Shown here: piece after piece, positions 1 through 64,000 of the stretch
Numbering within the stretch: position 1 is the first letter of the stretch
Layout: each line of letters starts with the position of its first letter
IMG/VR virus record: IMGVR_UViG_3300034283_001314
Strand: one strand, 5' to 3'
From: a virus
Taxonomy: Duplodnaviria > Heunggongvirae > Uroviricota > Caudoviricetes
DNA: 64,000 nucleotides
Notes under the pieces: model-generated
Told to the model about the DNA's origin: nothing
Databases searched by the model: none
Seen by the model: the letters and a program-made list of their open reading frames with translations, nothing else
Position numbers and translations under genes: made by a program

Positions 1-2
1 AC

Positions 3-539
3 TTTAGTAAATCAAAGAAATATCCTGTAATGGTGGAGTGGTGGGAAACAAAAGCAAAAGTAGCATGTGAAAAACCATTAGCTAGAAAGGATAACTTTAA
101 ACCAGATCCACAATTACCAAATGAAACTAATATTGGACAGGATTATGTAGGTAGTGGATTCGATAGAGGTCATTTGATGCCGGCAAAGAGTAACCAATGC
201 CAAACTCAGCAAGTTCAGGATGAGTGTTTCTATTATTCAAATATGGCAGCACAATACCATAGATTAAATGCAGGTGATTGGAAATCATTGGAAACCCTAA
301 CAAGAGAAATTGCATCTAAGCAAGACTCAGTTCACATATGGGCAGGAAATGTAGGTGAGATTAAAAGAATAGGTAAAGTAGCAGTTCCTAAACAATGTTG
401 GAAAGTGGTATACACTAAGAAATCAAATGAATGGATGGCATTTATATTTGAGAACGATTTATCAAATCCGGATGGAATAAATAATAATAAAGTTGACTTA
501 GTTGATGTAGAAAAATTGACTGGGTTGAAGTTTAAATAA
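3..539 (+). CDS. DNA/RNA non-specific endonuclease (His-Me finger, DRGH family), 5' end probably truncated by window edge
   Basis: Frame is open to the window start. 'GSGFDRGHLMPA' matches the DRGH catalytic motif of Serratia NucA/EndoG-type nucleases. Confidence 0.7.
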   Translation, partial: FSKSKKYPVMVEWWETKAKVACEKPLARKDNFKPDPQLPNETNIGQDYVGSGFDRGHLMPAKSNQCQTQQVQDECFYYSNMAAQYHRLNAGDWKSLETLTREIASKQDSVHIWAGNVGEIKRIGKVAVPKQCWKVVYTKKSNEWMAFIFENDLSNPDGINNNKVDLVDVEKLTGLKFK

Positions 540-544
540 GTTTT

Positions 545-1177
545 ATGGAAAATGAAGGTTTCTTTCCCAATTTGGATGAAACACCAAAAAAAAGAAAGGG
601 AAAAAGTTGGTCAACTGGCACAACTAAAAGAGGATTAGGTGCAAGACCGTTGTTAGAGACGGAAATTAAAGAAGCACAATCAAAATCACGTTCGGCATTC
701 GAAACAGCTAGAACATTGGGAGTATCGTATAACACATATAAGAAGTATGCAAAACTATACGATATATTTGATGTAAATTATAATCCTGCAAATATACCGA
801 TTGAACGCAGGTTGAATTTGAATGTAGGTAAATATCCATTGGCAGATATCTTACAAGGGATGTATCCACATTATCCTATTATCAAATTAAAGAAACGATT
901 GTTAAAAAATGGTGTGTTCCCTACTGAATGTACTTGTTGTGGATTTGATGAGGTTAGAATTACGGATGGAAAATCACCTTTACTATTAGATTTTTTAGAT
1001 GGTGATTGGACAAATCATAGAATAGAGAATCTAAGGTTCTTATGTTATAATTGTTTCTTTCTATTGATAGGTAAGAGAAAGATACCTAAAAACGGACAAT
1101 TTGTAGAACAGGGTATTACAGGCGATGAAGATGATAATGAAGTAGAAGATATTGAAATTGAAGATGAAGAAATTTAG
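545..1177 (+). CDS. HNH-type endonuclease-like protein with acidic C-terminal tail
   Basis: 'CTCCGF...LDGDWTNHRIENLRFLCYNC' shows an HNH-like Cys/His/Asn pattern. The C-terminal tail is D/E-rich. Confidence 0.5.
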   Translation: MENEGFFPNLDETPKKRKGKSWSTGTTKRGLGARPLLETEIKEAQSKSRSAFETARTLGVSYNTYKKYAKLYDIFDVNYNPANIPIERRLNLNVGKYPLADILQGMYPHYPIIKLKKRLLKNGVFPTECTCCGFDEVRITDGKSPLLLDFLDGDWTNHRIENLRFLCYNCFFLLIGKRKIPKNGQFVEQGITGDEDDNEVEDIEIEDEEI

Positions 1178-1186
1178 TAAATAAGA

Positions 1187-1218
1187 TTTGGAAAATTCAG
1201 AAATTTAAGTTATCTTTA
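1187..1218 (+). promoter_or_regulatory. Bacteroidetes-type sigma-A promoter (TTTG -33, TATCTTTA -7)
   Basis: TTTG at 1187-1190 and TATCTTTA at 1211-1218 with 20-nt spacing, about 25 nt upstream of the ATG at 1243. Confidence 0.4.
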
Positions 1219-1242
1219 ATTATAAACAAAAACAATAAAGTT

Positions 1243-1470
1243 ATGGCAAAGTATTATGAAGTACAAGTTACAATGCACCACGAAGTAGATAATGGTAAGG
1301 GTGTAAGTAAAGTAAAGAAAACAAAAGAAAATTATTTAGTAGATGCAATGAGTGTAACTGAAGCAGAAGCTAGAGTAGTTAAATTATTCACCGATGCGGC
1401 AATCAATGTAGATTACGAAGTGACAGGTGCAAAAGAAAGTAAAATTATTGAAGTAGTAACTGCTGAATAA
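1243..1470 (+). CDS. hypothetical protein
   Basis: ATG-initiated ORF co-oriented with the operon. The stop overlaps the next start (TAATG). Confidence 0.5.
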   Translation: MAKYYEVQVTMHHEVDNGKGVSKVKKTKENYLVDAMSVTEAEARVVKLFTDAAINVDYEVTGAKESKIIEVVTAE

Positions 1471-1718
1471 TGGAAAAGGAAATTAAAGAACAAAAAATAC
1501 AAGTTCTTAAAAGAGTTCCACCTGGTGATAGATGGGTAATGGCGGATGGTAAAAATTCGGCAGTATACCCATCTCTTACCGATGCATTAGAAGCTTGGTA
1601 TCAATTTAGAGGAGATACACAATTCTTTATGGATGCTCGTAAAGGGACGGTTGAAATTATCAAACAAGAAGAAGTAGAAAAACCTACAAAGAAATTCTCA
1701 CTATATGGCGAAGAATAA
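1470..1718 (+). CDS. hypothetical protein
   Basis: Compact co-directional ORF. Confidence 0.5.
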   Translation: MEKEIKEQKIQVLKRVPPGDRWVMADGKNSAVYPSLTDALEAWYQFRGDTQFFMDARKGTVEIIKQEEVEKPTKKFSLYGEE

Positions 1719-2082
1719 TAGAAAAACAATATTTTGTGACATTGATGGTACATTGGTATTTCAGTTTCCCTTTGATGAATTTGATGAAAACAAAGTAGAA
1801 GTTCTACCGGGTGTTGCAGAAAAAATCAAAGAATGGAAAGAAGCAGACCATTATATTGTTTTAACTACTGCAAGACCTGAAGAAATGAGAGAGGGTACTA
1901 CTAAACAAATGAAATTAGCAGGTATTCACTTTAATCAATTAGTAATGGGTATAGGTAGAGAGGAAAGATACCTTATAAACAATAACGAAAAACTAACACC
2001 TGAGATTAATAGAGCAATTGGTATTTCAGTAAAAAGAGATGGTGGATTTACGGATATAGATTTCAAATCAATTGGATTATGA
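1705..2082 (+). CDS. HAD-superfamily hydrolase-like protein
   Basis: N-terminal 'IFCDIDGTLVF' matches the DxDGT motif I of HAD phosphatases. Confidence 0.5.
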   Translation: MAKNNRKTIFCDIDGTLVFQFPFDEFDENKVEVLPGVAEKIKEWKEADHYIVLTTARPEEMREGTTKQMKLAGIHFNQLVMGIGREERYLINNNEKLTPEINRAIGISVKRDGGFTDIDFKSIGL

Positions 2083-2396
2083 GTTTTATAATAACGAGTA
2101 AATGTACGGATGTATGTGATGGTGGGTGTTTAACGGTTTGTCCTATGGATTGTATTCATGGACCTATCAATCCCACCGGTGCGGGGAAAGAGCTCGCAGA
2201 ATCAAAGGAAAAGGGGCTTAAAGGTATACAAATGTATATAAACCCTAATGATTGTATTGATTGTAGTGCTTGTATACCTGAATGTCCTGTTGACGCCATT
2301 GTTTCTAGTGAGGATGAGGCAATACAACTCGGTGAATATCAATCAGTTATAAAGAATTACGAATTTTTTGGCCTAAAATATTTGGAAAATCAATAA
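2079..2396 (+). CDS. 4Fe-4S ferredoxin
   Basis: 'CIDCSACIPECPVDAI' is a classic CxxCxxCxxxCP cluster motif. A second Cys cluster 'CTDVCDGGCLTVCP' lies near the N-terminus. Confidence 0.7.
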   Translation: MSFIITSKCTDVCDGGCLTVCPMDCIHGPINPTGAGKELAESKEKGLKGIQMYINPNDCIDCSACIPECPVDAIVSSEDEAIQLGEYQSVIKNYEFFGLKYLENQ

Positions 2397-2412
2397 ATCT
2401 TTCGTATCTTTA
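2381..2412 (+). promoter_or_regulatory. Bacteroidetes-type promoter
   Basis: TTTG at 2381-2384 and TTCGTATCTTTA with -7 at 2405-2412, spacing 20. Confidence 0.45.
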
Positions 2413-2452
2413 TGTTATACTTATATTTAATTATTAAACAAAACACAAAAAA

Positions 2453-2731
2453 ATGAGTACATTTGTAATTATAGTTATCGCATTAGCAGTGGCGGGTGCA
2501 TTAACTTACCTTTTAATGAAAAAAGGAAAAATTCAGGATTTAAACAATAATAACATTCCTGATGTAATTGAAGAAAAAGTTGCAGAAGTTAAAGAAACAG
2601 CAACTAATTTAAAAAATGATGTTAAAGCTAAAACTAAAAAAGCTAAACAAATCGTAGCTGAAGTTGCTAAGGTAGTAAAAACCGATGCAAAACCAAAGAA
2701 ATCAGCAAATAAGAAAAAAACCACTAAATAA
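2453..2731 (+). CDS. small membrane-anchored protein with Lys-rich tail
   Basis: N-terminal hydrophobic helix 'FVIIVIALAVAGALTYLL'. The C-terminal tail is K-rich. Confidence 0.5.
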   Translation: MSTFVIIVIALAVAGALTYLLMKKGKIQDLNNNNIPDVIEEKVAEVKETATNLKNDVKAKTKKAKQIVAEVAKVVKTDAKPKKSANKKKTTK

Positions 2732-2763
2732 TTTGGTAGTTTCAAAAATAAAGTATATCTTTG
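2732..2763 (+). promoter_or_regulatory. Bacteroidetes-type promoter
   Basis: TTTG at 2732-2735 and TATCTTTG at 2756-2763, spacing 20. Confidence 0.4.
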
Positions 2764-2795
2764 ACTTATAAACAATTAAAAACTAAAAAAACAAC

Positions 2796-2972
2796 ATGAA
2801 AAAAGTGTTAGCAATTTTCGCTATCGCAGCTTTAGTAGCTTGTGGTGGTGCAACAACAACAGAAGTAGTAACTGATTCAACAGCAGTTCAAACTGATTCA
2901 ACAGCGGTTCAAACGGATTCAACCGCAGCAGTGGTAGAAACACCAACAACTGAAGCAGTAGAAGTTAAGTAA
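2796..2972 (+). CDS. small lipoprotein with TDSTAVQ tandem repeats (58 aa, below the ORF-track cutoff)
   Basis: 'MKKVLAIFAIAALVACGG' is a signal peptide with a lipobox Cys. It is followed by three TDSTAVQ repeats and is preceded by a promoter and followed by a terminator. Confidence 0.45.
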   Translation: MKKVLAIFAIAALVACGGATTTEVVTDSTAVQTDSTAVQTDSTAAVVETPTTEAVEVK

Positions 2973-2980
2973 ATTATAAA

Positions 2981-3007
2981 GGGGATAAGAAATTATCCCC
3001 TTTTTTA
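2981..3007 (+). terminator. rho-independent terminator
   Basis: GGGGATA-agaaat-TATCCCC hairpin followed by T6. Confidence 0.6.
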
Positions 3008-3025
3008 TTAAAGGAGTAACAATAG

Positions 3026-3463
3026 ATGATTAAATGGAAAAAAGAGATGCAAGAAAGTTACAATTTATACTTAGATGATATTAGAGAGCCTTCTCAATCA
3101 TTCAAAAAGAGTGGTGATAGTAGATACAATGATTTAAAATGGAACATTGTTAGATGTTATAGTGAATTTGTAGAAACAATAGCATTAAATGGTATTCCTA
3201 ATATCGTATCATTTGACCACGATTTAGGTGAGGAACATATTAACTACTATTTTGATAATGGTGGTAGAGAAAATCCTCCTGACCCATTAAAAGGTCACTT
3301 TACCGAAAAGACTGGATATGACTGTGCTAAGTGGTTGGTTGAGTATTGTAGTGAAAATGGTTTACCAATGCCAGAATACCTAATACATTCAGCAAATCCT
3401 GTGGGAAGTCAAAATATCCGTTTTATATTGGAAAATTACACTAAAAAACACCCATTTTCATAA
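3026..3463 (+). CDS. hypothetical protein
   Basis: ORF preceded by a strong SD-like 'AAAGGAGTAACAAT' sequence. Confidence 0.55.
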   Translation: MIKWKKEMQESYNLYLDDIREPSQSFKKSGDSRYNDLKWNIVRCYSEFVETIALNGIPNIVSFDHDLGEEHINYYFDNGGRENPPDPLKGHFTEKTGYDCAKWLVEYCSENGLPMPEYLIHSANPVGSQNIRFILENYTKKHPFS

Positions 3464-3536
3464 CTAGTTGATTATCAATGAGTTACGATATTAGAAAAAA
3501 ATCTAATGTGTAAATGATTGATTGTCAACGATTTTA
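3461..3536. repeat. dyad operator-like repeats (TTGATnATCAA core), 2 copies
   Basis: 'gttgattatcaatgagttac' and 'gattgattgtcaacgatttt' are members of a repeat family seen at 6 loci in the window. Confidence 0.5.
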
Positions 3537-3554
3537 AAAAAACTTTCCAAAAAG

Positions 3555-3586
3555 TTTGGCGGTTTCAAAATAATGTCGTATCTTTG
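3555..3586 (+). promoter_or_regulatory. Bacteroidetes-type promoter (GTCGTATCTTTG class)
   Basis: TTTG at 3555-3558 and TATCTTTG at 3579-3586, spacing 20. Confidence 0.5.
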
Positions 3587-3642
3587 GTATATATCCAAAT
3601 TGATAAAGATATATCCACACACACATTATATAATCTTTTAAT

Positions 3643-3909
3643 ATGACAGTTATGAGTAAACTACCAAAAAATCTTAAAATGATTAGTTGTCCCAAATGTT
3701 TAGGTAAAATGCCTGAATTGAGATTAACTAAATTCGGTTATCGTTTTTGTATTAATTGTTCCACTACACAAAGAGTTGGTGGTGTTGCAATTGCAAATCA
3801 TAAGACGGGTAACGAAATACAAATTATGCCTATGGAACAAGCAAATAGATTATACAAGTTGTCACAAAGACAAGGGTATGGTGTTTGTAAAGGTATGAAA
3901 CATAATTAA
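3643..3909 (+). CDS. C4 zinc-finger protein (TraR/DksA-like)
   Basis: 'CPKCLGK...CINCS' forms a CxxC...CxxC zinc ribbon. Confidence 0.45.
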   Translation: MTVMSKLPKNLKMISCPKCLGKMPELRLTKFGYRFCINCSTTQRVGGVAIANHKTGNEIQIMPMEQANRLYKLSQRQGYGVCKGMKHN

Positions 3910-3938
3910 TAATATTTAACTTTTTAATTCTAAACAAA

Positions 3939-3964
3939 TGTGGAGCCACCACACTAAAAACTGG
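3939..3964 (+). promoter_or_regulatory. conserved hairpin plus A-rich element upstream of a start codon
   Basis: TGTGG-agcca-CCACA hairpin followed by CTAAAAACTG. A near-identical element is at 9135-9160, and both lie about 21 nt before an ATG. Confidence 0.35.
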
Positions 3965-3974
3965 AAAAACACGT

Positions 3975-4145
3975 ATGACTACTTTAAAGTCTAAATTTGA
4001 ATTTATTTCAAACCAATTAAACGAAGCATTAACTAGCGCTAACACTACAACTTCTGAACAAAAGAAAGCGTATTATTTAAGTAGAGCTTTGTACTATTCA
4101 CAAAGATTGAATACATTAGCACAAAGAGCTAAGATTTCTGCATAA
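3975..4145 (+). CDS. small hypothetical protein (56 aa)
   Basis: ATG ORF below the 60-aa cutoff that fills the gap between genes. The stop lies in the loop of a hairpin. Confidence 0.3.
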   Translation: MTTLKSKFEFISNQLNEALTSANTTTSEQKKAYYLSRALYYSQRLNTLAQRAKISA

Positions 4146-4202
4146 TTTGCAGATAAACTAAGATAGTTTGGAACATGTAGGGGTTCAATTCCCCTACTAT
4201 CT
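4137..4202 (+). other. tandem hairpins; the second resembles a tRNA acceptor/T-arm minihelix
   Basis: TCTGCA-taatt-TGCAGA hairpin. It is followed by AGATAGT...AGGGG-TTCAATT-CCCCT-ACTATCT, which has a T-loop-like TTCAATT loop flanked by a 7-bp acceptor-like stem. Confidence 0.35.
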
Positions 4203-4234
4203 TCATATTTATTAAACACTAAAACATAAAGAGT

Positions 4235-6325
4235 ATGGGCTGGTATGACAGTTTTAAAACAGGTACATTAGATTACCTTACAAAAGGTAGTTATTCAAAA
4301 CAAAAAAAGAAATCTGCAAGTTCATTTTGGGCAGATGAGTGGAGCCAGTACGATACTCCTACTACCTATTGGAGTGGTGGTGAATGGAAAACACAACAAC
4401 TTTCCAAAGTAGAAAATAGTACGGCAGAGTTACTTAAACTTAACGCACACAAAAGAGCAATCTCTAACTTTGTAAACATTCTTACAAATAAAAACATTCC
4501 TGTTACATTTGCTAAGAAAGGTGATTCATATACGGATGGTAAATCCGTAGTATTATCAGCTGAGGTTAAACCTGATAAGTTTGACGTTGCAGTAGGTTTA
4601 GCATTGCACGAAGCATCACACATTGTTCTTACAGACTTTGAATTGATGCCTAAGTATAATGCACCTAAAGATATGTTCAATCAGTTTGCAGTTGCAGCTG
4701 GTAAGGACCCTCAAAATTTAGATAGTGTAGAATATCATCTAAACAAAGATAACTTATTTGATGTAGTTAAATCATTGGTAAACTTTGTAGAGGATAGAAG
4801 GATTGATCAATACATCTACAATACTTGTCCAGGTTATAGAGATTATTATAGAGCATTGTATGATGAGTATTTCTATGATACTACTATTGATAAGGGATTG
4901 CAAAGTGATGAATATACGGATGAAACATTACAATCGTATATGTTCCGTATCATTAATATCACAAACAGCAATAGTGACCTTAGTAAGTTAAAAGGTTTGA
5001 AAGAAATTTATCAAATCTTAGACCTTAAAAACATCAATAGGTTAAAATCAACTAAAGATTCATTAGAGGTAGCAGAAAAGATTACTAATACTATTCTAAA
5101 AAACATTAGTATTGAGTTATCCGAAAAACCACAAAATGGAAATGGTGAAGGTGAAGGTGGTGAACCACAAGAAATTGATGATTTGGGAGAAAACTTTGAA
5201 ATTACACAAGGTGATGATAGTGGTGATAATTCATGTACAGGCGTTAAATTATCTAAAAATGCTAAGGCACAATTAGATAAAGCTATTAAGAAACAAAAAG
5301 ATTTCGTAAACAATAATCTTAAAAAGAAAGCCTTAACTAAGAAAGAAAATGATACACTAGACCAAATTGATAAGAGTGGAACTACAATGGAAAATGTAGG
5401 TGATACTAAATTGGAAAATGGTGGACATATTCCAGTAGTTCAATGTATGGTTTCTAAGAAAATGACAGAATCATTGATGCAAGATAGAGAGTTTCCATTT
5501 GCATATTGGAGTGATTATGATAATAAGTTTCACAACTGGAATGAGGAAACATTACGCAGAGGTATTATAATGGGTACTATTTTAGGTAAGAGAATTGCTG
5601 TTCGTAGTGAGGAAAGAGAAACAATCAATCCACGTCAAAAGAATGGTAGAATTGATAAGAGAATGGTAGCGGCATTGGGGTATGATTATGTAAATGTATT
5701 CTCTCACAAAGAAGTAGATAAATTCAAAAAGGTAATGTTACATATTACTATTGATGGTAGTGGTAGTATGAGTGGTAGGAATTGGAATGACTCATTGGCA
5801 TTAGCAATTGCAATTTGTAAAGCAGGTTCAATGGTTAGTAACTTGAATGTGCAGGTATCTATTAGAGGTACTTGGGGTAACAAACCTTACATATGTATTG
5901 CGTATGATAGTAGAGTTGACAAGTTTGAGAAAGTAAAAAGATTGTTCCCTGCTTTACAAGCAAATGGTACAACACCTGAGGGTTTAACATTCCAAGCTAT
6001 TATGAAACACTTTGTAGAAAGTACAAAAGATATGGATAGTTATTTCTTAAACATATGTGATGGTGAGCCTACCTTCTCAAACGATCAGGTAAGTTATGGT
6101 GGCCAAAATGCAGTTCTGCATACTAAGAAAATGGTAAACCAAATTAGAGAAATGGGTATCAATGTAATGAGTTACTTTGTAAGTGAGGGTGGTGGTAGTA
6201 GTTGGGGTAGTAGTTCAAAGGATAAATTCAAACAAATGTATGGTAGTGACAGTAGATTCATAGATGTTACACAAATCGTACCAATTACAAAGACATTGAA
6301 CGAGTTATTTATGAAAAAAGGGTAA
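4235..6325 (+). CDS. von Willebrand factor A (vWA) domain protein, CobT-like partner of an AAA+ ATPase
   Basis: MIDAS motif 'HITIDGSGSMSG' (DxSxS). It is a large protein encoded immediately upstream of a MoxR/CobS-like ATPase. Confidence 0.75.
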   Translation: MGWYDSFKTGTLDYLTKGSYSKQKKKSASSFWADEWSQYDTPTTYWSGGEWKTQQLSKVENSTAELLKLNAHKRAISNFVNILTNKNIPVTFAKKGDSYTDGKSVVLSAEVKPDKFDVAVGLALHEASHIVLTDFELMPKYNAPKDMFNQFAVAAGKDPQNLDSVEYHLNKDNLFDVVKSLVNFVEDRRIDQYIYNTCPGYRDYYRALYDEYFYDTTIDKGLQSDEYTDETLQSYMFRIINITNSNSDLSKLKGLKEIYQILDLKNINRLKSTKDSLEVAEKITNTILKNISIELSEKPQNGNGEGEGGEPQEIDDLGENFEITQGDDSGDNSCTGVKLSKNAKAQLDKAIKKQKDFVNNNLKKKALTKKENDTLDQIDKSGTTMENVGDTKLENGGHIPVVQCMVSKKMTESLMQDREFPFAYWSDYDNKFHNWNEETLRRGIIMGTILGKRIAVRSEERETINPRQKNGRIDKRMVAALGYDYVNVFSHKEVDKFKKVMLHITIDGSGSMSGRNWNDSLALAIAICKAGSMVSNLNVQVSIRGTWGNKPYICIAYDSRVDKFEKVKRLFPALQANGTTPEGLTFQAIMKHFVESTKDMDSYFLNICDGEPTFSNDQVSYGGQNAVLHTKKMVNQIREMGINVMSYFVSEGGGSSWGSSSKDKFKQMYGSDSRFIDVTQIVPITKTLNELFMKKG

Positions 6326-6340
6326 AAAACACCAAAAAAC

Positions 6341-6413
6341 CTAACTGGTTGAGTATCAACAAGTTATGCATAACAATAAAATGGGGTGCATAACTCGTTG
6401 ATTACTAACCACT
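6341..6413. repeat. dyad operator-like repeats, 2 copies
   Basis: 'aactggttgagtatcaacaagttatgcataac' and 'gcataactcgttgattactaacc'. Confidence 0.5.
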
Positions 6414-6423
6414 TAAAAATATA

Positions 6424-6455
6424 TTTGGTAGATTGGCAAAAAAGTTGTATCTTTG
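6424..6455 (+). promoter_or_regulatory. Bacteroidetes-type promoter
   Basis: TTTG at 6424-6427 and TATCTTTG at 6448-6455, spacing 20. Confidence 0.5.
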
Positions 6456-6511
6456 ATATAATCAAATGAGTAGAAATATAAACAATAAACAATAAACATT
6501 AAATTTCAGTT

Positions 6512-7738
6512 ATGAGTAAAAAAATGCAAAACGCAGAGTTCGGTTACACACAAGAGTGTTACAAAGTAGACAACATTAAATCTCGCTTCAACCTTGTTAA
6601 TACAATGGGTGAAGTTGCAGATGATTCAACGATTGTAGGTAGTTCAATGAGAAAGAGAGCACATACAAACGGAAAAGCAATTAGAGGACACATCAATAAG
6701 AATGGTGTGAAAACATATCGTATGGTAGAAATGCAAGAATATACGGATATGTTGGTTAAGCCGATGAATACGGATATCGCAGAAACTATCGTAGAAAATC
6801 CAACGGAGCATAAAGATGTTATTGATTTCATCCACAAAGACGGTATGGAGTTGAAACCTGCTAACTTAATTATGAACGAATTAAAGTGGAAATACTTATT
6901 GCGTTCAGCAGTTAGAGCTCGTAATATTATGATGACAGGACCGGCTGGTAGTGGTAAAACAATGGCAGCTAAAGCATTAGTAAGTGCATTGAAACGCCCT
7001 TTCTTTTACTTTAACTTAGGTGCTACACAAGACCCGAGAGCAGCTTTGATTGGTAACACACACTTTAACAAATCGACTGGTACATACTTTAGTGAATCAG
7101 CATTCATTAAAGCAATTAAGACACCTTATGCAGTTGTATTGTTAGATGAGTTGAGTAGAGCACATCCAGAAGCTGCTAATATCTTAATGACGGTATTAGA
7201 CCAAACACAAAGATACTTACGATTAGATGAGCAAGATAATTCACCAATCGTTGAGGTAGCAAAAGGTGTTACGTTTGTAGCAACCGCGAATATCGGCTCG
7301 GAATATACTGCAACACGTGTTATGGATAGAGCGTTGTTAGACCGTTTTGTAACTATTGAGGTAGATACACTAAACGCAGATCAAGAATATCAGTTATTAA
7401 ATATGTTGTATCCTGATACCAATCAAGAGGATTTGAAAGCAGTAGCTGAAATTGCATCTCACACACGTGACCAAGTAAAAAGTGAGGTTGGTAAATTAAC
7501 AACGGCAGTATCTACTCGTATTTCAGTAGAGATGGCAGGTTTGTTATATGATGGTTTCAACTTATTAGAAGCAGCAGAAGTAGCAATCTTTCCATTCTAT
7601 TCGCAAGATGGTGGTATGGATAGTGAACGTACATATATTAAACAATTAGTTCAAAAATACATCCGTGACGAGAATGATGGTGAAAAGTTATTCAACGAAG
7701 TGACAGAAGATGCTAATGATGATACGATAGTGTGGTAG
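6512..7738 (+). CDS. AAA+ ATPase, MoxR/CobS-like
   Basis: Walker A 'TGPAGSGKT' and Walker B 'VVLLDELSRAHPE'. Neighbours a vWA protein, as in phage CobS/CobT-like pairs. Confidence 0.8.
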   Translation: MSKKMQNAEFGYTQECYKVDNIKSRFNLVNTMGEVADDSTIVGSSMRKRAHTNGKAIRGHINKNGVKTYRMVEMQEYTDMLVKPMNTDIAETIVENPTEHKDVIDFIHKDGMELKPANLIMNELKWKYLLRSAVRARNIMMTGPAGSGKTMAAKALVSALKRPFFYFNLGATQDPRAALIGNTHFNKSTGTYFSESAFIKAIKTPYAVVLLDELSRAHPEAANILMTVLDQTQRYLRLDEQDNSPIVEVAKGVTFVATANIGSEYTATRVMDRALLDRFVTIEVDTLNADQEYQLLNMLYPDTNQEDLKAVAEIASHTRDQVKSEVGKLTTAVSTRISVEMAGLLYDGFNLLEAAEVAIFPFYSQDGGMDSERTYIKQLVQKYIRDENDGEKLFNEVTEDANDDTIVW

Positions 7739-7749
7739 ATATGTTATGA

Positions 7750-7834
7750 GGGTAGAGTTCATACTCATACTCATAACTGGCTCTACCCAATATTAACTCG
7801 ATAGGGGTGCATTCTGCATCCCTATCATTTTTTT
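7750..7834 (+). terminator. tandem stem-loops with rho-independent terminator
   Basis: GGGTAGAG...CTCTACCC hairpin whose loop contains (CATACT)x2.6. It is followed by GATAGGG-13nt-CCCTATC and T7. Confidence 0.6.
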
Positions 7835-7853
7835 AATTTTAAAACATAAACAT

Positions 7854-8504
7854 ATGCCGAATTGGTGCTTAAATAGATTGACAGTAAGTGGTGATAAACA
7901 TGAGATTAACAAATTCAAAGAACTTACATTAGTTAAACCGGAGAAAAGTAGTGAACTGAATTTTACTATGGAAGTTTTATATCCTACTCCAACGGAATTA
8001 TTAGAACAAACATCACCTGCAATGTGGCGTGGTGACGAACTGGATGTTGAAGGTAAGTTGGAATTTGAAAAGAAGATAGAAGAAATTAAAGAAAAGTATG
8101 GATATACTGACTGGTATAATTGGAGAGTAGATAAGTGGGGTACTAAATGGGATGCAGCAGAAAGTTGTATATGTGATGATACGGATGAATTATTTGTAGT
8201 AGAATACGATACAGCATGGGCACCTAATATTGCTTGGGTTCAATATGTAGCAAAAGCATTTCCTGCATTACAATTTACTTTGACCTTTGAAGAACCCAGT
8301 ATGAACTTTTGTGGTATATACGAAGTGAAAGGTGAAAATGAGGACCTAATGGAAGGTGAATTAGAATATGTAGATGAAGAAACAGGTAGACAGGTTTACT
8401 ATGATGGTGAAATTGAAAAGTATCGTTATAGTGACACGAATGAAATCGCAGGTACTGAAGATGAAGACTTTTGGCCTGAAATGAGAAACCCTTTTAATAA
8501 CTAA
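7854..8504 (+). CDS. hypothetical protein (N-terminus MPNWCLNRLTVSG)
   Basis: ATG ORF, acidic, with no recognisable motif. Confidence 0.55.
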   Translation: MPNWCLNRLTVSGDKHEINKFKELTLVKPEKSSELNFTMEVLYPTPTELLEQTSPAMWRGDELDVEGKLEFEKKIEEIKEKYGYTDWYNWRVDKWGTKWDAAESCICDDTDELFVVEYDTAWAPNIAWVQYVAKAFPALQFTLTFEEPSMNFCGIYEVKGENEDLMEGELEYVDEETGRQVYYDGEIEKYRYSDTNEIAGTEDEDFWPEMRNPFNN

Positions 8505-8513
8505 ACAAACACA

Positions 8514-9116
8514 ATGGCATTAACTAAAAACGTAACGGCATTCATTAATCATGTGAAAGGACATTGTAAAGAAGTAGGTATTAAATATGATGTTCGTCCT
8601 GTAAAGTATTTGGTATTAAGTGGCAATATAAGATGTAGTGGTTACTTTTGTGAAGAAACTATGAAATTAGTAGTAGCAGGTAAAAGTAAAGATTGGTTGG
8701 GTATATTAGTACACGAATACGCACATCTAACACAATGGCAAGATAAGAGCACTAACATATGGAAAACCGGCTCGACTGGAGTGACAAATTTAGATGATTG
8801 GTTAGGTGGTAAGAAAATTCGTAGTGTTAAGAAAGCAATAGAATGGAGTAGAGATTTAGAATTGGATAATGAGAAACGTGCAGTAAAACTAATTAAAAAA
8901 TGGCAACTACCGGTAGACCTTAACGATTACATTAAAAAAGCAAACGCATATATTCAGTTCTACAATTATATGAGATACTCAAAGAGATGGAGTAGACCAG
9001 GCAACGCACCATATAGTAACAAAGCTATTTATGAAGCGATGCCACCTAATTTTAGAATGAACTACAAAAAAATGAGTGACAAGTATTTAAAATTATACAA
9101 AGAACAAAATATATAA
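8514..9116 (+). CDS. putative HExxH zinc metallopeptidase-like protein (DUF955/ImmA-like)
   Basis: 'ILVHEYAHLTQW' carries the HExxH motif. Confidence 0.4.
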   Translation: MALTKNVTAFINHVKGHCKEVGIKYDVRPVKYLVLSGNIRCSGYFCEETMKLVVAGKSKDWLGILVHEYAHLTQWQDKSTNIWKTGSTGVTNLDDWLGGKKIRSVKKAIEWSRDLELDNEKRAVKLIKKWQLPVDLNDYIKKANAYIQFYNYMRYSKRWSRPGNAPYSNKAIYEAMPPNFRMNYKKMSDKYLKLYKEQNI

Positions 9117-9134
9117 AGATTTTTTTTAAAACGA

Positions 9135-9160
9135 AGTGGAGACACCACTATAAAAATTGA
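9135..9160 (+). promoter_or_regulatory. conserved hairpin plus A-rich element (second copy)
   Basis: AGTGG-agaca-CCACT followed by ATAAAAATTG, 21 nt before the ATG at 9170. Confidence 0.35.
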
Positions 9161-9169
9161 ATTATAAAC

Positions 9170-10453
9170 ATGGCTAAAACCAAAAAAACCGGACCTGTAT
9201 CCATTAGGCAACTGACAGGTGGTAAAAAGGGAGAACCAATTATTCCTAAAATAACTGCTCCAATAGGGAGTTATGAATTGGTAGACATTAATGAAGTATT
9301 GGATAATCCAGGACAAGTGATTTATGTAGATACATCACGTGAATTAGGTGAAACTCCACAAGAAGCATTAATTAATCATTATGCAACACTTGCAGAAAGT
9401 ATAGAACAAACTGGATTAGAACAAATACCTGTTGTCTTTAGGTTTAAAGATGGGACACTATGTTTTAAGTCCGGTATGACAAGACGAGAGGTGTTAAGAC
9501 GTATGGGAGCAACTCATATACCAATAACGATTATTGATAGAATGGATATTACATACGATGAATATACAAATAGTCCAGAACATTGGTTTGACAAATACAC
9601 CGATACAGCATCCTCTAATATTATGGATACTGAAAGGAAAAAGGAGATTAATCAGTATAAACAAATGCTGGTAATAGAAGATGATCATAAAAAGAAATTT
9701 GGTAAACCATTATCAATTGATAATTTTAATAAAGCACTTACAATGACTGGATTAACACAGGATTTGTATGATAAGTTTCAGGCGGTACAAACCGAATGGC
9801 CAGAAATGTATGACAAATTGTTAATATTAAAAAAGACAGTTATACCAGCTTATAAAGAACTTTTACAAAAGAGAAAGCAACAAGCTAAAACAAAGAAAGC
9901 AAATCCTGCAGGATTTGGATTAGTAGATAAACAAATTATGAAAAAAATCCTAAATGCAGTAGCGGGATTAATGTTTGAATTGAATGAAGTAAAACTAATG
10001 ACGAATGGTTTAAATCATGATTTCTTAAACTTAATTCAAACTAATATTAGAGGTGGATTATTACATGAAGCAATTGTTCATTCATTTAAACACATTATGA
10101 ATGATGCAAACCCAGACCATTCATGGGAAGCATATGATAATATGACATATGATTTATTAAGTACCGGTATTGGACTTGAAATTGATGTTAAAACAAGAAT
10201 CTTAGGTAGTAAAGATTGGACATGTAAAGCAAACAATATTAAAAGTGGATTTTATCTATTTGTTGAAGCAAATGATGATATGACACAATGGTTTGTAGCA
10301 TATGGATATACTAAAGCAGAGGATTGGGATAAGAAAAATACAATGGGCATGTATAATACTAAAACTTTAGCAAAGAATATCGGTAAGAATATGAATATAC
10401 TTATTGGTAATATTGACAGTAAAGGAAAATTATATACACATCCAATTCAATAG
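9170..10453 (+). CDS. ParB/sulfiredoxin-like N-terminal domain protein
   Basis: N-terminal segment '...IPVVFRF.DGTL.FKSGMTRREVLRRMG' resembles the ParB nuclease-domain GxRR box. The C-terminus is unknown. Confidence 0.4.
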   Translation: MAKTKKTGPVSIRQLTGGKKGEPIIPKITAPIGSYELVDINEVLDNPGQVIYVDTSRELGETPQEALINHYATLAESIEQTGLEQIPVVFRFKDGTLCFKSGMTRREVLRRMGATHIPITIIDRMDITYDEYTNSPEHWFDKYTDTASSNIMDTERKKEINQYKQMLVIEDDHKKKFGKPLSIDNFNKALTMTGLTQDLYDKFQAVQTEWPEMYDKLLILKKTVIPAYKELLQKRKQQAKTKKANPAGFGLVDKQIMKKILNAVAGLMFELNEVKLMTNGLNHDFLNLIQTNIRGGLLHEAIVHSFKHIMNDANPDHSWEAYDNMTYDLLSTGIGLEIDVKTRILGSKDWTCKANNIKSGFYLFVEANDDMTQWFVAYGYTKAEDWDKKNTMGMYNTKTLAKNIGKNMNILIGNIDSKGKLYTHPIQ

Positions 10454-10460
10454 AAACAAA

Positions 10461-10487
10461 GGGGGACAGAAATGTTCCCCTTTTTTT
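10461..10487 (+). terminator. rho-independent terminator
   Basis: GGGGGACA-gaaa-TGTTCCCC followed by T7. Confidence 0.65.
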
Positions 10488-10519
10488 GTTAATCACATTA
10501 TTTATTAGTATATTTAAGT

Positions 10520-10804
10520 ATGGAATTTAATAAGACAGATGAGGAACTAAAACAAATGTCAGATGATGAATTGTTTGCTTATTTAGATGCCAAAGCAGCA
10601 CATTTAAAGAAGTATACTGCACCCTTAAGCAATTGGCATGTTAAACGATATTCTCACATTGGAGAAGCAGTAAGTAAAACGGATAGAGGAACGGATGAAG
10701 TGTTCGCAGATGGGTTGTATGATAGTTTAAAACCGATTATAGAGGCAAATGATAGTGAATCATTTAATAGAATGGCAGATAAAATTAAAAAGAGAAATAA
10801 ATAA
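10520..10804 (+). CDS. hypothetical protein
   Basis: ATG ORF after a terminator. Confidence 0.5.
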   Translation: MEFNKTDEELKQMSDDELFAYLDAKAAHLKKYTAPLSNWHVKRYSHIGEAVSKTDRGTDEVFADGLYDSLKPIIEANDSESFNRMADKIKKRNK

Positions 10805-10989
10805 TGGGATTTAATCACTGTCACATACCTAATATCTCAGCAGTAATGTGGGAATTAGAAACACATGGAATTGAAAAGTTTGTAAAATTATATACATCCT
10901 ATGATTCCTATGGTGGTGATAGTGAAGCAATACAATTTATAGAACAAACATTAAAACAATATTATGAGCAAGCAACAACTATCAACTAA
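10804..10989 (+). CDS. hypothetical protein
   Basis: Short ORF with a start overlapping the upstream stop (TAATG). Confidence 0.4.
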   Translation: MGFNHCHIPNISAVMWELETHGIEKFVKLYTSYDSYGGDSEAIQFIEQTLKQYYEQATTIN

Positions 10990-11257
10990 TGAACCAATTG
11001 ATGTTACACATGATGAAGATTATGTATATGAACAATATCTAACACAAGAAAAATTGAATGAGGAGTATTGGCAGCATAAGGCAAATGAAACTATTGAAAC
11101 TATTAATTCAATATACGATAATAGATTTTGTTATGCAGATGTAATTGCCGCGGTTATGGAAGTGACAGGTGATGAAGAATTTACAGAATCAGTAGGAAAT
11201 AAGTTGAATGAATTGTATGTTAGGAGATTGACATTTGATGCATACCAAAATAAATAA
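10964..11257 (+). CDS. hypothetical protein
   Basis: ATG ORF. Confidence 0.45.
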   Translation: MSKQQLSTNEPIDVTHDEDYVYEQYLTQEKLNEEYWQHKANETIETINSIYDNRFCYADVIAAVMEVTGDEEFTESVGNKLNELYVRRLTFDAYQNK

Positions 11258-11259
11258 TT

Positions 11260-11679
11260 ATGGGTTACAATAGATTTAGATGGTGGACAAAAGGAAAGAA
11301 AAAGAATCCTTTACCGGAACATTATCCATTATCACAAAAAATTCAGAATGGTGATTATGATTATTCGTATATGTTTGCAGAAGCTAAAGAGATGAGAGAT
11401 ACTGCTCAGAAAGTATATCAACAAACATACGATAACTATGGTGGAACTGATGAAAAGAATAGGATTGAAGTTTCGTTAGAAGCATCTCAAATGAAAAGAA
11501 TAAAAGCAATTAAGTTGGAGTTAGAAGCTAACAAAGATGAGCAGAATATACTTTACAAATTGAGGAGAGATTTAACTAAAACATTCGGTATAGATTTGTG
11601 GAATGAGGCAATGGAAAAAGTAGATGGTGATTTATTAGATTTATATACTTACTATAAAAAGAATGCAGTTAAAGATTAA
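11260..11679 (+). CDS. hypothetical protein
   Basis: ATG ORF. Confidence 0.5.
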   Translation: MGYNRFRWWTKGKKKNPLPEHYPLSQKIQNGDYDYSYMFAEAKEMRDTAQKVYQQTYDNYGGTDEKNRIEVSLEASQMKRIKAIKLELEANKDEQNILYKLRRDLTKTFGIDLWNEAMEKVDGDLLDLYTYYKKNAVKD

Positions 11680-12913
11680 GTTTTCAGAAATAAGAGGTGA
11701 CTTTGGCATTAAGGATTTAGATCTCTACTCAACGGAAAGTAGAGAATCATATATCCGACAAGGTCACATGAAACAATTTATATTTTCAGTTCAGAAATAC
11801 GGAGATATAGAATTTATAGAGGATGAGGAAGTATATTGTTTATTTTATACTGAATCAATTTCATCTGCAATACCTCACTTTATCAATTTAGATAAGAGTA
11901 AGGATATATTACATAAACTTAGGACCGGTGTTATAAAGAAGTTCATATTCTATGGTGAGGATATGGACTTTCTTACTGTCGCTGGTCCTGTGCCAGGATT
12001 AGTTCAACAATTAAACCATTTCTTTGGTGAGCATATTGATAAGGTTTGGATTAGTATAGCTAGTAAAAACTGGTCGCATGATTGGGGTAATATTAATGTG
12101 GTATATAACTTAGGATGTTTACCTTACTTTATTGAGAACAATATTGAAAAGATAGAGGAGGAAAATATCATAGTAGATAGTTCTAAAGCAGAAAAGCATT
12201 TTTATACAACCAACAATCAACCGAGAGAAGCTAGGATGCATTTGTATAAGCACTTATTGGATAATAGGATGATGAGTAAGTGTGAAGCAAGTTTCTTTTT
12301 TAGATATTGGGATGATGGAAAGAAGTATATTACATATAGTGACAGAGAAAGAGATGGTGCAAAGAAATTACTACCAGATATAGATGATGAATTTCAGTTT
12401 CCTGTTAGAGTATTTGAGAATGAATTAGAGGGTGGACACTATTATAATTGTAAGTGGGTAAACTTTGAAAAGAACAATAATGCATTGATAGATGTTGTAA
12501 TAGAAACCTTAAGTGATGGTGTTGATTTTTGTTCACTTACCGAAAAGACATTTAGACCTATTATATGTAAGAAACCATTTTTAGTATTTGGTTCAGCCGG
12601 TCTATATAGAGGATTAGAGGAAATGGGATTCAAACTATTTCCAGGATTATATGATGCTGATATATTAGATGATACTACTGAATTTAACGAGATAATGGAT
12701 GAGTTACGACATGAGGATAATGCAAAGGTAGTTTTCTATGAGAGGAGATTTAATAAGTTTCTAAAGATATTAGATAGATTAGCAGAAATGGATATAGAAC
12801 AATTAAGAGAATTAGTAGATGAAACTTGGTTTAATTGTGAGTATAATTATAACGTCTTATTACACATAATTAAAAAAGAAAAAGAGGATACTATTAAGTT
12901 GTTTTCATTATGA
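11663..12913 (+). CDS. putative glycosyltransferase, fucosyltransferase-like (GT10-type motif)
   Basis: C-terminal 'VVIETLSD...SLTEKTFRPIICKKPFLVFG...FKLFPG' parallels the GT10 'FxFENS...YxTEK...IPIYWG' motif. Four paralogs exist in the window. Confidence 0.45.
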   Translation: MQLKIKFSEIRGDFGIKDLDLYSTESRESYIRQGHMKQFIFSVQKYGDIEFIEDEEVYCLFYTESISSAIPHFINLDKSKDILHKLRTGVIKKFIFYGEDMDFLTVAGPVPGLVQQLNHFFGEHIDKVWISIASKNWSHDWGNINVVYNLGCLPYFIENNIEKIEEENIIVDSSKAEKHFYTTNNQPREARMHLYKHLLDNRMMSKCEASFFFRYWDDGKKYITYSDRERDGAKKLLPDIDDEFQFPVRVFENELEGGHYYNCKWVNFEKNNNALIDVVIETLSDGVDFCSLTEKTFRPIICKKPFLVFGSAGLYRGLEEMGFKLFPGLYDADILDDTTEFNEIMDELRHEDNAKVVFYERRFNKFLKILDRLAEMDIEQLRELVDETWFNCEYNYNVLLHIIKKEKEDTIKLFSL

Positions 12914-14016
12914 TTGTAAGATGTTTTAAATATGAACCAAATAGTGAATTAGTTTTCAATGAACAACCACAGTTAGATAATTACCATATTAAACTAAAAC
13001 AGGATGAAGATGTCTTAGTAATTCACATAATGGATAATTCGCCAAATCCAAACATTAATCTAATTGAGGAATTTATTAGAAAAATAAACATCAACAAAGT
13101 AGTAATAGATTTTACATCAGTTGAGTGTTATGTTCAAAAAAGTGTAGTAGAAGAATTAGAAAAGAGATTAGCTCGTTTCACACTTAGAATATTGACAGTT
13201 AATATTGTTAATAACGAATACAAATCACATATCTTTTTTCCTACACATGCATTTCAATTATTACATAAATTTGATGAATTAATTGATCCTATATTTGAAA
13301 TACAAACAAAGGTTTTAGCTACAAAGAAACGATTAAAGAAGTATCTATTTTTAAATCACCATCTTAGAACGGAGAGGTTTAAGATATTTGAATCATTATA
13401 TAAAAACAATAACCTAAATGATGGTTTGGTTAGTTTTAATTGGACGTTAGAACATAACGAATTTGTAGCATCACAATATTCGGTATCTATGGATGATTTA
13501 GAATACATCAAAAATTCAGATGCATATTCTATACTACCTATTGAATTGGATGGTAGTAATGAAATAGCACGTACATTTGATAATAATATAACAGGTATAC
13601 AAAATCCTGTCTATTTCTCACCACCTAATACAAACATTACACATTACTTTAATGTATACTTTGAAATAATAACTGAAGGATTTAGTAGTAATACACCATT
13701 TCATCCGTATGTCGATAGAACAAATCTATTGCATTATTCCGAAAAGATTTACAAACCATTATTATTCGGTGTTCCCTTTTGTTTTTGGGGACCGGAAAAT
13801 ACATTAGAGGAATTTAAAAAGTATTTAGGATTTAAGTTTGATTGTCCATTATACTATTCAAATGTTGGATATGATTTAAACCAATTTTGTGATAAAGTAA
13901 ACGAATTATCTAACTTATCATATAAAGAATTACACACATTGTATTATCAGTATATTGATGATATTAAACATAACCAACAAACATTAATAAACTATTTAAA
14001 AAACATAACAATATGA
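12910..14016 (+). CDS. putative glycosyltransferase, fucosyltransferase-like (GT10-type motif)
   Basis: 'YFEIITEG...HYSEKIYKPLLFGVPFCFWG' matches the FEN(S)/TEK/IPIYWG-like pattern. Confidence 0.45.
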   Translation: MIVRCFKYEPNSELVFNEQPQLDNYHIKLKQDEDVLVIHIMDNSPNPNINLIEEFIRKININKVVIDFTSVECYVQKSVVEELEKRLARFTLRILTVNIVNNEYKSHIFFPTHAFQLLHKFDELIDPIFEIQTKVLATKKRLKKYLFLNHHLRTERFKIFESLYKNNNLNDGLVSFNWTLEHNEFVASQYSVSMDDLEYIKNSDAYSILPIELDGSNEIARTFDNNITGIQNPVYFSPPNTNITHYFNVYFEIITEGFSSNTPFHPYVDRTNLLHYSEKIYKPLLFGVPFCFWGPENTLEEFKKYLGFKFDCPLYYSNVGYDLNQFCDKVNELSNLSYKELHTLYYQYIDDIKHNQQTLINYLKNITI

Positions 14017-14417
14017 CAGAAAGAAAGTATTTACCAACCCTAAGTGAATTAATTGATAGATTAAGTATCGTTCAATTAAAAGAAGTATTTATTGCAGAAC
14101 ATAAAGCAGAATACGGACAGGAAATTAAAGATATAGTAAATGATATTCAAATTTTATTAGATGAGAATAAAAGTGTAGTGACCGCAGAAACTATTAGAGC
14201 AATTGTAGTATTATCACAAATGAACTTACATATTTGGCACAACGAATCAAACTATCGTAAGGGAATTAGAGATGGCAACAATTTAGAATTAACACATGGT
14301 ATCAACGGAATTAGAAATACTGCAAAGAATAAGATACAAGAAGTTAATGGTGGTAGAAAAGATTACAAGATAGATTGTTTAGCAGCAGAATTTAAGGATT
14401 GGGAGATTTCTTGGTAA
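14013..14417 (+). CDS. hypothetical protein
   Basis: ATG ORF overlapping the upstream stop. Confidence 0.5.
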   Translation: MTERKYLPTLSELIDRLSIVQLKEVFIAEHKAEYGQEIKDIVNDIQILLDENKSVVTAETIRAIVVLSQMNLHIWHNESNYRKGIRDGNNLELTHGINGIRNTAKNKIQEVNGGRKDYKIDCLAAEFKDWEISW

Positions 14418-14474
14418 AATAACCCAAAAATAGGGTAATATATTACAAAAAATCGTAATATTAACCCATTTTCA

Positions 14475-14590
14475 CAACTCATTGATTATCAACAAGTTAT
14501 AACTTATTGGTTTTCAATGGGTTATCTATGTCTATTAGATTTTTTTTATATATGAAAAAAACATATGCGTAACTGATTGATCCTCAATAA
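14475..14590. repeat. dyad operator-like repeat cassette (nearly identical to 22093-22205)
   Basis: 'aactcattgattatcaacaagttataacttattggttttcaatgggttat' plus 'gcgtaactgattgatcctcaat', about 50 nt of which are shared nearly verbatim with the cassette at 22.1 kb. Confidence 0.6.
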
Positions 14591-14619
14591 AAACTTTTAA
14601 AAATAGTTCAAAAATAGCA

Positions 14620-14649
14620 TTGTTAGTCAAAAATATCGTCGTATCTTTG
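14620..14649 (+). promoter_or_regulatory. Bacteroidetes-type promoter (GTCGTATCTTTG class)
   Basis: TTG at 14620-14622 and TATCTTTG at 14642-14649. The flanking 'cattgttagtc...aaa' is shared with the promoter at 22.2 kb. Confidence 0.5.
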
Positions 14650-14694
14650 GGTATATCCCAACAATGAGGGACTGGTATATAAAAAAATTATAAT

Positions 14695-15540
14695 ATGAAT
14701 ACAATGAAATTTACAACAATCGGTAATGCTAAAAAGGTAACGGGTTTATCTTATTTAGGTAGTGTAGCAAGTAGTTCAAAAATTGCTAAAGGTTTAAAGT
14801 ACAATGAAATGACTTACATTTTGTATCTTGCTCCTGCTGAACAAAGTGGTTACAATGTTTGTCCTGGTTCAACGGCTGAATGCAGAGAAGCTTGTTTAAC
14901 TGAAAGTGGACACAATAGAATTGATGTTAAGAAAAATGCAATCAACAAAGCTCGTATCAAAAAAACTAAATTGTTCTTTGAGCATAGAGAGTTCTTTATG
15001 GGTTGGTTAGTAACTGAAATTAATAAAGCTAGAAACGATGCCTTTGCTAAAGGATATACATTTTCAGTTCGTTTAAATGGGACATCGGATATTCAACCAA
15101 CATTATTTAAATTCAATGGTAAGGTGATTTTTGATGTATTTAACGAAGTGACATTTTATGATTATACTAAGGTTGCTAATCGTTTTAAGTTATTAAATAA
15201 GTATTCTAACTATGATTTAACTTATTCTTTTAGTGGTTACAATATGTTACAATCATTGGAGTTATTAGAAAATAATAAAGGTAGAGTTGCAATGGTATTT
15301 GAAGGTAAACAATTACCCAAATCATTTATGGGTTACAAAGTAATTGATGGTGATGAATACGATATGAGACACTTAGATGAGACGGGTGTAATTGTAGGAT
15401 TGAAGTTTAAGTTTGTTAGAACAAAGATTGATACTGCACATAACAAATTCATTATCCCTATGGATAGCAAGTTTAGTGTGTATGATGTAAACCCTTTGAT
15501 AACAAAAGCTGCTCAAAATAAATTGGCATTAGCTAAGTAA
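14695..15540 (+). CDS. hypothetical protein
   Basis: ATG ORF, first gene after the promoter. It contains a 'CPGSTAECREAC' Cys cluster. Confidence 0.55.
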   Translation: MNTMKFTTIGNAKKVTGLSYLGSVASSSKIAKGLKYNEMTYILYLAPAEQSGYNVCPGSTAECREACLTESGHNRIDVKKNAINKARIKKTKLFFEHREFFMGWLVTEINKARNDAFAKGYTFSVRLNGTSDIQPTLFKFNGKVIFDVFNEVTFYDYTKVANRFKLLNKYSNYDLTYSFSGYNMLQSLELLENNKGRVAMVFEGKQLPKSFMGYKVIDGDEYDMRHLDETGVIVGLKFKFVRTKIDTAHNKFIIPMDSKFSVYDVNPLITKAAQNKLALAK

Positions 15541-15541
15541 T

Positions 15542-15679
15542 ATGAAAACACATTATGAAAGAACTATCAAACGTACCGAACAAAAAGAAGCGGGTGCATT
15601 TGATGGTAGGTATAAACAAAAGATTGTACCTAACAAAAAAAGAAAAGCCGCTAAATTGTGGGCTCGTAAAAACAAATAA
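15542..15679 (+). CDS. small basic protein (45 aa)
   Basis: ATG 2 nt after the upstream stop. The protein is K/R-rich. Confidence 0.3.
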   Translation: MKTHYERTIKRTEQKEAGAFDGRYKQKIVPNKKRKAAKLWARKNK

Positions 15680-15690
15680 AATATAAAGAT

Positions 15691-15903
15691 ATGAAATTAG
15701 AATTGAATTTATTGGAATTGAATCAGTTGTATTATGCAACTAGTAAGTTAGTAGAACAAAATGAGTCTCACTTAAAAGAGTTGGGTACAAATATTAGTAG
15801 TATAGAATACTTTACTAATGAATTAAATAAATCAGTAGTGTTGAGAAATAAAATACAAACTAGTTTGTATGATGAAGTTAATAAATTAGATAACATAGAT
15901 TAA
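15691..15903 (+). CDS. hypothetical protein
   Basis: ATG ORF. Confidence 0.45.
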   Translation: MKLELNLLELNQLYYATSKLVEQNESHLKELGTNISSIEYFTNELNKSVVLRNKIQTSLYDEVNKLDNID

Positions 15904-15914
15904 ATAATAATATT

Positions 15915-16262
15915 ATGAGAGTAACTGATGAAAAAGCAATAGAGTATCTTAATGGTAACCCTATTGTAAAAAAGTTTATAGATGAAGTAAATGAAAAAAG
16001 AAAAGAATACTATAAAGGTAATTCTTTTATGGATGGAAAAACGGATTTGATTATTGAGATAGGTAACAAATATATTCGTTTATGGAGTGGGACTAGTTGT
16101 TGGGGTTTTATTAGTAGAGTGGATGGCGATTTGAAAGGTGCACCGATTAAGAAAGGTGATTTATTAAAACCAGCAACTTGGAAAGCACCAGCAAAACACG
16201 CTAGAGGTAACATAATAGATGGTACAGCAAGATGGAGTGAATACGGACCTGAATATCTTTAA
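15915..16262 (+). CDS. hypothetical protein
   Basis: ATG ORF. Confidence 0.5.
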   Translation: MRVTDEKAIEYLNGNPIVKKFIDEVNEKRKEYYKGNSFMDGKTDLIIEIGNKYIRLWSGTSCWGFISRVDGDLKGAPIKKGDLLKPATWKAPAKHARGNIIDGTARWSEYGPEYL

Positions 16263-16339
16263 TTAAAACAAACTATATGAATAGATTTATACCCTGGTAT
16301 CCAATCAACGAAGTAATTAAAAACATTAAAAGATAATAT

Positions 16340-17026
16340 ATGAGTATCAATAGAACAAAAAACTTTATAGCAACTATCCCAATGAAAAGTGAGGAGCAGG
16401 TTATAGAAATTAAAAAAGTATTAGAACAAATCTTTGGTTGGGTAGTATTGAAAGGTCGTCATAGTGACAGAAAATCCGTAGTTAAGAATTGGATGAAGTG
16501 GAAACAAAATGATGTACCTTGGAGATTAGCTCAGTATATTGATGTTTACTTACATCCTAAGAATCCAAACTATAATAGTACGAAAGGTATTCATAGACAG
16601 AATATGAAGTTAAATGATAATAGTGTTATTACTGCTCGTATGTTAGGTAATATGAAATTGAGTTTTGCAGATGGGCATTACAATACGATACAAAGTAAAG
16701 GTGGTACACCATATCAAGTAATAATGAATATGCATAACAAAACTTATCATAAAGTTGTAGTGACACAAACACCGAAAGTTCACCGAAATTCTAAAAAACC
16801 TTATGGTATGGTTGCTAAACAAATATGGCAGTTTATGAAAGTTAGACATGATGCTAGTTTTACCGAAATAAAAACTTATTATGATGTTGATATTAGAGGT
16901 AACAAAACTATGATTGATGGTGGTAGTTTTATTCATCATCACCAATCATTAAGAAAACCATCAACAAAGAGAGGTTGGTATTTAGCTAAAAAACCAAATG
17001 GTAGATACACATTAAATGTATGTTAA
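16340..17026 (+). CDS. hypothetical protein
   Basis: ATG ORF. Confidence 0.55.
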   Translation: MSINRTKNFIATIPMKSEEQVIEIKKVLEQIFGWVVLKGRHSDRKSVVKNWMKWKQNDVPWRLAQYIDVYLHPKNPNYNSTKGIHRQNMKLNDNSVITARMLGNMKLSFADGHYNTIQSKGGTPYQVIMNMHNKTYHKVVVTQTPKVHRNSKKPYGMVAKQIWQFMKVRHDASFTEIKTYYDVDIRGNKTMIDGGSFIHHHQSLRKPSTKRGWYLAKKPNGRYTLNVC

Positions 17027-17027
17027 T

Positions 17028-17231
17028 ATGAAAACATTTATAGTAATTTATTTAGTGTTAATGTTACCGGTAATCGGACAAGCACATACACTAATGAAAC
17101 AAAATATAACTGAGCAAGTTAGAAATACCTTCATCTATAATTTTAGAGTGTTTATAGTATTAATATTCTATACTCCGAGATGGTGGTGGTTATTCTTTAT
17201 AGGATTGATTGATAAATTTAAAAATAAATAA
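17028..17231 (+). CDS. small membrane protein
   Basis: Two predicted TM helices. The ATG at 17028 follows the upstream stop directly; the ORF-track start at 17016 overlaps the upstream gene. Confidence 0.4.
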   Translation: MKTFIVIYLVLMLPVIGQAHTLMKQNITEQVRNTFIYNFRVFIVLIFYTPRWWWLFFIGLIDKFKNK

Positions 17232-17232
17232 A

Positions 17233-17454
17233 ATGGCAATATACAACAATGAGATTGACCCAAATATAATAATGTGGGAGCAATTAGAAAAAGAAAGAAA
17301 CGAAACAATAGCAACACTAGAGTTTCAAGAATGGATGAAAGAATTAAATGTTTCTCAATCATATGAGGACCCTACATTAAAACATAATGCAGGTGATTTG
17401 ATGAGACAGTACGATATGAAAAAATATTCTAAATTAAACTTTAAACAAAACTAA
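17233..17454 (+). CDS. hypothetical protein
   Basis: Internal ATG (MAIYNN...) lies just after the upstream stop and is preferred over the overlapping track start at 17209. Confidence 0.45.
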   Translation: MAIYNNEIDPNIIMWEQLEKERNETIATLEFQEWMKELNVSQSYEDPTLKHNAGDLMRQYDMKKYSKLNFKQN

Positions 17455-17455
17455 T

Positions 17456-17863
17456 ATGAACATAGCATTAACAATAGAACAAGTAAAGATGATGAGCAAA
17501 GCCGGATTTCACAAAGAAGCATTAGATGAATGTGATAAGGCAATTGAGTATTTAGTAAAAGCAGAGAATGAGGGTAAATCATCCGTAGTGACATATTTAC
17601 CAATTTTCGGTGAACCTATTATGACTAGATACGGAGTAAGTAAAAGAGTAAACGGATATGATAAGAAAGAATCTAAAAACATTGAGTTTTGGAAAGATAG
17701 ATTCTTTGATTTGATATTGTTGTTTACGCAAAGATACAATAGAAAAATGGGAATTAAACCAAAGAAAGTAAAACCCTTTAAGAAAGGAAGTGTTGATAGA
17801 GTATATGCATCAAATGCAAGTTTTGGTTCAGCAGGACCTTCATATAGAAATTCATTAGATTAA
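17456..17863 (+). CDS. hypothetical protein
   Basis: ATG ORF. Confidence 0.5.
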   Translation: MNIALTIEQVKMMSKAGFHKEALDECDKAIEYLVKAENEGKSSVVTYLPIFGEPIMTRYGVSKRVNGYDKKESKNIEFWKDRFFDLILLFTQRYNRKMGIKPKKVKPFKKGSVDRVYASNASFGSAGPSYRNSLD

Positions 17864-17883
17864 TAAATAAAAACAAATAAATT

Positions 17884-18240
17884 ATGAAAGCGATTAAGAT
17901 TGATGCAAAAAATAGACAAGTTATTGAAGTAGATATTACATCTGACTACAATGATATTAACAAAGAGATTGGTTCTCAAATATTCACAATAGCACATTCG
18001 TTAAAGAAGCGTGATACTATTATGGTAGATGATGAGGGATTATATAATAATGATAATACTTTCTTTGTTTATAAAGGAGCACATCAGCCGTTTGCAGGTA
18101 ATGGTTTGATTGTAGGTTGTAATGCAAAAGGTGACACAGTTGATTGTAAGATTGATATCAACGAAGTGAAACAAAATGTAGAGTTTTACGATAGAAACAC
18201 ATTAGCTATGGCAATGGCATTTGGTAAAGTAAAATACTAA
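17884..18240 (+). CDS. hypothetical protein
   Basis: ATG ORF. Confidence 0.5.
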   Translation: MKAIKIDAKNRQVIEVDITSDYNDINKEIGSQIFTIAHSLKKRDTIMVDDEGLYNNDNTFFVYKGAHQPFAGNGLIVGCNAKGDTVDCKIDINEVKQNVEFYDRNTLAMAMAFGKVKY

Positions 18241-18241
18241 T

Positions 18242-18388
18242 ATGAGAACGTATTATGATGTAACATTAGTGACAATAAGTGGAGATAAGGTGGATATCAA
18301 AAAATTAACATATTCACAAATCGCACAATTAACATCTAATGCAGATTTAAATAGAATTATAATTAATAAAGAATATACTAAAAAATAA
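18242..18388 (+). CDS. small hypothetical protein (48 aa)
   Basis: ATG directly after the upstream stop; fills an otherwise empty 150-nt gap. Confidence 0.3.
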   Translation: MRTYYDVTLVTISGDKVDIKKLTYSQIAQLTSNADLNRIIINKEYTKK

Positions 18389-18392
18389 AGTT

Positions 18393-18770
18393 ATGGGATT
18401 AGATATGTATGCTTTTTCTACTAAAGCAAAACCGAAATCGGAAGTAGATTTTGAAACTAAGAATTTTAAACCAGAGGAAGTTCACTATTGGAGAAAGCAT
18501 CCAAACTTACATGGTTGGATGCAATCGTTATATGATTCAAAGGGTGGAACATCCGATAGTTTCAATGGTGATTGTGTTGTATTGGATAGTGAAGATTTAG
18601 ATAATTTAGAACAAGATATAAGAGATTATAATTTACCAGATACATCTGGTTTCTTTTTTGGACAAAGTAGTAATGGTGATGAAGAAATCAAAGATGATTT
18701 GGAGTTTGTTAGTAAAGCAAGGGAAGCAATCAAACAAGGTAAGACCGTATATTACACAAGTTGGTGGTAA
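18393..18770 (+). CDS. hypothetical protein
   Basis: ATG ORF. Confidence 0.5.
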   Translation: MGLDMYAFSTKAKPKSEVDFETKNFKPEEVHYWRKHPNLHGWMQSLYDSKGGTSDSFNGDCVVLDSEDLDNLEQDIRDYNLPDTSGFFFGQSSNGDEEIKDDLEFVSKAREAIKQGKTVYYTSWW

Positions 18771-18786
18771 AATTAAAATTTAAAAT

Positions 18787-19002
18787 ATGATTAAGAGTAA
18801 AAAACAAAAGTTAGGAATTGAAATTGATTTGACGGGACCGGATGGTAACGCATTTGTATTGATTGGTATGGCAAGTAGATTAGCTAAACAATTAGGTAAA
18901 GATGGTAGAGCCATTCAAAAAGAAATGATTGATGGTAATTACGAACATTTAGTAAACACATTCGATAAACATTTCGGAGAATTTGTAACCTTATATAGAT
19001 AA
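18787..19002 (+). CDS. hypothetical protein
   Basis: ATG ORF. Confidence 0.45.
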   Translation: MIKSKKQKLGIEIDLTGPDGNAFVLIGMASRLAKQLGKDGRAIQKEMIDGNYEHLVNTFDKHFGEFVTLYR

Positions 19003-19006
19003 CACA

Positions 19007-19339
19007 ATGAGATTCAAATCAAATCATCCACCATTTTCATACGAAGGAGTATTCAGTAACCAAAAGTATGTTATATGTAGTTCCGATGGAGATGGGTGGG
19101 TTAAAGTAGATAGACATTATAGTTGGAATGAATTAGAACCATTGTGGGATAAAATAGAATATGGTAAAACTAATGTAGTGACAAAAACTAAACGAAAAGA
19201 ATACAAAGTAAGTGGTAGTAAAGGAAATGTATATAAAGTAGTTAGTGATGAGGGCATTTGGAGTTGTAGTTGTCCCGCACATGGTTTCGGTAGAGGTAAA
19301 GATTGTAAACATATTATTCAAATAAAAAATAAAAAATAA
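19007..19339 (+). CDS. SWIM zinc-finger protein
   Basis: C-terminal 'WSCSCPAHGFGRGKDCKHI' matches CxCx(n)CxH. It is a paralog of 21244-21777. Confidence 0.5.
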   Translation: MRFKSNHPPFSYEGVFSNQKYVICSSDGDGWVKVDRHYSWNELEPLWDKIEYGKTNVVTKTKRKEYKVSGSKGNVYKVVSDEGIWSCSCPAHGFGRGKDCKHIIQIKNKK

Positions 19340-19344
19340 AAGTT

Positions 19345-19728
19345 ATGGGATGTTTTAGTTTTATATGTAAAGAGACTGGGTTGCCAGTTGCATCAGATTC
19401 ATTTAGTGGTGATGCGGTAAGATTGTACCTATTAAAAAATGGTGAGGTTATAGAGGAGATGCGAGGTCATTACGATTCATATGGTAGAGTATTCAAAGAC
19501 AAAACTTGTGAAGATTCGTTTGAATGGAAAATGCATTGGAGTGATGTATGTGATATGATGTTTAATGATAATCCAGGTGATGGTATTGCGGTAGTATTAG
19601 AAAAGTATTTTACAGGTAAGATACCAACAACACAAAGTGAAGGAGATCCTGACCAAGGATGGGGTGAATATAATGGTGGTGGTAAAAAAATTAAAGAACC
19701 AGCACATATTGTATATTTTAAAAAATAA
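19345..19728 (+). CDS. hypothetical protein
   Basis: ATG ORF. Confidence 0.5.
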   Translation: MGCFSFICKETGLPVASDSFSGDAVRLYLLKNGEVIEEMRGHYDSYGRVFKDKTCEDSFEWKMHWSDVCDMMFNDNPGDGIAVVLEKYFTGKIPTTQSEGDPDQGWGEYNGGGKKIKEPAHIVYFKK

Positions 19729-19731
19729 AAG

Positions 19732-19893
19732 ATGCAAGTAAAAGAAAGTAAAACAAATTGGCACTTTAGAATAAGTGTAGCTAAATCAATTTTAAGGATT
19801 ATAGCAGGTATCGCATTAGTGAATAGTTTACTGATTCCAGCCGGTTCATTTTTTATAGTGGCTGAGATATTAGGAATTATTGAGGAATTGTAA
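19732..19893 (+). CDS. small membrane protein (53 aa)
   Basis: ATG 4 nt after the upstream stop, with a hydrophobic C-terminal helix. Confidence 0.3.
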   Translation: MQVKESKTNWHFRISVAKSILRIIAGIALVNSLLIPAGSFFIVAEILGIIEEL

Positions 19894-19904
19894 AACTTAG
19901 TAGA

Positions 19905-20099
19905 ATGAAAAATACACTTAAACAACGAACTTACGAATGTAAATGTGGGGCATTAACAAAAGAATATCTTTGGGATAATGATTTGGATAACACAAAAGTT
20001 AAATGTTCGGATTGTTCAAAGTTATTAACTAAAAAGAATTTAGTAACACAAACTACAACCGATGCAGTAAGTATTAGAACACCAACAAAAAATAGATAA
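19905..20099 (+). CDS. small zinc-ribbon protein
   Basis: 'CKCG...CSDCS' forms a Cys4 ribbon. Confidence 0.4.
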   Translation: MKNTLKQRTYECKCGALTKEYLWDNDLDNTKVKCSDCSKLLTKKNLVTQTTTDAVSIRTPTKNR

Positions 20100-20102
20100 C
20101 AA

Positions 20103-20477
20103 ATGAAAAAAATATTTCCAAAGAAAGAAAGAGGACCAATGATGTTAATTGATAAGGTATTTACTATTCCATTATTTCATGCTAATACACAACAATATGT
20201 ATGTACCGAAGTTGTGGAATTAGGTAGTAGTACACATAGTAAAACATATGGATTATATTTCAAATGGTTACCAACATCATTTAGTGTACCTGAAATATTA
20301 AGAATGGACATTGAAATATACAAACAAAATATTAAACCATTTTTAGTTAGCATATCTTTGTATGAAAAAACAAATAGTGGAAACTATGTTGTAACTTGTA
20401 ATGGACATTTTGATGAAGATTACATATCAACGCCTGCAAAAATTCAAACTATGATTGAACGATTAATAAATAGATAA
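20103..20477 (+). CDS. hypothetical protein
   Basis: ATG ORF. Confidence 0.5.
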   Translation: MKKIFPKKERGPMMLIDKVFTIPLFHANTQQYVCTEVVELGSSTHSKTYGLYFKWLPTSFSVPEILRMDIEIYKQNIKPFLVSISLYEKTNSGNYVVTCNGHFDEDYISTPAKIQTMIERLINR

Positions 20478-20839
20478 TGAAAACAAAAACATATTTTAGT
20501 GAGTTCCGTGGTGACATTGCTGTTGCTATTTTAGGTAAAGATGATTATCGATACGGAGTGATGAAACCTTTATTCGATATGTGTGGTTTTGGTTTTGCTG
20601 AAACAAGTTCGGGTTGTGTATTCATTGATGGTGAAGTAAAACTAACCAAAGATGAATTGAAATGGGTAGAAGCACATGAAGTAGCACACATACTTTTAAA
20701 ACACACAAAGGAAAGAAACGATAATGATGAAATTGCAGCTGATATGTTTGCAATTATATTACTAAAAGATAAAGGATATACCAAAGCAGCACAATTGATA
20801 GAGGACAAATTTGAAGAAAGACATAAAAGAAAATTATAA
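20477..20839 (+). CDS. ImmA/IrrE-family (DUF955) metallopeptidase-like protein
   Basis: 'HEVAHILLKH...E..AADMFAIILL' matches HExxH...E..A..FA..LL. Confidence 0.5.
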   Translation: MKTKTYFSEFRGDIAVAILGKDDYRYGVMKPLFDMCGFGFAETSSGCVFIDGEVKLTKDELKWVEAHEVAHILLKHTKERNDNDEIAADMFAIILLKDKGYTKAAQLIEDKFEERHKRKL

Positions 20840-20842
20840 GTT

Positions 20843-21247
20843 ATGAATTACAATATAATACTTTCAATAGTAATGGTATGTTTACCTTACGAAATGGAAC
20901 GTGAAGAGTTACGAATCAATAAAATGATTGAAACGATTACTCCCGAAATAGTGACACTAACCACATATAAAGCAAATGTAGGAGAAACCGATAGTACACC
21001 AAATATAACTGCGAGTGGTTTTAAAATTACTAACCCAAAGAAACATAGAATAATTGCAGTTAGTAGAGATTTAAAAAAGAAATACAAATTCGGACAAAAG
21101 ATAAGAATAACAGGAGCCGGTAAATATGATGGCACGTATAGGGTACATGATGTAATGAACAAACGATATAGAAATAGAATTGATATATTAATTGGAGATA
21201 AAGATAAACAAACTAAATTAAACAAAATTAAAATATATAAGATATGA
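20843..21247 (+). CDS. 3D-domain protein (MltA-like cell-wall-binding domain)
   Basis: 'TASGFKIT...IIAVS...GQKIRITGAGKYDGTYRVHDVMNKRYRNRIDIL' resembles the 3D-domain pattern. Confidence 0.4.
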   Translation: MNYNIILSIVMVCLPYEMEREELRINKMIETITPEIVTLTTYKANVGETDSTPNITASGFKITNPKKHRIIAVSRDLKKKYKFGQKIRITGAGKYDGTYRVHDVMNKRYRNRIDILIGDKDKQTKLNKIKIYKI

Positions 21248-21777
21248 GAAGGCCAGAAAATTTCCACAAAATAGATAATGAAAGTTTACCAATAGGTAGT
21301 CAAATAGTAAATATAGATGTAAGCAAAGAAGGGTTTTTTGTTATGAATAATGGGATTGGTAATAGTTGGAATAATGTAGTTCTATTTGAAATGGATTGGG
21401 AAAACGAACAATACAATGTTAAGATATGTGTATTGGGTGAAGGAACGGATGGTTGGTATTTACATGAAAAACTGCCTATACCAAAATTTTTAATGAAAAC
21501 CGTAAATGCATTTAAAGAATTTGTATATAGTAATATGATGGATGTGGTATCTAAGGTAGATTTAACTAACATAGAACCTGATATGGCAGGAATAACTAAT
21601 GTAGATGTAGTAGAAGTTAAACATAATGTACAAAGTAGTTCAGGTCCTAATACAACATACGAAGTGACAGAAAATGTAGGTGGAATTTTTGATTTATGGA
21701 GTTGTAGTTGTCCTGCATTTATGTATAGTAAAGAAACACCACAAACGTGTAAACATATTAAATCAATTAAAAAATAA
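21244..21777 (+). CDS. SWIM zinc-finger protein (paralog of 19007-19339)
   Basis: C-terminal 'WSCSCPAFMYSKETPQTCKHI'. Confidence 0.5.
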   Translation: MRRPENFHKIDNESLPIGSQIVNIDVSKEGFFVMNNGIGNSWNNVVLFEMDWENEQYNVKICVLGEGTDGWYLHEKLPIPKFLMKTVNAFKEFVYSNMMDVVSKVDLTNIEPDMAGITNVDVVEVKHNVQSSSGPNTTYEVTENVGGIFDLWSCSCPAFMYSKETPQTCKHIKSIKK

Positions 21778-21781
21778 ACAT

Positions 21782-22054
21782 ATGAAACAATTTAAAGACT
21801 TGGAATTTAAACCACACCCAATGGCAGATGGATTGAATGGTATAATTAGCCGTATTGAATTTGATAATGGATTCGGTGCAAGTGTAGTAAAACATCAATA
21901 CTCTTATGGTGGTGATAGAGGCTTATATGAATTAGCAGTATTGGATAGTAATGGTGAAGTGCATTATGATAATTCAGTTGCTAATGGTGATGTGATTGGT
22001 TATTTAAGACCTGAAGATGTGACAGATGTAATGGAAAAAATACAAAAATTGTAG
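21782..22054 (+). CDS. hypothetical protein
   Basis: The ATG at 21782 follows the upstream stop; the ORF-track start at 21680 overlaps the previous gene. Confidence 0.45.
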   Translation: MKQFKDLEFKPHPMADGLNGIISRIEFDNGFGASVVKHQYSYGGDRGLYELAVLDSNGEVHYDNSVANGDVIGYLRPEDVTDVMEKIQKL

Positions 22055-22092
22055 TGTTCATATATTAAATAATCATAATATATGGATAAAAG

Positions 22093-22205
22093 CATAACTC
22101 ATTGATTATCAGCAAGTTATAAGTTGTTGGTTTTCAATGAGTTATAAATCTTTATGGCATTGGGTAATTATTAAGACGTAACTCGTTGATACTCAATAAA
22201 CAATC
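22093..22205. repeat. dyad operator-like repeat cassette (nearly identical to 14475-14590)
   Basis: 'aactcattgattatcagcaagttataagttgttggttttcaatgagttat' plus 'acgtaactcgttgatactcaat'. Confidence 0.6.
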
Positions 22206-22238
22206 TTTATTTTAGGTAAAAATAGTTTAAAAAAGGCA

Positions 22239-22268
22239 TTGTTAGTCCAATAAAAAGTCGTATCTTTG
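22239..22268 (+). promoter_or_regulatory. Bacteroidetes-type promoter (GTCGTATCTTTG class)
   Basis: TTG at 22239-22241 and TATCTTTG at 22261-22268. Confidence 0.5.
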
Positions 22269-22315
22269 ATTATTACCGACAGGATAAAACACGACACATA
22301 ATAAAAAATTATAAT

Positions 22316-22729
22316 ATGAACTATTATCAAATTGTAGCATTTGCACAAACCTTAAAATCTAAAAATATGAAAAGTAACAATGAGAATGCATTTATCAATG
22401 ATGCGTATGATGAAGAAAGTAAATTACACATTGAGTTTATGAGTGAAGTGAAACGACACGATTATTCTTATATGATGAGTGATGATGATAGAGTTTATAG
22501 AAACGGCCGTAGTGTTGAAAAACAAATTGAAGAAAAACTACACGCACTTATCAACATATGTAAATATGATGCAAGTGATTTGTTGGATGAAGTTCTAACC
22601 AATGTAAAACAAGAATACAATGATAGGGATAGTAACGGAGATGATTTAACACATAGAGTAATTAAAGGTTGGTTCAAACCTTATACTGAAACTGAAAGAA
22701 AATTATTCACATTAAACAACGATAGATAA
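22316..22729 (+). CDS. hypothetical protein
   Basis: ATG ORF after the promoter. Confidence 0.5.
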   Translation: MNYYQIVAFAQTLKSKNMKSNNENAFINDAYDEESKLHIEFMSEVKRHDYSYMMSDDDRVYRNGRSVEKQIEEKLHALINICKYDASDLLDEVLTNVKQEYNDRDSNGDDLTHRVIKGWFKPYTETERKLFTLNNDR

Positions 22730-22730
22730 T

Positions 22731-23840
22731 ATGAAACTAGATACAATATACAAAAAGACAAAGACAGGTGCAACGCAAGAATGGACAATTGAAGTAGTGG
22801 GTAACAAATACCGAACTCATAGTGGACAAGTTGGTGGTGCTATTACTACGAATGAATGGACAATTTGTTATGGTAAGAATGTAGGTAGAGCAAACGAAAC
22901 TACGGATAAAGAACAAACAATGGCAGAAGCCGTAGCAAAGAGAACAAAGAAGTTAGAGAGTGGTTACTTTGAGAATATCAAACACATTAACAAACAACAA
23001 TACTTTGAACCAATGTTGGCAAGTAAGTGGGAAGATAGTAAAGATAAGATTACTTACCCAATCTTTTCACAACCTAAGTTAGATGGTATTCGTTGTGTAG
23101 TGACAAAAGATGGTATGTTTAGTAGAAATGGTAAACCAATCATTTCAGCACCACATATTAGAAAGAGTTTGGATGATATATTTCAAGTATATCCTGAATT
23201 GATATTGGATGGTGAGTTATATGCTGACAAGTTCGCAAATGACTTTAATAAGATTGTATCGTTGGTAAAGAAAACTAAACCAAATGATACCGATTTGAAA
23301 GAAAGTAAAAAGAATATTCAGTATTGGATTTATGATTTACCTGATAACGATATACAATTTGGTGAAAGATGTGAAAGATTAAATGAGTTGTTTGAAAATT
23401 ACAATTCATTCAGTAAGCATTGTGTAGAAGTTGAAACTGAGATTTGTAATGATGAAGATGAAGTGATGGGGTTGTATGAGGAATATGTGGATAATGGATT
23501 TGAAGGTCAGATGTTACGATTGAATAAAGAGTATGAGAATAAGAGAAGTAAATCTTTAATGAAACATAAATCGTTTGTTGATGAAGAATATACTATTTTG
23601 GATATCGTAGAGGGTGAGGGTAATAGAACTGGAACGGCTGGTTATATGGTATTTGAAACGATTGAAGGTAAACGATTCAAATCAAATGTAAAAGGAACGT
23701 GGGATGAAACTGCCGAAATGTTAAAGAATAAAAAGAAACTAATAGGCAAGCAAGCAACGATTAAGTATTTCAATCTAACACCAGATGGAATACCTCGTTT
23801 CCCATATGTAATTAATATTGATAGAAACGAATACGAATAA
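22731..23840 (+). CDS. ATP-dependent DNA ligase (T7-like size)
   Basis: Motif I 'KLDGIR' (KxDG) followed by 'FEGQMLR...K.K'. Length is 369 aa. Confidence 0.7.
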   Translation: MKLDTIYKKTKTGATQEWTIEVVGNKYRTHSGQVGGAITTNEWTICYGKNVGRANETTDKEQTMAEAVAKRTKKLESGYFENIKHINKQQYFEPMLASKWEDSKDKITYPIFSQPKLDGIRCVVTKDGMFSRNGKPIISAPHIRKSLDDIFQVYPELILDGELYADKFANDFNKIVSLVKKTKPNDTDLKESKKNIQYWIYDLPDNDIQFGERCERLNELFENYNSFSKHCVEVETEICNDEDEVMGLYEEYVDNGFEGQMLRLNKEYENKRSKSLMKHKSFVDEEYTILDIVEGEGNRTGTAGYMVFETIEGKRFKSNVKGTWDETAEMLKNKKKLIGKQATIKYFNLTPDGIPRFPYVINIDRNEYE

Positions 23841-23841
23841 T

Positions 23842-24159
23842 ATGATAACGATAAAGAATATAGATAAAATAGTATCAATCAATTCACAAGATATTGAAGT
23901 GATGGATTGGAAACAAGAACCTGATTATTATCAATTTACATTTGAGCATGATAACATACATTCAACAACTTTCGTAGCTAAAATGAATAGACATCATGAT
24001 TGGGGTGATACCGATTCATATAGAATGAGATTATGGGATGGTATAAATAGTTCACCATTAGAATATAATTTTGGATTGCATGATATAGAAAATCCATTCA
24101 CATTACTCAACTACTTAAAAGATGTATTGTATGATTGGGATAATATAACAAACAAATAA
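23842..24159 (+). CDS. member of the ML(I/K)I(K/Q)N small-protein family
   Basis: Starts 'MITIKNIDKIV' at the ATG directly after the ligase stop. 'DYYQFTFEH' parallels 'DYYQFSIHS' in 37488. Confidence 0.45.
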   Translation: MITIKNIDKIVSINSQDIEVMDWKQEPDYYQFTFEHDNIHSTTFVAKMNRHHDWGDTDSYRMRLWDGINSSPLEYNFGLHDIENPFTLLNYLKDVLYDWDNITNK

Positions 24160-24162
24160 TTT

Positions 24163-24684
24163 ATGAGAGGTAAAGCAATATTCATAGACATAGATGGCCC
24201 ATTATCGTGGGGTAATTGGGGAGATGGTAAAGTGAAAATAATGGAAGGAACGATGAATGAGTTTACAATACCTTACGCATGGGACAGAGCCGATTGTGAA
24301 GCATTGAGTGAGATTATAAAACAAACTGATGCACAATTAGTAGTATCATCCGATTGGAGAAAACATTTTGGTTTTATTCAGTTGAGTATGATATTTGAAC
24401 ATTATGGTATTGGTAGGTGGAACTTATTGGATACTACAACAAACTTTAATCCTAAAAAGAAACTCAGTTCATCAATTCAATGGGATAGAGCATGTGAGAT
24501 TGAAATGTGGGTTAAGTCATTCAAACCTACCAATTGGATTTCTATTGATGATATGCAATTAAACTTTGGATATAAGTCATTAGGTATTCCACAATGGAGA
24601 CATGTACAAGTTGATGGTGATTTTGGATATGGTGGTAAGTTAAGAGATAAGGTTGATGAATGTATAACAAAATTAAATAGATAA
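24163..24684 (+). CDS. HAD-superfamily hydrolase-like protein
   Basis: 'IFIDIDGPL' matches DxD motif I. Confidence 0.45.
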   Translation: MRGKAIFIDIDGPLSWGNWGDGKVKIMEGTMNEFTIPYAWDRADCEALSEIIKQTDAQLVVSSDWRKHFGFIQLSMIFEHYGIGRWNLLDTTTNFNPKKKLSSSIQWDRACEIEMWVKSFKPTNWISIDDMQLNFGYKSLGIPQWRHVQVDGDFGYGGKLRDKVDECITKLNR

Positions 24685-24687
24685 CAA

Positions 24688-25038
24688 ATGAATTACAATA
24701 AAATAATAATCGGTATCTTATTTGGTATCTTAGGACAGATAGGAACGTTTCTACAATTACAAGGTAGTTACAAATATGGGTGGCATGAAAAGTATCAATG
24801 GTTAGTTATATTAGCCAGTTTACCTTTAGGGTGGATTTACATACAAAGTGTAAATGGACTTATAGTAGGATTTGGTGGACAGATATGGCCTTCGCGTTTG
24901 TTAGGATTTGGTATTGGTGTAATTATATTTACATTGATGTCACACTTTCTATTCAAAGAACCATTAGGTATGAAGAACGCATTATGTTTAGGTTTGGGAT
25001 TTGTTATAGTGGGTATTCAGTTATTTGTTAAAAATTAA
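24688..25038 (+). CDS. integral membrane protein
   Basis: Four predicted hydrophobic helices. Confidence 0.5.
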   Translation: MNYNKIIIGILFGILGQIGTFLQLQGSYKYGWHEKYQWLVILASLPLGWIYIQSVNGLIVGFGGQIWPSRLLGFGIGVIIFTLMSHFLFKEPLGMKNALCLGLGFVIVGIQLFVKN

Positions 25039-25041
25039 GAT

Positions 25042-26316
25042 ATGAAAAAAATTATATTAGGATTAATCGTAGTGACATTATTCGGATGTGAAAAAGTAGC
25101 ACCTGGAACATATATGTTTCCTAGAAATAAAAAAGAAGATGTAGTTACACAACCAATTCTACCTACAAATACTCAAATTGAAAAATTACCGAAAGGTTAT
25201 TATTTTGGTAAATCATCATACGAATTGAGAGTTGCACAAACCTATATTAATATAGATTCACTTAGAACTATATTTGGTATTAGAACTATTGGTGAATTTA
25301 AGGGTAATAATAATTTAGGATTCGTTTATGTTGATATGAACAACGATGGATTTGAAGATATATTTTATCCATATAGTACAGGTAGTGAAGTTAATTTAAA
25401 ACCAGAGGTTTTTATTTATTATGGTAACACATATATTAGAGATAATAGTATGTTACCAAATGATTATGTAGGAAATCAAAATACCAGAAAAACAATAGTG
25501 GGTGATTATAACAATGATAGTTTACCTGATTTGTTTTTAATTAATTCAGGATATGAAAATGTAAATACTCAACATTTTGCATTAGAAAAAAATACATTGT
25601 TATTAAGTGATAGAATTACAGGAAAATATAAGTTAGGTGATTTATCAATGTTAGGTAGAGATTTTTGGCATGGTGGTGCATCTGGCGATTTAAATGGTGA
25701 TGGTAATATTGATATTGTAATAAGTTCAGGTAAACCTGTATTATTATTAGGAAATGGAAAAGGGGGATTTACAAAGCAAAATATAGATTTTAAAAATGAT
25801 AATTTAGGTGCCTATATTACTATTGAAATAATGGATGTAGATAAAAACGGAACAAATGATATTATAATGACCGGTGATGAAGGACAGAGAAATAATAATT
25901 CAATAGCAAAATCTACTATATTATTTAATAACAATTTATCATTTCAAAAAGTAGATATAACTGAACCAAATATATTAGGATGGAAATTGGTTATGGATAT
26001 TGGATGTGAAGATATTGATAATGATGGTATTAAAGAAATATTTTTATGCAGAACGAGAGATAATACATCCGTTTGGTCTAATGGTTATTTAATTAACATT
26101 TATAAAAAAGTGGGAAATGGATATGAAGATGTTAGTGATAAATTTATAAAAAATAATAGATTTGTTGCAGGAGATAGAAACTATGCTGGATTTTGGATAT
26201 ATCAAATGACTCTTAAAAAAGAAAAAGATGGATTATATTCAATTAATGCATATGTTAGTGATAAAAGTACAGTCCAATATTGGAAACAAAATAGTATAAC
26301 AAAACAATTTGAATAA
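25042..26316 (+). CDS. lipoprotein with FG-GAP/VCBS-like calcium-binding repeats
   Basis: Signal peptide 'LGLIVVTLFGC'. Repeats follow: DMNNDGFEDIF, DLNGDGNIDIV, DVDKNGTNDII and DIDNDGIKEIF. Confidence 0.55.
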   Translation: MKKIILGLIVVTLFGCEKVAPGTYMFPRNKKEDVVTQPILPTNTQIEKLPKGYYFGKSSYELRVAQTYINIDSLRTIFGIRTIGEFKGNNNLGFVYVDMNNDGFEDIFYPYSTGSEVNLKPEVFIYYGNTYIRDNSMLPNDYVGNQNTRKTIVGDYNNDSLPDLFLINSGYENVNTQHFALEKNTLLLSDRITGKYKLGDLSMLGRDFWHGGASGDLNGDGNIDIVISSGKPVLLLGNGKGGFTKQNIDFKNDNLGAYITIEIMDVDKNGTNDIIMTGDEGQRNNNSIAKSTILFNNNLSFQKVDITEPNILGWKLVMDIGCEDIDNDGIKEIFLCRTRDNTSVWSNGYLINIYKKVGNGYEDVSDKFIKNNRFVAGDRNYAGFWIYQMTLKKEKDGLYSINAYVSDKSTVQYWKQNSITKQFE

Positions 26317-26486
26317 TGAGCAGATACGATAGATTATTATTAGAACAAGCAAGAGATTACTTTACTCGTAAACTTAAATTGTTAGAATCCTTAGATAAAC
26401 ATTTGACGGAAAAAGGTAACTTTACAAAAGGACAGCAAGATTTATTACGGAAACTTACAAATGATAATACTTATTCAAAAAAGTAA
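26316..26486 (+). CDS. small hypothetical protein (56 aa)
   Basis: ATG overlaps the upstream stop (TAATG). Confidence 0.3.
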   Translation: MSRYDRLLLEQARDYFTRKLKLLESLDKHLTEKGNFTKGQQDLLRKLTNDNTYSKK

Positions 26487-26491
26487 TACAT

Positions 26492-26689
26492 ATGAATTGG
26501 GAAAACAAATTAAAAGCAACTGGCTTCCTTTCACTTAAAAATAAAGATGGTGAAACATTTAGTTATATTAAATTAGATGATGCGGCAAAGATAGCTGAAA
26601 TGGCTTATAACGAAGCATTGGATAAATTAAAAGAAATTTATAAAACTGAAGCAGATATAGTTGATACGATTAAAGATTTAAGATTGTAA
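26492..26689 (+). CDS. hypothetical protein
   Basis: ATG ORF. Confidence 0.45.
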   Translation: MNWENKLKATGFLSLKNKDGETFSYIKLDDAAKIAEMAYNEALDKLKEIYKTEADIVDTIKDLRL

Positions 26690-27814
26690 ATGAAACTATT
26701 TTATTGTAATGGTTATGGTGATTTGGACTTTAGTAAGTTAGGATTTAACTTATACGATATTAAGTTAAATGATTATGATTACATAAAAGATATTGAATCT
26801 GGTGATGTATTATTTATTAAATTAGATGATATTGATATACTAAATCAATTAGTAAATCCTAAACTCAAAATTACTATATTTTTATTTATCAGTCATGAGT
26901 ATTGTAATGAACATCGTAGGATTGATATAATTAAAAACAAAAATGCTAATCATTCAATATGGTTCTTAACATCACATATAGATTTTTATTCTATTGATAA
27001 TGATATGAGTTTAGAAGCTAAGATGTTTCCATTCAAAGAAGCATTTTCAGATAAAGCATATATCAATTCAATTAATAGAAATAGAAAATACAATTTTTTT
27101 AATCGTTCTATTAATCTACGCAGACTAAAGACATTTGAGATTCTAAAAAAGAAAAATATAGAATTATTAGATTGTTATTTTACATTTGGAAACATTATCA
27201 AACACAATACATTTGGTGATATAGATACAATTAAAGATTTTGTAGAATTTAGAGATAAAAAAAATAAATTGGGGATTGATGCAGATTTTATTTCAAAGTA
27301 TAAGAATGAATTTAAGTTATACGAAAATAGAGAACAGGTTGAATTAGGAATTATACAGGCATCACATTCAAACGATATGTATGATACTATAAATGAACAA
27401 TCATTAGATTCATATGTATCAATGATAATTGAAAGTAGTGGTGATATGGATGATGATTATAGATTGACGGAAAAAACATTAAGAGCTTGGTTATGTAAAA
27501 ACATTTTCTTAACTTTACAATGTAAAGGATTTACCAAATTACTTAAACAAAATGGAATAGAAACATTTGAAGATGTATTTGGTTTAGATGAAAATTGGGA
27601 TGATTGTGAGGAATTAGAAAGAATAAATAAATTCATATCAGCTTTAGAATATATAAATGGATTATCAATAGCTAAAATAGCAAGAATATACAATAAAAAA
27701 GATATAGAAGATAGAATAGATAAAAACTATAATTTTATTATGAATAGTTTTAATGATGATACAATATTAGCTGAGTTAAAAAAGAAAATTGGTTATGAAA
27801 ATAATGTTCATTAG
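26690..27814 (+). CDS. putative glycosyltransferase, fucosyltransferase-like (GT10-type motif)
   Basis: 'MIIESSGD...YRLTEKTLRAWLCKNIFL' matches the motif. It is a close paralog of 47082-48227. Confidence 0.45.
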   Translation: MKLFYCNGYGDLDFSKLGFNLYDIKLNDYDYIKDIESGDVLFIKLDDIDILNQLVNPKLKITIFLFISHEYCNEHRRIDIIKNKNANHSIWFLTSHIDFYSIDNDMSLEAKMFPFKEAFSDKAYINSINRNRKYNFFNRSINLRRLKTFEILKKKNIELLDCYFTFGNIIKHNTFGDIDTIKDFVEFRDKKNKLGIDADFISKYKNEFKLYENREQVELGIIQASHSNDMYDTINEQSLDSYVSMIIESSGDMDDDYRLTEKTLRAWLCKNIFLTLQCKGFTKLLKQNGIETFEDVFGLDENWDDCEELERINKFISALEYINGLSIAKIARIYNKKDIEDRIDKNYNFIMNSFNDDTILAELKKKIGYENNVH

Positions 27815-28499
27815 TGACACACATGGTAGTCACGAGAAAATTGATAAATTATATGGTCAATTACCATATGTAGACATTATGATTCATAGTGGGGATTGTA
27901 GTAGATATGGTGAGTTTGCAGAAACCGATTTGTTTATGGATTGGTATTCAAAACAAAACGCTAAACATAAAGTATTGATAGCGGGTAATCATGATTTTGT
28001 ATTTCAAAACAAAGAAAGAACAAAACAATTATTAGAATTAAACCCATCAGTTACTTATTTAGAAGATGAGTATATTAATATTGATGGAATTGGTATATAT
28101 GGTTCTCCATGGTCACCTATCTATGGTATGTGGGCATTTATGAAACATAGAAACAATGATATGGATGAAGTGTGGAGGAAAGTTCCAACGGATGGTAGTA
28201 TTGATATTTTAGCAACACATACACCTAGATATGGTAGATTGGATATTAGTGTAAGAGGTAATTATAATGTAGGGTGTGAGATGTTAGCAAATAGAATCAA
28301 CGATATACACCCTAAGGTCCACGTATTTGGACACATACATGAATGTGGTGGAATGATTAAGGAAGAAACCGAAGTACCGGTAAAAGGTATGGTAAGTTTG
28401 AATGCATCCCTATTAGATATTAGATACGAATTAGCTAATCCAATATGGATATGGGACACTGAAACAAATGATTGGAGTTCAATAGAAATAAAAGAATAA
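27795..28499 (+). CDS. calcineurin-like metallophosphoesterase
   Basis: 'SDTHG', 'GDCS', 'GNHDF' and 'GHIHE' match MPP motifs. The ATG at 27795 is used because the track start at 27789 is TTG. Confidence 0.65.
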   Translation: MKIMFISDTHGSHEKIDKLYGQLPYVDIMIHSGDCSRYGEFAETDLFMDWYSKQNAKHKVLIAGNHDFVFQNKERTKQLLELNPSVTYLEDEYINIDGIGIYGSPWSPIYGMWAFMKHRNNDMDEVWRKVPTDGSIDILATHTPRYGRLDISVRGNYNVGCEMLANRINDIHPKVHVFGHIHECGGMIKEETEVPVKGMVSLNASLLDIRYELANPIWIWDTETNDWSSIEIKE

Positions 28500-28641
28500 G
28501 ATATGATAATGAGTTATGTGATAGGAATCGGTTGCAGCTTTATACTGGCTGCAATCGTTTCATTTTTTTGGGTAAGAGGTATTGATAATATGAAAGAAAA
28601 TCATCCTGATTATAAGGGTGAAGATTTTTTAAATTGGAGTG

Positions 28642-29307
28642 ATGATGAAAAATAAACTTTGGGTATTTGGATGTTCGTTATCAACTGGATTTAGAGGTGC
28701 AATAATGCCGTATGATGAAAAAGATACATGGGCAGGTAAATTGGCAAATAAATTAGGGTTAGAATTAGTTAATCAAGCACACGCCGGACAATGTAATTGG
28801 GTATCTATATTACAATTTATAGATAGAAGGGATGAAATCAAAAAAGGTGATATTGTGGTATTTGAATTTACTTTCTTTGATAGATTTAACATATATCCAA
28901 CAAGAGCACAATGGGGTGATTTAGAACATTTTTTTATTAAACATCAACAATCTTTAGTTGATGCAAATAAAGAATTGAGAGATTTAAATTTTAAATGGTT
29001 TGGTAAACAAGTACATCAATGGTGTAATGATACTGAAATCCCAATTTACCTATGGTCAGTTGAAGGACAGACTCATATTGATTTTAAACGATACTTTGAA
29101 AAATATAGATTTATACCTGCTCCTAACTATACAATAGAATCACCAAACTTTTCATTTTATTATAAATGGCAAGATTTACATCCTGAACAATGGTGTTTAG
29201 AAGATGATAGACATTTTGGTGAATTAGGACATGAGAGAATGGCAAATCATTTATTTGATTGTATTAAAAATGATATACAATATACTTATAAGAAACCTGT
29301 TGTATGA
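28642..29307 (+). CDS. SGNH/GDSL-family hydrolase
   Basis: Block I 'FGCSLS'. C-terminal 'DDRHFGELGHERMA' fits a DxxH block V. The ATG at 28642 is used because the track start is GTG. Confidence 0.5.
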   Translation: MMKNKLWVFGCSLSTGFRGAIMPYDEKDTWAGKLANKLGLELVNQAHAGQCNWVSILQFIDRRDEIKKGDIVVFEFTFFDRFNIYPTRAQWGDLEHFFIKHQQSLVDANKELRDLNFKWFGKQVHQWCNDTEIPIYLWSVEGQTHIDFKRYFEKYRFIPAPNYTIESPNFSFYYKWQDLHPEQWCLEDDRHFGELGHERMANHLFDCIKNDIQYTYKKPVV

Positions 29308-30035
29308 AAGTTTTAGTTATAGGAGATAGTTGTACGGATGTATTTGTATATGGCTATTGTAAACGATTATGTCCCGAAGGACCTATACCAATATTTGAAC
29401 CGAGTAGAACAATTACAAATATGGGGATGGCGGGTAATGTAGTTGCTAATCTTAAATCATTGGGTGCAGAGAAAGTTGAATTGGTTACTAACAAAGAACA
29501 AATAACAAAGACAAGATATGTTGAGGAAAAGGCAAATCATCTAATTATTAGAATTGATAGTAATGATAAGGTTAGTAATTCATTTGATATTAAAAGAGTT
29601 CCATTTGGTGATTATGATGCAGTAATTGTAAGTGATTACGATAAGGGATATTTAACATATGATGATTTAGAAAAAATATCAGAATCACATCCACTTACTT
29701 TTATTGATACCAAAAAACCAATAAACGATAAAATGAAAGGATACTCATTCATTAAGATAAATGAGTGGGAATGGGAACAATGTAAAGATGCAAATTACGA
29801 AGATTGGAATGATAAATTAATAGTTACAATGAGTGAAAGAGGTGCAATGTATAATGGTATAACGTATCCTGTAAACAATGATATTGAAGTAAGAGATTTA
29901 AGTGGTGCAGGTGATACATTTATGGCAAGTTTAGTAATTAGTTATTTAAAAACAACAAGTATAGAACGTAGTATTCAGTTTGCAAATGATTGTGCAACAA
30001 AAGTAGTTCAAAAAAGAGGAGTAGTTACACTATGA
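29304..30035 (+). CDS. PfkB-family carbohydrate kinase (HldE/RfaE domain-I-like)
   Basis: 'MKVLVIGD...PEGPIPI' resembles the HldE N-terminus. 'LSGAGDTF' is the ribokinase-family signature. Confidence 0.55.
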   Translation: MKVLVIGDSCTDVFVYGYCKRLCPEGPIPIFEPSRTITNMGMAGNVVANLKSLGAEKVELVTNKEQITKTRYVEEKANHLIIRIDSNDKVSNSFDIKRVPFGDYDAVIVSDYDKGYLTYDDLEKISESHPLTFIDTKKPINDKMKGYSFIKINEWEWEQCKDANYEDWNDKLIVTMSERGAMYNGITYPVNNDIEVRDLSGAGDTFMASLVISYLKTTSIERSIQFANDCATKVVQKRGVVTL

Positions 30036-30202
30036 CAGATACAATAATATCTAAACTAATTAAGGATAATTTAGTTATTGAAATAACTGATAATGGTATA
30101 ATATTATCAATTAATGAAATTAATTCAATTAAAATTAATTCAATTAATGATATTACAGATGATTTAATAGCTAAATTATTAGAAAACAACAATAATAGAT
30201 AA
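30032..30202 (+). CDS. small hypothetical protein
   Basis: ATG overlaps the upstream stop (ATGA). The track start at 29990 would overlap the kinase by 46 nt. Confidence 0.35.
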   Translation: MTDTIISKLIKDNLVIEITDNGIILSINEINSIKINSINDITDDLIAKLLENNNNR

Positions 30203-30240
30203 AATCTTTATATTTATAATAAACAAAAAAGGATAAGAAT

Positions 30241-30519
30241 ATGCTACATACTGATATGTTTGATTCATTTCAAATGCAAGACAAAAACGAAGTTTTAGTA
30301 AGTCAAAACAAATATGGTGTTTTGGTTCTAAATCAAAATAATGAGTGGATTCCTACTGAAATCTATGAAGAAGATTTTCCAAAATACAATGTAATATCTG
30401 ATATTTTAGATTACGAAAATGCTGAAGATTTAAAAGAAAGTGCAGAAGAATTAGCTACTGTAATTGCACCTATGTGGCCTTTAGTAGAAGAAGTTGATAA
30501 ATTCATACCAAGTATTTAG
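30241..30519 (+). CDS. hypothetical acidic protein
   Basis: ATG ORF. Confidence 0.5.
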   Translation: MLHTDMFDSFQMQDKNEVLVSQNKYGVLVLNQNNEWIPTEIYEEDFPKYNVISDILDYENAEDLKESAEELATVIAPMWPLVEEVDKFIPSI

Positions 30520-30549
30520 TTATAATACTAAATATTTAAACTTAATACG

Positions 30550-30587
30550 ATACCATTATTCAACTTTAGAATAGTGGTATTTTTTTA
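30550..30587 (+). terminator. rho-independent terminator
   Basis: ATACCATTATT-9nt-AATAGTGGTAT followed by T7. Confidence 0.6.
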
Positions 30588-30643
30588 TACAAAATATGTT
30601 CAATAATTTTTTGAATTTATTAAAAAAATAGTTATATTTGATT

Positions 30644-30877
30644 ATGAATATCTTTAGAAAAATAAAACAATTCTTTATACCGGAGTGGCACACCTTCCTT
30701 TTGAAGAATGATGATAAACTAGAATTAAGAGTATATCGTAATGGTATACGGGTTTCTTTTACTGATTTGTATAAAACAAAAAGAGGAAGTAAAATCTTAA
30801 AAGAATATTTAGATGAACAACAAAGAAAAGAAAGTGAAAGGAAGAAAAGTAATTCAAAAGAAAGTAAAGATTTATAG
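30644..30877 (+). CDS. hypothetical basic protein
   Basis: First ATG in the ORF, because the track start is TTG. Confidence 0.45.
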   Translation: MNIFRKIKQFFIPEWHTFLLKNDDKLELRVYRNGIRVSFTDLYKTKRGSKILKEYLDEQQRKESERKKSNSKESKDL

Positions 30878-30891
30878 AAAAACTACATAAT

Positions 30892-31092
30892 ATGTTTCTA
30901 TTAAATAGACAATTGATGCGGTTTAATGATAAATTATATATCGTTAAAAAAACAATCAATGCAGAACGAATACAAGATTTGGAATTGGCAAAAAAATACT
31001 ATGGGGCCGATTATGTATTAAGACCTAAAACATCCAACGATTATATATTTTTAGAAACAATAGAAGATTTAGAATATGAAACAACCACTTAG
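30892..31092 (+). CDS. hypothetical protein
   Basis: ATG ORF. Confidence 0.45.
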   Translation: MFLLNRQLMRFNDKLYIVKKTINAERIQDLELAKKYYGADYVLRPKTSNDYIFLETIEDLEYETTT

Positions 31093-31234
31093 TCAAAAAG
31101 ATATGTTATTAAAAAACATAATGAAATCGGAAAGTAAAGTACAAAACAAAATGGGTAAAACTACAACCAATGGTAAATTAAATACCAAAGGTAATATTGA
31201 TGTAAAGGCAAAGAATAGAAAATCACAATAATAT

Positions 31235-31265
31235 TTTGTATTTGTGGTAAAATGTAGTATCTTTA
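31235..31265 (+). promoter_or_regulatory. Bacteroidetes-type promoter
   Basis: TTTG at 31235-31238 and TATCTTTA at 31258-31265. Confidence 0.4.
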
Positions 31266-31269
31266 TGAT

Positions 31270-31524
31270 ATGAAGCAATGGAATAAAAAAGTTTTCTTAA
31301 AAACAATGTTTGATGTATTGAAAGATAGCGACTTTATGGAAGGCGTTATGTTAGAGTTATTGGAATTTTATAGAGATAATACGGATGAACAAAATAGATT
31401 AGAATTTGATGAAACTATGTTAGATGATTTACTTGAAAAGAGTATTGAACTAGAATGGTATGAGGTAAGTGCAAGATTACATAAACATATTCAAAATATT
31501 AATGAAAATGTCACTACAAATTGA
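31270..31524 (+). CDS. hypothetical acidic protein
   Basis: ATG ORF. Confidence 0.5.
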   Translation: MKQWNKKVFLKTMFDVLKDSDFMEGVMLELLEFYRDNTDEQNRLEFDETMLDDLLEKSIELEWYEVSARLHKHIQNINENVTTN

Positions 31525-31717
31525 TGAGGATGGATTCTATATAATAGATGATCCTAAACAAATGAAAGAATGGTATAGAATGACAGACCTTTCACATATA
31601 GAGAGGTTAGCATTAAAAAGTGAAATGAATCCCAAACCAAAGAAAGTGGTCAAAACCACAAAGAAAATAGAAACACCGGAACAAACGGATTTCGATAAAT
31701 GGTTTAATTATAAATAA
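31502..31717 (+). CDS. hypothetical protein
   Basis: Internal ATG (MKMSLQ) is used to reduce overlap with the upstream gene. Confidence 0.4.
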   Translation: MKMSLQIDEDGFYIIDDPKQMKEWYRMTDLSHIERLALKSEMNPKPKKVVKTTKKIETPEQTDFDKWFNYK

Positions 31718-31736
31718 TTAGTATTAAAAAGAAGTT

Positions 31737-32276
31737 ATGTTTGATAAGTTAGTAGATTTATTAGTTAGATTTAGTATGGATATATTACCATTTGTTATTG
31801 TAGAACAATGGAATGGTGCAGTACAATTAAGATATGGAAAGTTTATAAAAGTATTATATCCTGGTATTCATTTTAAGATACCATTTTTTGATTCTATTGT
31901 TGAATGTCCTGTTATTACACAGTCGGTCAACTTACCCTCACAAACCCTAACTACATTAGACGAACAAAGTATTGTATTGAAATCAATTATCAGATACAAA
32001 GTAAGTAACATACAAACTTATTTATTAGGTGTGATGCACGCAAACGATGTCCTAATTGATACGACACAAGGAATGATTAGAGATGTAGTAGAGTTAACAA
32101 CATGGGATGATTTGGTGGATGTGAACGAAACAATAACCAATAAAGTAAAAGAATATGTAGTAAGGTGGGGAATAGAAGTCGAAGCAGTAACAATAACAGA
32201 TTTGGGAATTGTAAAAAGTTTCCGTATATTTGGAGATGAAGGGCATAAAACAACAATATTACCAACCGATATATAA
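31737..32276 (+). CDS. SPFH/band-7 (stomatin/prohibitin-like) domain protein
   Basis: '...QLRYGKF...PGIHFKIPFFDSIV...VNLPSQTLTTLD...VLKSIIRYKV' and 'GIEVEAVTITDL' match the SPFH core. Confidence 0.55.
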   Translation: MFDKLVDLLVRFSMDILPFVIVEQWNGAVQLRYGKFIKVLYPGIHFKIPFFDSIVECPVITQSVNLPSQTLTTLDEQSIVLKSIIRYKVSNIQTYLLGVMHANDVLIDTTQGMIRDVVELTTWDDLVDVNETITNKVKEYVVRWGIEVEAVTITDLGIVKSFRIFGDEGHKTTILPTDI

Positions 32277-32279
32277 CTT

Positions 32280-32471
32280 ATGGAAAAACAATACGCAAAA
32301 CAAATAATAGAATGGGCAGAAACAGCAAAAGAAACATTAACCCTTCGTAAAGAAATCATAATAGATGAAACTATAACTAATGAAAAATTAGGTGAGATAG
32401 TTCGTATGATGTATAACGCAAAAGTAAGAGCAGAAAACGATTCAATTGAAAGGTGTAAACAATTTATATAA
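32280..32471 (+). CDS. hypothetical protein
   Basis: ATG ORF. Confidence 0.45.
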   Translation: MEKQYAKQIIEWAETAKETLTLRKEIIIDETITNEKLGEIVRMMYNAKVRAENDSIERCKQFI

Positions 32472-33304
32472 TGAATAAACATAACATAGAAATAGTATAT
32501 AGTAATGGATGTTCACATAGTGCGGCCGGTGGATTAGAATTAGTTAGAACAATAGATGATAAAAAAACACTAATAACTGATGTTTATAAAGAAAAATATA
32601 ATGTAAGTTGGAAAACACAAGAAGATGCAACTTATATAGCACATTTAGCAACTTTATTAGGTGGAATTGAATATGTAGCAGATGCAGCAAGTGGTGGTGG
32701 TAGTGGTAGAGTAATTAGATTGGCATATGATTTTGTAAAAAGAAATTGGGATAAAAAAGATAAGTTATTTTTAGTTTTAGAGTTTCCATGTTTCTTCCAA
32801 CGAATGGATGTATTTTCAGTTAAATTAGATAGTTGGATGGTAGTAAATCAATCATTCAGTAATTCAGGCAGAAGAAATCATTTATACGCAACTAGAAAAT
32901 ACTTTTTAGATGAATTTAGTAGTGATACACAAAAAATAGATGGTGATAAAGAACTTACTACATATTTAGATAACTTTACTAGAATTGATGTTGAAGAACA
33001 AAAATTGATAAGAGAAATTGAAACATTTTTATCTTTTTTAAAATTCAATAATATTAAACACATATGGTTTGAAGGTGATAAAAGTATTCAAACCAAAATA
33101 AATCCTGATCTTTTAAAAGATGAATTGAGAATTTATGATGAACTTGGTTATCATAATGATTTCCATGGTTGGATAAGAAAACACAACCTAACTATAAAAG
33201 ATGAATTAGAAGGATTGAGTACCGATTTACATCCTGGTTATTTCGGACACAAAAAATTCGCAGATATACTATATGAACATATTAATAAAAAATATAATAT
33301 GTAA
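32471..33304 (+). CDS. SGNH/GDSL-family hydrolase
   Basis: 'IVYSNGCSHSAAGG' (block I) and 'STDLHPGYFGHKKFA' (DxHP...GH block V). Confidence 0.5.
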   Translation: MNKHNIEIVYSNGCSHSAAGGLELVRTIDDKKTLITDVYKEKYNVSWKTQEDATYIAHLATLLGGIEYVADAASGGGSGRVIRLAYDFVKRNWDKKDKLFLVLEFPCFFQRMDVFSVKLDSWMVVNQSFSNSGRRNHLYATRKYFLDEFSSDTQKIDGDKELTTYLDNFTRIDVEEQKLIREIETFLSFLKFNNIKHIWFEGDKSIQTKINPDLLKDELRIYDELGYHNDFHGWIRKHNLTIKDELEGLSTDLHPGYFGHKKFADILYEHINKKYNM

Positions 33305-33355
33305 CTGATATATAGAAAAAATATAATATGTTGAACCCTCTCAAACGCAATAGCA

Positions 33356-33386
33356 ATAGGTAGTCTTAAAAAACTACCTATTTTTG
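33356..33386 (+). terminator. rho-independent terminator
   Basis: ATAGGTAGT-cttaaaaa-ACTACCTAT followed by T5. Confidence 0.65.
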
Positions 33387-33417
33387 TTGGAAAAATGGGT
33401 ATTTTTTCGTATCTTTA
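33383..33417 (+). promoter_or_regulatory. Bacteroidetes-type promoter
   Basis: TTG at 33387-33389 and TATCTTTA at 33410-33417. Confidence 0.45.
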
Positions 33418-33442
33418 TATAGTAAACAATAAAGAATATAAT

Positions 33443-34012
33443 ATGAAAAACTTAATTATAATAGGACATCCTGATAAAAGAAGTTTTTGCTACAATGGTA
33501 TAATGAAAACTATTCAACAAACTTTAAAATTGAATAAAGAGGAAACATGTGTAGTTGATTTATACAAAGATAATATAACATTCCAATTTACAAAGGATAC
33601 TATCAAACGATATAAAGAGTTAATAACTTGGGCAGATAGAATTTATATTATATCTCCTGTTTGGTGGTTTAGATGTACACCGGCAATGGAAGCATTTTTT
33701 GACCAGATATTTACACCAGGTTTTGCATATAAGTTTACACCTGTTACAAAATTGTATGGATATCCAACACCTTTGTTAAGTAATAAGAAAGTTAGAACAT
33801 ATCTTACACATGGAGCACCTGCATTACCTGTATTAACTATGTATTTCAATTCAGTTAAACTTAGGTTGGTGATGGGTGTGTATTCATTTGTATTTGGTTG
33901 GTTTAAAACAAAGACTCGTCAATTTTGGAGTGTACCTTTTGTTTCTCAAAATGAAAGATTGGTATATTTGGAGAAAGTGAAAGAGGATATTAAGAAAGAT
34001 CTTAAATCATAA
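33443..34012 (+). CDS. flavodoxin-like fold NAD(P)H:quinone oxidoreductase-type protein
   Basis: 'MKNLIIIGHPDKRSF...IYIISPVWWFRCTPAMEAFFDQIF' is characteristic of Flavodoxin_2 (MdaB/KefF-like). The start is set downstream of the promoter. Confidence 0.55.
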   Translation: MKNLIIIGHPDKRSFCYNGIMKTIQQTLKLNKEETCVVDLYKDNITFQFTKDTIKRYKELITWADRIYIISPVWWFRCTPAMEAFFDQIFTPGFAYKFTPVTKLYGYPTPLLSNKKVRTYLTHGAPALPVLTMYFNSVKLRLVMGVYSFVFGWFKTKTRQFWSVPFVSQNERLVYLEKVKEDIKKDLKS

Positions 34013-34013
34013 T

Positions 34014-34556
34014 ATGAAGCAGTGGGTGTGTAGTATATGTAATGGTGATACATCTAATACTGATTATGATTATTTAATTGATTATGACCATATAAGTTGT
34101 CACTTAGGAGTATGGGGTGGAAAGGATGTACCAACACACAAAGATAAACTAAAAACCGGATTTATGAAAATAAAAGGTTGGGAAAAATTGAGTGGGTTTA
34201 CTTATAAAGGATATACAATCATCAATCCAATCCATAATGCAGAGGAAACAAAGTATATGGCAACAATATTAAATTTAAACTTACCACAAAAACCCAAATG
34301 GGAGTTATCGGTATTGACACCTACCCACAAATTTCTATCGGGTATGTCTAGAAATGCAGATACATTTTTTATATCAATGTGGGATGATAGAAAATTTAGT
34401 ACCACCCGCGAAATAACAAAACAAGGAATGAAGCAAATTTCATTTTTTAGAGTTACATTTGAGGAAATGATAGATGAAATATTGAAAATACAATTAACAT
34501 CAGCACCAACATATGGTAGCAGTTCATATCAAAACACACCAACAAATCCTTTTTAA
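34014..34556 (+). CDS. hypothetical protein
   Basis: ATG ORF. Confidence 0.5.
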   Translation: MKQWVCSICNGDTSNTDYDYLIDYDHISCHLGVWGGKDVPTHKDKLKTGFMKIKGWEKLSGFTYKGYTIINPIHNAEETKYMATILNLNLPQKPKWELSVLTPTHKFLSGMSRNADTFFISMWDDRKFSTTREITKQGMKQISFFRVTFEEMIDEILKIQLTSAPTYGSSSYQNTPTNPF

Positions 34557-34557
34557 T

Positions 34558-34824
34558 ATGAGATTCAAATATAAAATTAACTTAGAAATAGATGTAGATT
34601 TCGATGCACCTTTATTGGGTACTGATACTACAAAAGGCAAACGAAGCAGAACTGATATGATTGCAAAGGCGGCATTAGCTGAAATGATTAAATTCAAAAC
34701 TACGTCATATGTGGGGTTGGATAGACTGATTGATGAAGATAATTTAAAAGGAACAATCAAAGGTAGTATTATGTTACGTTCACATAAAATGTTAGATGAA
34801 GATAAAAAACTAAATAAGTTATGA
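34558..34824 (+). CDS. hypothetical protein
   Basis: ATG directly after the upstream stop. Confidence 0.45.
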   Translation: MRFKYKINLEIDVDFDAPLLGTDTTKGKRSRTDMIAKAALAEMIKFKTTSYVGLDRLIDEDNLKGTIKGSIMLRSHKMLDEDKKLNKL

Positions 34825-35060
34825 TAGTATTATTAATAGCATCATTTATGATAGGTTGGTTAGTTGGTGCAAAACAAGAACAAAAAAGACTTGCAAAATA
34901 TGGTACAATCGGTACAAAACCAAAAACACAAACCGATTATCAAAGAGAGCATGCAAAAATACCACCTTGTGTTGGACATGAATTAGAATCTCAAAAAGAA
35001 ATTGAGAAAGCAGATATTGATTTTATGTATAAGTGGATACGAGAAAAAAGCGGTAAATAA
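34821..35060 (+). CDS. small membrane protein
   Basis: N-terminal TM helix. Confidence 0.45.
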   Translation: MIVLLIASFMIGWLVGAKQEQKRLAKYGTIGTKPKTQTDYQREHAKIPPCVGHELESQKEIEKADIDFMYKWIREKSGK

Positions 35061-35329
35061 TGATAGTAATACAAAATAGTGAAGCAATTGTTAGACGTGA
35101 TTTAGAAGATGATTGGTATGTATTGAATATAAAGAAAGGTTACAATAAATACTACATTAATCTAACAAAATCCGGTGAAATGTTATTTAAAAATTGTGAG
35201 TTGAGTAGGCAAATGAATGAAGGAGGCAGTTATATGTTAAAATGTGGAACTGAATATATCTTATTAACTAAACCACAAATAGGTGATATGAAATATATTT
35301 TACAATGTTTAAATACTTTTATATGCTAA
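35060..35329 (+). CDS. member of the ML(I/K)I(K/Q)N small-protein family
   Basis: Starts 'MIVIQNSEAIV'. Confidence 0.45.
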   Translation: MIVIQNSEAIVRRDLEDDWYVLNIKKGYNKYYINLTKSGEMLFKNCELSRQMNEGGSYMLKCGTEYILLTKPQIGDMKYILQCLNTFIC

Positions 35330-35625
35330 CAATAAAGAACTACAATGTGATAAATGGAAGAACATTAGGTAACGATGGACATAAAATTGTAGGTGTTGAT
35401 GAATTACCAACACAATATACTATAATTTGTTATGATAATAAAAATCCAAGATTTACAATATGTTTAGAACGAATGGGTATCAATAATAATTATGAATTAT
35501 GGATGAGGCAACCATCACCAAAACCATCCCGTAGAGTTAAAACTAAAAGAATGTTTATACCAAAAGATGATATTAAAAACAAATGGATATTGTTAGAACA
35601 TATAGACGATTTACTACTTAAATAA
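35323..35625 (+). CDS. member of the ML(I/K)I(K/Q)N small-protein family
   Basis: The internal ATG gives 'MLTIKNYNVIN'; an alternative start is at 35305. Confidence 0.4.
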   Translation: MLTIKNYNVINGRTLGNDGHKIVGVDELPTQYTIICYDNKNPRFTICLERMGINNNYELWMRQPSPKPSRRVKTKRMFIPKDDIKNKWILLEHIDDLLLK

Positions 35626-35717
35626 TGTACGAAAAACAAACAATACTATATGTGGTGTGTATAATGATTGCATACATTTGGTATTTGTATGATACGAATA
35701 AAGATAAAAGAAAATAA
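35625..35717 (+). CDS. tiny membrane peptide (30 aa)
   Basis: TAATG overlap with the upstream stop; the peptide is one hydrophobic helix. Confidence 0.25.
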   Translation: MYEKQTILYVVCIMIAYIWYLYDTNKDKRK

Positions 35718-35718
35718 T

Positions 35719-35847
35719 ATGCATCCTTTTACAATAGTATTAATAATAGTGGGAATAGCAAATGGGTTGAATATATGGTATATGATTCGAAGTAGAAGAT
35801 TACACAATTTATGTATTAAAAGACGAAAAGAAAATAAAAAGAAATAA
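35719..35847 (+). CDS. small membrane peptide (42 aa) with basic tail
   Basis: A TM helix followed by an RRKENKKK tail, a holin-like architecture. This is speculative. Confidence 0.3.
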   Translation: MHPFTIVLIIVGIANGLNIWYMIRSRRLHNLCIKRRKENKKK

Positions 35848-35850
35848 TTT

Positions 35851-36111
35851 ATGATTAACCTAAATGAAATAATTAATGGTTGGGCAAATGTTATTAAAGA
35901 TAGAATAGGAACATTGGACCCGAATATAAAACAAATGGCAGAGAATAGATTGATATTATGTAATTCTTGTCATATGAGAATAGGGAATAGTTGTAGCACT
36001 AAAAATGTTGGAATAAACGAAATAACAAAAAAAGAAACAAACGGATGTGGATGTAATATATCTGCAAAAACTTTAAGTCCGGATAGTAAGTGCCCATTGA
36101 GTAAGTGGTAA
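35851..36111 (+). CDS. six-Cys small protein (paralog of 49828-50112)
   Basis: 'CNSCH...CS', 'GCGC' and a C-terminal 'CPLSKW'. The N-terminus 'EIINGWANVI' matches 'EIIGAWVISF' of the paralog. Confidence 0.45.
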   Translation: MINLNEIINGWANVIKDRIGTLDPNIKQMAENRLILCNSCHMRIGNSCSTKNVGINEITKKETNGCGCNISAKTLSPDSKCPLSKW

Positions 36112-36134
36112 TTAAATAATTTAAATTAAATAAT

Positions 36135-36356
36135 ATGAAAATAGAGTTTAGTATGTTCAGTAATTTCAGGTCACTAATTGGATTTGAAATAGAACGCAAT
36201 GGTGCAGTTAGAAAAGATAAAAACGATAGTCCGGTATTTCAAAGGACAGTAGAAATTACAATTGGTTTCTTATTTGGATATCTGTCACTTAACTTTGATT
36301 TGGGAAATGCGGTATCAATAGAGAAATTAATTACCGAACATAAAGATTTGTTATAG
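36135..36356 (+). CDS. hypothetical protein
   Basis: ATG ORF. Confidence 0.45.
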   Translation: MKIEFSMFSNFRSLIGFEIERNGAVRKDKNDSPVFQRTVEITIGFLFGYLSLNFDLGNAVSIEKLITEHKDLL

Positions 36357-36357
36357 T

Positions 36358-36825
36358 ATGTTAAAGATTAAAAATAGTATATTAATATTTTCAATTATAC
36401 TAATATTCACATCTTGTCAAAAAAGAATTGATTATTCAACGGATATTAATAAGTTAAAAGCAGAGATAGAACTTTTAAAACAAAGTAATGTAAAATATGA
36501 AAATGATTTGAGTGTATTAAAAACACAAGTTAATCTATTTAAATTACAAATGGATTCTATAAAAATCCAAACGGATTCAATTCAAATAAAATTGAAAAAT
36601 GTAGACAAATCAATATCGAACATTTATACAATAATAGAAACTATTAATAAGTTAATGTTGGAAATTAATATAAAAATATATGATTTACAATATCAATTAG
36701 AACAAAATAGATTTGAATATTATAGAATAGTAAGTGCCTTAGTTGATATCATAGATAATATTGGTTTGTTAAACAGAGAAGTTTCAGGATTGATAGAGGC
36801 AGTTCAAAATCTACAAAAAAAATAA
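36358..36825 (+). CDS. coiled-coil lipoprotein
   Basis: 'SILIFSIILIFTSCQ' is a signal peptide with a lipobox. The remainder is predicted coiled-coil. Confidence 0.5.
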   Translation: MLKIKNSILIFSIILIFTSCQKRIDYSTDINKLKAEIELLKQSNVKYENDLSVLKTQVNLFKLQMDSIKIQTDSIQIKLKNVDKSISNIYTIIETINKLMLEINIKIYDLQYQLEQNRFEYYRIVSALVDIIDNIGLLNREVSGLIEAVQNLQKK

Positions 36826-36827
36826 CT

Positions 36828-37097
36828 ATGTTAACAATACAAAATCCACAAAAATTAATTGGGGAAAAATATAATGAAACATTTACTATCATTGGGGTTA
36901 AAGAACATAAACATCATTACGAATTTACATTAGGATATGATGCGAGTATAAAACCGGCAGTAGAAACAATATTACTACATAGAAAGCAAACCGATAACGG
37001 AATGTATGTAATGGAATACAATAGTAAAACACTTTGGTTAAACAAAGATGAATTTGATACGATAGATAAGATTATAATTTGTATGCAAACAATATAG
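36828..37097 (+). CDS. member of the ML(I/K)I(K/Q)N small-protein family
   Basis: Starts 'MLTIQNPQKLIG'. 'TIIGVKE' parallels 'TIAGVKE' in 37488. Confidence 0.5.
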   Translation: MLTIQNPQKLIGEKYNETFTIIGVKEHKHHYEFTLGYDASIKPAVETILLHRKQTDNGMYVMEYNSKTLWLNKDEFDTIDKIIICMQTI

Positions 37098-37107
37098 TAC
37101 ACTTTTT

Positions 37108-37143
37108 GGTGGGGCGGGGGTTGGGGGAAAAAAGTGTCGTTGG
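37108..37143 (+). other. G-rich island with G-quadruplex-forming potential (plus strand)
   Basis: GGTGGGGCGGGGGTTGGGGG...TGGG sits in otherwise roughly 30% GC intergenic DNA. Confidence 0.5.
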
Positions 37144-37176
37144 GAAATTTTTTTGATAGTATAAATCATATATACA

Positions 37177-37482
37177 ATGTTAATAATACAAAACATAGAT
37201 AAAATAAAAAGTAAATTACAACAAAAGGTAATCATTGAGGAATTTGAATTAGTATATAGATTCTACATTGATAACCCAAATTACTTAGGTGGCAAGAATG
37301 GTATATGGCAACCAATGAAGTGGGAAATTACATTGAGTAGAGTTCATCCACCTGATATAAATCATCCACATAGAAACTACTATCTATTATCAAATGGTAA
37401 AAAACAAATATGGTTACTACCAAATGAAATAACACTAGATAAGATAGTGGATAGTATTAAATTAATGGGATTCTTAAATTAA
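37177..37482 (+). CDS. member of the ML(I/K)I(K/Q)N small-protein family
   Basis: Starts 'MLIIQNIDKIKSKL'. Confidence 0.5.
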   Translation: MLIIQNIDKIKSKLQQKVIIEEFELVYRFYIDNPNYLGGKNGIWQPMKWEITLSRVHPPDINHPHRNYYLLSNGKKQIWLLPNEITLDKIVDSIKLMGFLN

Positions 37483-37487
37483 ACATA

Positions 37488-37832
37488 ATGCTGATAATAA
37501 AAAACATAGATAGAATAAAGCATAAGGTAATACAATTCGGTGGTGAGACATGGACGATAGCAGGTGTAAAAGAAGCTGGTTTGTTAGATGGTGATTATTA
37601 TCAATTCAGTATACATTCATTTTTTGGTAATAAGATGGTACATATATTTTTGAATAGAGAAACGAAAGGTGAAAAGCAGAAGGAGCAAGAGTATTATCAC
37701 TATGAGGGTAGAGGTGAATACTATGAATTGATAAGTAGCTGGGATAGTGATATGGTTACAATAAATAAAGAGTTATTAAGTAAGGAAGGATTATTAATGT
37801 TTATGCAAAAAATGTTAGAAACAATAAAATAA
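37488..37832 (+). CDS. member of the ML(I/K)I(K/Q)N small-protein family
   Basis: Starts 'MLIIKNIDRIKHK'. Confidence 0.5.
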   Translation: MLIIKNIDRIKHKVIQFGGETWTIAGVKEAGLLDGDYYQFSIHSFFGNKMVHIFLNRETKGEKQKEQEYYHYEGRGEYYELISSWDSDMVTINKELLSKEGLLMFMQKMLETIK

Positions 37833-37838
37833 GATACA

Positions 37839-38171
37839 ATGTTAAAGATACAAAATATAAATAAGATAAAAGGGTTGACAGTGAATGGTTGTAAAGTATT
37901 AGATATAGAATATAATACTATACAAAGAGGATATATTTTTACAATGGAAGATACACATGGTTTAAATTCAGAAAAAACAGGCCAGTTTTTAATTAAATTA
38001 TTAGATACCAATTATGAAGTAGATGAATATGAATTTTTTATAATGGGATGGAAGGTAGCAACTGAACGAAGTGTCACTAAAGAAAAAATCCGTAATATGA
38101 ATGGATTTGCAAATCAAATGTATGAACTGATTGAGAGAGGTGTTAAAGTTTTAAAAAGTTATAATAAATAA
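37839..38171 (+). CDS. member of the ML(I/K)I(K/Q)N small-protein family
   Basis: Starts 'MLKIQNINKIKGL'. Confidence 0.5.
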   Translation: MLKIQNINKIKGLTVNGCKVLDIEYNTIQRGYIFTMEDTHGLNSEKTGQFLIKLLDTNYEVDEYEFFIMGWKVATERSVTKEKIRNMNGFANQMYELIERGVKVLKSYNK

Positions 38172-38177
38172 AACCAT

Positions 38178-38501
38178 ATGTTAGTAATAAAGAATTGTGA
38201 AAAACTAAAAGGTGAGGAAGTCCTTAATTTTAGAACGGCGGAAAGGTATGAGATAGAAGGGATGTATGAAGATAGTGATTGTTATAAAATACATTTACGG
38301 TCCGTACATAAACCAATAGTAGATGAGGTATTTATACTATTAAGAAATAAAGTCCAAAACGAAAGCGGTTTTACATATAATTACTATACCCTATACAATA
38401 GTAATGAACCACAAAGCAGGCAGAATGTAACAATGGATATGATAAGATTAAAAGAAATGTTGTTACACTCAATAGAACAAATCTTAAAAATGAGAAACTA
38501 A
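38178..38501 (+). CDS. member of the ML(I/K)I(K/Q)N small-protein family
   Basis: Starts 'MLVIKNCEKLKGE'. Confidence 0.5.
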   Translation: MLVIKNCEKLKGEEVLNFRTAERYEIEGMYEDSDCYKIHLRSVHKPIVDEVFILLRNKVQNESGFTYNYYTLYNSNEPQSRQNVTMDMIRLKEMLLHSIEQILKMRN

Positions 38502-38506
38502 AAACA

Positions 38507-38779
38507 ATGTCGGTAGTAAAAATAATAATCATAATACTATTCAGTCTATTGAGTATAAAAGTAAAAGGACAGAGTATAGAGAAACAAAACGAAGATACAC
38601 TTACTCAATCAATATACTATCAACACACTATCATAAACACAAAGAGAATAAGTGTGTATGGGTATAGTTCATATGATTTAAACTTTGGAGATGAGAGTGG
38701 TATAGGTATTGTATATAGTATAAGGTATAGAAATAAAAAAAAGAAACTAAAACAAATAAGATATGAATATAATAAATAA
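38507..38779 (+). CDS. small secreted protein
   Basis: N-terminal signal peptide 'VVKIIIIILFSLLSIKVKG'. Confidence 0.45.
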   Translation: MSVVKIIIIILFSLLSIKVKGQSIEKQNEDTLTQSIYYQHTIINTKRISVYGYSSYDLNFGDESGIGIVYSIRYRNKKKKLKQIRYEYNK

Positions 38780-38789
38780 AATCTCTAAT

Positions 38790-38942
38790 ATGGATGGGAT
38801 AGACGAATATATCCTATTAAGTAAAGAGAGTATAGATAGGTTAGTGAATGATAGTAAGAGACTGGATGATAAGAGCCAAAAGTTAATCGTACAAATGAGT
38901 AAATGGATGTATGATAACGATATGATTGAATACGAAGATTAA
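38790..38942 (+). CDS. small hypothetical protein (50 aa)
   Basis: ATG ORF filling the gap. Confidence 0.3.
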   Translation: MDGIDEYILLSKESIDRLVNDSKRLDDKSQKLIVQMSKWMYDNDMIEYED

Positions 38943-38954
38943 ATAAAAAATACA

Positions 38955-39239
38955 ATGTTAAGTTATAGTGAAGATTTTGATTCCATAATTCATGTAAGAG
39001 TAAACGGAGAAACAATTATGGAATTAGAGAGAATATATGAAGTAGATGAAAATAAAAATTCTTATAGTGAAGTAGTTAATCAATGTAGGTTAATGAACAT
39101 ATTGAATAAAAAGCAGAAAGGATATGTACGGATTGAGAATGTAGAGTTATGGCAGTGTATATGGTATAGGGATAGTGGAATGTATGAGGAAATTCGTCTA
39201 ACTACAATTAAAGTAAATAATAAAAGAAAAAGGGTATAA
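38955..39239 (+). CDS. hypothetical protein
   Basis: ATG ORF. Confidence 0.45.
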   Translation: MLSYSEDFDSIIHVRVNGETIMELERIYEVDENKNSYSEVVNQCRLMNILNKKQKGYVRIENVELWQCIWYRDSGMYEEIRLTTIKVNNKRKRV

Positions 39240-39242
39240 AGT

Positions 39243-39533
39243 ATGTTGATAATAAAAAACCTATATAAGATAAGACACCAACCGATAGTAGAAGGATGGA
39301 TAGTATTTGATGTAGGATTGATAAGTAATACATTGGAGTACGAATTTATTTTACACAATACAATAGGGAATGCAATACAACGGGTTTATTTAGAAAGAGT
39401 AAAATCGAATCATAGATGGTATAGGTTATATACGGAAAGGAGAGGCAAAAGATATGTTCAATTAGTAACGAAAGAAACAATACAAAATATAAAAGAATTA
39501 TTAGAACACATACAAGTAGTAGGAATAAATTAA
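39243..39533 (+). CDS. member of the ML(I/K)I(K/Q)N small-protein family
   Basis: Starts 'MLIIKNLYKIRHQ'. Confidence 0.5.
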   Translation: MLIIKNLYKIRHQPIVEGWIVFDVGLISNTLEYEFILHNTIGNAIQRVYLERVKSNHRWYRLYTERRGKRYVQLVTKETIQNIKELLEHIQVVGIN

Positions 39534-39553
39534 TAAAACAAAACAAAATAAAA

Positions 39554-39697
39554 ATGGAAAAGATTAAAAAGATTTGGAATTTAGTGTATGTACCAACGGC
39601 ATTTATTTTAGGTGGATTGAATATGTGGATAGGTGAAACGGGTATAGGTTGTCTATTTATTTTATTTGCAACGAATGAAACAATAAATAAAGATTAG
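39554..39697 (+). CDS. small membrane peptide (47 aa)
   Basis: ATG ORF with a TM helix. Confidence 0.3.
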   Translation: MEKIKKIWNLVYVPTAFILGGLNMWIGETGIGCLFILFATNETINKD

Positions 39698-39970
39698 AGG
39701 ATATCATAATAGCTAAAAGATATATCAATATACTAATATACATATTTTGATATATACATACATAATAATAAGGTCCGATGTATGATATTTTACCACTTAC
39801 TCCCACATTCACCCACAATTCAACACACATAAGGGATACAAAGAACTATCATATTAAATAAAACCTATTAAAGTAGTTTTCAGTCCTTATCCATTCACAT
39901 TGTCGGACCGCAAAATTTTTTAGGGAATATTTTTACATAGTTAGTTCACACAAAAAAGAAACCTTTAATA

Positions 39971-40002
39971 TTTGGTAGTGTAAAATAAATTTCGTATCTT
40001 TG
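39971..40002 (+). promoter_or_regulatory. Bacteroidetes-type promoter
   Basis: TTTG at 39971-39974 and TATCTTTG at 39995-40002, spacing 20. Confidence 0.5.
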
Positions 40003-40116
40003 GTATAACAGACTGGGACAGAATATAATACATAATATTCTCAATCGTTGCTAGTTACTCCTTTTTACCCTTTGATAAGTGCAACACCCGGTCTGTTTTT
40101 TATAAAAGCCAATTTA

Positions 40117-40476
40117 ATGAATATAAAAGAATTTAAAAGAAATCATGCATTGAGAGTAATGACTTGGTGCAAACACAATATAGGCCTGAATGGTAGGAGA
40201 CACTATTTACCTATATTAGAATGGCATAGTTCTGGCGAAGATTGTGGCGATTATGATTTTGAAGATAATATTATTTCGGTTTATAAATCGCAACACAATT
40301 CAGTTTTAGAAATTATTCATACCATAATTCACGAGTGGTGTCACTACAAACAAAGCAAACAAAAATATTATAAATTTGATGAAGAGCTTGGTTACAATAA
40401 AAATCCTTTAGAAATTCAGGCAGATAAAATTGCGAATGAATTAAAATTTAAATGTAGAAAAGATTTATTTTATTAA
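40117..40476 (+). CDS. DUF955/ImmA-like HExxH protein
   Basis: 'IIHEWCHYKQ...EIQADKIANEL'. The ATG at 40117 is used because the track start at 40048 is TTG. Confidence 0.4.
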   Translation: MNIKEFKRNHALRVMTWCKHNIGLNGRRHYLPILEWHSSGEDCGDYDFEDNIISVYKSQHNSVLEIIHTIIHEWCHYKQSKQKYYKFDEELGYNKNPLEIQADKIANELKFKCRKDLFY

Positions 40477-40560
40477 TTCTATCGTGACGTCCGACAAAAT
40501 GAATAAAAGTAAAGTAATCCCTTTACCGAATCCCGGAAAAGTAAAGTTATAGCTAGACTT

Positions 40561-40765
40561 TATAACTCATTGGAAATCAACCACTTAGAAAATCCCTATA
40601 AAATACTGATAATCAACGAGTTATAACTTGCTGATAATCAATTAGTTGTGTAAAGTACTGAAAATCAATCAGTTATGCAATCCGTTGATTATCAGCAAGT
40701 TATGTCCGGTCCTAACATATAACAAAAAAACATATATGTAACTTGTTGATTATCTATAAAAAACT
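40561..40765. repeat. cluster of at least 5 dyad operator-like repeats
   Basis: Examples are 'ctgataatcaacgagttataacttgctgataatcaattagtt' and 'ccgttgattatcagcaagttatg'. 'catatatgtaacttgttgattatctat' is shared with the copy at 14563. Confidence 0.6.
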
Positions 40766-40783
40766 TTTAAAAATAGTTTGCCC

Positions 40784-40818
40784 GTTTGCCTTTTGTATTA
40801 AAAAAAGTCGTATCTTTA
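40784..40818 (+). promoter_or_regulatory. Bacteroidetes-type promoter (GTCGTATCTTTA class)
   Basis: TTTG at 40785-40788 and TATCTTTA at 40811-40818. It is preceded by the conserved 'aaaacttttaaaaatagtt'. Confidence 0.5.
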
Positions 40819-40865
40819 TGTATTGAGTTGAGAGATTGACTCGTCACATTAAAAAAAAATTATAT

Positions 40866-41240
40866 ATGAATAGTAGATTAACAAACCAATTTAGTGAAGT
40901 GGCTTTCAATACTGCCAGAAATGAGAAACCCGTTTATTTAAATTTCGCGGCGAGTAAAATGAGTCAGGCAGTTAAACCTAATTCAGTAGTAGAATTTAAA
41001 GACTTTATGGGTCGTTCGCATAAGGTAGTATGTAAGAACAATACCGAAATTAAAAAGGCGATGGCTTTCTTTAGTGAATTGAAAAAAGAGTCTTTAGCTA
41101 TTACGCGTATTATCGCACAATATCCAATGAGTTACGGACAAGTAACAAAGAAATTTATTCCTGAAGTTAGACGTGAGTTGAAAGGTATTGGGTTAAATAA
41201 CAAAAGTATTGAAAAGGTCCTTATTATGTATTGGGCCTAG
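40866..41240 (+). CDS. hypothetical protein
   Basis: The ATG at 40866 is used because the track start at 40836 is TTG. Confidence 0.5.
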   Translation: MNSRLTNQFSEVAFNTARNEKPVYLNFAASKMSQAVKPNSVVEFKDFMGRSHKVVCKNNTEIKKAMAFFSELKKESLAITRIIAQYPMSYGQVTKKFIPEVRRELKGIGLNNKSIEKVLIMYWA

Positions 41241-41288
41241 TTCTTTGACATTTTGGTTTTTCTTTTTTTCACAAATTAAATTTTTTAT

Positions 41289-41384
41289 ATGATTACAATT
41301 TTAGAGTTTATGATTATCGCGGTTAGTACAATTTTTGTATACGCATTTATTAAGACAGTAGTAGAAACAATTAAAAGCAAATAG
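41289..41384 (+). CDS. tiny membrane peptide (31 aa)
   Basis: ATG ORF comprising one TM helix. Confidence 0.25.
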   Translation: MITILEFMIIAVSTIFVYAFIKTVVETIKSK

Positions 41385-41388
41385 TAGT

Positions 41389-41706
41389 ATGAATAGGAAA
41401 AAACGAATTGATAGAAATCATATCATATACGAATTAACTAACACAATCAACGGCAAACAATATTTAGGTATTACTCAAGCAATAGGTAGAAGGTTTAACT
41501 ATTCAGTTTTACGAAGATTTCAAAAACACGTTAGTAGAGCAAAGCAAGAAGATTGGGGCTGGGCGTTGTATAAGGATATGAGAAAATTTGGACCTGATGT
41601 TTATGATGTTTGTTTGATTGAAGTAGTGAGAGGTAAAGCAGAAGCACATAAAATAGAAACGGAATTATTACAACGATACGAATACAAATTAAATTCAACA
41701 CACTAA
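41389..41706 (+). CDS. GIY-YIG nuclease domain protein
   Basis: 'IIYELTNTINGKQYLGIT...RRF..H' matches the GIY...YIG...R signature. Confidence 0.55.
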   Translation: MNRKKRIDRNHIIYELTNTINGKQYLGITQAIGRRFNYSVLRRFQKHVSRAKQEDWGWALYKDMRKFGPDVYDVCLIEVVRGKAEAHKIETELLQRYEYKLNSTH

Positions 41707-41717
41707 AAAATAAAACA

Positions 41718-42005
41718 ATGAGTAAAAACGAATTAACAAACGAAGAACAAATAGCAATGCAATTATTTAGCGTAGTATGTGCAGTGTTACAAAGCAACCA
41801 CACGCCACTAATAACAACGGCGGCAACAATGCAAACTTTAGAAAAGATTTTCAATGAAGAAGATGGTCCCTTTATGGCAAATGAAAATTCACGACAAATG
41901 ACTGTAGCAATGATTGATATAGCTAATGGCATTATAAGAAAGAAAGAAAAGGAATTAAGGGCAGAAGAAGGAGCGGATATTTTAGGTAACATTAACTGGA
42001 ACTAA
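41718..42005 (+). CDS. hypothetical protein
   Basis: ATG ORF. The 3' end is followed by the GGACCGGTAACAA motif. Confidence 0.5.
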   Translation: MSKNELTNEEQIAMQLFSVVCAVLQSNHTPLITTAATMQTLEKIFNEEDGPFMANENSRQMTVAMIDIANGIIRKKEKELRAEEGADILGNINWN

Positions 42006-42050
42006 TAAAGGACCGGTAACAATAAACAAAAAACAATAAAACATAAACAA

Positions 42051-42491
42051 ATGAGTACAAAATTAAACAAAGTAAATTTCTATTTCGGACAAGCTAATAA
42101 TGGTCGTAATGCAAATGATGTATCGTTAAAACAAAGTGATATTAAACATTTTCAACCTGGTACGATTGTAGTAGAATTATATAAAGATAATGTATCGGAT
42201 GAATGGTACACTAATAAAATATTTGAAGTTAGTGGCAATGTATATAAAACAAATACAGCTGTGAATACCGGTACGACTGCCGATTATTGTTATTCGGTAC
42301 CTGTAAGGACTGTAATGGAATCTAAAAATAAAATCTATATTAAACAAATTGCTAAATCAACTGGTAATCGCAATTGGTCTGGCTTATGTTATGGTAATAC
42401 TTTATTAAATTTAAATAACGATAAAACGTCAAAAGATTTAATGTATAAAATGTATGAACGCATTGTAGGTCTAATGCTTAGAAACAAATAG
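42051..42491 (+). CDS. hypothetical protein
   Basis: ATG ORF. The 3' end is followed by the GGACCGGTAACAA motif. Confidence 0.5.
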   Translation: MSTKLNKVNFYFGQANNGRNANDVSLKQSDIKHFQPGTIVVELYKDNVSDEWYTNKIFEVSGNVYKTNTAVNTGTTADYCYSVPVRTVMESKNKIYIKQIAKSTGNRNWSGLCYGNTLLNLNNDKTSKDLMYKMYERIVGLMLRNK

Positions 42492-42535
42492 GACCGGTAA
42501 CAAAAATAAATTCTTTAAAAAATAAATAACACAAT

Positions 42536-43111
42536 ATGAAATTAACAGCACAACAATTTAGATCATTCAAAGGTATGACAAATGCAAACGGATTAGATAC
42601 AGCAATCGCAGTATACATAAACCACGCACATAAACAAAAGATAGCAGATATGGTCGCATCATTTGGTATTAATACAATAAACCAATTTTGTAAATTTAAT
42701 TTTGAAGAATACGAAATGAGCTTCGGTAAGTTAATAGCATTGACAGATTTGCAAACAGCATTAAAAAAGCATATGAAAAAGAAAGTAACAAAAGTAGTAG
42801 CAAAGCGTAAAGCAACAACAGCAAAGGTTGCAAAGAAGGCGGTAGCTAAGAAAGTAACAAAGAAACAAAGTATAAAAGAAAAACTATTTAACCAATATAA
42901 GGTAGTGACACAATATAGTGAAAACTTAATGCAAGATATCTATTCAGTAGTATATAGAACAAAGGAACTAAAAAGATTTGTAAACACTAACCTAGCTAAT
43001 AAGTACATAGAGCAAGAGGTCCTATTGAAGATGAACGAACACGCAGTGAAAGAGCCTAAGAAAATAAAAGGCATTACAAAAGAATTGAAAGAAGAATTTG
43101 AAACACTATAA
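42536..43111 (+). CDS. histone H1-like lysine/alanine-rich DNA-binding protein
   Basis: 'KKVTKVVAKRKATTAKVAKKAVAKKVTKK' is a low-complexity basic segment. Confidence 0.5.
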   Translation: MKLTAQQFRSFKGMTNANGLDTAIAVYINHAHKQKIADMVASFGINTINQFCKFNFEEYEMSFGKLIALTDLQTALKKHMKKKVTKVVAKRKATTAKVAKKAVAKKVTKKQSIKEKLFNQYKVVTQYSENLMQDIYSVVYRTKELKRFVNTNLANKYIEQEVLLKMNEHAVKEPKKIKGITKELKEEFETL

Positions 43112-43313
43112 AAAAATATTTGGCAAGGTATTGTAGCAGATTAACTACTCGAAGGCAGTATGCGAGAGTGAAGACTGGCCATAGTATTAGAAGATAAAAG
43201 GTTACCCTTGAACTAAACCATGTTTTTGAACCTTATCTAATATGATTATATAGTGAGCTACTACGAAGGACATATCACTAATGGCATAGTAAAAACGCAA
43301 GAAAAATAATTTT

Positions 43314-43344
43314 AACCGGGATGTTTCTACATTCCGGTTTTTTC
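43314..43344 (+). terminator. rho-independent terminator
   Basis: AACCGGGATGT-ttct-ACATTCCGGTT followed by T6. Confidence 0.6.
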
Positions 43345-43366
43345 ATGTCCTCTCAAAACCAATCAT

Positions 43367-43451
43367 AGCAAGGGTCCTATCCAATCACACACAAAGCAAT
43401 GCCAGCAAGGGTTTCATCGATTCGCCGCAAACGTAGTGCCAGCAAGGGTTT
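43367..43451. repeat. AGCAAGGGT direct repeats (3 copies) in a GC-richer noncoding island
   Basis: The copies are agcaagggtcc, gccagcaagggttt and gccagcaagggttt. Confidence 0.45.
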
Positions 43452-43601
43452 GGTGAGAGTGGAGATTCTCCATTTCTTGTAAGTCGACAAATTAAATTTT
43501 TTTTATATATGAACCAGGTACACACATATTGTTGGGTAAAAATTTTCACTCTAGGGAAATGATATATTTATAAAGGTAGTACCTTATTTAACAATGTTAT
43601 A

Positions 43602-44777
43602 ATGAAGAAAATAAATCTTTATCAAGATAGTAAAGAGTGCCTGTTTTGGACTCGTAGTGAATTTGAAGAATTAGAAAAGAAGTATCCTAAGAAATTTGAA
43701 TTAGATAAAGAACAACCATTTGTGTTTGAACATGGTGGGTATGAGTTTAGACAATATATTCGTAACACATTTATTAGGGAAGATACTGGGTTAGACCCAA
43801 CGATAGAACTGGGTGATATTAATATATTTGTACTGACGGGTACTTTCCCACTATATAAAGTGATGAACTTACTAAATGAGTTTGAAAAAAATCCAGAAAA
43901 AAAATTCATCCTTATAGATAAACATCCTGAAGATTATTGGTTATGTATAGAAGCTATGAATAGTAATGAGTTATACGAAAGGATAGCTGGTATGAATAAT
44001 GTGAGTGTGTTTTGGGATAATTTGGCTAAGTTTAACAATTTCCATTTCCTACCTAAGATGATGATGCATAGTTATCATAATGTACATCAGTTCAATGGTT
44101 TCTTTTTCTTTAATGGATATGAAATCTTTAAACACCATCCAAAGGACAAGAGGATTGGAATCCATATAAACAAACATATGATTGATAAGATTAGGTATTA
44201 TCTATATACTAACTTTAAACATAATACACATAATAAGTTATTCTTTACTAACAGGAAGGAATATAAACACAGCGTATTTGAATTAAACTTTATCGATTCT
44301 AATAATGCTGGTACTGAAAGAGAATGGTTCAATTTACAATTCTTAGACCAAACATTGAAATCAGATATAGAAATAGTATACGAAACCTTTTCCATACAAG
44401 CCCGTAGAGATACATCCCTTAAGTGGAATGAAAAGAGTATTAAACACCTTTTCTTAGGTAAACCATTTATACATAGTGACCCAACGGCACATTCCCTATT
44501 TAAAGTATATGGATTAGAACCGTATAGAAGTTTGTATACGGATGAGTTATGGGAACTATACTCTAATTGGGATATGAGGGATTTTTTAGTATTGAAAGAT
44601 GGGTGGGATAGTTATCTACCTCTATTACAACGAAATATAGAGTGGTTGTTAGATATGGAGGATAGTGAGTGGAAAGAAAGGTTAGAGCTTGCCAATACCC
44701 TTGCTATGAAGAACAAAGAGGTAGTAAACAATTTAGTGTATAATCATTCTCTATTACCTTACTTAGATATTTATTGA
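43602..44777 (+). CDS. putative glycosyltransferase, fucosyltransferase-like (GT10-type motif)
   Basis: 'IVYETFS...KWNEKSIKHLFLGKPFI...FKVYGLEP'. Confidence 0.4.
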   Translation: MKKINLYQDSKECLFWTRSEFEELEKKYPKKFELDKEQPFVFEHGGYEFRQYIRNTFIREDTGLDPTIELGDINIFVLTGTFPLYKVMNLLNEFEKNPEKKFILIDKHPEDYWLCIEAMNSNELYERIAGMNNVSVFWDNLAKFNNFHFLPKMMMHSYHNVHQFNGFFFFNGYEIFKHHPKDKRIGIHINKHMIDKIRYYLYTNFKHNTHNKLFFTNRKEYKHSVFELNFIDSNNAGTEREWFNLQFLDQTLKSDIEIVYETFSIQARRDTSLKWNEKSIKHLFLGKPFIHSDPTAHSLFKVYGLEPYRSLYTDELWELYSNWDMRDFLVLKDGWDSYLPLLQRNIEWLLDMEDSEWKERLELANTLAMKNKEVVNNLVYNHSLLPYLDIY

Positions 44778-44778
44778 T

Positions 44779-45456
44779 ATGGAAAATAAACAAACACTAT
44801 GGATATTTGGAGATTCTTTTTCTACTCCATTTAATGATAACACATTAGGTACTTGGGATGGAGATTATTGTAAATGGAAAGGATATGTTCCTAAATACTT
44901 TGGTGATATTATAGCAAAAGAATTAGAAGTAAATATACAACACTTTGGATATGGTGGCTCGGATAACGATACTATATTTGAAAGTATAATAAAACAAGCT
45001 CCTAAAATTAATAAAGGAGATTTAGTTATCATTGGTTGGTCCTCCATAGGTAGATTTAGATTAGTAAATAGGGAAAATAAATTCCAAACCGTTATACCTA
45101 GTTTTATTGATAAGTCATTGACCTGGTTTGATACCATTTCTAAATCTACAATAGAAGAGATATTAGTAAATAGAGATCATTATTTGTATAAAAAAGAATT
45201 ATATACAAAACTAGAGTTTTTAAATTTTTTATTTAATGATATGAAGTTAATACAATGGACTCCATTTAATTATGATGGAACTAAGATATTAGGATTTAAA
45301 GATATAAATACTATAATGATAGAAACTAATGGAGAATTAAAGGATGGACACTATTCCGAAATTGGACATATAGAGGTTTCTAAAAAGTTTATCACTATGT
45401 TTAATGATGATAAATTGAGAAATGATTCTAATAGATTATATATGCACTTAATCTAA
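44779..45456 (+). CDS. SGNH/GDSL-family hydrolase
   Basis: 'LWIFGDSFSTPF' (GDS block I) and 'DGHYSEIGHIEV' (block V). Confidence 0.55.
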   Translation: MENKQTLWIFGDSFSTPFNDNTLGTWDGDYCKWKGYVPKYFGDIIAKELEVNIQHFGYGGSDNDTIFESIIKQAPKINKGDLVIIGWSSIGRFRLVNRENKFQTVIPSFIDKSLTWFDTISKSTIEEILVNRDHYLYKKELYTKLEFLNFLFNDMKLIQWTPFNYDGTKILGFKDINTIMIETNGELKDGHYSEIGHIEVSKKFITMFNDDKLRNDSNRLYMHLI

Positions 45457-45548
45457 TATTGCCGTTATTTCATCCCACTCTCTTTTCCCCTATATTATTT
45501 TTTTATTTCAGTTTATTATCGTATATTAGTAGTATAAACTTAAACGAT

Positions 45549-46286
45549 ATGAATATAAAGGAATTCTCTCAGCCAACAATTCTTAAAGGTACTCAATACG
45601 GAATAACCGTTACAATCGAATTAAACCATAGTGATACTTCTATTGACGAAGTTATGGATGGTATGTTAACGATTGTAAAAGGTTTAGGGTATTTAGATAC
45701 TACCGTTAATGAATGGATTAAACAAAAGGCTAAGGATGTATATGATGATGAACACCAAATCGTTAAGGATGCTTTCGCTGAAGATTGGTTTGATGTGTTT
45801 AACGATGATGAAGATTACCCCGGACAATTTAAGGATTGGGAAAATGAAACACCTACCGAAGAAGAACTACCGACGGAATGTTGGTGTGGTAGTACCGATA
45901 GATGTGATTGTATAAGTGACCCTAATGATAATGATGAGTATGATGATTTTGTAGATTCTAATTGGGATGAAGAAAGAATTGATATCATTGGTCAAAATGG
46001 TAATGAAGGTACACATTATGGTTTGGCTACCGATGAAGATATTGAAGAATGTGAATTGAACGATAAACCACACTTTGATTGGAATGATGATGTAGATATC
46101 ATTTGGTTTGATGAAGATGAGTTTGATGATTATGGAATGAGAAAAATACCAAATGATAAACTCAAAGCCGCCGCACAACGATATAGTGACGAGGTGAAGG
46201 CAAAACATAAACCCGTTAAATTAGATAAGAGCAAGGTAGTAAGAGGAAAGATTAAAGACTTGAAAAATGGAAAAACCAAAGATTAA
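45549..46286 (+). CDS. acidic hypothetical protein
   Basis: The ATG at 45549 is used because the track start at 45459 is TTG. The protein is D/E-rich and contains 'CWCGSTDRCDC'. Confidence 0.45.
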   Translation: MNIKEFSQPTILKGTQYGITVTIELNHSDTSIDEVMDGMLTIVKGLGYLDTTVNEWIKQKAKDVYDDEHQIVKDAFAEDWFDVFNDDEDYPGQFKDWENETPTEEELPTECWCGSTDRCDCISDPNDNDEYDDFVDSNWDEERIDIIGQNGNEGTHYGLATDEDIEECELNDKPHFDWNDDVDIIWFDEDEFDDYGMRKIPNDKLKAAAQRYSDEVKAKHKPVKLDKSKVVRGKIKDLKNGKTKD

Positions 46287-46761
46287 AAAAACTAAACAAC
46301 AATTATTAAACGAACAATACATAATACCTACTTTATCTAATTATTGGATGAATGGATATGGTTCACTACAATATAGAGATAAAAATGGAAAAACTCAATA
46401 TTGTAAAAAGGTAGATGGTAAAAGTGGATTTGTTTGGATATATAAAGATGGTGAAAGAAAAGAATTTAATGTTCACCAATGGGCCGTTCAATTAATAGAA
46501 GGATTTTCCGAAGTAGCCGTTAAAAGGGATGTAAAGAATATACTTACATCTATTTACGATACTAATGTAGATGGTAGTGATAAGAGAAGAAAAGATGGAG
46601 TAGATAAAGGAGTAATGTCATCATTTAAATCACCCATTTTGGAAACAAAACCATTATCCGAATTACTAAATAAGAAAAAAGAAGAAGAAAAAAGATTGGC
46701 TGAATTAGAAGCTAAGTTAGTTTTTAAACCTAAAAATAAAAAAAGCAAAAAACGACATTAA
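46267..46761 (+). CDS. hypothetical protein with basic C-terminus
   Basis: ATG ORF. Confidence 0.5.
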   Translation: MEKPKIKKTKQQLLNEQYIIPTLSNYWMNGYGSLQYRDKNGKTQYCKKVDGKSGFVWIYKDGERKEFNVHQWAVQLIEGFSEVAVKRDVKNILTSIYDTNVDGSDKRRKDGVDKGVMSSFKSPILETKPLSELLNKKKEEEKRLAELEAKLVFKPKNKKSKKRH

Positions 46762-46762
46762 T

Positions 46763-46790
46763 CCCCCCTAATTCCGCCCCATCCCCCCTT
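46763..46790 (-). other. C-rich island on the plus strand, giving a G-quadruplex-capable sequence on the minus strand
   Basis: CCCCCCtaattCCgCCCCatCCCCCCC. Its reverse complement shares GGGGCGG with the island at 37.1 kb. Confidence 0.5.
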
Positions 46791-46804
46791 AAATTAAAAT
46801 AGTT

Positions 46805-47080
46805 ATGTTTGGAAATTTAATACCAACCCCACCACCAATTAGTAAACCAACATTAACATATTTACTACCTAAGCCAATCTTTGTGATGAGGTTTAGAAAT
46901 TCTATGAGTGATGGTGAGTTTAGATATACACAAGAACAAATACACAAATCGGATATGGCAAAGGAGTATCATATCATTGTGATTAAAAATGATAAAGATA
47001 AGGATGAGTTTGAAATGTTTAATACAGAGAAGGTAGAGAGACAGGAATGGAATAAGTTAATAAATAAAATAATTAAATAG
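46805..47080 (+). CDS. hypothetical protein
   Basis: ATG ORF. Confidence 0.45.
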   Translation: MFGNLIPTPPPISKPTLTYLLPKPIFVMRFRNSMSDGEFRYTQEQIHKSDMAKEYHIIVIKNDKDKDEFEMFNTEKVERQEWNKLINKIIK

Positions 47081-47081
47081 T

Positions 47082-48227
47082 TTGAATAAGATATTTGTAC
47101 AATCATCGGATACTTTAGATTTTACTCTATTGGGTGAATACTTTGATATTATTCCTTGCTACGAATATACTAACCCATATACACCCTTTATTGAGTTTGG
47201 TATAGATAATGGTGATGTTCTATTTCTGCACCAAGCATCCATAGAATCTGTCTATCCTTACATACCTAAAGATAAAGTGATAACTATCTATTGTTTTGAG
47301 TTTCATGAGATAATCTATCCCCACGTTAAAGAAAGGTTTAAAGAGTTATATTCCGATACACTAGCCCAATTATTTTTTATATCTACCGATTTGGAGATGG
47401 GTAAGTATGATTTAGGGTTTAAGTATACACTACCTGCATTTAGAAACTTGTTTAACATTCAACCTACACATAATACCGAAAGAAGTGTTAAGTATACCTT
47501 ATTTAACCAAAGTGTAAATTTTCGTAGGTTAAAGGTATTTGAATTACTTAAACGGTCTAACTTTGTAAAATCAATAGATTCAGCGGTTTCATTTGGTATG
47601 GTGTATATGAGTGTTCAGTTTGATGAAGTAAAGGGAATTAGAGATTACCTTGCAGCAAGAATAGATCAATTGAAATTTAAGGTTAAAGGAGTTGATATTG
47701 ATATTGATTACATAGAATCGTTTTCAAATGAATTTAACTTATTTGGATTTAATAGAGATACCATAAAAGAAGATATACAACATGGTGAACCAATTTATCT
47801 ACAATTAGATTCAGTAAATAAAATATCAAATGATTCATACATATCTTTTATTATTGAGAGTTGTGATGGTTCGTTTATAGATACGAGAATTACCGAAAAA
47901 ACTTTAAGAGCTATTTATTATAAGAATATATTTTTAGTTTTACAAAATGATAATATACACTCTCTTTTAAGAGATATTGGATTTAAAACATTTGAGGATA
48001 TATTTTATCTTAATGATGATTGGGATAAAATAAATGAAAATTATAAAATAGGTACATTTACCAAATGGATAAATTATATAAATGAATTATCAATTGAAAA
48101 GGTAAACGAACTTTATAATAGAGAGGATGTTCAACAAAGATTAGAACACAATTATAATTTATTATGTGAATTATTTAAAACACATAATTTAACAAATAAA
48201 ATAATATTAACAAATAAAACAAAATAA
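47082..48227 (+). CDS. putative glycosyltransferase, fucosyltransferase-like (GT10-type motif); apparent TTG start
   Basis: 'FIIESCDGSFIDTRITEKTLRAIYYKNIFL'. It is a paralog of 26690-27814, with conserved N-termini that force the TTG start at 47082. Confidence 0.45.
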   Translation: MNKIFVQSSDTLDFTLLGEYFDIIPCYEYTNPYTPFIEFGIDNGDVLFLHQASIESVYPYIPKDKVITIYCFEFHEIIYPHVKERFKELYSDTLAQLFFISTDLEMGKYDLGFKYTLPAFRNLFNIQPTHNTERSVKYTLFNQSVNFRRLKVFELLKRSNFVKSIDSAVSFGMVYMSVQFDEVKGIRDYLAARIDQLKFKVKGVDIDIDYIESFSNEFNLFGFNRDTIKEDIQHGEPIYLQLDSVNKISNDSYISFIIESCDGSFIDTRITEKTLRAIYYKNIFLVLQNDNIHSLLRDIGFKTFEDIFYLNDDWDKINENYKIGTFTKWINYINELSIEKVNELYNREDVQQRLEHNYNLLCELFKTHNLTNKIILTNKTK

Positions 48228-48228
48228 A

Positions 48229-48459
48229 ATGGCAAAGAAACAAGTTACACAAGAAGTAGAAGAAACACAAATTCAAGAACCACAATTTGAAGCTACACGT
48301 GTTAATTGGTATGAGTTTGATTGGGATAACAAAATTAATTCATTAGATGATATTAAGGTTATCTTTAAATCTTTAAGAATGACAGTAAGTGATAAGGCAG
48401 AAGACTTTGATACACTTAAAAAATACTTAAAAGAGGAAGTAGCTTACCAAACCAATTAA
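48229..48459 (+). CDS. hypothetical acidic protein
   Basis: ATG ORF. Confidence 0.45.
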   Translation: MAKKQVTQEVEETQIQEPQFEATRVNWYEFDWDNKINSLDDIKVIFKSLRMTVSDKAEDFDTLKKYLKEEVAYQTN

Positions 48460-48502
48460 TACTTTTCCATATATTTATTCCTAAACAAAGGAGTAACAAT
48501 TT

Positions 48503-48628
48503 ATGGCAAAGAAAGGTTCATTAACATCAACAAAGGTTTCATTCGGTTCCCGTAAAACAGGGTCAGCAAAGAAATCGTACAACAAACACAGTCCAAAGCC
48601 AAAAGCTTATAGAGGACAAGGAAGATAA
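48503..48628 (+). CDS. small basic protein (41 aa)
   Basis: Preceded by 'AAAGGAGTAACAAT', identical to the SD-like element before 3026. The stop overlaps the next ATG. Confidence 0.35.
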   Translation: MAKKGSLTSTKVSFGSRKTGSAKKSYNKHSPKPKAYRGQGR

Positions 48629-49434
48629 TGTTTAGTAGAGAAATTACAAATGATTACGGCTCTTATTCAAAAGAAGGAGAACAAACGGTCTTATTAAAGG
48701 GAACGTTTGATTCTAACTTTATTGAAATAGCCGTAATCAACCCTACTATTCCAGCTTACAAAGTATTTGATTCGGAAACAATTAATTTTGGTGTTGTTAT
48801 TGGTAATTCTACATACATACCATCTCATTTGTTTGAGCAACTTAAAACAGCGTTTGAAGAAGGTAATCCGTATTTTACACCAGATGATTTAATTACAATT
48901 CAATTAAATTTAGAAAATACTTTAAACTATATTAACTCAAAATACTATGAACAAACTATAACTAGTAAAGTTGATTATAAAGGAGTAGGTAGAGTAGAAC
49001 AATTAACAAATACTAATACCTCAACTGCAACTATTACAACTAGGAGTGGTTCTGTGAATGTATCACAACCAGCTACTATTACACTTAATACACCAGAACA
49101 AAAAGAAGTAGTGGATATTCAAGCAAATTTTACATCAACATTTAAAAGTAGATTAGAAGTAGCAGGAGTAGATGATATTTCATATGAATTTTTTATTGAT
49201 AATAATCCTGATACATTAAATGATAATAATATAATCGAATATATACGATTTGTATTTGAAGAAAAAAATTCAATAAGACCACGGGGTTCATTTAGGATTC
49301 AACAATACGAATTACCGAATGGTGAAGTAATTCAGGCAAATTTACCAGCTGAAACTAGAATAGTGGCTCCAGTAAGAGATAGAGTAACTAATGTTGATGA
49401 TTATCTAAGAGATGTAAATAGAGAAGGCTTGTAA
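48628..49434 (+). CDS. hypothetical protein (possible virion component)
   Basis: ATG ORF, T/S/N-rich, with no motif. Confidence 0.5.
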   Translation: MFSREITNDYGSYSKEGEQTVLLKGTFDSNFIEIAVINPTIPAYKVFDSETINFGVVIGNSTYIPSHLFEQLKTAFEEGNPYFTPDDLITIQLNLENTLNYINSKYYEQTITSKVDYKGVGRVEQLTNTNTSTATITTRSGSVNVSQPATITLNTPEQKEVVDIQANFTSTFKSRLEVAGVDDISYEFFIDNNPDTLNDNNIIEYIRFVFEEKNSIRPRGSFRIQQYELPNGEVIQANLPAETRIVAPVRDRVTNVDDYLRDVNREGL

Positions 49435-49443
49435 TATAATGTT

Positions 49444-49821
49444 ATGGATATTAACAAATTATTAAAACTAACTAATATGTACGCTAAAACCGATTGGAAA
49501 AAGTATTTTCACGAGGAATCCTCACCGGCGGTAAAGGAATATATAGAAACCAATGCAGATAGAATTTATCCATGGATACTAACTATAATTAAACAAGCGG
49601 TAGATGAAAAATTAGATGAAGTTGCTATTATAAAGTTTACTGATACTAAAATGTTTGCTACAATACAACGAAATGAATACACCGATTTGTTAAATAAAAT
49701 AATGGAACATTTTATAGAAAAAGAGGAATATGAGCAATGTGCACATATTAGAGATTTAATTACAACATTATCTATCCCACACATAAAACCAAAAAGAAAA
49801 TATACTAAGAGGGAAAGATAA
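49444..49821 (+). CDS. hypothetical protein
   Basis: ATG ORF. Confidence 0.5.
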   Translation: MDINKLLKLTNMYAKTDWKKYFHEESSPAVKEYIETNADRIYPWILTIIKQAVDEKLDEVAIIKFTDTKMFATIQRNEYTDLLNKIMEHFIEKEEYEQCAHIRDLITTLSIPHIKPKRKYTKRER

Positions 49822-49827
49822 ATTACT

Positions 49828-50112
49828 ATGAATAAAATAAGAGAAATAATAGGTGCATGGGTAATATCATTTAATCCTTCGCCTGAACAAAAAGAATTAG
49901 CAGAAAAACGATATGAGATATGTTTAGGATGTGAACATTATGGAAAAAAGAGACGAATTACACAAGATGAATATTGTAAACAATGTTTATGTTCTATTCA
50001 AAAAAAAGTATTTACAGAAAAAACAAAAGAATCATGTCCATTAAATAAATGGTCTGACATAGATAGTACATATATAGACACTATAAATAAAAAATCAAAA
50101 TCAATAATTTAG
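49828..50112 (+). CDS. six-Cys small protein (paralog of 35851-36111)
   Basis: 'CLGCEH', 'CKQCLC' and a C-terminal 'CPLNKW'. Confidence 0.45.
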   Translation: MNKIREIIGAWVISFNPSPEQKELAEKRYEICLGCEHYGKKRRITQDEYCKQCLCSIQKKVFTEKTKESCPLNKWSDIDSTYIDTINKKSKSII

Positions 50113-50158
50113 TATTATTTAGTAAATACGTATATTTATATAAAAGAAATAAAAAACT

Positions 50159-51685
50159 ATGAAGGCACTTATACTTGGAACCGATTTCTTAAAAGATTCG
50201 GAAGGAAACTTAAAAATAATTGAAACAAATACCAATGTTGATGTTCATAATCAAATTACAGAAGAACTTGATTGGGTTACATTTAAACAATTTTTAATAG
50301 ATAATTCTATTAATAATTTACATTTCATTTACACAGAGGGTAATTTCATTATAAATGAGAATATAGTTGATCGTAAAAATCCTGAATTTCCAAAGACTTC
50401 TTTAAAAGATAAAATGTCGGAAATCATGGAGGAGTTAAACGGAACATTCCAAATCCATATGCTTCCGAACGGTTCTGTTACCGTTCCACTTATTGAGGAT
50501 AATGATAATACTTTAATAATTAGAACATCGTATGATGCTACCGCAATTGTAGATGAAGAATATACTAAAGATAAGGTTAATTTTCATAGATTGATATCTA
50601 ATGAAACATATTCTACAAATTTTTATTATAGTTCATCTACTGATACAGAATTAAATATTGATAGACTAACCGATTTACATACAACAACCGGAAACGCTCC
50701 CAATTATATTGTAAAAACAAGATTACCACATAATGGGTATAATGTATATCCAAAATTTTACAAAATAGAATCTTTAGAAGATTTAGCAACATTGAAAAAT
50801 TCGGTTACCGATTTGGAATTTATTGAAGAATATCATCTAAATTCTGAAAATTTTGTAAATGAGAAAATTGGGGTAATTAGAAGTTTAGATATTTTATATG
50901 GTGGTAATTTAAGTTGTTTACATTTGGGCTCATATACGATGACTGCCGGTATTAAAAATAATCAATTTGAAACCACATATGATGAAACTGGTTTAATGAA
51001 TGCAGAAGGTAGAATTTTATGGATGACTAAGAATACAGATAGTATGTTATATTCAAAAAATTATATATTAGATGATGATACACCATTGTTATATCCTGAT
51101 AATGTACTAAAATCACCAAATGAAATTTTGGTAGGAGACACAATAAAAACTATCAAATTTGATTGGATTCCTGAAGATGAGGGTACAATTGATAACCCAA
51201 CATATCAGCCAAATGTTAACTCAGGTAGTTACAACACAGATTTAACAACATTCACAACCGGGTCAACTGAGGTGGTACATATAAGTGATACAATCAGAAA
51301 TACTGTAATGATTAGAGTTACATTAGAAAATGGTATAGTATATGAAGATTTACCAACATCTGTTATGTATATTGAAGAACATGATACATTAAGAACTACT
51401 TTTTCAGATACAAATAGATTTAGAGTAAATGACTCAATTGTATTTTATGATAGTAATAATACACTTATTAAATCTAAAATTACAAATTTAGAAATTGTTT
51501 ACGTTAATAGAAAAGTTTATGATTTAAACGTAGAACCAAGTGATATATATTTGAGTTTAGCCGATTCTACATTAGGATTATTTTTTGTACAACACAACGC
51601 ATGTTCTGCATTTTGTTATGGTGGATGCTTCCCCGCATACTATTGTGGTGGTTGTCCAAACTGTGAACAAGGATTTAAACTATAA
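50159..51685 (+). CDS. large hypothetical protein with Cys-rich C-terminus (possible fibre or receptor-binding protein)
   Basis: 508 aa. The C-terminus 'CSAFCYGGCFPAYYCGGCPNCEQG' has 6 Cys in 24 aa. Confidence 0.5.
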   Translation: MKALILGTDFLKDSEGNLKIIETNTNVDVHNQITEELDWVTFKQFLIDNSINNLHFIYTEGNFIINENIVDRKNPEFPKTSLKDKMSEIMEELNGTFQIHMLPNGSVTVPLIEDNDNTLIIRTSYDATAIVDEEYTKDKVNFHRLISNETYSTNFYYSSSTDTELNIDRLTDLHTTTGNAPNYIVKTRLPHNGYNVYPKFYKIESLEDLATLKNSVTDLEFIEEYHLNSENFVNEKIGVIRSLDILYGGNLSCLHLGSYTMTAGIKNNQFETTYDETGLMNAEGRILWMTKNTDSMLYSKNYILDDDTPLLYPDNVLKSPNEILVGDTIKTIKFDWIPEDEGTIDNPTYQPNVNSGSYNTDLTTFTTGSTEVVHISDTIRNTVMIRVTLENGIVYEDLPTSVMYIEEHDTLRTTFSDTNRFRVNDSIVFYDSNNTLIKSKITNLEIVYVNRKVYDLNVEPSDIYLSLADSTLGLFFVQHNACSAFCYGGCFPAYYCGGCPNCEQGFKL

Positions 51686-51712
51686 TTAAATAATTTATTT
51701 AAAAATAAAAAT

Positions 51713-51829
51713 ATGAAACCAAGAATAATTAAAAGTGAAATTGTTATAACTAACACAACCACAGACACAAACATAGCAACTATTATGCAAGAAGTTGCAA
51801 ATCTTATATATGTAGATGTAACACAATAA
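51713..51829 (+). CDS. small hypothetical protein (38 aa)
   Basis: ATG ORF between genes. Confidence 0.25.
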   Translation: MKPRIIKSEIVITNTTTDTNIATIMQEVANLIYVDVTQ

Positions 51830-51833
51830 TATT

Positions 51834-52658
51834 ATGAAACTATTTACCTTTGGTGATAGTTGGACGGAAGGTGTGGGTGGAAATCTAACCGAAGAATATG
51901 TTACGGATATACCAGAAGAAAGAACAATAATACGACAAAAATATTGTTGGCCAAAACACTTATCAGAGTTATTGAAGTGTGAAGTGCAAAATTATGGAGT
52001 GGGTGCTTTTTCAAATAATACAATATTTAATTCAATCTGTCACCAATTAAAAAATGAAATCATCACTAAAGATGATTTTGTTGTTATTATGTGGAGTTCA
52101 TCTTTGAGAGACAATTTACCATTTTTCCCAAACGAAGATTCTTTTCATATCTGGGGGGAGCGATATAAAAGTAAACAACATCTAATTAAATATATTTTTG
52201 ATGGTATTACTAGTAATAATATAAACTATAATAGAGCAGAAAAAGATTTTAGAGAATATTATATAACTAATTTGTTTAGTGATTCCTACTATAATATTAT
52301 AAATCAAAACTATATATTACATTTACAATTTATATTTAAACAAATGGGAATACAATATCTTTTTTGTGATGCATTTGATAATATGATTGGTAAAACTGTA
52401 ATTAGTGAAATTGATAATAGTAATTTAATTGATAATAGTAGATATTGGGGATTCAAAGAAAAAACATTTGCAGACTTTTTGATTGATTTAAAAAGGAGAG
52501 ATGTTTGGGAAGATAATAATTATTGGAGTCAATCGACATCTGGTAAACACCCAAGTAATAATGGATATCAGTTAATTGCGGAAGAATTATATAAATTTAT
52601 ATTAAATTCAAATTTACTGAAAAACGTTATGTGTAAAGATAAAAATTATTTAATATGA
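51834..52658 (+). CDS. SGNH/GDSL-family hydrolase
   Basis: 'LFTFGDSWTEGVGG' (GDSxxxG block I) and 'GKHPSNNGYQLIA' (block V). Confidence 0.55.
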   Translation: MKLFTFGDSWTEGVGGNLTEEYVTDIPEERTIIRQKYCWPKHLSELLKCEVQNYGVGAFSNNTIFNSICHQLKNEIITKDDFVVIMWSSSLRDNLPFFPNEDSFHIWGERYKSKQHLIKYIFDGITSNNINYNRAEKDFREYYITNLFSDSYYNIINQNYILHLQFIFKQMGIQYLFCDAFDNMIGKTVISEIDNSNLIDNSRYWGFKEKTFADFLIDLKRRDVWEDNNYWSQSTSGKHPSNNGYQLIAEELYKFILNSNLLKNVMCKDKNYLI

Positions 52659-53203
52659 TGGAATTTTCTATAAACAATTTTTTTTCAAAAGAAGAATGTA
52701 AATCTATTATAGAAATTGCCGATGCCATTGGTGTTAAATTTTCATATAATCCAAATGAAGTATGGGATTGTAAACGAATTTATGATGACAAATTCAAAGA
52801 AAATATTTTAAATAAACTAAAAACGAATTACCAAAATAATAATTTTAAATTGTGGTTTGATTTGAATGAATTTAAAATAAATGATGTTAATATTAGTTTG
52901 ACCAAATATTATGATAATAGATGGTTAGATTTACATTTAGATAGGATGTCTCAATTAACAACAGTTATAGTCCTTTCCGATGAATTTGATGACGGTAGAT
53001 TTGTATTATCTCCCAATAATGGTGATATTAATACAGCCGAAAAATATAATTTGCAAATTGGAGATGGTATTTCGTTTGATGGTAGTAAAGTATATCATGG
53101 TGTATTACCTGTTCATACAGGTATAAGATATGCTTTAAATATATGGATGACAAATACCGATTTTGAATATAAACCTTTAAAAATCAATAAAAGCATAATA
53201 TAA
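52655..53203 (+). CDS. 2OG-Fe(II) oxygenase (P4H-like small form)
   Basis: 'LHLDRM' (HxD), 'KVYHGV' (distal His) and 'GIRYALNIW' (Arg). Confidence 0.55.
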   Translation: MMEFSINNFFSKEECKSIIEIADAIGVKFSYNPNEVWDCKRIYDDKFKENILNKLKTNYQNNNFKLWFDLNEFKINDVNISLTKYYDNRWLDLHLDRMSQLTTVIVLSDEFDDGRFVLSPNNGDINTAEKYNLQIGDGISFDGSKVYHGVLPVHTGIRYALNIWMTNTDFEYKPLKINKSII

Positions 53204-53212
53204 AATATCACA

Positions 53213-53836
53213 ATGAAACCAAACATTTATATATGTGGAGATAGTTTTGTAGATTGGGATTTACCCGAAGTACATTGGACAGATTATTTATCTAATCATT
53301 ATAATGTTATTAAATTAGGAAAGTTTGGTTCGGATAATCATTCTATAATTTATCAAACGGGAAATATTCCAAACTATATAGATGGTGATAGACTTATAAT
53401 TGTATTTACGGCACCTGGTAGATTTCCAAGAAGATATTTTGGTGAACGTGATATAAATCATAATATAAAATATTTAAATTGGGAATGGTATAAAGATAAA
53501 TCTTTTGCAAAAAAACTATTAGATTTAAGAATATCAGAAACACAAAATTGGTTAGATGGAAATAGAGATAATGAAATATTATTTATTAAAAAATTAAAAT
53601 ATTTTTATGAAAATTATGAACCAATATTTGTAACATGGAATGATGATTTTTATGAAAAAACAAAAGAGTTTGTAGAATTAATAAAAGTAACTTCTATATC
53701 AGATGAAGGTGGTGACCCGATAGATTGGCATCCTGGACGGGTTGGGTGTTATGATTTTTATCTTAAACTACATAAATTTCTAAACATAGAAGAATCAATT
53801 ATAGAATTTGAAAATAAAAAAAATAAACTTATATGA
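53213..53836 (+). CDS. SGNH/GDSL-family hydrolase
   Basis: 'IYICGDSFVDW' (GDS) and 'IDWHPGRVG' (DxHP). Confidence 0.5.
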   Translation: MKPNIYICGDSFVDWDLPEVHWTDYLSNHYNVIKLGKFGSDNHSIIYQTGNIPNYIDGDRLIIVFTAPGRFPRRYFGERDINHNIKYLNWEWYKDKSFAKKLLDLRISETQNWLDGNRDNEILFIKKLKYFYENYEPIFVTWNDDFYEKTKEFVELIKVTSISDEGGDPIDWHPGRVGCYDFYLKLHKFLNIEESIIEFENKKNKLI

Positions 53837-54351
53837 AATTATCAATAGAAGATTTGATTTTTTTAAAATCCGAATTAAGTGTTACTAGAATAATGAATGA
53901 GGAAGACTTGGCGTATATAAAAGCATCTCACCCTCAATTATATTTTGCAACCCATCTTAAAAAAGATGAAGGGGTCTCTCTTTTTCCAAATAATAGTTGG
54001 GTTTATACTTTGGAAAATAAAAATTTAAATGAATTTATTTGTAATAAATTTGAAGAACCTATTGATAATTTATACATAATACATAGATTAATATATGGTG
54101 AAAATGGTTATGCTAAAAAACATAAAGATAGATTTACAACACATAAAACAATTAGTATTTTATTATCATCCGATTTTACCGGTGGGGAAATGTATATAAA
54201 TGATGAAGATGTGTCATTAACAAATGAAGGAGATTATGTTGTATTTAATGGTGGGAATGAATCACATGAAGTAAAAAAGATAATTAGTGGGGAGCGAGAT
54301 GTATTGATAATATGGTTTTCCAAAAAGAAAGCAAAATTTAGTATTATATGA
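53833..54351 (+). CDS. 2OG-Fe(II) oxygenase (P4H-like small form)
   Basis: 'KHKDRF' (HxD), 'ESHEV' and 'GERDVLIIWF'. Confidence 0.55.
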   Translation: MKLSIEDLIFLKSELSVTRIMNEEDLAYIKASHPQLYFATHLKKDEGVSLFPNNSWVYTLENKNLNEFICNKFEEPIDNLYIIHRLIYGENGYAKKHKDRFTTHKTISILLSSDFTGGEMYINDEDVSLTNEGDYVVFNGGNESHEVKKIISGERDVLIIWFSKKKAKFSII

Positions 54352-55010
54352 GAATTGCAATAGTGTGTAATGGTAGGAGTGGTTCCACATCAACGTTTTA
54401 TTATTTAAAGTGTTGTTTAGCTAGAGAACGTAAAAAATATGATTCTTTCTTTGAACCATTTAATTTTATAAATCCAGATAGAGAGGATACATACAACCAA
54501 CTAAAAACAATTGATGAAATAATAAATAAAAAAAACATATTAATAAAAACATTTATAGATAGTGATAATTACCCATATGAATCTTTTAAAAGTGTAGAAG
54601 ATTATTGGGAATGGTTTTATTCATTTTTTGATAAAATAATAGTATTAGAAAGAAAAAATAAAAGATTACAAGCCGAATCACTGGCCTATCATATTAGAAT
54701 ATCTAAAAATAAAACACCTTTACAAACTTGGCATACACAAAAATATTATGAATTAACAGAGGATGATGAGGATGCTGTAATAAAACTAACACATCATTTA
54801 GAATCAGAATCATTAGTGTTAAAATTTATTTCAGATAAAGGGTATCCACTATTTTATTATGAGGATATATTTGTTAATAAAGATATTGAAACGATAAAAC
54901 GTTTAAACGAATATTGTGAAATAGCATATAGTCAAATATGTATTGATGAGTGGATAAATTCTCCATATAAAAAAGTAAGAATAGAAGAAAAGTCAACTAA
55001 ATTAATATAA
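54348..55010 (+). CDS. sulfotransferase-like P-loop protein
   Basis: N-terminal 'IAIVCNGRSGSTSTFYYL' resembles the RSGST PAPS-binding loop of Sulfotransfer_3/NodH-type enzymes. Confidence 0.35.
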   Translation: MRIAIVCNGRSGSTSTFYYLKCCLARERKKYDSFFEPFNFINPDREDTYNQLKTIDEIINKKNILIKTFIDSDNYPYESFKSVEDYWEWFYSFFDKIIVLERKNKRLQAESLAYHIRISKNKTPLQTWHTQKYYELTEDDEDAVIKLTHHLESESLVLKFISDKGYPLFYYEDIFVNKDIETIKRLNEYCEIAYSQICIDEWINSPYKKVRIEEKSTKLI

Positions 55011-56074
55011 TGATAGATTTAAAACAATATGTTTGTACGGTTCCGTTTGAGGCATTAGAAATACATGAAAATAAAAATTTTATGTGTTGTGCAAGTTGGT
55101 TAAAAAAAGAATTACCCAATGGGGTTCCCATAAAAGAATTATGGAATTCAGATGAAGCAATTGAAATACGAAAATCTGTAATGGATGGTTCTTATCGTTA
55201 TTGTGATAAAACACAATGTCCATTTTTAGCTAGATTAATATCATTAAATAAAAGTATTTCCGGGCCAGTTATCCACATAGATAATTTGAGTGATGAAATG
55301 AAAACAAATTACGATAGACAAACTGGTATAATTCCAAATGGACCTAAAATAATTCAAATGTCATTCGATAGAACTTGTAATTATAAATGTCCATCATGTA
55401 GGGTTAATATGATTGTTGCAAATAGTGATAAAATAAAAAGTGTAAATCTTACAATAGAAGAAATAGAAAATGCATACTCCGATTCAATTGAAACAATTTA
55501 TTGTTCTGGAACAGCTGATCCATTTGCATCTGTTTCATATAGAAATTTTTTAAGAAATTTTAATCCAAAAAAATATCCAAATTTAAAATCAATCCATCTA
55601 CATACAAACGCCAGTTTGTGGAATGAAGAAATGTGGGATAGTATGCCAAATATACATAAATATGTTCACAGTTGTGAAATTAGTATTGATGCTGGTACTC
55701 AATATACTTACGAAAATGTAACAAGGTTGGGAGGCAATTGGGATAATCTGATCTCAAATTTAAATTTTATTTCAACTATAAAATCTTTACATAGTGTTAA
55801 ATGTTCTTTTGTCGCCCAACAATCAAATTATAATGAAATGGAAACATTTTTAAATTTAATATATTCTATATTCAAAAATAAAACTAAAGTCTTTTTTGGT
55901 AGGATAACAAATTGGGGAACATTTAGTGATGGTCAATTTAAATTAATTGATGTTGGTAATGATACACATCCAGAACATAAATTATTTTTAAAACAATTTA
56001 AAAAAGTTGCAACCAATCCATATGTTTTTCATAATATGTATGAATTAATTGATATGAAAAAAACATTACTATAA
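55010..56074 (+). CDS. radical SAM enzyme
   Basis: 'SFDRTCNYKCPSCR' matches the CxxxCxxC motif. The N-terminal region has additional Cys residues. Confidence 0.6.
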   Translation: MIDLKQYVCTVPFEALEIHENKNFMCCASWLKKELPNGVPIKELWNSDEAIEIRKSVMDGSYRYCDKTQCPFLARLISLNKSISGPVIHIDNLSDEMKTNYDRQTGIIPNGPKIIQMSFDRTCNYKCPSCRVNMIVANSDKIKSVNLTIEEIENAYSDSIETIYCSGTADPFASVSYRNFLRNFNPKKYPNLKSIHLHTNASLWNEEMWDSMPNIHKYVHSCEISIDAGTQYTYENVTRLGGNWDNLISNLNFISTIKSLHSVKCSFVAQQSNYNEMETFLNLIYSIFKNKTKVFFGRITNWGTFSDGQFKLIDVGNDTHPEHKLFLKQFKKVATNPYVFHNMYELIDMKKTLL

Positions 56075-56571
56075 TGGTGATTACACAAAATGTTTTATTT
56101 ACAAAATTAGAATGTGATTCTATAATTTGGCAAAATACAGATGTAACAAATTGGAATAAAAATGATAGAAAATATAAATCAATTTTATTAGAGTATTCAG
56201 ATGATACTGAATGGATCTTTTTAAAATTGAAAAATTTTGTTGAAGAATCAACAAATATAAAAATTACTAATTTAAAAAAGGTAATACATTTTCATAAATT
56301 TAATGAGATGGATTGGTTTGATAAACATAATGATGATAAAGATAATAGAATTTATGCAGTTGGTGTTTTGTTAAATAATGACTTTAAAGGTGGTGATTTT
56401 AAATTATATAATCCAGATGAAATAATATTAGATAAAGTTATTGGTAACACTTATACATTTGATGTAAGAATTGAACACGAAATAACACCTATACTTAAAG
56501 GAGAGCGATATTCATTACTTTGGTTTTTACAAAAAGAACATATTAAATTTAATACAAATAAATTATTATAA
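56074..56571 (+). CDS. 2OG-Fe(II) oxygenase (P4H-like small form)
   Basis: 'KHNDD' (HxD), 'RIEHEI' and 'GERYSLLWF'. Confidence 0.55.
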   Translation: MVITQNVLFTKLECDSIIWQNTDVTNWNKNDRKYKSILLEYSDDTEWIFLKLKNFVEESTNIKITNLKKVIHFHKFNEMDWFDKHNDDKDNRIYAVGVLLNNDFKGGDFKLYNPDEIILDKVIGNTYTFDVRIEHEITPILKGERYSLLWFLQKEHIKFNTNKLL

Positions 56572-56596
56572 CTAATTGATAATCAACAAGTTAGGA
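56568..56596. repeat. dyad operator-like repeat (single copy)
   Basis: 'ataactaattgataatcaacaagttagg'. Confidence 0.5.
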
Positions 56597-56613
56597 AAAA
56601 TACCCCAAAATAG

Positions 56614-56643
56614 TTGGTAAATTGAGAAAAAAGTCGTATCTTT
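56614..56643 (+). promoter_or_regulatory. Bacteroidetes-type promoter (GTCGTATCTTTA class)
   Basis: TTG at 56614-56616 and TATCTTTA at 56636-56643. Confidence 0.5.
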
Positions 56644-56668
56644 AAGTATAAACATTAAACTCTAAGAT

Positions 56669-57289
56669 ATGAAATTTTTATCCTTTTTAGGTATAATTCT
56701 AATACTTTCTAGTTGTGAAAAAAACGTAAGTGTTCCACCTACATTCACTCAACCCACATTTTCTTTTTCAATTGATTCGGCGTTAGTTGGTAATGGTACA
56801 AAGGCATTATCCAAAGATAAAAACGGATATTATCATTTACTAGTAGATACTAATTTATTACAAACATTCTCAAGAGTTACAGGTAAAGTTTTAGTAAATG
56901 GTAAACCAAACCCATTAGCACCCACTTTAGTTGAAAATGTTAGAGTAGAATGGAAAAGTTCACATTATTGGATATTGAATGTAGGACAACAAACTATAAG
57001 TGTATATAAAACATATTTCAACAAATATCAGGCAAAACTAAAAACCGTATTATTAGGTATTATGGTTGCACAACGAAGTGAGATTATTCCGACAGTAAAT
57101 CCAACATCATATCCATCAACTGAAACGGGTGAAGTAAATACCATAGTTGCACCAATTACTCTAATGAAAGGTGATACACTAATAATTACCGGCAAAGCAT
57201 TTTTCTCATATGCAGTTCCTAAAGATAAACTTTTTAGTACACCTAAATTAGATTCGATAGAAAAATCGATTCAAATAATTTGTGATTAG
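56669..57289 (+). CDS. lipoprotein
   Basis: 'MKFLSFLGIILILSSCEK' is a signal peptide with a lipobox. Confidence 0.55.
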   Translation: MKFLSFLGIILILSSCEKNVSVPPTFTQPTFSFSIDSALVGNGTKALSKDKNGYYHLLVDTNLLQTFSRVTGKVLVNGKPNPLAPTLVENVRVEWKSSHYWILNVGQQTISVYKTYFNKYQAKLKTVLLGIMVAQRSEIIPTVNPTSYPSTETGEVNTIVAPITLMKGDTLIITGKAFFSYAVPKDKLFSTPKLDSIEKSIQIICD

Positions 57290-57309
57290 GAAAAAAAGTT
57301 GTATATTTG
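57279..57309 (+). promoter_or_regulatory. Bacteroidetes-type promoter
   Basis: TTTG at 57279-57282 and TATATTTG at 57302-57309. Confidence 0.4.
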
Positions 57310-57313
57310 ATTT

Positions 57314-57613
57314 ATGATAACAATGCCACAAACACCTATTACGGATTACTCATTTAAAAAGTGGGGAGCTATAAAGATAGAAGAAACGGATGAAATTGAA
57401 CCATATTATTATTGGATTTTACCAATACCAATTGATGAGAATATACCCGATAGACCTACCTTAATATCTACTACGAATGATGAGTGGAAGATAATGGAAA
57501 TTAAAAAAGGTCAATATTTGGTAACACTATTTGATACTTTACCAATGTTAGAAACAGAAGAAGAAATTGAACTTTTATATAAAATATTAACTAAAGAAAA
57601 TTTAACGAAATGA
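57314..57613 (+). CDS. hypothetical protein
   Basis: ATG ORF. Confidence 0.5.
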   Translation: MITMPQTPITDYSFKKWGAIKIEETDEIEPYYYWILPIPIDENIPDRPTLISTTNDEWKIMEIKKGQYLVTLFDTLPMLETEEEIELLYKILTKENLTK

Positions 57614-58251
57614 TTTACAACGAAGATTGTTTAGATACACTTAATCGTAACTTAGAATACGATTACATTATAACATCACCACCTGATTTTGATGAGATTG
57701 GTGCAGATACTAAAAACATACAACCCTATATTTCTTTCTTAAAAGAAAGATTTAGTTTATTTAATCCTAAAAATAATGTAGTAACTATATTTGTTTCGGA
57801 TAGAAAGGCAGAAGGAACGGTCATTCAAAAACATAATATTATTTGTAGTATTATGAGTGATAATGGTTGGGTACTTAAATCACAAAAAATATGGGTAAAA
57901 AAGGAAGATACAATTGATATGTTCAGACATGGATATACATTTATTTTAACGTTTGGTAGAAATAATTCAAAACACCCATTATTACCCGATGTATTTAGTG
58001 AAAAATTTGTACCTGCTACACCTGAATATACTTATAATTTTTCACCTAATATTGTAAAACAATTTATTGAAAAATATACAAATAAAAATGAAATTGTGTT
58101 TGACCCGTTTATGGGTAGTGGAACTACGGCAATTGTATGTGTAGAACATAATAGAAAATATGTAGGTAGTGAAATTATTGAGGTAACCTGTAAGATTGCA
58201 GAAAATAGAATAAGTAAAATAAATAACGCAGATAAATTTTTTAAACTATAA
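57610..58251 (+). CDS. SAM-dependent amino-methyltransferase (N6A/N4C beta-class architecture) with atypical motif IV
   Basis: N-terminal 'YNEDCLDTL...DYIITSPPDF' is motif IV-like, reading SPPD instead of (D/N/S)PP(Y/F). C-terminal 'VFDPFMGSGTTAIVC' is motif I. Confidence 0.55.
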   Translation: MIYNEDCLDTLNRNLEYDYIITSPPDFDEIGADTKNIQPYISFLKERFSLFNPKNNVVTIFVSDRKAEGTVIQKHNIICSIMSDNGWVLKSQKIWVKKEDTIDMFRHGYTFILTFGRNNSKHPLLPDVFSEKFVPATPEYTYNFSPNIVKQFIEKYTNKNEIVFDPFMGSGTTAIVCVEHNRKYVGSEIIEVTCKIAENRISKINNADKFFKL

Positions 58252-58254
58252 ATT

Positions 58255-58962
58255 ATGACACAAAGAAAAAAGACAGCAGAAGAAATTAAAGCAAATTACG
58301 ATAAGTTTATTGCTATACTTAAAAAGTATTTTAAAGGAGACAGATTGGATAAATTACTTCATATGTATTCGGAAAACGAATTAGGTATGAATTTAGCAAT
58401 GTCTCCGGCAAGTGGTAGATTATTATATCACAATTGTTATGATGGGGGATATATTGACCATATTTTTAATGTATGTAAGAATGCATTGAAGATGAAAGAA
58501 TTATTTGTAGCACAGGGTGGTACAATTGATTTTGAAGATGAAGAATTAATGTTTTCGGCATTACATCACGATTTAGGTAAATTAGGTATTAAAGGACAAG
58601 TACATTATGTACCTAATACAAATAAATGGGAAATAGATAATAGAATGGATTACTATAAAAGAAATGATGAAATACCATTTATGACGATTACCGATAGAAC
58701 TTTCTTTACATTGAACCATTATGGAATTCAATATACAGAAAACGAATACTTTGGTATTAAACTTACCGATGGGTTATATGATGAAGATAATGAAAAATAT
58801 TTAAAGACATTTAATGTTAAGAATACATTACGTTCATCTATTCAATATATTTTACATTGGGGAGATTTTATGAGTACAATTATAGAAAGACAAGAAGAAT
58901 TGAAACTACAAGATAAGTCACAAAAAACTGACACGTTTTCACTTAATTTGGGTAAATTCTAA
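58255..58962 (+). CDS. HD-domain phosphohydrolase
   Basis: 'SALHHDLGKLG' matches the HD motif. Confidence 0.55.
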   Translation: MTQRKKTAEEIKANYDKFIAILKKYFKGDRLDKLLHMYSENELGMNLAMSPASGRLLYHNCYDGGYIDHIFNVCKNALKMKELFVAQGGTIDFEDEELMFSALHHDLGKLGIKGQVHYVPNTNKWEIDNRMDYYKRNDEIPFMTITDRTFFTLNHYGIQYTENEYFGIKLTDGLYDEDNEKYLKTFNVKNTLRSSIQYILHWGDFMSTIIERQEELKLQDKSQKTDTFSLNLGKF

Positions 58963-59038
58963 CAAAGTGTCAGTTTAACCATAATGGTATAGTATTTGAA
59001 CTATATAGAATATTATTAACAAAACAAAACATTAAATT

Positions 59039-59419
59039 ATGTATTTAGTAGATTACAGCAAATTATTTGAAGATTTTTTTGAAACCCCAAAAACAAGAGC
59101 AGCTAGTTCAACTCACAAACAAGTAGTAGTTGATGTAAACGAAGATATTTTACGAATTGGATTGGCGGTTCCTGGTCAAACAAAAGAAACATTAGAAATT
59201 ACAATTGAGGAAAACTTTATTAAAGTAAAATCAATAGAAAAAGAAACCGATGATAAAATTTGGAATGCAATTGCACTTCCGGTTGATGAATCGTTAAACA
59301 TTGGAACTAATTGGGACCTTAGTGCTACATTAGCAACCGTAAAGGATGGTATATTACATATCTCCTTACCTAAGAAAGAAGAAAAGAAGCCAAAAAAAGT
59401 ATCCATTAAAGTTGGATAG
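59039..59419 (+). CDS. small heat-shock protein (Hsp20/alpha-crystallin family)
   Basis: 'ILRIGLAVPG...ATVKDGILHISLPKKE' matches the alpha-crystallin domain with its C-terminal G.L.I.LPK. Confidence 0.65.
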   Translation: MYLVDYSKLFEDFFETPKTRAASSTHKQVVVDVNEDILRIGLAVPGQTKETLEITIEENFIKVKSIEKETDDKIWNAIALPVDESLNIGTNWDLSATLATVKDGILHISLPKKEEKKPKKVSIKVG

Positions 59420-59442
59420 TTCAGTTATATTTCGTATCTTTA
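59412..59442 (+). promoter_or_regulatory. Bacteroidetes-type promoter-like motif (TCAGTTATATTTCGTATCTTTA, identical to 62508-62529)
   Basis: TTG at 59412-59414 and TATCTTTA at 59435-59442. Oddly, it lies upstream of a terminator hairpin. Confidence 0.35.
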
Positions 59443-59443
59443 A

Positions 59444-59472
59444 GGGTAGTCACAAAAGACTACCCTTTTTTT
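59444..59472 (+). terminator. rho-independent terminator-like hairpin
   Basis: GGGTAGTC-acaaaa-GACTACCC followed by T7, 4 nt before the next ATG. Confidence 0.5.
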
Positions 59473-59475
59473 ATT

Positions 59476-60378
59476 ATGGCAGAATACTCACAAATATTAC
59501 CTCTTAGAACCGATATAAAGGTAGTAGACCAATTTGGATTCTTACCCCTATCAATTAATAGACCTACCAAAGAATCGAAGCTAAAGTGGCACGATGCATA
59601 CCTTAATGATGGTTTAGATGAACAACGTCGTAGTGACACATCCGAATATTTACCTGGTTATACATTCTCCGAATTCCACGCTGGATTGGCAGAACAAGTA
59701 TATAGGTTTTGGAGTATGCAAGGTAGTAAGATAGTTGACCCATTTGCGGGTAGAGTAACAAGAGGATTTGTTGCAACTAAATTAGGTAGAGATTATACTG
59801 GATTCGAAATTTCACCAAAGACATGGGAAAGAACACATAAACATTTTGATGCACATAATGTTCATCCACACATAATTAATAGTGATGGAACTTTAATGGA
59901 GGAAATTTCAGATAAAACCGCAGATTTAGTTTTTACTTGTCCACCTTACTTTAATTTAGAAAAATACGAATCAGTTCCTGGTCAATTAAGTGATGAGAAT
60001 AGATATGAATCATTTATGAGTAAGATTGATGTTTGTATTTCAAATTGTTATAGAGTTCTTAAAAGTGGAGCATTTGCATGTTGGGTTGTAGGTGATTTAA
60101 GGACTGGTGGTGAGTTTCAAAACTTTCATGGTGATGTAATCAATTCGTTTAAGAAGCATGGCTTTAATCAGCACGATATAGTTATACTAGAAAATATCTC
60201 ACCATTTGCAGCATTACAAATTGGAAAAACCGCAGCTAAACGATACACATCAAAAGTACATGAATACCTTTTAGTATTCCGAAAACCAGGTGATTATGAA
60301 ATACCAAAATATTGTTCACCGGATGTAATGGAGCAAGAAAACAAATTAGCAGAATTCTTTAATTATGATAGAAAATAA
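59476..60378 (+). CDS. SAM-dependent methyltransferase (amino-MTase-like) with atypical motifs
   Basis: Motif I-like 'VDPFAGRVTRG' and motif IV-like 'VFTCPPYF' (CPPY). Confidence 0.5.
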   Translation: MAEYSQILPLRTDIKVVDQFGFLPLSINRPTKESKLKWHDAYLNDGLDEQRRSDTSEYLPGYTFSEFHAGLAEQVYRFWSMQGSKIVDPFAGRVTRGFVATKLGRDYTGFEISPKTWERTHKHFDAHNVHPHIINSDGTLMEEISDKTADLVFTCPPYFNLEKYESVPGQLSDENRYESFMSKIDVCISNCYRVLKSGAFACWVVGDLRTGGEFQNFHGDVINSFKKHGFNQHDIVILENISPFAALQIGKTAAKRYTSKVHEYLLVFRKPGDYEIPKYCSPDVMEQENKLAEFFNYDRK

Positions 60379-61255
60379 ATTTCATACAATTCATTTTACA
60401 GGATGTTCTTTTACCGAAGGTGGTGGATTTGAAGATGGAAAACAACAATTAAAATCCGAATATAAAAAGAAATATGGATTTTTATACAAAAATGAAAAGG
60501 ATGTTTCATATCCTTCACTTTTACAATCAAAACTTAATTTAAAGATTATAAACGATGCTAAGAGTGGTAGTGGTATAGAAAGAACTATTCGTAAAATATG
60601 GGAATATATAAGAAAGCATAAATTAGAGCATGTTAAAAAAACTTTATTTATATTAGAAATGGCAGAAGCTGTTTCTAGATTAGAAGTGTTCTCAAATAAA
60701 TACAATAAATATTTAGTAGCAAATGTAGTATACGATTATAAAACAGGTAAAATCACCGATACACAAACTACATTAAATTGGATATACGGACCACAAATGG
60801 ATGAAGAATATAGAGATAATACACGAGAAGTTATTAGAGAATATTCAACATTGTTTGTAAATCCATATGAATACGATAAGAAAATACAAAATGAAATATT
60901 AGGATTATTTAGTTTTTTTAAGATGCATGATATACATTTCTATTATAGTGGAAATGTTAGTTTCGTTGATAATTTTGCAAAAAGAATATACAATGATATT
61001 GAGGAAACTAATCGATTAAACTTAATAATAAATGGAAAACCATATTTTAATTTTTATGAATTAGCACATTCAAATTTAATAAGAATATCGGATGAAGTTG
61101 GATTAGATATATCTACTGATGGACATCCTGGTGTTCAGGCACATCAAATGTGGGCAGAAGGAATTTACAATTTTTTACAAAATAAGTATTTAGATGATAC
61201 TTATGAATTAGATTATAGACAAAACAAAATTATTTCAACAAAAAATATAATATGA
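60365..61255 (+). CDS. SGNH/GDSL-family hydrolase
   Basis: 'IHFTGCSFTEGGG' (block I) and 'STDGHPGVQAHQMWA' (DGHP block V). Confidence 0.55.
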   Translation: MIENKFHTIHFTGCSFTEGGGFEDGKQQLKSEYKKKYGFLYKNEKDVSYPSLLQSKLNLKIINDAKSGSGIERTIRKIWEYIRKHKLEHVKKTLFILEMAEAVSRLEVFSNKYNKYLVANVVYDYKTGKITDTQTTLNWIYGPQMDEEYRDNTREVIREYSTLFVNPYEYDKKIQNEILGLFSFFKMHDIHFYYSGNVSFVDNFAKRIYNDIEETNRLNLIINGKPYFNFYELAHSNLIRISDEVGLDISTDGHPGVQAHQMWAEGIYNFLQNKYLDDTYELDYRQNKIISTKNII

Positions 61256-61437
61256 GATACAAAGTACAAATTAGACAAAACTTAGAAGCAATCGAAATTA
61301 GAACAAATTACTTAAAACAAGCAACGGAAGGTAGTAAACCAATTACTCCGAAAGATGCAATTAAGATGATTGATGAAATTTTATTCGCATTGGGAAAAGT
61401 TAATGATTTAATTGATTTAGAAAGAGAAGGTAATTAA
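61252..61437 (+). CDS. hypothetical protein
   Basis: ATG ORF. Confidence 0.45.
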   Translation: MRYKVQIRQNLEAIEIRTNYLKQATEGSKPITPKDAIKMIDEILFALGKVNDLIDLEREGN

Positions 61438-61438
61438 T

Positions 61439-62494
61439 ATGAATTGGTTAAAGTTCTTAGTTGGATTTTCAGCCCTAATTATTGCCGGATGTGCAGCATT
61501 CTTTTCGGTAACTGGGTTGGGTGTACTCTTTAGTGGAGCATCAACGGCAGTAATGGTGATGGCAGGCTCATTAGAGTTTGCTAAATTAGTGGCCGCAACC
61601 TACCTAAAACAGACTTGGGATGAGATTAAGGGGTTTAATAAGTGGTATTTAACGATTTCTGTGGGTATTCTTATGATGATTACTTCTGCCGGTATTTTTG
61701 GTTACCTCTCTAACGCTTTTCAGGCACAATCTTTACAATTACAGCAAGTAGATAGGGAAGTTTTAGTGTACTCTACTAAAATTGAGCAAAATACGGCTCA
61801 AATTACTCAACTTAACACTCAATTAGGACAATTATCATCAACTCAATCAACAATTTTAGAGAAAGGTAAGGTAAATTCACGTTTATTACGTTCAATAGAT
61901 AGTAAAGATAAGCAAGTTGCTACAATTAATAAGAAAATAGCTGATTTACAGGACCAAAACGCTAAAAATAACGATAAAATTAACGAAATTAAGATTGCAA
62001 ACTTAGATTTAGAGAAAGAAGTAGGTGGATTTCGTTTTATTGCCGAAGCATTTGGTATGGAATTGAAAAATGTTGTAAAATTCTTCATATTTTTGATTGT
62101 AATAGTGTTTGACCCTCTTGCAATTGCTCTAATTATCGCATTTAATGGATTAATTGGTAAAAATCAAAAGAAAAAAGAAGATATTATTGGTGAAATGGTT
62201 GAAAATAACCAAAAAATGGGATTATATGAGGTATATGGTGATAAAAAAGAAGATTTAGTAGAAAATACCCCTATCGTAGAAGAAATTGAAGAACCAAAGG
62301 AAATGGAAGAAACTCCTAAAAATGCATGGGAAGAACCTGGTTTTGATTGGGAAAATAGGAGTTCTTGGGTAAATAACCCAGCTGCCGTAAGATATTGGAT
62401 GAAAAATGGAGGAAGTATCGCAAAATACAACTCAATTTTCAGAAAATACATAAAAAACGATATGGATAACGATGATTTAACAAAAACCTACTAA
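61439..62494 (+). CDS. polytopic membrane protein with central coiled-coil
   Basis: Three to four N-terminal TM helices. A long Q/L-rich coiled coil follows, then a C-terminal TM helix. Confidence 0.55.
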   Translation: MNWLKFLVGFSALIIAGCAAFFSVTGLGVLFSGASTAVMVMAGSLEFAKLVAATYLKQTWDEIKGFNKWYLTISVGILMMITSAGIFGYLSNAFQAQSLQLQQVDREVLVYSTKIEQNTAQITQLNTQLGQLSSTQSTILEKGKVNSRLLRSIDSKDKQVATINKKIADLQDQNAKNNDKINEIKIANLDLEKEVGGFRFIAEAFGMELKNVVKFFIFLIVIVFDPLAIALIIAFNGLIGKNQKKKEDIIGEMVENNQKMGLYEVYGDKKEDLVENTPIVEEIEEPKEMEETPKNAWEEPGFDWENRSSWVNNPAAVRYWMKNGGSIAKYNSIFRKYIKNDMDNDDLTKTY

Positions 62495-62508
62495 AAAGTA
62501 GGTTTTTT
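62485..62508 (+). terminator. rho-independent terminator
   Basis: AACCTACT-aaaa-AGTAGGTT followed by T6. Confidence 0.6.
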
Positions 62509-62529
62509 CAGTTATATTTCGTATCTTTA
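62508..62529 (+). promoter_or_regulatory. -7 promoter element (TCAGTTATATTTCGTATCTTTA, identical to 59421-59442)
   Basis: TATCTTTA at 62522-62529, 13 nt before the ATG at 62543. There is no clear -33 TTG. Confidence 0.35.
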
Positions 62530-62542
62530 TAAAAATAACACT

Positions 62543-63445
62543 ATGAATTTAGGATATGCTTGTATTAATCTTTCTTTAGGTAAGAAAGTTACAACAAACC
62601 GAACAATGATTAAACGAACCTTTATTGATAAGGGATTAGATTATGTGTCGGATTTGGTATTGCAAAATGTTACAGACTTAGAAAAGATTATAGATTGGAA
62701 TGAGCAGAATAATATTAAGATGTATCGTATGAGTTCCGATATGATGCCTTGGGCTACTGAATATCAATTTAGTGAATTAAAGGATTGGAACGAAATATCT
62801 ATTATCCTTAAAAGATGTGGTGAGAAGGCAACAAAGTATGGACAAAGATTATCATTTCATCCAGGTCCGTTTAATGTATTAGTATCACCAAAAGAAAGTG
62901 TTGTACTTAATACTATTAACGATTTAGAAGTACATGGTAGACTTATGGATGCTATGGGATTATCACAAACACCCTACAATAAGATTAATATTCATTGTAA
63001 TGGTGTATATGGGGATAAACAAAGTGCAATGGATAGATTTATAACTAATTTCGGAAGACTCTCTAAATCGGTGCAAAATAGGCTTACAATAGAGAATGAT
63101 GATAAGGCAAGTATGTATTCCGTAAAAGATTTAATGTATATTCATCAAAAGATAGGTATTCCTATTGTATTTGATTATCATCACCACAAATTTTGTACAG
63201 GTGATTTAACCGAACAACAAGCATTAGAGTTAGCAATGAGTACGTGGCCTGACGATATAACACCAGCAGTTCATTATTCCGAATCTGCAGTTGGTAAAAA
63301 ACCACAAGCACATTCCGATTATATTTCTGAAACAATTAATACTTATGGTAATACCGTAGATATAATGGTAGAAGCTAAGAAAAAAGATTTAACAATTTTA
63401 AAATATAAACAAGAAAATTATGGCATACTCAGAAAAAGTGCTTGA
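62543..63445 (+). CDS. UV-damage endonuclease (UvdE/Uve1 family)
   Basis: The N-terminus 'MNLGYACINLSL' and the roughly 300-aa length fit UvdE TIM-barrel endonucleases. Confidence 0.55.
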   Translation: MNLGYACINLSLGKKVTTNRTMIKRTFIDKGLDYVSDLVLQNVTDLEKIIDWNEQNNIKMYRMSSDMMPWATEYQFSELKDWNEISIILKRCGEKATKYGQRLSFHPGPFNVLVSPKESVVLNTINDLEVHGRLMDAMGLSQTPYNKINIHCNGVYGDKQSAMDRFITNFGRLSKSVQNRLTIENDDKASMYSVKDLMYIHQKIGIPIVFDYHHHKFCTGDLTEQQALELAMSTWPDDITPAVHYSESAVGKKPQAHSDYISETINTYGNTVDIMVEAKKKDLTILKYKQENYGILRKSA

Positions 63446-63821
63446 TCATTACGCAAATCCTAAAAATGTAGGAACTTTAGATAAATCAAAGCAAAATGTA
63501 GGAACTGGTTTAGTTGGTGCACCAGAATGTGGTGATGTAATGAGATTGCAATTAGAAATTAATGATGGAATTATTACTGATGCAAAATTTAAAACGTTTG
63601 GTTGTGGAAGTGCAATTGCAGCTTCATCTTTAGCAACTGAGTGGTTAAAGGGTAAAACTTTGGATAAAGCAGTAGAATTAGATAATATGGATTTAGTAGA
63701 GGAATTATCACTACCACCGGTTAAAATACATTGTTCAGTATTAGCACAAGATGCAGTTAGAGATGCTATTAATGATTATAGAAAGAAAAACAATTTAGAA
63801 CCAATTAAATTTGAAGATTAA
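63420..63821 (+). CDS. iscU: Fe-S cluster assembly scaffold IscU/NifU-like
   Basis: 'LDHYANPKNVG...GAPECGDVMRLQL...FKTFGCGSAIASSS...HCSVLA' carries the three conserved Cys residues and matches the IscU core. Confidence 0.75.
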   Translation: MAYSEKVLDHYANPKNVGTLDKSKQNVGTGLVGAPECGDVMRLQLEINDGIITDAKFKTFGCGSAIAASSLATEWLKGKTLDKAVELDNMDLVEELSLPPVKIHCSVLAQDAVRDAINDYRKKNNLEPIKFED

Positions 63822-63830
63822 TGAAAGTAT

Positions 63831-64000
63831 TAATTACAGGTGTAGCGGGGCTATTAGGTAGTAGACTTGCAGATTATATAATTGAAAATATACCAAATGT
63901 AGAAGTAGTTGGGATAGATGATTTATCTGGTGGTTACAAAGAAAATGTGAATTCAAAAGTTACGTTTTGGGAAATGAACTTAGTAGAACATCCAATTGAA
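63831..64000 (+). CDS. NAD-dependent nucleotide-sugar epimerase/dehydratase (3' end truncated by window edge)
   Basis: 'MKVLITGVAGLLGSRLADYII...VVGIDDLSGG' is a Rossmann GxxGxxG N-terminus typical of RfbB/GalE-type enzymes. Confidence 0.55.

Follow-up and report, generated by a model that had tools for sequence, protein, structure and literature searches.

A repeated palindrome, TAACTnnTTGATnATCAAnnAGTTA, occurs in 15 full and three half copies at seven loci of the window, the 64-kb stretch of phage DNA analysed here, and all of these loci lie upstream of a (G/T)TCGTATCTTT(G/A) box. With a probability of roughly 55%, these palindromes are best explained as sites of a host architectural factor that would bend the DNA upstream of early-type promoters.

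The repeat itself, as recognised by the first-pass annotation, is real. A pattern search for AACTNNTTGATNATCAANNAGTT with up to three mismatches gave 14 matches against 0.23 expected, a number reached in none of 100 shuffles. In a position-weight scan of the 64 kb, 15 full sites were recovered, every one scoring at least 19.9, and the next-best other match scored 8. The earlier count of at least 13 copies is replaced by the tally given above; the six loci then proposed become seven with an additional site in the 3' end of an ORF (Table 1, locus A). The half copies are promoter-proximal, and their distal half alone is an exact ATCAANNAGTTA; throughout the window, exact ATCAANNAGTTA half-sites are confined to the palindrome cassettes. 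The cassettes at 14.5 and 22.1 kb are near-identical, as had been noted, over two sites, with homology that runs to the start codon, and the cluster of five copies seen at 40.6–40.8 kb comprises five full sites and one half copy. An equal density of the motif in coding regions, named earlier as an outcome that would speak against a regulatory element, is not what was found, because gene bodies hold no palindrome site although about 89% of the window is coding.

Table 1. Palindrome copies and associated -7 promoter boxes in the 64-kb window; centres are given relative to the -7 box.
Feature	Position	Strand	Remarks
Full site, locus A	2326..2348		Centre 68 nt upstream of the -7 box T; in the final 70 nt of ORF 2079-2396
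-7 box TTCGTATCTTTA, locus A	2401..2412	+	Promoter-box match
Full site, locus B, distal	3462..3484		TAA of the site is the stop codon of ORF 3026-3463
Full site, locus B, proximal	3512..3534		Centre -56
-7 box GTCGTATCTTTG, locus B	3575..3586	+	TTG -33 element 20 nt upstream
Full site, locus C, distal	6343..6365		Kept in relatives L003, L032, L083, L097, L112
Full site, locus C, proximal	6392..6414		Centre -45; kept in relatives
-7 box GTTGTATCTTTG, locus C	6444..6455	+	Upstream of CobS/MoxR-like AAA+ ATPase gene 6512-7738
Full site, locus D	14476..14498		Pattern matched exactly
Full site, locus D	14501..14523		Dyad-to-dyad 25 bp from the 14476 site
Half copy, asymmetric, locus D	14571..14593		Exact ATCAATCAGTTA on minus strand; promoter-side half A/T-rich; centre -60
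-7 box GTCGTATCTTTG, locus D	14638..14649	+	Upstream of GP88-family gene 14695-15540
Full site, locus E	22096..22118		Pattern and weight scan
Full site, locus E	22121..22143		Dyad-to-dyad 25 bp from the 22096 site
Half copy, asymmetric, locus E	22180..22202		Exact ATCAACGAGTTA on minus strand; centre -70
-7 box GTCGTATCTTTG, locus E	22257..22268	+	Upstream of ORF 22316-22729 and DNA ligase gene 22731-23840
Full site 1/5, locus F	40564..40586		Pattern and weight scan
Full site 2/5, locus F	40600..40622		Pattern and weight scan
Full site 3/5, locus F	40625..40647		Pattern and weight scan
Full site 4/5, locus F	40652..40674		Weight-matrix scan only
Full site 5/5, locus F	40679..40701		Pattern and weight scan
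Half copy, asymmetric, locus F	40740..40762		Exact ATCAACAAGTTA on minus strand; centre -60
-7 box GTCGTATCTTTA, locus F	40807..40818	+	Upstream of ORF 40836/40866-41240
Full site, locus G	56570..56592		Centre -56; TAA of the site is the stop codon of ORF 56074-56571
-7 box GTCGTATCTTTA, locus G	56633..56644	+	Upstream of ORF 56669-57289

The boxes downstream of the palindromes have the appearance of host-type promoters. The GTCGTATCTTTR box is enriched in the window (12 matches against 0.59 expected), and seven of the 12 accompany palindromes. Furthermore, the combination of TTG and TAnnTTTG at a spacing of 18–21 nt was matched 13 times on the plus strand, nine of these in the intergenic 11% of the window, including the promoters at 3579, 6448, 14642 and 22261. 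The Bacteroidota sigma-A promoter, reportedly described by Bayley in 2000 and Chen in 2007, consists of a -33 TTTG and a -7 TAnnTTTG element. From this consensus we take the (G/T)TCGTATCTTT(G/A) box to be the Bacteroidota -7 element, and the boxes of the window would accordingly class as sigma-A promoters of this phylum.

The placement of the sites relative to these promoters follows a regular geometry. Site centres were measured at 45–236 nt upstream of the T in TATCTTT, a wider range than the 30–120 nt first estimated. A gap of 9 bp or more separates each of the 18 copies from the -33 element downstream, and the earlier description of the palindromes as operator-like is not borne out, the -33/-7 core never being overlapped. 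Across 42 promoters, the distances from the proximal site to the -7 element cluster at about -45, -56, -67, -76, -99, -110, -121, -132 and -141, with a best period of 10.75–11 bp (R = 0.65); when only unique distances were used, the observed value was reached by 20 of 5000 random draws. In addition, when the orthologous CobS promoter is compared among relatives, the stretch from the site to the -33 element shows indels of 9 and 10 bp. These observations suggest a dependence on the face of the helix. Relative to the full proximal sites, the three half copies are shifted out of register by about half a turn of the helix, which counts against the favoured explanation.

The sequence of the palindrome points to the HU/IHF (DNABII) family. 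The 23-mer has the layout A1A2C3T4-NN-T7T8G9A10T11-N12-A13T14C15A16A17-NN-A20G21T22T23(A24), in which each half is the IHF core consensus WATCAANNNNTTR, present on both strands around a shared central W. Exact WATCAANNNNTTR occurs 23 times in the window, and 18 of these matches fall inside the seven cassettes, which amount to well under 2% of its length. Among 213 unique sites, the near-invariant positions are those of the IHF consensus, namely A1A2/T22T23 and T8G9A10/T14C15A16. Between the TpT (7/8) and ApA (16/17) steps the spacing is 9 bp, and T22T23A24 comes after another 4 bp. In IHF sites with the core consensus WATCAANNNNTTR, prolines intercalate at two ApA steps nine bp apart in mid-site, and WATCAA begins near the centre, followed 4 bp later by TTR (PMC1874591), with WATCAR positioned between the kinks (bioRxiv 10.1101/382655). 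A variant with the spacer lengthened by 2 bp was matched only eight times in IMG/VR, against at least 116 loci for the real motif. Since the consensus fills both halves at the 9-bp step spacing, the palindrome can be read as a perfectly symmetrised IHF site, such as a homodimeric HU/IHF-family protein would need, and this likeness argues for an architectural host factor of that family rather than a classical repressor or activator. The half copies of the window, like the site of plasmid pHsw3, combine one consensus half with an A/T-rich half, a pairing that matches the canonical asymmetric IHF layout. The conserved C3/G21 and T4/A20 are absent from the E. coli consensus, which counts against an IHF reading, and the likeness could be coincidental, as it was noticed after the fact through a string match in the literature. 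Dyads 25 bp apart may also be too close for two side-by-side U-turn complexes.

Some sites lie at or just past stop codons (3463 and 56571 fall within a site), and the palindromes can be drawn as hairpins; moreover, in some Flavobacteriaceae, tRNA genes are followed by copies that are fully self-complementary. A structural role at gene ends, as intrinsic terminator, RNA processing hairpin or DNA cruciform, is nevertheless an extremely improbable explanation. The predicted RNA hairpins are weak: they fold at -2.9 to -7.3 kcal/mol, are interrupted by internal loops and lack a U-run, whereas the genuine terminator of the window reaches -9.5 kcal/mol and carries a U-run. Rfam gave no match. Pairing between mirrored positions does not exceed what independent half-sites would give (at positions 5/19, for example, 0.25 observed and 0.30 expected), and this lack of covariation argues that the element is not a hairpin.

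The palindrome extends far beyond this phage, at odds with a regulon private to it. It was found in at least 116 IMG/VR loci, many of the related ones being phylogenetically non-independent, against 0 and 2 for shuffled palindromes; these loci span GC contents of 28–53% and include unrelated viral contigs. Plasmids, integrated elements, crAssphage and bacterial chromosomes, those of Bacteroidota and Fibrobacter among them, carry it as well. Among genome matches, 104 of 120 belonged to Bacteroidota, Fibrobacterota or Ignavibacteriota, and full-length matches among GenBank phages were found in Bacteroidota phages exclusively. The FCB superphylum comprises Fibrobacterota, Chlorobiota, Bacteroidota and relatives. 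The phage itself had no match among GenBank phages in a near-identity DNA search, and protein searches returned only distant relatives, among them a 484-kb uncultured phage.

The contexts of the palindrome in these other elements are of a recurrent kind. In four Rep3 replicons it lies between an A/T-rich or hairpin block and the iteron arrays, and it is kept although the iterons differ in all four. The same order of A/T-rich DNA, palindrome and iterons is found in the Hymenobacter plasmid pHsw3, apart from which a BLAST search of PLSDB with a 31-mer was little informative. In crAssphage, one site adjoins the RepL gene, near direct repeats. At least 11 sites lie 10–18 bp past a tRNA 3' end, and several adjoin integrases or an inovirus replication gene. 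A chromosomal site in Fibrobacter is kept across diverged intergenic regions, next to a 136-aa ORF for which no family and no homologue in the window was found, and a Microscillaceae MAG carries 78 sites in 174 kb. Beside the sites of the window, neither iterons nor an integrase were found, origin-like iterons having been looked for at about 39.4–40.9 kb. Att-arm, plasmid-origin and promoter contexts, shared by unrelated elements of one host lineage, are typical of IHF.

Conservation among relatives suggests that the sites are under selection. At orthologous promoters of locus C, the sites are kept while the spacers diverge, and the downstream protein of these relatives is only about 30–70% identical over its N-terminal region; the multi-site arrangement of locus F is kept in four further loci (L004, L067, L106 and L113). 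These observations bear on whether the repeats have no intrinsic regulatory role and mark the ends of mobile promoter cassettes, or serve as their recombination targets, a homing endonuclease or recombinase having spread them. The loci at 14.5, 22.1 and 40.7 kb do share homology that extends from the sites past the ribosome-binding site to the ATG, and a small GIY-YIG gene (41389-41706) lies immediately downstream of the largest array. Such an origin is a very improbable explanation, given that relatives retain the sites at orthologous promoters as spacers and protein drift apart, that single sites occur in plasmid origins and chromosomal loci, and that the sites are helically phased with the promoter.

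A further possibility, which coincides with the view of the first-pass annotation, is that the palindromes are operator or activator sites of a conventional dimeric factor of host or phage (helix-turn-helix, ribbon-helix-helix or Rrf2-like 11-1-11), the IHF match being coincidental. Dyads of 23 bp with an 11-1-11 structure and independent half-sites would suit such a protein, as would placement upstream of promoters at class-I-activator-like distances with helical phasing, and the genes of the window are mostly ORFans, among which an unrecognised DNA-binding protein may be present. This possibility is unlikely in view of the core promoter that is never overlapped, the failure to detect a DNA-binding domain in about 110 genes and the lack of any neighbour gene common to the loci. 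A gene-specific regulator would also leave the A/T-rich/iteron placement in four plasmid origins and the att-core sites unexplained. What stands of the proposed dimeric regulator is that the palindromes are probably double-stranded DNA sites for a two-fold symmetric protein, linked to promoters; a classical repressor or activator is the less likely binder.

Several specific regulators were considered and set aside. The FNR/CRP-type site is TTGAT-N4-ATCAA, with a spacer of N4 in place of the N1 of the palindrome, and the Fur, NrdR and C-protein boxes differ in sequence. A phage repressor operator of the lambda, P1 C1 or stoperator type does not fit a motif that leaves the promoter core free and is not limited to one lineage. 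The Bacteroidetes LexA-like SOS operators are GGA-N5-TCC or CTAA-N5-TTAG palindromes (PMC8565304), unlike the present one.

The search for a cognate protein gave little within the phage DNA. Pfam and NCBIfam detected no helix-turn-helix or other DNA-binding domain in the genes of the window, most of which lack a family assignment, and neither a DNABII gene nor a Pfam DNA-binding domain was found in the window or in 10 kb on each side. The zinc-finger and histone H1-like proteins earlier put forward as binders gained no support, no sequence-specific DNA-binding domain being flagged in the window by either database. Clustering of 2353 ORFs within 2.5 kb of sites revealed no family shared among the types of element; the biggest clusters were of a Mom-like protein and of unknown proteins. 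For the gene that follows the five-site array (40866-41240), no family was found, and weak PDB sequence matches to enkurin are probably spurious.

These searches also weigh on the identity of a DNABII binder. The same type of site could be served by an HU/IHF-family protein that the phage itself makes or injects, reprogramming its own promoters on or off. Two viral loci (L015 and L093) have an IhfB-like gene, the 64 kb cover only part of a genome larger than 200 kb, the remainder of which could encode its own binding protein, and five-site arrays hint at a dedicated, abundant protein. Precedents exist in TF1 of SPO1 and in the IHF-like proteins of crAss-like phages. Still, such a gene is absent from the window, from 10 kb on each side and from the 2.5 kb around sites in all loci other than L015 and L093, and very small Rep3 replicons and tRNA/integrase junctions cannot all encode such a protein; a phage-encoded binder is thus rather improbable. 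On the host side, Bacteroidetes have one to three classical HU/IHF proteins, among them the host factor of CTnDOT (PMC5499826), and E. coli IHF substitutes for that factor in vitro (PMC2034462). In the papers open to searching, nothing relevant was found on homodimeric or palindromic IHF sites, and no published consensus for the IHF-like host factor of FCB bacteria. It is improbable that the binder is a Bacteroidota-specific expanded HU-HIG protein instead of housekeeping HU/IHF, the palindrome marking a conflict interface; HU-HIG proteins have been proposed to intercept invading DNA (PMC5499826). If so, mobile elements of the FCB superphylum would use the palindrome to hijack or titrate a host anti-mobile-element DNABII protein, and the multi-site arrays would serve the early promoters of the phage either as a sponge or as a switch that senses defence.

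Altogether, the following model of a host architectural factor is proposed from the sequence data. Each palindrome would be a high-affinity site for a homodimeric HU/IHF-family protein, most probably encoded by the Bacteroidota-type host of the phage. With two identical subunits, this protein would contact the DNA in the 'consensus-side' manner on either side and bend it into a U-turn. At each of seven host-sigma-type promoters, one proximal site, full or half, would sit on a fixed helix face upstream of the -33 element, with up to five more sites behind it, and the bend would return upstream DNA or additional bound protein onto RNA polymerase. That bending stimulates the promoters is a guess.

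Were this model correct, the palindrome would be the recognition sequence of the IHF-like host factor of FCB bacteria. It would provide a one-line predictor of FCB replication origins, the crAssphage RepL region included, of att arms in integrating elements of this group, and of factor-dependent promoters in Bacteroidota phages, plasmids and integrative elements. It would likewise account for the organisation of early-type transcription units in a freshwater jumbo phage. Furthermore, the symmetric site would be a counterpart to the asymmetric E. coli site and a clean substrate for structures of DNABII shape readout.

Known systems share several of these features. E. coli IHF sites lie upstream of phage early promoters (lambda pL, Mu Pe) and sigma-54 promoters, tens of bp away on a defined helical face, and have the same WATCAANNNNTTR core and 9-bp kink-step spacing; at lambda pL and Mu Pe, as is proposed here, a phage exploits a host architectural factor. 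Unlike the E. coli sites, which combine one consensus side with an A-tract, the phage site is a two-fold palindrome with the consensus on both sides, and this argues for a homodimer in place of the alpha/beta heterodimer. The setting also differs, being Bacteroidota/Fibrobacterota with up to five tandem sites per promoter rather than Proteobacteria. IHF sites are likewise known in iteron plasmid origins (pSC101, R6K gamma) and in attP arms (lambda H', H1, H2). Related loci match the former in that an A/T-rich block and iterons flank the palindrome upstream of rep, and the latter in that it lies 10–18 bp from tRNA-borne att cores beside integrases, although both contexts were seen in other elements and not in the window.

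TF1, an HU-family homodimer encoded by phage SPO1, has preferred binding sites at phage early promoters. It resembles the protein proposed here in being a homodimeric, sequence-preferring DNABII member acting at such promoters. In contrast, TF1 needs hydroxymethyluracil DNA, represses, and is encoded by the phage, and no such gene was found in the window or its flanks. The RIP/RIB elements of E. coli, extragenic palindromes that recur at the 3' ends of transcription units and contain an IHF site, are similar as dispersed intergenic repeats with an IHF-type site at gene ends; the sites of the window lack flanking REP palindromes and are tied to the promoter that follows, not just to the end of the gene that precedes. 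The PeSL of T4-type phages, mobile early-promoter cassettes of promoter and stem-loop, share repeated homologous cassettes, a host-type early promoter and a hyperplastic region of small ORFans, all on one strand, whereas the repeated module here is an array of putative protein-binding palindromes upstream of the promoter and not a stem-loop. Finally, P1 C1, the L5/Bxb1 stoperators and RK2 KorB represent dispersed operators of global mobile-element regulators, in which many copies of one site are likewise scattered near promoters. Those sites serve a regulator of their own element and overlap promoters or lie within transcribed DNA, whereas the present palindrome is common to unrelated elements across a superphylum and always lies upstream of the core promoter.

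The 23-bp palindrome is real and statistically strong. With up to three mismatches allowed, AACTNNTTGATNATCAANNAGTT occurs 14 times in the window against 0.23 expected, and the shuffle test of this pattern is the independent statistic, because the weight matrix was trained on the window's own sites. The weight-matrix scan of the window was sharply bimodal, yielding 15 full sites scoring at least 19.9, three degenerate promoter-proximal copies and then noise (next best 8). The palindrome occupies seven loci (2.3, 3.5, 6.4, 14.5, 22.1, 40.6 and 56.6 kb), to which exact half-sites ATCAANNAGTTA are confined within the window. The first-pass annotation would have been contradicted by a similar motif density inside coding regions; gene bodies of the window contain no site, and the site at 2326 lies within the final 70 nt of an ORF, immediately 5' of the next promoter.

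The possibility that the element acts as a hairpin was ruled out. In a set of 213 unique sites, drawn from the window and its related loci, no excess complementarity beyond that of independent half-sites was found at variable mirrored positions (0.25 observed versus 0.30 expected under independence at positions 5/19, 0.49 versus 0.45 at 6/18, and 0.63 versus 0.62 at 3/21). In addition, the predicted RNA hairpins are weak and have no U-run, the genuine terminators of the window differ from them, and Rfam gave no match for the element. On these three grounds, the element is a double-stranded site for a two-fold symmetric protein.

A literature string search with the half-site led to a paper on IHF, and both halves of the palindrome equal the IHF core consensus WATCAANNNNTTR. 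In IHF sites, WATCAA begins near the centre, TTR lies four base pairs beyond it, and the two ApA steps into which the prolines intercalate are spaced by nine base pairs (PMC1874591). A second study locates WATCAR between the kinks and assigns TTR to the flank (bioRxiv 10.1101/382655). In the 23-mer, steps T7T8 and A16A17 are likewise spaced by exactly 9 bp, the dyad axis passes through the W position, and TTA stands four bases beyond ATCAA on both sides; by virtue of these features the element is, in sequence, an IHF site rendered perfectly symmetric. Such a site is what an HU/IHF-family homodimer with IHF-like preferences would be expected to select. A variant with a 2-bp longer spacer was found at eight IMG/VR loci, at least 14-fold rarer than the palindrome. 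The window has 23 exact E. coli consensus matches, and 18 of them fall within the cassettes. The three promoter-proximal half copies combine one exact consensus half with a second half that is A/T-rich, as classical asymmetric IHF sites do.

Every one of the seven palindrome loci is followed downstream by a (G/T)T(C/T)GTATCTTT(G/A) box, present in 12 copies in the window against 0.59 expected. This box fits TAnnTTTG, the -7 element of Bacteroidota primary-sigma promoters, and a TTG -33 element precedes it by 18-21 nt. The composite -33/-7 pattern has nine of its 13 plus-strand matches in the intergenic 11% of the window, and G occupies box position 1 in six of seven palindrome-linked promoters versus one of five others. 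Of the 69 sites in the interval +/-400/200 nt around a TCGTATCTTT box, 63 are upstream. Relative to the T of TATCTTT, the centres of the window's proximal full sites lie at 45, 56, 56 and 68 nt upstream and those of its half copies at 60, 60 and 70 nt upstream, while additional sites extend up to 236 nt. Over 42 non-identical promoters, the proximal-site distances cluster at about -45, -56, -67, -76, -99, -110, -121, -132 and -141. Their best period of 10.75-11 bp (R = 0.65) was reached in 0 of 5000 random draws, or 20 of 5000 for unique distance values alone, statistics that are indicative only since the loci are not phylogenetically independent. Furthermore, when the orthologous CobS-like promoter is compared across six relatives, both sites, the -33 ATTTGG and the -7 box stand out as its conserved blocks, and the relatives differ by 9- and 10-bp indels between the proximal site and the -33 element. 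Such face-of-helix dependence suits a bending protein or upstream activator rather than the operator originally proposed; the general idea of a dimeric protein acting near promoters stands.

Three cassettes of the window (see the table) are homologous from the sites through promoter and ribosome-binding site to a conserved AAAAAATTATAATATGAA translation start, which suggests that whole promoter cassettes were duplicated or shuffled. A second promoter class carries no palindromes and is represented by two identical copies of the 23-mer TTCAGTTATATTTCGTATCTTTA, each directly 3' of an intrinsic terminator. Two genes downstream of the five-site array lies a gene for a 105-aa GIY-YIG nuclease-domain protein, in a neighbourhood conserved in four other loci (L004, L067, L106 and L113).

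Coordinates of sites, promoters and genes in the window and in the loci compared with it
Feature	Sequence	Position
Full palindromes (starts)	window	2326, 3462, 3512, 6343, 6392, 14476, 14501, 22096, 22121, 40564, 40600, 40625, 40652, 40679, 56570
Half copies (starts)	window	14571, 22180, 40740
Homologous cassettes	window	14460-14700, 22080-22320, 40660-40870
Palindrome-free promoters	window	59420-59442, 62507-62529
GIY-YIG gene	window	41389-41706
Auxiliary cluster	window	55010-56074, 63420-63821
Auxiliary cluster, continued	L241/L243, downstream of window	
1092-aa gene	L238, same phage, ~4 kb before window start	6006-9284
Iteron region	L246, plasmid pHsw3	~6040-6200
crAssphage site	BK010471.1 (L237)	95979-96009 (1057-1087)
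Self-complementary version	Flavobacteriaceae L188, L144, L186	1908-6310; 1359; 4771
Conserved chromosomal site	Fibrobacteraceae L137, L234, L215	6664; 4484; 2325

The 64-kb window is AT-rich (25-35% GC), and its plus strand carries every plausible gene. Gene content is accessory and early-type, comprising a pair of CobT/VWA-like and CobS/MoxR-like ATPases, a GP88-family protein, an ATP-dependent DNA ligase, UvdE, two N6/N4 methyltransferases, a radical-SAM protein, a flavodoxin-like protein, a small GIY-YIG protein and numerous ORFans. Because metagenomic contigs of 0.2-1 Mb encode proteins identical to those of the window, the latter is part of a jumbo phage, with no close relative among GenBank phages. 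The 1092-aa gene product, with CarboxypepD_reg and OMP beta-barrel domains, is a predicted phage-encoded TonB-dependent-receptor or SusC-like outer-membrane protein. The auxiliary cluster, unusual in phages, includes radical SAM, NifU-like and HesB-like Fe-S assembly proteins, peptide deformylase, HSP20, an epimerase and a carbamoyltransferase.

Exact matching against IMG/VR located the palindrome in at least 116 loci, compared with 0 and 2 for two composition-matched shuffled palindromes. By weight-matrix scan, 60 of the 116 loci listed hold at least two sites; GC ranges from 28 to 53%, and pair spacings of ~25 and 48-51 bp recur. Some of these loci are relatives of the window phage and many are unrelated. 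Two high-GC contigs, L101 and L016, have their sites ahead of sigma-70-kind promoters (CTTGCG...TATACT), so the palindrome is not bound to one promoter dialect. On these two and on L025 (18 sites), IMG/VR contigs of 42-53% GC, pairs 48-51 bp apart flank a GC-rich spacer, often with GGGGCCCC, and this unit recurs upstream of nearly all small genes; on L101 and L016 an A-run and then a sigma-70-like -35/-10 follow it.

Scanning one genome per GTDB species (596 Gb) gave at least 120 loci. Those 120 listed comprise 88 from Bacteroidota, 15 from Fibrobacterota, one from Ignavibacteriota, eight from the PVC group (Planctomycetota-Verrucomicrobiota-Chlamydiota and relatives) and eight from other groups, the last count being about the chance level we estimate for 18 specified bases in 596 Gb; none shares a protein with the window. 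Occurrence in both collections speaks against the phage-specific regulon envisaged in the first-pass annotation. The eight PVC matches listed, which include L157, L182, L197, L216 and L236 (Kiritimatiellae, Oligosphaeraceae, Pedosphaera, Lentisphaeria and Planctomycetales MAGs), contain five with high matrix scores (29-34); the range of the factor or of its sites may reach beyond the FCB group (Bacteroidota, Fibrobacterota, Chlorobiota and relatives), or the PVC contigs may be mobile elements or mis-binned. In the Microscillaceae MAG Prado074, 25 contigs (L124, L130, L136, L153, L164 and others) carry, over 174 kb, 78 strong sites (roughly one every 2.2 kb), and five of these sites fall inside a longer repeat that they have in common (CAATACTTCGGACAGTTTTTATAAGTAATTGATTATCAGCTAGTTATGC...). 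The contigs may represent a giant phage or a group of plasmids binned in error; alternatively, the sites may be a REP-like dispersed element.

No neighbouring protein family common to all site contexts was found, which argues for a host-encoded binding factor. Bacteroidetes possess one to three classical HU/IHF proteins, the CTnDOT host factor being among them (PMC5499826), and E. coli IHF replaces that factor in vitro (PMC2034462). The zinc-finger and histone H1-like binders suggested earlier gain no support; Pfam and NCBIfam comparisons of the called window genes gave no DNA-binding domain. A protein of the DNABII (HU/IHF) family encoded elsewhere in the large phage genome is a live rival: an IhfB-like protein is encoded at two viral loci unrelated to the window. 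Searches of the window and of the 10 kb on either side gave no HU/IHF homologue. In the best-supported reading, to which we assign a probability of roughly 0.55, the palindrome is an architectural site of symmetric IHF type, recognized by a DNABII homodimer of FCB-group hosts and set in helical register upstream of seven host-type promoters. We infer binding, bending and the sign of the effect at these sites.

Elsewhere, the palindrome occurs in settings that an IHF site would be expected to occupy. Four Rep3-type replicons on Saprospiraceae MAG contigs (L156, L163, L173 and L210) share the order A/T-rich or hairpin block, palindrome, iterons and rep, with the palindrome conserved and the iterons unrelated between replicons. 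Plasmid pHsw3 of cultured Hymenobacter swuensis has, in this order, four iterons, an asymmetric site and an A/T-rich block; including it, the small Rep3/iteron replicons have 4-9 iterons each, different in every one. Prototype crAssphage carries a single site, TTATAACTTATTGATAATCAAGTAATTATAA, in the divergent region beside the RepL-like gp88, immediately preceded by two 28-bp direct repeats (CGAAATCTATTCCATGTATGGTATAAAT), an arrangement that resembles a replication origin. At least 11 genome sites lie 10-18 bp beyond tRNA 3' ends, beside tyrosine integrases in L146, L223, L224 and L225, beside an inovirus replication gene in L159, and otherwise among ordinary chromosomal neighbours. On Flavobacteriaceae chromosomes, the perfectly self-complementary version AACTCCTTGAAAATCAAGGAGTT occurs 18 bp after ARAGORN-called tRNA 3' ends (L144, L186) and, in the repeat array of L188, between apparent tRNA genes; these copies, in contrast to the phage sites, could be true hairpins. 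Three Fibrobacteraceae conserve a single strong chromosomal site. Its divergent intergenic region separates a secreted-protein gene from a 136-aa ORF that has no family assignment, with the site ~150 bp upstream of the ORF, and the flanking DNA has diverged from 53% to 34% GC.

The symmetric consensus and its superphylum-wide use appear undescribed within the searchable literature. Duplicated or shuffled promoter cassettes likewise characterize the PeSL elements of T4, and the kind of system, in which mobile elements use a host bending factor, is well known.

What the first reader, a model, noticed from the sequence alone, without database searches (positions are those of the whole stretch)
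26690..64000. Very large phage-encoded glycan or small-molecule tailoring repertoire of unknown target
Within about 37 kb the phage encodes three fucosyltransferase-like glycosyltransferases, with two more at 11.6-14 kb. It also encodes six SGNH/GDSL hydrolases, three P4H-like 2OG-Fe(II) oxygenases and a PfkB/HldE-like sugar kinase. A metallophosphoesterase, a sulfotransferase-like protein, a radical SAM enzyme, two methyltransferases and a nucleotide-sugar epimerase/dehydratase at the window edge complete the set. This paralog-rich investment is closer to giant-virus capsid glycosylation machinery than to ordinary phage accessory genes. Plausible targets are virion proteins, phage DNA (base glycosylation or hypermodification) or the host envelope. 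None of these is established here. No collagen-like GXY substrate is present in the window.
Basis: partly seen in the sequence, partly recalled or inferred. Interest (0 to 1): 0.85.

Follow-up and report, generated by a model that had tools for sequence, protein, structure and literature searches.

The report
Tagged tailoring enzymes, self-cleaving peptide precursor
In an uncultured giant phage, the supposed sugar-decorating gene set is a mix of scattered copies of an unclassified glycosyltransferase and a conserved, virus-only operon in which unrelated modifying enzymes all end in the same short tag and surround a protein that looks built to cut off a small, fast-evolving cysteine-rich peptide.

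Summary
Most of the listed enzymes are present, but they are not one glycan machine. Four GT-B-fold paralogs are real members of a Pfam-unclassified family (26690, 47082, 11663, 12910). The fifth (43602) is unsupported. Confirmed or probable: six SGNH-like proteins (four robust, two weak), three 2OG oxygenases, an HldE-domain-I-like kinase, a metallophosphoesterase, a twitch radical-SAM enzyme and an epimerase. The sulfotransferase rests on motifs only. The two methyltransferases are DNA N6/N4 methylases.

Nine consecutive genes (49828-56571) form an operon. Eight of them, from unrelated folds, end in K-x-[LI]-[LI]-COOH. The ninth (50159-51685) is an ATP-grasp-like ligase fused to a Hint autoprocessing domain. 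That domain ends in an invariant His-Asn and is followed by a hypervariable six-cysteine peptide of 28 residues.

The module recurs in 302 IMG/VR contigs. It was not found in GenBank phages or GTDB genomes. I infer a Hint-released, heavily tailored peptide whose enzymes are marked by a common tag. Relatives, but not this window, pair a protein O-heptosyltransferase with Gly-Ser/Thr-Ser collagen-like fibres, so virion glycosylation remains plausible for the glycosyltransferase set.

The parts
11663..12913 (+). GT-B-fold glycosyltransferase-family paralog (outside the flagged span)
   Evidence: BLASTP to 47082 and 26690. Family HMM E 4e-55.
12910..14016 (+). GT-B-family paralog in tandem with 11663
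   Evidence: hhalign to A1 93.8%. Family HMM E 6e-30.
26690..27814 (+). GT-B-family paralog. First gene of a tight four-gene group: GT, phosphoesterase, SGNH, kinase.
   Evidence: 33% identical to 47082. HMM 4e-135. The exact protein occurs on many metagenome contigs.
27789..28499 (+). Metallophosphoesterase
   Evidence: Pfam Metallophos 5.2e-17.
28639..29307 (+). SGNH-like hydrolase or acyltransferase, ends KPVV
   Evidence: Pfam GDSL 5.8e-4. hhalign to the 44779 group 97.8%.
29304..30035 (+). HldE-domain-I-like (heptose-7-phosphate kinase-like) PfkB kinase, 243 aa
   Evidence: Pfam PfkB 3e-14. NCBIfam rfaE_dom_I 8.9e-35, 120 bits, below the cut-off of 345.
32471..33304 (+). SGNH-like paralog of 60365, without the C-terminal tag
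   Evidence: BLASTP 3.7e-18 to 60365. Motif alignment. Weak hhalign link, 54%.
43602..44777 (+). Unassigned 391-aa protein. The third 'GT' of the finding, not supported.
   Evidence: No Pfam, PHROGs or NCBIfam hit. hhalign to the GT family finds nothing. Not among the family-HMM hits listed down to about E=1.
44779..45456 (+). SGNH-like protein carrying the tag (ends MHLI)
   Evidence: hhalign 98% to the 51834 group. Orthologs sit inside the tagged block in relatives.
47082..48227 (+). GT-B-family paralog, the one that was modelled
49828..50112 (+). Small Cys-rich (CxxC...CxC...C) protein with a 19-residue extension carrying the tag (KSII). First gene of the operon.
   Evidence: Residues 1-75 align to the untagged paralog 35851-36111 (2e-7). 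Syntenic in relatives.
50159..51043 (+). ATP-grasp-like acid-amine ligase domain of the central protein (residues 1-295)
51044..51598 (+). Hint (intein/Hedgehog/BIL) autoprocessing domain (residues about 296-480), ending in invariant H479-N480
51599..51685 (+). 28-residue hypervariable six-Cys peptide ACSAFCYGGCFPAYYCGGCPNCEQGFKL plus stop. Proposed released product and substrate.
   Evidence: Cys framework kept while the loops vary. Non-synonymous divergence (pN) is 5-8 times that of the rest of the protein. pLDDT below 50.
51834..52658 (+). SGNH/DUF6071 protein, tagged (NYLI)
   Evidence: Pfam DUF6071 3.2e-7, GDSL 1.7e-4. Tag.
52655..53203 (+). 2OG-Fe(II) oxygenase paralog, tagged (KSII)
   Evidence: BLASTP to 53833. 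An L018 2OG oxygenase 25% identical to it (L018 1642-2190) hits 2OG-FeII_Oxy_3 at 5e-14.
53213..53836 (+). SGNH-like protein, tagged (NKLI)
   Evidence: hhalign 92% to the 44779 group.
53833..54351 (+). 2OG-Fe(II) oxygenase (P4H-type family), tagged (FSII)
   Evidence: Pfam 2OG-FeII_Oxy_3 1.6e-6, 29.4 bits against a cut-off of 27.
54348..55010 (+). Sulfotransferase-like P-loop protein (motif level only), tagged (TKLI)
   Evidence: Invariant R-x-G-S and R-x-N-x6-S motifs. No profile or PDB match. 117 of 120 homologs end in two aliphatic residues.
55010..56074 (+). Radical SAM enzyme with an N-terminal Cys cluster (twitch type), tagged (KTLL)
   Evidence: Pfam Radical_SAM 9.8e-5. NCBIfam N_Twi_rSAM 3.6e-14, below cut-off. 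69-96% identical in relatives.
56074..56571 (+). 2OG-Fe(II) oxygenase paralog, tagged (NKLL). Last gene of the operon.
   Evidence: BLASTP 3.9e-5 to 53833. H-x-D...H motif read from the sequence.
60365..61255 (+). SGNH-like protein with a long linker and the tag (KNII)
63821..64000 (+). N-terminus of an NAD-dependent sugar epimerase/dehydratase, cut by the window end
   Evidence: Pfam Epimerase 4.2e-6. The full 330-aa gene in L023 is GalE-like at 1.3e-30, below cut-offs.

Best explanation
The flagged span is a mosaic accessory region of an uncultured phage lineage whose contigs reach about 240-330 kb. It holds two separate enzyme sets.

(A) Genes 49828-56571 are a conserved operon found only on viral contigs.
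- Its centre is a 508-aa protein. It consists of an ATP-grasp-like acid-amine ligase domain, then a Hint autoprocessing domain, then a 28-residue peptide with six cysteines and hypervariable loops.
- The Hint domain has no conserved N-terminal nucleophile but keeps an invariant terminal His-Asn.
- I infer that Asn cyclisation at N480 releases the peptide.
- I also infer that the surrounding enzymes tailor the peptide before or after release. These are 2OG oxygenases, SGNH acyl-hydrolases or transferases, a sulfotransferase-like protein, a twitch radical-SAM enzyme and, in relatives, a tryptophan halogenase.
- These enzymes are marked for a common partner or place by a shared C-terminal tag, (K)KK[STKN][LI][LI]-COOH.
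- The ATP-grasp domain may act on the peptide's free carboxy terminus, by ligation or cyclisation.

(B) Four scattered GT-B paralogs, the heptose-kinase-like gene and the epimerase are a separate glycosylation set. Their acceptor is not in the window. By analogy with relatives, it is most likely a virion fibre protein.

Shown: the folds, the motifs, the tag, the synteny and the distribution. Inferred: the cleavage, the peptide as substrate and the role of the tag.
For: The tag:
- 8 of 9 operon genes end in [LI][LI], against 3 of 112 other ORFs (Fisher p 1.6e-9).
- Tail codons vary. The tail is present on genes followed by gaps of 46-97 nt. Other overlapping gene pairs in the window lack it.
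- Across 78 IMG/VR loci the tag is on ST-like 72/72, a 263-aa family 73/73, halogenase 45/46, radical SAM 25/26, 2OG 219/232, small Cys protein 61/70 and SGNH 62/79. It is on 158/865 other ORFs, and on none of 77 central proteins, 8 GT4 proteins or 8 fibres. These are unrelated folds, so the tag was acquired independently.
- Tagged copies are untagged paralogs plus an extension.
- The halogenase and 2OG genes of Pelagibacter phage HTVC008M lack the tag.

The central protein:
- AlphaFold pLDDT 85.6.
- H479, N480 and the Cys framework are invariant.
- The peptide's non-synonymous divergence (pN) is 5-8 times that of the rest of the protein.
- Some homologs add a second self-removing module right after the peptide. 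This is a Peptidase_S74-like domain or a Hint domain recognised by Pfam. That arrangement would free a precise C-terminus.
- Trp in the peptide tracks halogenase presence (31/8/0/5, p 0.0012, not corrected for phylogeny).

Distribution and the GT set:
- The central gene sits in the middle of the tagged block in the loci whose gene order was inspected.
- 302 IMG/VR relatives. None in 50,697 GenBank phages. None found in GTDB species genomes.
- GT-B fold. The GT paralogs and the kinase are not linked to the operon in relatives.
Against: - No experiment exists. Cleavage at N480 is inferred from fold and invariant residues only.
- The Cys peptide could equally be a metal-binding knuckle that stays attached.
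- The radical-SAM gene is present in only 12 of 27 fully flanked loci, so it is not a core enzyme.
- Peptides with Trp occur without a halogenase in 8 loci, and the association is confounded by clade structure.
- The last codon is enriched for ATA (77% of Ile codons against 45% genome-wide). Part of that reflects ATGA start/stop overlaps.
- No partner that reads the tag has been identified.
- The sulfotransferase assignment is motif-only.
- In a minority of relatives the block abuts glycosyltransferases and fibres, so a structural-protein target is not excluded.
Confidence: 0.45

Rival explanations
1. All these enzymes form one glycan-building and glycan-tailoring machinery that decorates virion proteins, comparable to giant-virus capsid or fibril glycosylation.
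For: - The window holds four GT-B paralogs, a heptose-kinase-like gene and an epimerase.
- In L018 the enzyme block is followed directly by a GT4-FkbM fusion, a protein O-heptosyltransferase (TIGR04414, above its cut-off) and a collagen-repeat fibre with a Peptidase_S74 domain.
- 47 of 80 viral loci with this heptosyltransferase have a Gly-[ST]-Ser collagen-like ORF just downstream.
Against: - GT4, fibre and heptosyltransferase neighbours occur in only 5, 4 and 2 of 27 fully flanked loci. The ATP-grasp/Hint/peptide protein is found in 77 of the 78 loci.
- The GT proteins never carry the tag.
- The GT-B paralogs and the kinase are not linked to the operon or to heptosyltransferase loci in relatives.
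- The collagen-like repeats contain about 1% Pro, so they are poor substrates for P4H-type oxygenases.
- The window has no Gly-X-Y protein.
Confidence: 0.2
2. The enzymes are independent auxiliary metabolic genes of the kind that cyano- and pelagimyoviruses accumulate (2OG oxygenases, halogenase). The shared tail is a turnover or expression signal, for example a ClpX-type basic-hydrophobic C-terminal degron (my recollection of the MuA tail) or a translational-coupling element. The central protein is an unrelated polymorphic-toxin-like effector that releases a small C-terminal toxin through its Hint domain.
For: - Kyanoviridae phages carry several 2OG oxygenases next to a tryptophan halogenase (PMC3037559).
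- Hint domains that release variable C-terminal modules are the hallmark of polymorphic toxins (PMC3482391).
- The tails are Lys-rich with a hydrophobic end.
- Some nucleotide bias exists at the last codon.
Against: - The tagged genes and the central gene are syntenic across relatives in which the central protein is down to about 30% identical. That argues for a functional unit.
- The tail persists on terminal genes followed by gaps. It is absent from other coupled genes.
- The enzymes of HTVC008M lack it.
- The central protein has no secretion or trafficking domain.
Confidence: 0.2
3. The central protein is a virion component, and the Cys-rich tip is a fast-evolving receptor-binding or metal-stabilised knob. 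The tagged enzymes modify that structural protein, and the tag directs them to the assembling particle.
For: - Some homologs end in a Peptidase_S74-type intramolecular chaperone, a domain typical of phage fibres and spikes.
- Hypervariability of a C-terminal tip is typical of receptor-binding proteins.
- Fibre genes follow the block in two sublineages.
Against: - The body of the protein is an enzyme-like ATP-grasp domain with invariant catalytic-type residues plus a Hint domain. It is not a fibre shaft.
- No structural-protein fold was found.
- BFVD matches cover only part of the query (TM-score normalised to the query at most 0.30); the matches that carry a name are mostly Hint-domain proteins.
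Confidence: 0.1
4. The glycosyltransferases and kinase hypermodify phage DNA by base glycosylation, alongside the two DNA methylases.
For: - Two N6/N4 DNA methylases, a ligase, UvdE and a nuclease are in the window.
Against: - Generic GT-B enzymes score higher than the DNA glucosyltransferases.
- No hydroxymethylase-like or other base-modifying gene was detected among the window ORFs scanned.
- Paralog expansion with divergent N-terminal (acceptor) halves fits several acceptors better than a single base.
Confidence: 0.05

Closest known systems
RiPP clusters with Cys-rich cores or enzyme-fused precursors: ranthipeptides/SCIFF (six Cys plus a radical-SAM maturase), graspetides (ATP-grasp), borosins (core fused to its own enzyme). 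From my own knowledge.
   Same: A genetically encoded short peptide with a conserved Cys framework and variable loops. It sits beside many tailoring enzymes, including a radical SAM and an ATP-grasp-fold domain. The peptide is fused to an enzyme domain.
   Different: No leader peptide or RRE-type recognition domain was seen. Release would be by a Hint domain, which I know of in no RiPP class. The tailoring enzymes carry a common C-terminal tag. The system is virus-only. The radical SAM is present in under half of the loci.
Polymorphic toxin systems with pre-toxin HINT domains (PMC3482391)
   Same: A conserved N-terminal body, then a Hint domain, then a highly variable C-terminal module that the Hint domain is thought to release.
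   Different: The C-terminal module is only about 25-30 residues with six Cys. There is no secretion or trafficking domain and no recognisable immunity gene. An ATP-grasp-like domain lies upstream. About ten tagged tailoring enzymes are co-clustered.
Shared C-terminal targeting tags: encapsulin cargo-loading peptides, peroxisomal PTS1 (-SKL), cellulosome dockerins. From my own knowledge.
   Same: Unrelated enzymes carry the same short C-terminal signal, attached by a linker. That implies a common receptor or compartment.
   Different: The motif, (K)KK[STKN][LI][LI]-COOH, matches none of these. No encapsulin shell, Pex5-like or cohesin-like partner was identified. The context is a phage operon.
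GT10 alpha-1,3-fucosyltransferases and GT4 retaining glycosyltransferases
   Different: No member passes Pfam Glyco_transf_10 or any other GT model. The best result is one distant relative at E 0.0037. GT4-type structures score higher than GT10. Donor and acceptor are unknown.
2OG oxygenase and tryptophan halogenase islands of T4-like cyano- and pelagiphages (HTVC008M; PMC3037559)
   Same: Several P4H-type or phytanoyl-type 2OG oxygenases are clustered with a flavin halogenase in large aquatic phages.
   Different: Those proteins have no C-terminal tag. They are not organised around an ATP-grasp/Hint/peptide gene, and the central protein has no tblastn match in GenBank phages.
Bacterial autotransporter heptosyltransferases (TibC/Aah; PMC4358343) and glycosylated collagen-like fibres (BclA, Mimivirus; from my own knowledge)
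   Same: Relatives encode a TIGR04414-class O-heptosyltransferase next to Ser/Thr-rich collagen-like fibres. The window encodes a heptose-7-phosphate-kinase-like enzyme.
   Different: Neither the heptosyltransferase nor a collagen-like gene is in this window. The kinase scores below the HldE cut-off and lacks the adenylyltransferase domain.

Membership tests
GT10 fucosyltransferase (Pfam Glyco_transf_10 / CAZy GT10) | Sequence match to the family profile above the curated threshold | tested here: not met
   There was no hit for any of the 36 family members even at E up to 10. One distant relative scores E 0.0037, 17.4 bits, against a cut-off of 23.9.
GT10 fucosyltransferase (Pfam Glyco_transf_10 / CAZy GT10) | GT-B fold | tested here: met
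GT10 fucosyltransferase (Pfam Glyco_transf_10 / CAZy GT10) | GDP-fucose donor and alpha-1,3/4 linkage | not testable with these tools
   This needs an enzyme assay.
SGNH/GDSL hydrolase superfamily | Block I Ser (GDS), block II Gly, block III Asn and block V His in order | tested here: met
   The alignment of 18 sequences has invariant G7, S9 and H239 and a G-G-x-x-N segment. The profile hits SGNH structures (6nkd at E 0.0038 and six other weak SGNH hits).
SGNH/GDSL hydrolase superfamily | Profile match above the curated threshold | tested here: inconclusive
   Pfam GDSL scores 22.3 and 20.5 bits against a cut-off of 23.6. DUF6071 scores 30.7 against 27 for 51834 only. The 60365/32471 pair is linked at only 54% by hhalign.
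2OG-Fe(II) oxygenase (P4H-type, Pfam 2OG-FeII_Oxy_3) | Profile match above threshold and the H-x-D...H...R triad | tested here: met
   53833 scores 29.4 bits against a cut-off of 27. All three copies show HKD, HLD or HND, a distal His and an Arg (sequence). 2OG oxygenases of the L018 block, related to the window copies at 25-28% identity, score 5e-14 and 2e-12.
Sulfotransferase (Sulfotransfer_3 / Stf0-like) | Profile or structural match, together with the 5'-PSB and 3'-PB motifs | tested here: inconclusive
   The motifs are present and invariant (R10-x-G12-S13; R102-x-N104-x6-S111). There was no Pfam, NCBIfam or PDB match. 470 homologs were found; the 120 listed carry no Pfam annotation.
Radical SAM (twitch/SPASM-type maturase) | CxxxCxxC cluster and an auxiliary Cys cluster, with a family profile match | tested here: inconclusive
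   The CNYKCPSC motif and N-terminal cysteines are present. Pfam Radical_SAM scores 23 bits against 29.5. N_Twi_rSAM scores 52.7 bits against 170.
[quoted passage not shown] | Equivalog-level match to TIGR02198 | tested here: not met
   It is the best-scoring family (8.9e-35, 120 bits) but far below the cut-off of 345. The protein is about 70 residues shorter than the model.
Hint superfamily (intein / Hedgehog / BIL) | Hint fold | tested here: met
Hint superfamily (intein / Hedgehog / BIL) | Catalytic residues: N-terminal Cys/Ser nucleophile, terminal His-Asn, +1 nucleophile | tested here: inconclusive
   The terminal H479-N480 are invariant. A Cys follows within 1-3 residues. No conserved Cys, Ser or Thr lies at the expected N-terminus, where only Y302 and D305 are conserved. 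This fits C-terminal cleavage only, not splicing.
ATP-grasp / glutathionylspermidine-synthetase-like acid-amine ligases | Fold match and Mg/ATP-binding residues | tested here: inconclusive
RiPP biosynthetic gene cluster | A ribosomal precursor whose core peptide is shown to be modified by the clustered enzymes | not testable with these tools
   Only synteny, peptide hypervariability and a Trp-halogenase association are available.

The most novel reading that the evidence does not exclude
The C-terminal (K)KK[STKN][LI][LI]-COOH tail is an addressing code. It lets a phage gather a dozen unrelated tailoring enzymes on one receptor. That receptor could be the ATP-grasp/Hint body of the precursor itself, which resembles ligases that read protein C-termini, or a phage-built compartment. 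A tethered Cys-rich peptide would then be modified in assembly-line fashion. It would be released by Asn cyclisation, and possibly cyclised or ligated through its free carboxy terminus. This reverses the usual RiPP logic, in which enzymes recognise a leader peptide on the substrate. It would also be the first Hint-released, virus-encoded modified peptide.
Probability: 0.25. Interest if true: 0.92.

Novelty: new variant of a known kind. Interest (0 to 1): 0.8.

Why it matters
If the inference holds, large aquatic phages encode their own heavily modified, rapidly diversifying peptides. They would make them with two devices I could not find described:
- a Hint domain used as the release protease of a peptide precursor;
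- a common C-terminal tag shared by unrelated tailoring enzymes.

That would add a virus-only branch to peptide natural-product biosynthesis. It would give a testable function to the puzzling 2OG-oxygenase and halogenase islands of aquatic phages. It would also supply a portable recruitment tag and a self-cleaving precursor design for engineering.

Independently, the work defines a large Pfam-unclassified GT-B family (7,756 representatives at E up to 1e-3). In relatives, it also shows a strong pairing of protein O-heptosyltransferases with Gly-Ser/Thr-Ser collagen-like fibres, which points to heptosylated phage fibres.

Tried and rejected
- Near-identity DNA search of 43-63 kb against GenBank phages gave no match.
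- tblastn of a GT paralog, the radical SAM and the central protein against GenBank phages gave no match.
- PHROGs found nothing for ten key proteins.
- Pfam at E up to 10 over all 36 GT-family members found no GT model.
- PDB sequence searches with the GT protein, the GT profile and the sulfotransferase-like profile found nothing meaningful.
- A profile search for sulfotransferase-like relatives returned only unannotated in-family proteins, so the assignment stays at motif level.
- 43602 as a fifth GT was rejected. A search for its relatives in IMG/VR found none.
- The idea that the tail is only a by-product of start/stop overlap or translational coupling was rejected as a full explanation. 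The tail occurs on terminal genes and with varied codons, and it is absent from other coupled genes. The excess of ATA as last codon shows some nucleotide-level contribution.
- The radical SAM as the universal core enzyme was rejected, because it is present in 12 of 27 complete loci.
- The Trp-halogenase association is kept only as a hint, because eight counter-examples form one clade.
- The promoter and terminator scan of the operon was indistinguishable from shuffles.
- The afdb50 fold library was unavailable.
- A GTDB genome scan found no cellular copy (the first attempt failed for lack of a conserved stretch).
- The Peptidase_S74-like extension of P0239 had no PDB sequence match. It was confirmed instead by pairwise alignment to the Pfam-verified domain of the L018 fibre.

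Full report
**Setting**

The 64-kb window is about 30% GC. Every ORF of note is on the + strand and there are no tRNAs. It has no near-identical DNA in 50,697 GenBank phage records. A CobT/VWA-like 696-aa protein is about 36% identical to proteins of an uncultured 484-kb phage and of Microcystis phage Mel-JY01. Exact copies of window proteins occur on many metagenome contigs of up to 185-243 kb. Relatives occur on IMG/VR contigs of up to 333 kb. The source is therefore an uncultured large phage lineage. The cultured phages that shared any gene with it in these searches (Mel-JY01; T4-like cyano- and pelagiphages) do so only at about 27-37% protein identity.

**Checking the enzyme list**

Pfam and NCBIfam confirm these assignments:
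- metallophosphoesterase at 27789-28499;
- a PfkB kinase at 29304-30035, whose best family is HldE domain I (8.9e-35, below the curated cut-off);
- one 2OG-FeII_Oxy_3 oxygenase at 53833-54351;
- a radical-SAM enzyme at 55010-56074 (CxxxCxxC; N_Twi_rSAM 3.6e-14, below cut-off);
- an epimerase N-terminus at the window edge.

The two 'methyltransferases' are N6_N4_Mtase DNA methylases.

The other two oxygenases (52655, 56074) are paralogs of 53833 and keep the H-x-D...H...R residues.

Six proteins carry SGNH motifs in register. Four are linked by hhalign at 92-98%. The 60365/32471 pair is linked at only 54%. The joint profile finds SGNH esterases in the PDB (best E 0.0038).

The sulfotransferase-like protein (54348) has invariant R-x-G-S and R-x-N-x6-S motifs. 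It has no profile or structure match.

No collagen-like run of six or more Gly-X-Y triplets exists in any frame of the window. The span also contains Band_7, flavodoxin-like, GIY-YIG, HSP20, UvdE and IscU genes and about 40 small unassigned ORFs. It is therefore not a dedicated locus.

**The glycosyltransferase-like proteins**

A profile search finds 7,756 representatives at E up to 1e-3. Of ten distant representatives, only one gives a sub-threshold Glyco_transf_10 hit (E 0.0037). This is a large, unclassified GT-B family with a GT10-like E...TEK segment.

Family HMMs place 26690, 47082, 11663 and 12910 in it, but not 43602. In relatives these genes and the kinase are not linked to the operon described next.

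**An unexpected shared tail**

I listed the C-termini of all 121 non-nested ORFs. Every gene of the contiguous block 49828-56571 except one ends in two Leu/Ile residues preceded by Lys/Asn/Ser: KSII, NYLI, KSII, NKLI, FSII, TKLI, KTLL and NKLL. Only 3 of 112 other ORFs do so, and two of those are SGNH paralogs. Fisher's exact test gives p = 1.6e-9.

Several observations argue that this is a protein-level feature:
- The tail codons vary.
- The tail is present on genes followed by gaps of 46-97 nt.
- It is absent from other overlapping gene pairs in the window.
- The last codon is, however, enriched for ATA, so start/stop overlap contributes something.
- Tagged proteins look like untagged paralogs plus an extension. 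49828 residues 1-75 align end to end with 35851-36111, and a 19-residue extension carries the tag. The same holds for 60365 against 32471.

**The tail is conserved across the lineage**

Across 78 IMG/VR loci found with the central protein, the tag is carried as follows:

| Protein class | Tagged / total |
|---|---|
| Sulfotransferase-like | 72/72 |
| Unassigned 263-aa family | 73/73 |
| Tryptophan halogenase | 45/46 |
| Radical SAM | 25/26 |
| 2OG oxygenase | 219/232 |
| Small Cys protein | 61/70 |
| SGNH | 62/79 |
| Other ORFs | 158/865 |
| Central protein | 0/77 |
| GT4 protein | 0/8 |
| Fibre | 0/8 |

The consensus from 114 distinct tails is K(-7) K(-6) K(-5) K/N(-4) T/S/K/N(-3) L/I(-2) I/L(-1). 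These folds are unrelated, so the tail was acquired independently. The halogenase and 2OG genes of Pelagibacter phage HTVC008M lack it.

**The untagged gene at the centre**

50159-51685 (508 aa) has 127 homologs, nearly all without any Pfam domain. Its model is confident (pLDDT 85.6) except for the last 26 residues.
- Invariant residues include E22-x-N24, K186, R241, D244 and, at the end of the Hint domain, H479-N480.
- No conserved Cys, Ser or Thr lies at the expected Hint N-terminus. The domain therefore fits C-terminal cleavage by Asn cyclisation and not splicing. This step is an inference.

**The peptide after His-Asn**

After the His-Asn comes a peptide of 25-35 residues. It has a fixed six-Cys framework (sometimes eight Cys), aromatic- and Gly-rich loops that differ between relatives, and a basic end of the K or K-[LIV] type. 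Its non-synonymous divergence is 5-8 times that of the rest of the protein: pN is 0.09 against 0.012 and 0.28 against 0.052.

Some homologs append a second self-removing module immediately after the peptide. One type is a Peptidase_S74-like domain, which aligns to the Pfam-verified domain of a relative's fibre at E 1e-4. The other is a Hint domain recognised by Pfam. Both would free a defined C-terminus. This supports the short peptide, and not the large body, as the product.

BFVD holds only partial matches to the model (TM-score normalised to the query at most 0.30); those that carry a name are mostly Hint-domain proteins. GenBank phages hold no match, and none was found in one genome per GTDB species. 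IMG/VR holds 302 relatives.

**How the operon most likely works**

Shown:
- a syntenic block of tagged enzymes around the ATP-grasp/Hint/peptide gene, with a median of 11 tagged ORFs per locus (range 7-15);
- in 27 loci with both flanks complete: sulfotransferase-like in 27, 2OG in 26, small Cys protein in 25, the 263-aa family in 22, SGNH in 18, halogenase in 16 and radical SAM in 12.

Inferred:
- the enzymes tailor the Cys-rich peptide;
- the Hint domain releases it;
- the tag directs the enzymes to a common partner;
- the ATP-grasp domain may act on the peptide's carboxy terminus.

One hint supports the peptide as substrate. Peptides with Trp go with a halogenase in 31 loci and lack one in 8. 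Peptides without Trp never have one (0 against 5, p 0.0012). The test is not corrected for relatedness, and the eight exceptions form one clade.

The closest concepts are ranthipeptide- or borosin-like RiPP clusters and polymorphic toxins with pre-toxin Hint domains (PMC3482391). For the tag, the closest are encapsulin cargo peptides, PTS1 and dockerins. None of these shares the motif or the architecture.

In the 333-kb relative (L018) the tagged block is followed by three genes:
- a 908-aa GT4-FkbM fusion;
- a 705-aa protein that passes the equivalog model for autotransporter O-heptosyltransferases (TIGR04414, 283 bits against a cut-off of 200; family described in PMC4358343);
- a 1,035-aa fibre with 64 and 93 Gly-[ST]-Ser triplets and a Peptidase_S74 domain.

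This heptosyltransferase occurs on at least 82 viral contigs. In 47 of the 80 loci fetched, a Gly-[ST]-Ser collagen-like ORF lies just downstream. Its X/Y positions are 65% Ser, 20% Thr and 1% Pro.

Heptosylated collagen-like fibres are thus likely in the wider group, and the window's heptose-kinase-like gene fits that theme. However, neither the transferase nor a fibre is in the window. They neighbour the operon in only a minority of loci, and Pro-free repeats are poor substrates for P4H-type oxygenases.

**Verdict**

The GT-B paralogs are new members of a known fold class with an unknown acceptor. The operon is the notable part. It is a widespread module, so far seen only on viral contigs, whose two defining features I could not find in the libraries or the literature searched. 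Those features are a shared C-terminal tag on unrelated tailoring enzymes and a Hint-terminated ATP-grasp protein carrying a hypervariable Cys-rich peptide. Function remains inferred, so I file it as a new variant of peptide-maturation or polymorphic-toxin logic and give the more radical reading separately.

Noticed in passing
L103-L182 (IMG/VR loci); e.g. L103 8001-10115 and 11422-12258: Phage-encoded autotransporter-type protein O-heptosyltransferases occur on at least 82 viral contigs. In 47 of the 80 fetched loci they are followed by collagen-like ORFs made almost wholly of Gly-Thr-Ser and Gly-Ser-Ser triplets (up to 333 triplets; 1% Pro). This suggests heptosylated collagen-like fibres.
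   Followed up: partly
window 36828-39533 and 23818-24159: A tandem family of at least seven small paralogs (89-114 aa). All begin M-L-[ITV]-I-[QK]-N-x-x-K-[IL] and have no database match. A copy also occurs in relative L012 (14973-15281).
   Followed up: no
window 19007-19339 and 21244-21777: Two paralogs (BLASTP 7.5e-6) end in a W-S-C-S-C-P-A...C-K-H-I segment that looks like a SWIM-type zinc finger. This was read from the sequence only.
   Followed up: no
window 4235-7738: A 696-aa protein (36% identical over 91% of its length to a protein of a 484-kb uncultured phage; only a sub-threshold Pfam CobT_C/VWA hit, E 0.0058) is followed by a MoxR/CbbQ-type AAA+ ATPase. The pair resembles a CobT/CobS-like pair.
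   Followed up: partly
L055 and L082 (IMG/VR names GVMAG-M-3300009164-63 and GVMAG-M-3300007547-5): Two contigs carrying the central ATP-grasp/Hint gene are filed in IMG/VR under giant-virus MAG names. Pieces of this phage lineage may have been binned with giant viruses.
   Followed up: no
L015 12357-20880: Directly after the tagged block there is a 1,707-aa fibre-like protein. It is followed by three tandem 368-377-aa paralogs that all end in S-G-H-C-G-W-R.
   Followed up: no
window 56669-57289: A 206-aa protein with a lipoprotein-type signal (…LILSSC) sits immediately after the tagged operon. It carries no tag and has no database match.
   Followed up: no
window 62543-63821, and downstream in L022 and L023: UvdE overlaps a NifU/IscU scaffold gene. 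In relatives these are followed by the epimerase, an IscA-like Fe-S protein and a peptide deformylase. This is a cluster of host-like auxiliary genes unrelated to glycan tailoring.
   Followed up: partly
window 58255-58962: A 235-aa protein with an HHDLGK segment (weak HD-domain hit, E 0.14). It is conserved at 63-68% identity just downstream of the operon in many relatives (24 of the central-gene loci).
   Followed up: partly
window 41389-41706: A GIY-YIG homing-endonuclease-like ORF lies among the small unassigned genes.
   Followed up: no
window 51599-51682 compared with L004 and L007: Synonymous divergence in the Cys-peptide segment is also 2-4 times that of the rest of the gene (pS 0.17 against 0.046, and 0.43 against 0.21). 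This could mean recombination or targeted diversification of this segment in addition to selection.
   Followed up: no

Follow-up and report, generated by a model that had tools for sequence, protein, structure and literature searches.

A tandemly expanded family of small phage proteins with a predicted TY-chaperone-like fold

Introduction

Unannotated small open reading frames (ORFs) abound in large environmental phages, and a block of them raises the question of whether its members are a coherent family and what such a family might do. Blocks of small early "host-takeover" genes are carried by T4 and SPO1. A family of about 35 zinc-ribbon copies occurs in Bacillus phage G (PMC7824862). The locus analyzed here lies in a 64,000-nucleotide stretch of viral DNA (IMG/VR record IMGVR_UViG_3300034283_001314), referred to as the window. 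A preliminary description of this window had reported a run of consecutive, diversified paralogs sharing an N-terminal motif and had suggested that they encode host-takeover or counter-defence effectors under diversifying selection.

Results

Nine genes of the window form one protein family

The nine genes are real and homologous, and represent one protein family of 89-114 aa encoded entirely on the + strand. All ORFs named in the preliminary description were found at their coordinates and in their orientation, and the internal strings quoted there (TIIGVKE/TIAGVKE and DYYQFS/DYYQFT) were present. Its count of at least nine in the array has to be lowered to eight, while the one distal member was confirmed. 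The first gene of the array, 35060..35329 (89 aa; leave-one-out E 2.8e-5), starts with MIVIQN and is the most divergent of the family; its end is overlapped by 7 nt (ATGCTAA) by the start of the second, 35323..35625 (100 aa; E 1e-7). The third, 36828..37097 (89 aa; E 2.4e-10), is the conserved "anchor" that heads the main array in relatives. It is followed by 37177..37482 (101 aa; E 2.5e-5), 37488..37832 (114 aa; E 1.4e-11), whose orthogroup is the best conserved across relatives (73-75% identity), 37839..38171 (110 aa; E 3.1e-6), 38178..38501 (107 aa; E 1.3e-8) and the last member, 39243..39533 (96 aa; E 1.5e-13). The distal member, 23842..24159 (105 aa, pI 4.7; E 1.6e-9), is located directly 3' of a DNA ligase gene.

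A profile hidden Markov model (HMM) built from the nine members matched only those nine among the 485 stop-to-stop ORFs of the window, with the runner-up at E 0.09. When each member was left out in turn, the omitted protein was always the top match among 477 window ORFs, at E-values from 1e-5 to 1e-13. The same HMM showed that the ORFs are not consecutive as had been described, since seven unrelated ORFs interrupt the array: 35668-35847, 35851-36111, 36135-36356 and 36358..36825 in its first part, and 38507-38779, 38763-38942 and 38955-39239 before the last member. Among them, the + strand ORF 36358..36825 was considered as a family member and rejected, because its MLKIKN start, which precedes a lipoprotein-like signal peptide and a coiled coil, is the sole shared part; it is also missing from the corresponding position in the relatives L004 and L001. 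Where family members adjoin one another, they are spaced by -7 to +11 nt with no partner genes between them.

The N-terminal motif is position-specific

Conservation within the family is highest in the N-terminal decapeptide. Over 149 clusters (≤50% identity), M1 was conserved in 100%, L2 in 96%, I4 in 97% and N6 in 98%, and similarly high values were obtained within the protein bodies (Y33 99%, L50 92%, R52 97%). Among about 120 window ORFs, an M[LI]xIxN start was confined to the family members and ORF 36358. The MLTIxN..K(I/L) start is thus position-specific, and it probably belongs to the core of the fold.

We considered whether the apparent family might be produced by AT-rich composition, or by selection for A-rich 5' codons that favor Shine-Dalgarno-less initiation, in otherwise unrelated ORFs. 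The motif is indeed encoded by A-rich codons, and a preference for A-ending codons at positions 2-10 is genome-wide, although stronger in the family: in non-family ORFs, ATA makes up 0.61 of the Ile codons at positions 2-10 versus 0.41 in gene bodies. This explanation is nevertheless refuted, and we regard it as scarcely credible, by the position-specific I4 and N6, which some 110 other ORFs of the genome lack, by the conserved body residues Y33, L50 and R52, and by the common fold of two independent models and the dN/dS values below 1 described below. Moreover, after removal of the first 12 residues, five of the nine members were still recognized by the HMM (36828, 37488, 38178, 39243 and 23842, the last at E 2.5e-3); significance was lost for 35060, 35323, 37177 and 37839.

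Two further candidate explanations of the conserved 5' ends were considered. A family-specific RNA signal, suggested by synonymous conservation in codons 2-10, was weakened by the milder A-ending bias of the non-family ORFs, and a conserved DNA element upstream as the source of the motif was discarded, since the sequences there differ between members. The family 5' module ATG-CTA/TTA-ACA-ATA... contains a built-in +1-frame stop and is present in every 7-nt ATGCTAA overlap, and the otherwise rare CTA codon is in excess at position 2 of family genes.

The family is widespread in metagenomes and variable in copy number

To place the family among known proteins, several databases were searched. 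Pfam-A, PHROGs v4, NCBIfam 20 and PADLOC 2.0 returned nothing above threshold, only scattered sub-threshold matches, and a profile search of PDB sequences gave no relevant match, in agreement with the earlier statement that the family is uncharacterized. Among INPHARED phages, neither a near-identity DNA match to the array nor a tblastn match to the family consensus was found. In GTDB genomes, a scan with orthogroup patterns revealed no relatives, and the 41 single matches to a degenerate DNA pattern for MLTI[KEQ]NIxK[ILF] included no family member by HMM. In metagenomes, by contrast, at least 453 clusters (50% identity) were matched at E ≤ 1e-3, nearly all of them 88-120 aa long and matched over their full length; distant members carry 50-75 extra residues ahead of LTIxN. 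The family is best explained as restricted to one clade of large freshwater phages.

Copy numbers of 9, 11, 12, 14, 21 and 22 were counted across related phages, and 111 members from ten loci fell into 47 orthogroups. The sequence L007 (JGI 3300036398 Ga0334988_0000366) matches the genome studied here without difference over 20 kb. The flanking genes are conserved among close relatives even though copy number runs from 9 to 22. The diversity of the family stems mainly from old duplications together with gene gain and loss.

Orthologues are under purifying selection

The diversifying selection proposed in the preliminary description was not supported by the substitution data. Seven members compared with relatives about 91% identical at the nucleotide level gave pairwise NG86 dN/dS values of 0.12-0.57 (35060, 0.12; 35323, 0.57; 36828, 0.29; 37177, 0.16; 37839, 0.48; 38178, 0.28; 39243, 0.30), and neighboring genes gave 0.03-0.54. 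In the 38178 orthogroup (19 sequences), parsimony site counting, a coarse method as is pairwise NG86, yielded an omega of about 0.42; the maximum for any 15-codon window was 0.72, and non-synonymous changes were in significant excess at none of the sites (lowest site p 0.07, uncorrected). Orthologues are therefore under purifying selection, and the high divergence between paralogs should not be equated with positive selection.

The predicted fold resembles that of TY-chaperones

The AlphaFold2 model of the 39243 protein was of high confidence (pLDDT 91.9, pTM 0.84), and an independent prediction for 35060, made from its own orthogroup alone, showed the same order of strands and helices. Each member is predicted to consist of a short N-terminal helix, a five- to six-stranded antiparallel meander sheet and a C-terminal helix. 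The preliminary description had left room for a purely compositional similarity with no common fold, and the shared predicted fold speaks against this. From strand periodicity, residues L2, I4, N6, K9, I/L10, W19, V21, Y33, F/I35, L50, R52 and Y63, along with a heptad of the C-terminal helix, would form a core on one face of the sheet. The member sequences show neither a visible signal peptide nor a transmembrane segment. The family is best explained as previously undescribed single-domain cytoplasmic proteins of about 100 residues.

The predicted fold is similar to the "TY-chaperone" fold, a peptide-binding fold seen in type III secretion (T3SS) chaperones, YbjN and DUF2170. That superfamily has a five-stranded meander sheet with two flanking helices stacked on the same side (PMC9503650) and a classical topology a-b-b-b-a-b-b-a (PMC10948618). 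TY-chaperones are homodimers, each binding a partner protein through an extended segment of the latter. The closest known systems are the class I T3SS chaperones (SycH, ShcA, ExsC, SicP and the CesT family), the YbjN superfamily (PF10722; YbjN, AmyR, DR1245 and Tll0839) and DUF2170 (PF09938; BacA/PA14_16140). The phage family nevertheless shows no significant sequence or profile similarity to them: only 4 of 109 members matched YbjN in Pfam, below the cut-off (best E 0.0085), and hhalign of the family profile against a shallow enterobacterial YbjN profile gave a probability of 0.1%. A Foldseek search of BFVD returned nothing at E < 0.001. The phage proteins are also smaller (about 100 versus 120-160 aa), lack the middle helix between strands 3 and 4, and range in pI from 4.7 to 9.7 (median 7.8) with variable surface charge, unlike the uniformly acidic TY-chaperones. 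Finally, they are phage-encoded, expanded to 8-22 tandem copies with a near-invariant MLTIxN start, and have no adjacent client genes.

A phage-protein chaperone, an immunity protein or a regulator would fit the predicted fold equally well. If the members served the phage's own proteins as dedicated chaperones or adaptors in assembly, secretion or stabilization, each client might have a paralog of its own, following the pattern of type III secretion. The resemblance to class I T3SS chaperones and to YbjN-like "protein stabilizers" is in keeping with this (PMC9503650, PMC5398634), yet we find such a role doubtful: the members adjoin each other rather than partner genes, and a copy number of 9 to 22 between conserved flanks is hard to square with essential cognate clients. 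Class I T3SS chaperones are acidic and encoded beside their cognate effectors, whereas the phage family is neither uniformly acidic nor placed beside partner genes. Another possibility is an "orphan immunity" array of antitoxin-like inhibitors, each neutralizing one toxin, for instance a polymorphic toxin or an abortive-infection effector of the host. This also appears unlikely, as structural matches of this kind score below the chaperone matches, no toxin genes are adjacent, and both GTDB scans recovered no members from bacterial genomes.

The array lies behind putative Bacteroidota-type promoters among DNA-metabolism genes

The phage origin of the window was corroborated by genes for a phage-type DNA ligase, an HNH endonuclease, a methyltransferase and UvdE, by matches to IMG/VR contigs, and by a 696-aa protein about 36% identical to huge-phage proteins. 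The array genes sit among DNA-metabolism genes, not structural genes. Inspection of the intergenic regions by eye revealed 11 + strand sites at which TTTG/TTGG precedes the motif TCGTATCTTTG/A by 19-21 nt. These sites agree with the Bacteroidetes sigma-A promoter consensus TTTG/TANNTTTG (PMC6847099, PMC9723704) and were assigned as putative promoters by consensus match alone. A sigma-70 promoter scan of the window found fewer sites than in shuffles and was uninformative. The source is a large freshwater phage, and this promoter grammar points to a probable Bacteroidota host.

On the + strand ahead of the array, a terminator-like hairpin (33355-33382) is followed by a putative Bacteroidota-type promoter with TTGG, a 19-nt spacer and a -7 box within TCGTATCTTTA at 33407-33417; the element as a whole (33355..33417) is the putative start of the array's transcription unit, and the next promoter of this type (39971..40002, + strand) marks its likely downstream limit. 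An exact copy of the -7 motif, TCGTATCTTTG, lies at 22258..22268 on the + strand, upstream of the unit with the ligase gene and the distal member. The family genes are closely spaced within units that have host-type promoters at their borders, and the arrays of L004, L018 and L020 are likewise bracketed by such sites, one of them directly 5' of a family gene. This placement implies early expression, in which host RNA polymerase would transcribe the array genes. A second conserved element within arrays could drive non-early expression: at 37098..37176 (+ strand), a 9-bp stem enclosing a 20-nt G-rich loop precedes TTTTTTTGATAGTATAAA, after which an AT-rich stretch extends to the ATG of 37177. 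Conservation of the element is about 80% in L001, L018 and L004, the last of which has two copies, and each copy lies immediately 5' of a family gene. Rfam and tRNA scans of the window gave no match.

The genetic context also bears on whether the members are virion-internal, ejected proteins. The T4 proteins IPI, IPII and IPIII share an N-terminal capsid-targeting sequence and a prohead-protease site, (L/I)xE, on unrelated bodies, and their locus is hyperplastic between relatives. By analogy, the N-terminus in the present family would be a targeting or processing signal on differing cargo that is delivered along with the DNA and disarms the host. The conserved decapeptide on otherwise divergent small proteins and the hypervariable locus are reminiscent of that system. 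However, the bodies here also share a fold and conserved core residues, no conserved Glu or (L/I)xE-type cleavage motif follows the N-terminal motif, and the residues preceding LTIxN in distant members indicate that a free N-terminus is not required. The T4-type combination of shared signal, protease site and unrelated mature parts was therefore not found, and the host-type promoters and DNA-metabolism surroundings point to early rather than late expression, making this role very improbable.

Discussion

A host-takeover or counter-defence role, as originally suggested, is consistent with the small size, the peptide-binder-like fold, the host-type promoters upstream and the high gene turnover. 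Our best reading, held tentatively, is that the proteins are early cytoplasmic binders of host proteins whose repertoire is varied by gene turnover. The variable face and loops would bind extended segments of differing target proteins, most likely host takeover or defence factors that the phage must sequester or inhibit, and the repertoire would change as whole genes are duplicated in tandem, lost or exchanged, rather than through rapid point substitution. The blocks of phage G, T4 and SPO1 are comparable in that these large genomes also carry numerous small paralogous or accessory ORFs outside the structural regions, with content that varies between relatives and mostly unknown targets; they differ in fold and family, and the copies described here are all homologous, closely packed and fixed in their N-terminal motif. 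PsiB and other early small inhibitors of plasmid leading regions have no sequence relationship to the family, and are encoded by single-copy genes on a different mobile element.

A more speculative extension, which we consider improbable, is that the arrays are a library of chaperone-fold binders in the form of exchangeable cassettes, serving freshwater Bacteroidota jumbo phages as an island for host takeover or anti-defence. The 5' module would then not only contribute to the fold core but also serve as a standard junction at which whole genes are duplicated, lost or swapped with translational coupling kept, and this would account for the 47 orthogroups in ten loci and for the CTA excess at position 2.

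One block of small ORFs has thus turned out to be a coherent family of at least 453 clusters with a confidently predicted fold of the peptide-binding-chaperone type, up to 22-fold expansion and quick turnover between close relatives. Phage-host conflict in Bacteroidota is poorly explored, although jumbophages of freshwater Flavobacterium have recently been isolated (PMC13573597). If its members bind host factors, the family would provide a ready-made panel of natural Bacteroidota inhibitors and an entry point for studying how freshwater jumbo phages begin to take over their hosts.

A divergent family of small paralogs and its distribution

Every ORF listed in the preliminary description was found on the + strand of the window. 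Any two of the nine proteins, named here by start coordinate (35060, 35323, 36828, 37177, 37488, 37839, 38178 and 39243 in the array, 23842 as the distal member), were 15-23% identical in a MAFFT alignment, in which M1, I4, N6 and one Tyr did not vary. Run against 485 stop-to-stop ORFs from six frames, an HMM built from them picked out exactly these nine (next match E 0.09), and in leave-one-out searches of 477 ORFs the omitted protein was the top match every time (E 2.8e-5 to 1.5e-13). When the first 12 residues were removed from all sequences, 36828, 37488, 38178, 39243 and 23842 were still significant in this test, and 35060, 35323, 37177 and 37839 no longer were; the sequence evidence for the latter four therefore consists largely of the N-terminal motif. 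The proposed run of at least nine consecutive paralogs thus stood as one family with a distal member, which adjoins the DNA ligase gene, but the array itself holds eight members with seven unrelated small ORFs between them. Among window ORFs, the start M[LI]xIxN occurred outside the family only in ORF 36358-36825, which was rejected as a member because its MLKIKN start is followed by a lipoprotein-type signal peptide and a coiled coil, with no HMM match. The window lineage and the related metagenomic locus L011 carry this 155-aa ORF, but the relatives L004 and L001 lack it at that position; it may be an insertion at a family gene boundary.

A word-seeded search returned 121 metagenomic proteins, then 99, and all were unnamed. 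When 1.84 billion cluster representatives were searched exhaustively with the HMM, 453 clusters scored E<=1e-3, including 33 at E<=1e-10, nearly all of 88-120 aa and matching end to end. No member was found in the isolated phages searched or in two scans of GTDB representative genomes, no curated family library recognised the family, and a search of PDB sequences gave no match. HMM scans of related metagenomic loci counted 11 copies in 20 kb (L001), 22 in 19 kb (L004), 20-21 in L018 (two scans), 12 in L020 and 14 in L068. The 111 members of ten loci fell into 47 orthogroups (>=45% identity); those common to relatives were a few anchors (36828-, 37488- and 38178-type), and the others varied from genome to genome. 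More distant contigs of 31-36% G+C carried two or three copies (L084 2931-4333; L086 2-1140), and several distant members had a helical N-terminal extension of 50-75 residues before LTIxN, with its own conserved motif (e.g. LRQMSLxNA).

Conservation and predicted fold

Across 149 clusters at <=50% identity (numbering of the 39243 protein), the conserved positions were M1 (100%), L2 (96%), T3 (75%), I4 (97%), N6 (98%), K9 (74%), I/L10 (97%), W/Y/F19 (90%), V/I21 (93%), Y33 (99%), I/F35 (95%), L50 (92%), R52 (97%) and Y/W/F63 (92%); the C-terminal helix also carries a hydrophobic heptad. Along the strands, conserved positions alternated with highly variable ones, the pattern expected if one sheet face forms the core and the other is exposed. 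AlphaFold2 modelled the 39243 protein from a 109-sequence alignment with pLDDT 91.9 and pTM 0.84, predicting a helix (7-10), six strands (14-16, 19-27, 32-39, 44-52, 59-66 and 69-76) and two further helices (77-81 and 83-95). As an independent check, 35060, the weakest member by sequence, was modelled from its own orthogroup alone (25 sequences; pLDDT 79.3, pTM 0.67). This model, of low confidence at residues 1-10, contained five strands and then two C-terminal helices, an order that matches the 39243 model and supports a fold shared among the paralogs.

Structural matches of the predicted fold included BacA of DUF2170 (8q8o_B, score 7.6 over 80 residues at 2.0 A), actin capping protein beta (4akr_D, 6.9), SycH (1ttw_A, 6.5), Rv3902c (4o6g_A, 6.2), ShcA (4g6t_A, 6.0), ExsC (3kxy_A, 5.7), the anti-sigma factor RsfG (7qh3_A, 5.2), PsiB (3nct_A, 5.0) and TriTu (7zhm_D, 4.7), along with other T3SS chaperones. 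The models thus show a consistent but moderate resemblance to the TY-chaperone fold (class I type III secretion chaperones, YbjN superfamily and DUF2170), whose members are peptide-binding chaperones or regulators (PMC9503650, PMC5398634, PMC3575483, PMC10948618). Classical chaperones possess a middle helix that is missing from the phage-family models. Membership of this superfamily fails at the sequence level: Pfam YbjN gave sub-threshold matches in 4 of 109 members, and hhalign of the family against the YbjN profile, which is shallow, gave a probability of 0.1%. A BFVD search with the predicted fold found no significant match. It is improbable that the family members act as chaperones for phage proteins.

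The N-terminal motif and 5' codon usage

The preliminary description had left room for the N-terminal similarity being compositional only, with no shared fold. The motif proved to be position-specific, hence not merely compositional, and the two models agreed. Because the DNA upstream of family genes was not conserved, the motif is not a promoter or leader running on into the genes. In the 39243 model the motif covers the short first helix and the residues that lead into it, and the distant homologues with extra residues before it indicate that a free N-terminus is unnecessary. On these grounds, the motif is best read as the core element with which the predicted fold begins, in which L2, I4 and I/L10 would be the hydrophobic residues and N6 possibly a helix cap.

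At codons 2-10 of family genes, ATA made up 83-96% of Ile codons versus 64-70% in the remainder of those genes; the corresponding values for non-family window ORFs were 61% and 41%. For Thr, the ACA fraction in window ORFs was 0.68 at codons 2-10 versus 0.48, and the preference for A-ending codons there was genome-wide. This bias is consistent with the selection for A-rich unstructured initiation regions described in Shine-Dalgarno-less Bacteroidota (PMC6847099). The rare codon CTA accounted for 15 of 19 Leu codons at codon 2 of L004 family genes versus ~10% genome-wide, and it also dominated this position in family genes of L001 and L068 and occurred in 35323 of the window. Each of the ten 7-nt overlaps between the start of one gene and the stop of the gene before it has the sequence ATGCTAA, though ATGTTAA encodes the same.

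Selection on the paralogs

Diversifying selection, as initially proposed, was not borne out. NG86 comparison of window members with relatives of ~91% nucleotide identity (L011, L013 and L015) gave dN/dS values of 0.12 (35060), 0.57 (35323), 0.29 (36828), 0.16 (37177), 0.48 (37839), 0.28 (38178) and 0.30 (39243); neighbouring genes ranged from 0.03 to 0.54. Pooled pN/pS was 0.29-0.37 for the family versus 0.20-0.30 for other genes. Parsimony counting on an NJ tree of 19 distinct metagenome DNA sequences of the 38178 orthogroup gave an omega of ~0.42; among 15-codon windows the lowest value was 0.07 (the YNYYTLYNSNEPQRR segment) and the highest 0.72, and no site had a significant non-synonymous excess. 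Orthologues are therefore under purifying, somewhat relaxed selection, although these tests are coarse and compatible with a few positively selected sites.

Phage genome, putative promoters and gene packing

The window has a G+C content of ~29% and carries essentially every gene on a single strand; no tRNA or Rfam family was detected in it, and no close relative was found among isolated phages. Recognisable genes encode a phage-type ATP-dependent DNA ligase, an HNH endonuclease, a DNA methyltransferase, UvdE, an AAA_5 ATPase, a radical-SAM protein, PfkB, Band_7 and a flavodoxin-like reductase, a content that marks the window as an early region devoted to DNA metabolism and accessory functions. 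One protein of 696 aa matched, at ~36% identity, proteins from both a 484-kb uncultured phage and Microcystis phage Mel-JY01. Positions 27488-47832 were 100% identical over 20,345 nt to L007 (JGI metagenome contig 3300036398 Ga0334988_0000366), and ten data blocks had contigs of the 0.2-1 Mb class that encode the exact 37488 protein, two findings that suggest a widespread jumbo phage population. Together with a homologue on a 232.8-kb contig, these large contigs indicate that the genome probably exceeds 200 kb. Published work describes huge freshwater phages of Bacteroidetes whose G+C content is 27-34% (PMC9723584). The UvdE gene (62543-63445) lies ~25 kb downstream of the array, whereas in relatives it sits between family members inside the array region (L004 7540-8418; L001 6369-7250), indicating rearrangement between related genomes. 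Other distant paralog pairs of 23-31% identity (28642-29304 and 44779-45453; 32471-33301 and 60365-61252; 44779-45453 and 51834-52655) show that gene duplication is not confined to the small family.

A recurrent intergenic motif, TCGTATCTTTG/A with TTTG or TTGG 19-21 nt upstream, fits the Bacteroidetes sigma-A promoter consensus TTTG/TANNTTTG, refined to TAHHTTTG (PMC6847099, PMC9723704). The + strand copies with 0-1 mismatch considered here start at 2402, 3576, 6445, 14639, 22258, 33407, 39992, 40808, 56634, 59432 and 62519; all are in inter-ORF gaps except the one at 33407, which falls within the opening codons of the longest ORF call. They would delimit ~11 host-RNAP transcription units; at <=2 mismatches there were 54 matches versus 23 expected. 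Window genes lack Shine-Dalgarno sequences, an absence also typical of Bacteroidetes (PMC6847099), and the two features together point to a Bacteroidota host. The unit of the main array would start at a + strand promoter (33383-33417), preceded by a terminator-like hairpin (33355-33382, +), and be bounded downstream by another (39971-40002, +); that of the distal member would start at the + strand motif at 22258. Arrays of relatives are likewise bracketed (L004: 6519 and 16990), and one host-type promoter in relatives directly precedes a 35060-type gene. We infer from these motifs that unmodified host RNA polymerase would transcribe the units, amounting to early expression. That the products are instead packaged internal proteins is very unlikely. 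After the last array member, an unusually long stretch of 583 nt (39534-40116) lacks any ORF >47 aa and contains a small membrane-like ORF (39554-39697) as well as the putative promoter near 39971-40002. An intergenic repeat of ~60 nt with 84% identity (14548-14608 and 40717-40778) spans two promoter regions.

Sixty-two of 76 family genes start -7 to +11 nt from the upstream stop codon, and most others lie behind spacers of 66-87 nt, with two longer ones of 108 and 150 nt. Such spacers contain either a promoter of the host type or a further conserved element, consisting of a 9-bp stem, a 20-nt G-run loop (GGTGGGGCGGGGGTTGGGGG) and then TTTTTTTGATAGTATAAA, or, as otherwise delimited, a G-rich stem-loop followed by TTTTTTTGATAGTAKAAA. 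Every copy (window 37098-37176; L001 9631-9728; L004 9638-9735 and 13226-13321; L018 12895-12960) was directly upstream of a family gene. The element did not fit the host promoter consensus, its stem-loop was marginally more stable than shuffles (z -1.9), and its loop could form a G-quadruplex.

Implications for the phage family

Small-paralog expansions in large phages are already known, for instance in phage G, whose zinc-ribbon family has ~35 copies (PMC7824862), and so is the chaperone-like fold. What is new is a family of at least 453 clusters that had escaped recognition. It is a predicted miniature, phage-only form of that fold, has a fixed N-terminal motif and forms hypervariable arrays that reach 22 genes in probable Bacteroidota jumbo phages. 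No partner genes lie beside the paralogs and copy number is free to vary, which makes host proteins the most plausible targets, whether they would be inhibited, sequestered or re-targeted; a role as immunity-like inhibitors of toxins appears unlikely. The family, whose pI ranges from 4.7 to 9.7, is best interpreted as early, cytoplasmic, non-enzymatic binding modules. Their binding specificity would lie in the loops and the variable face of the sheet, and duplication, loss and exchange of genes would let the phage clade change its repertoire.
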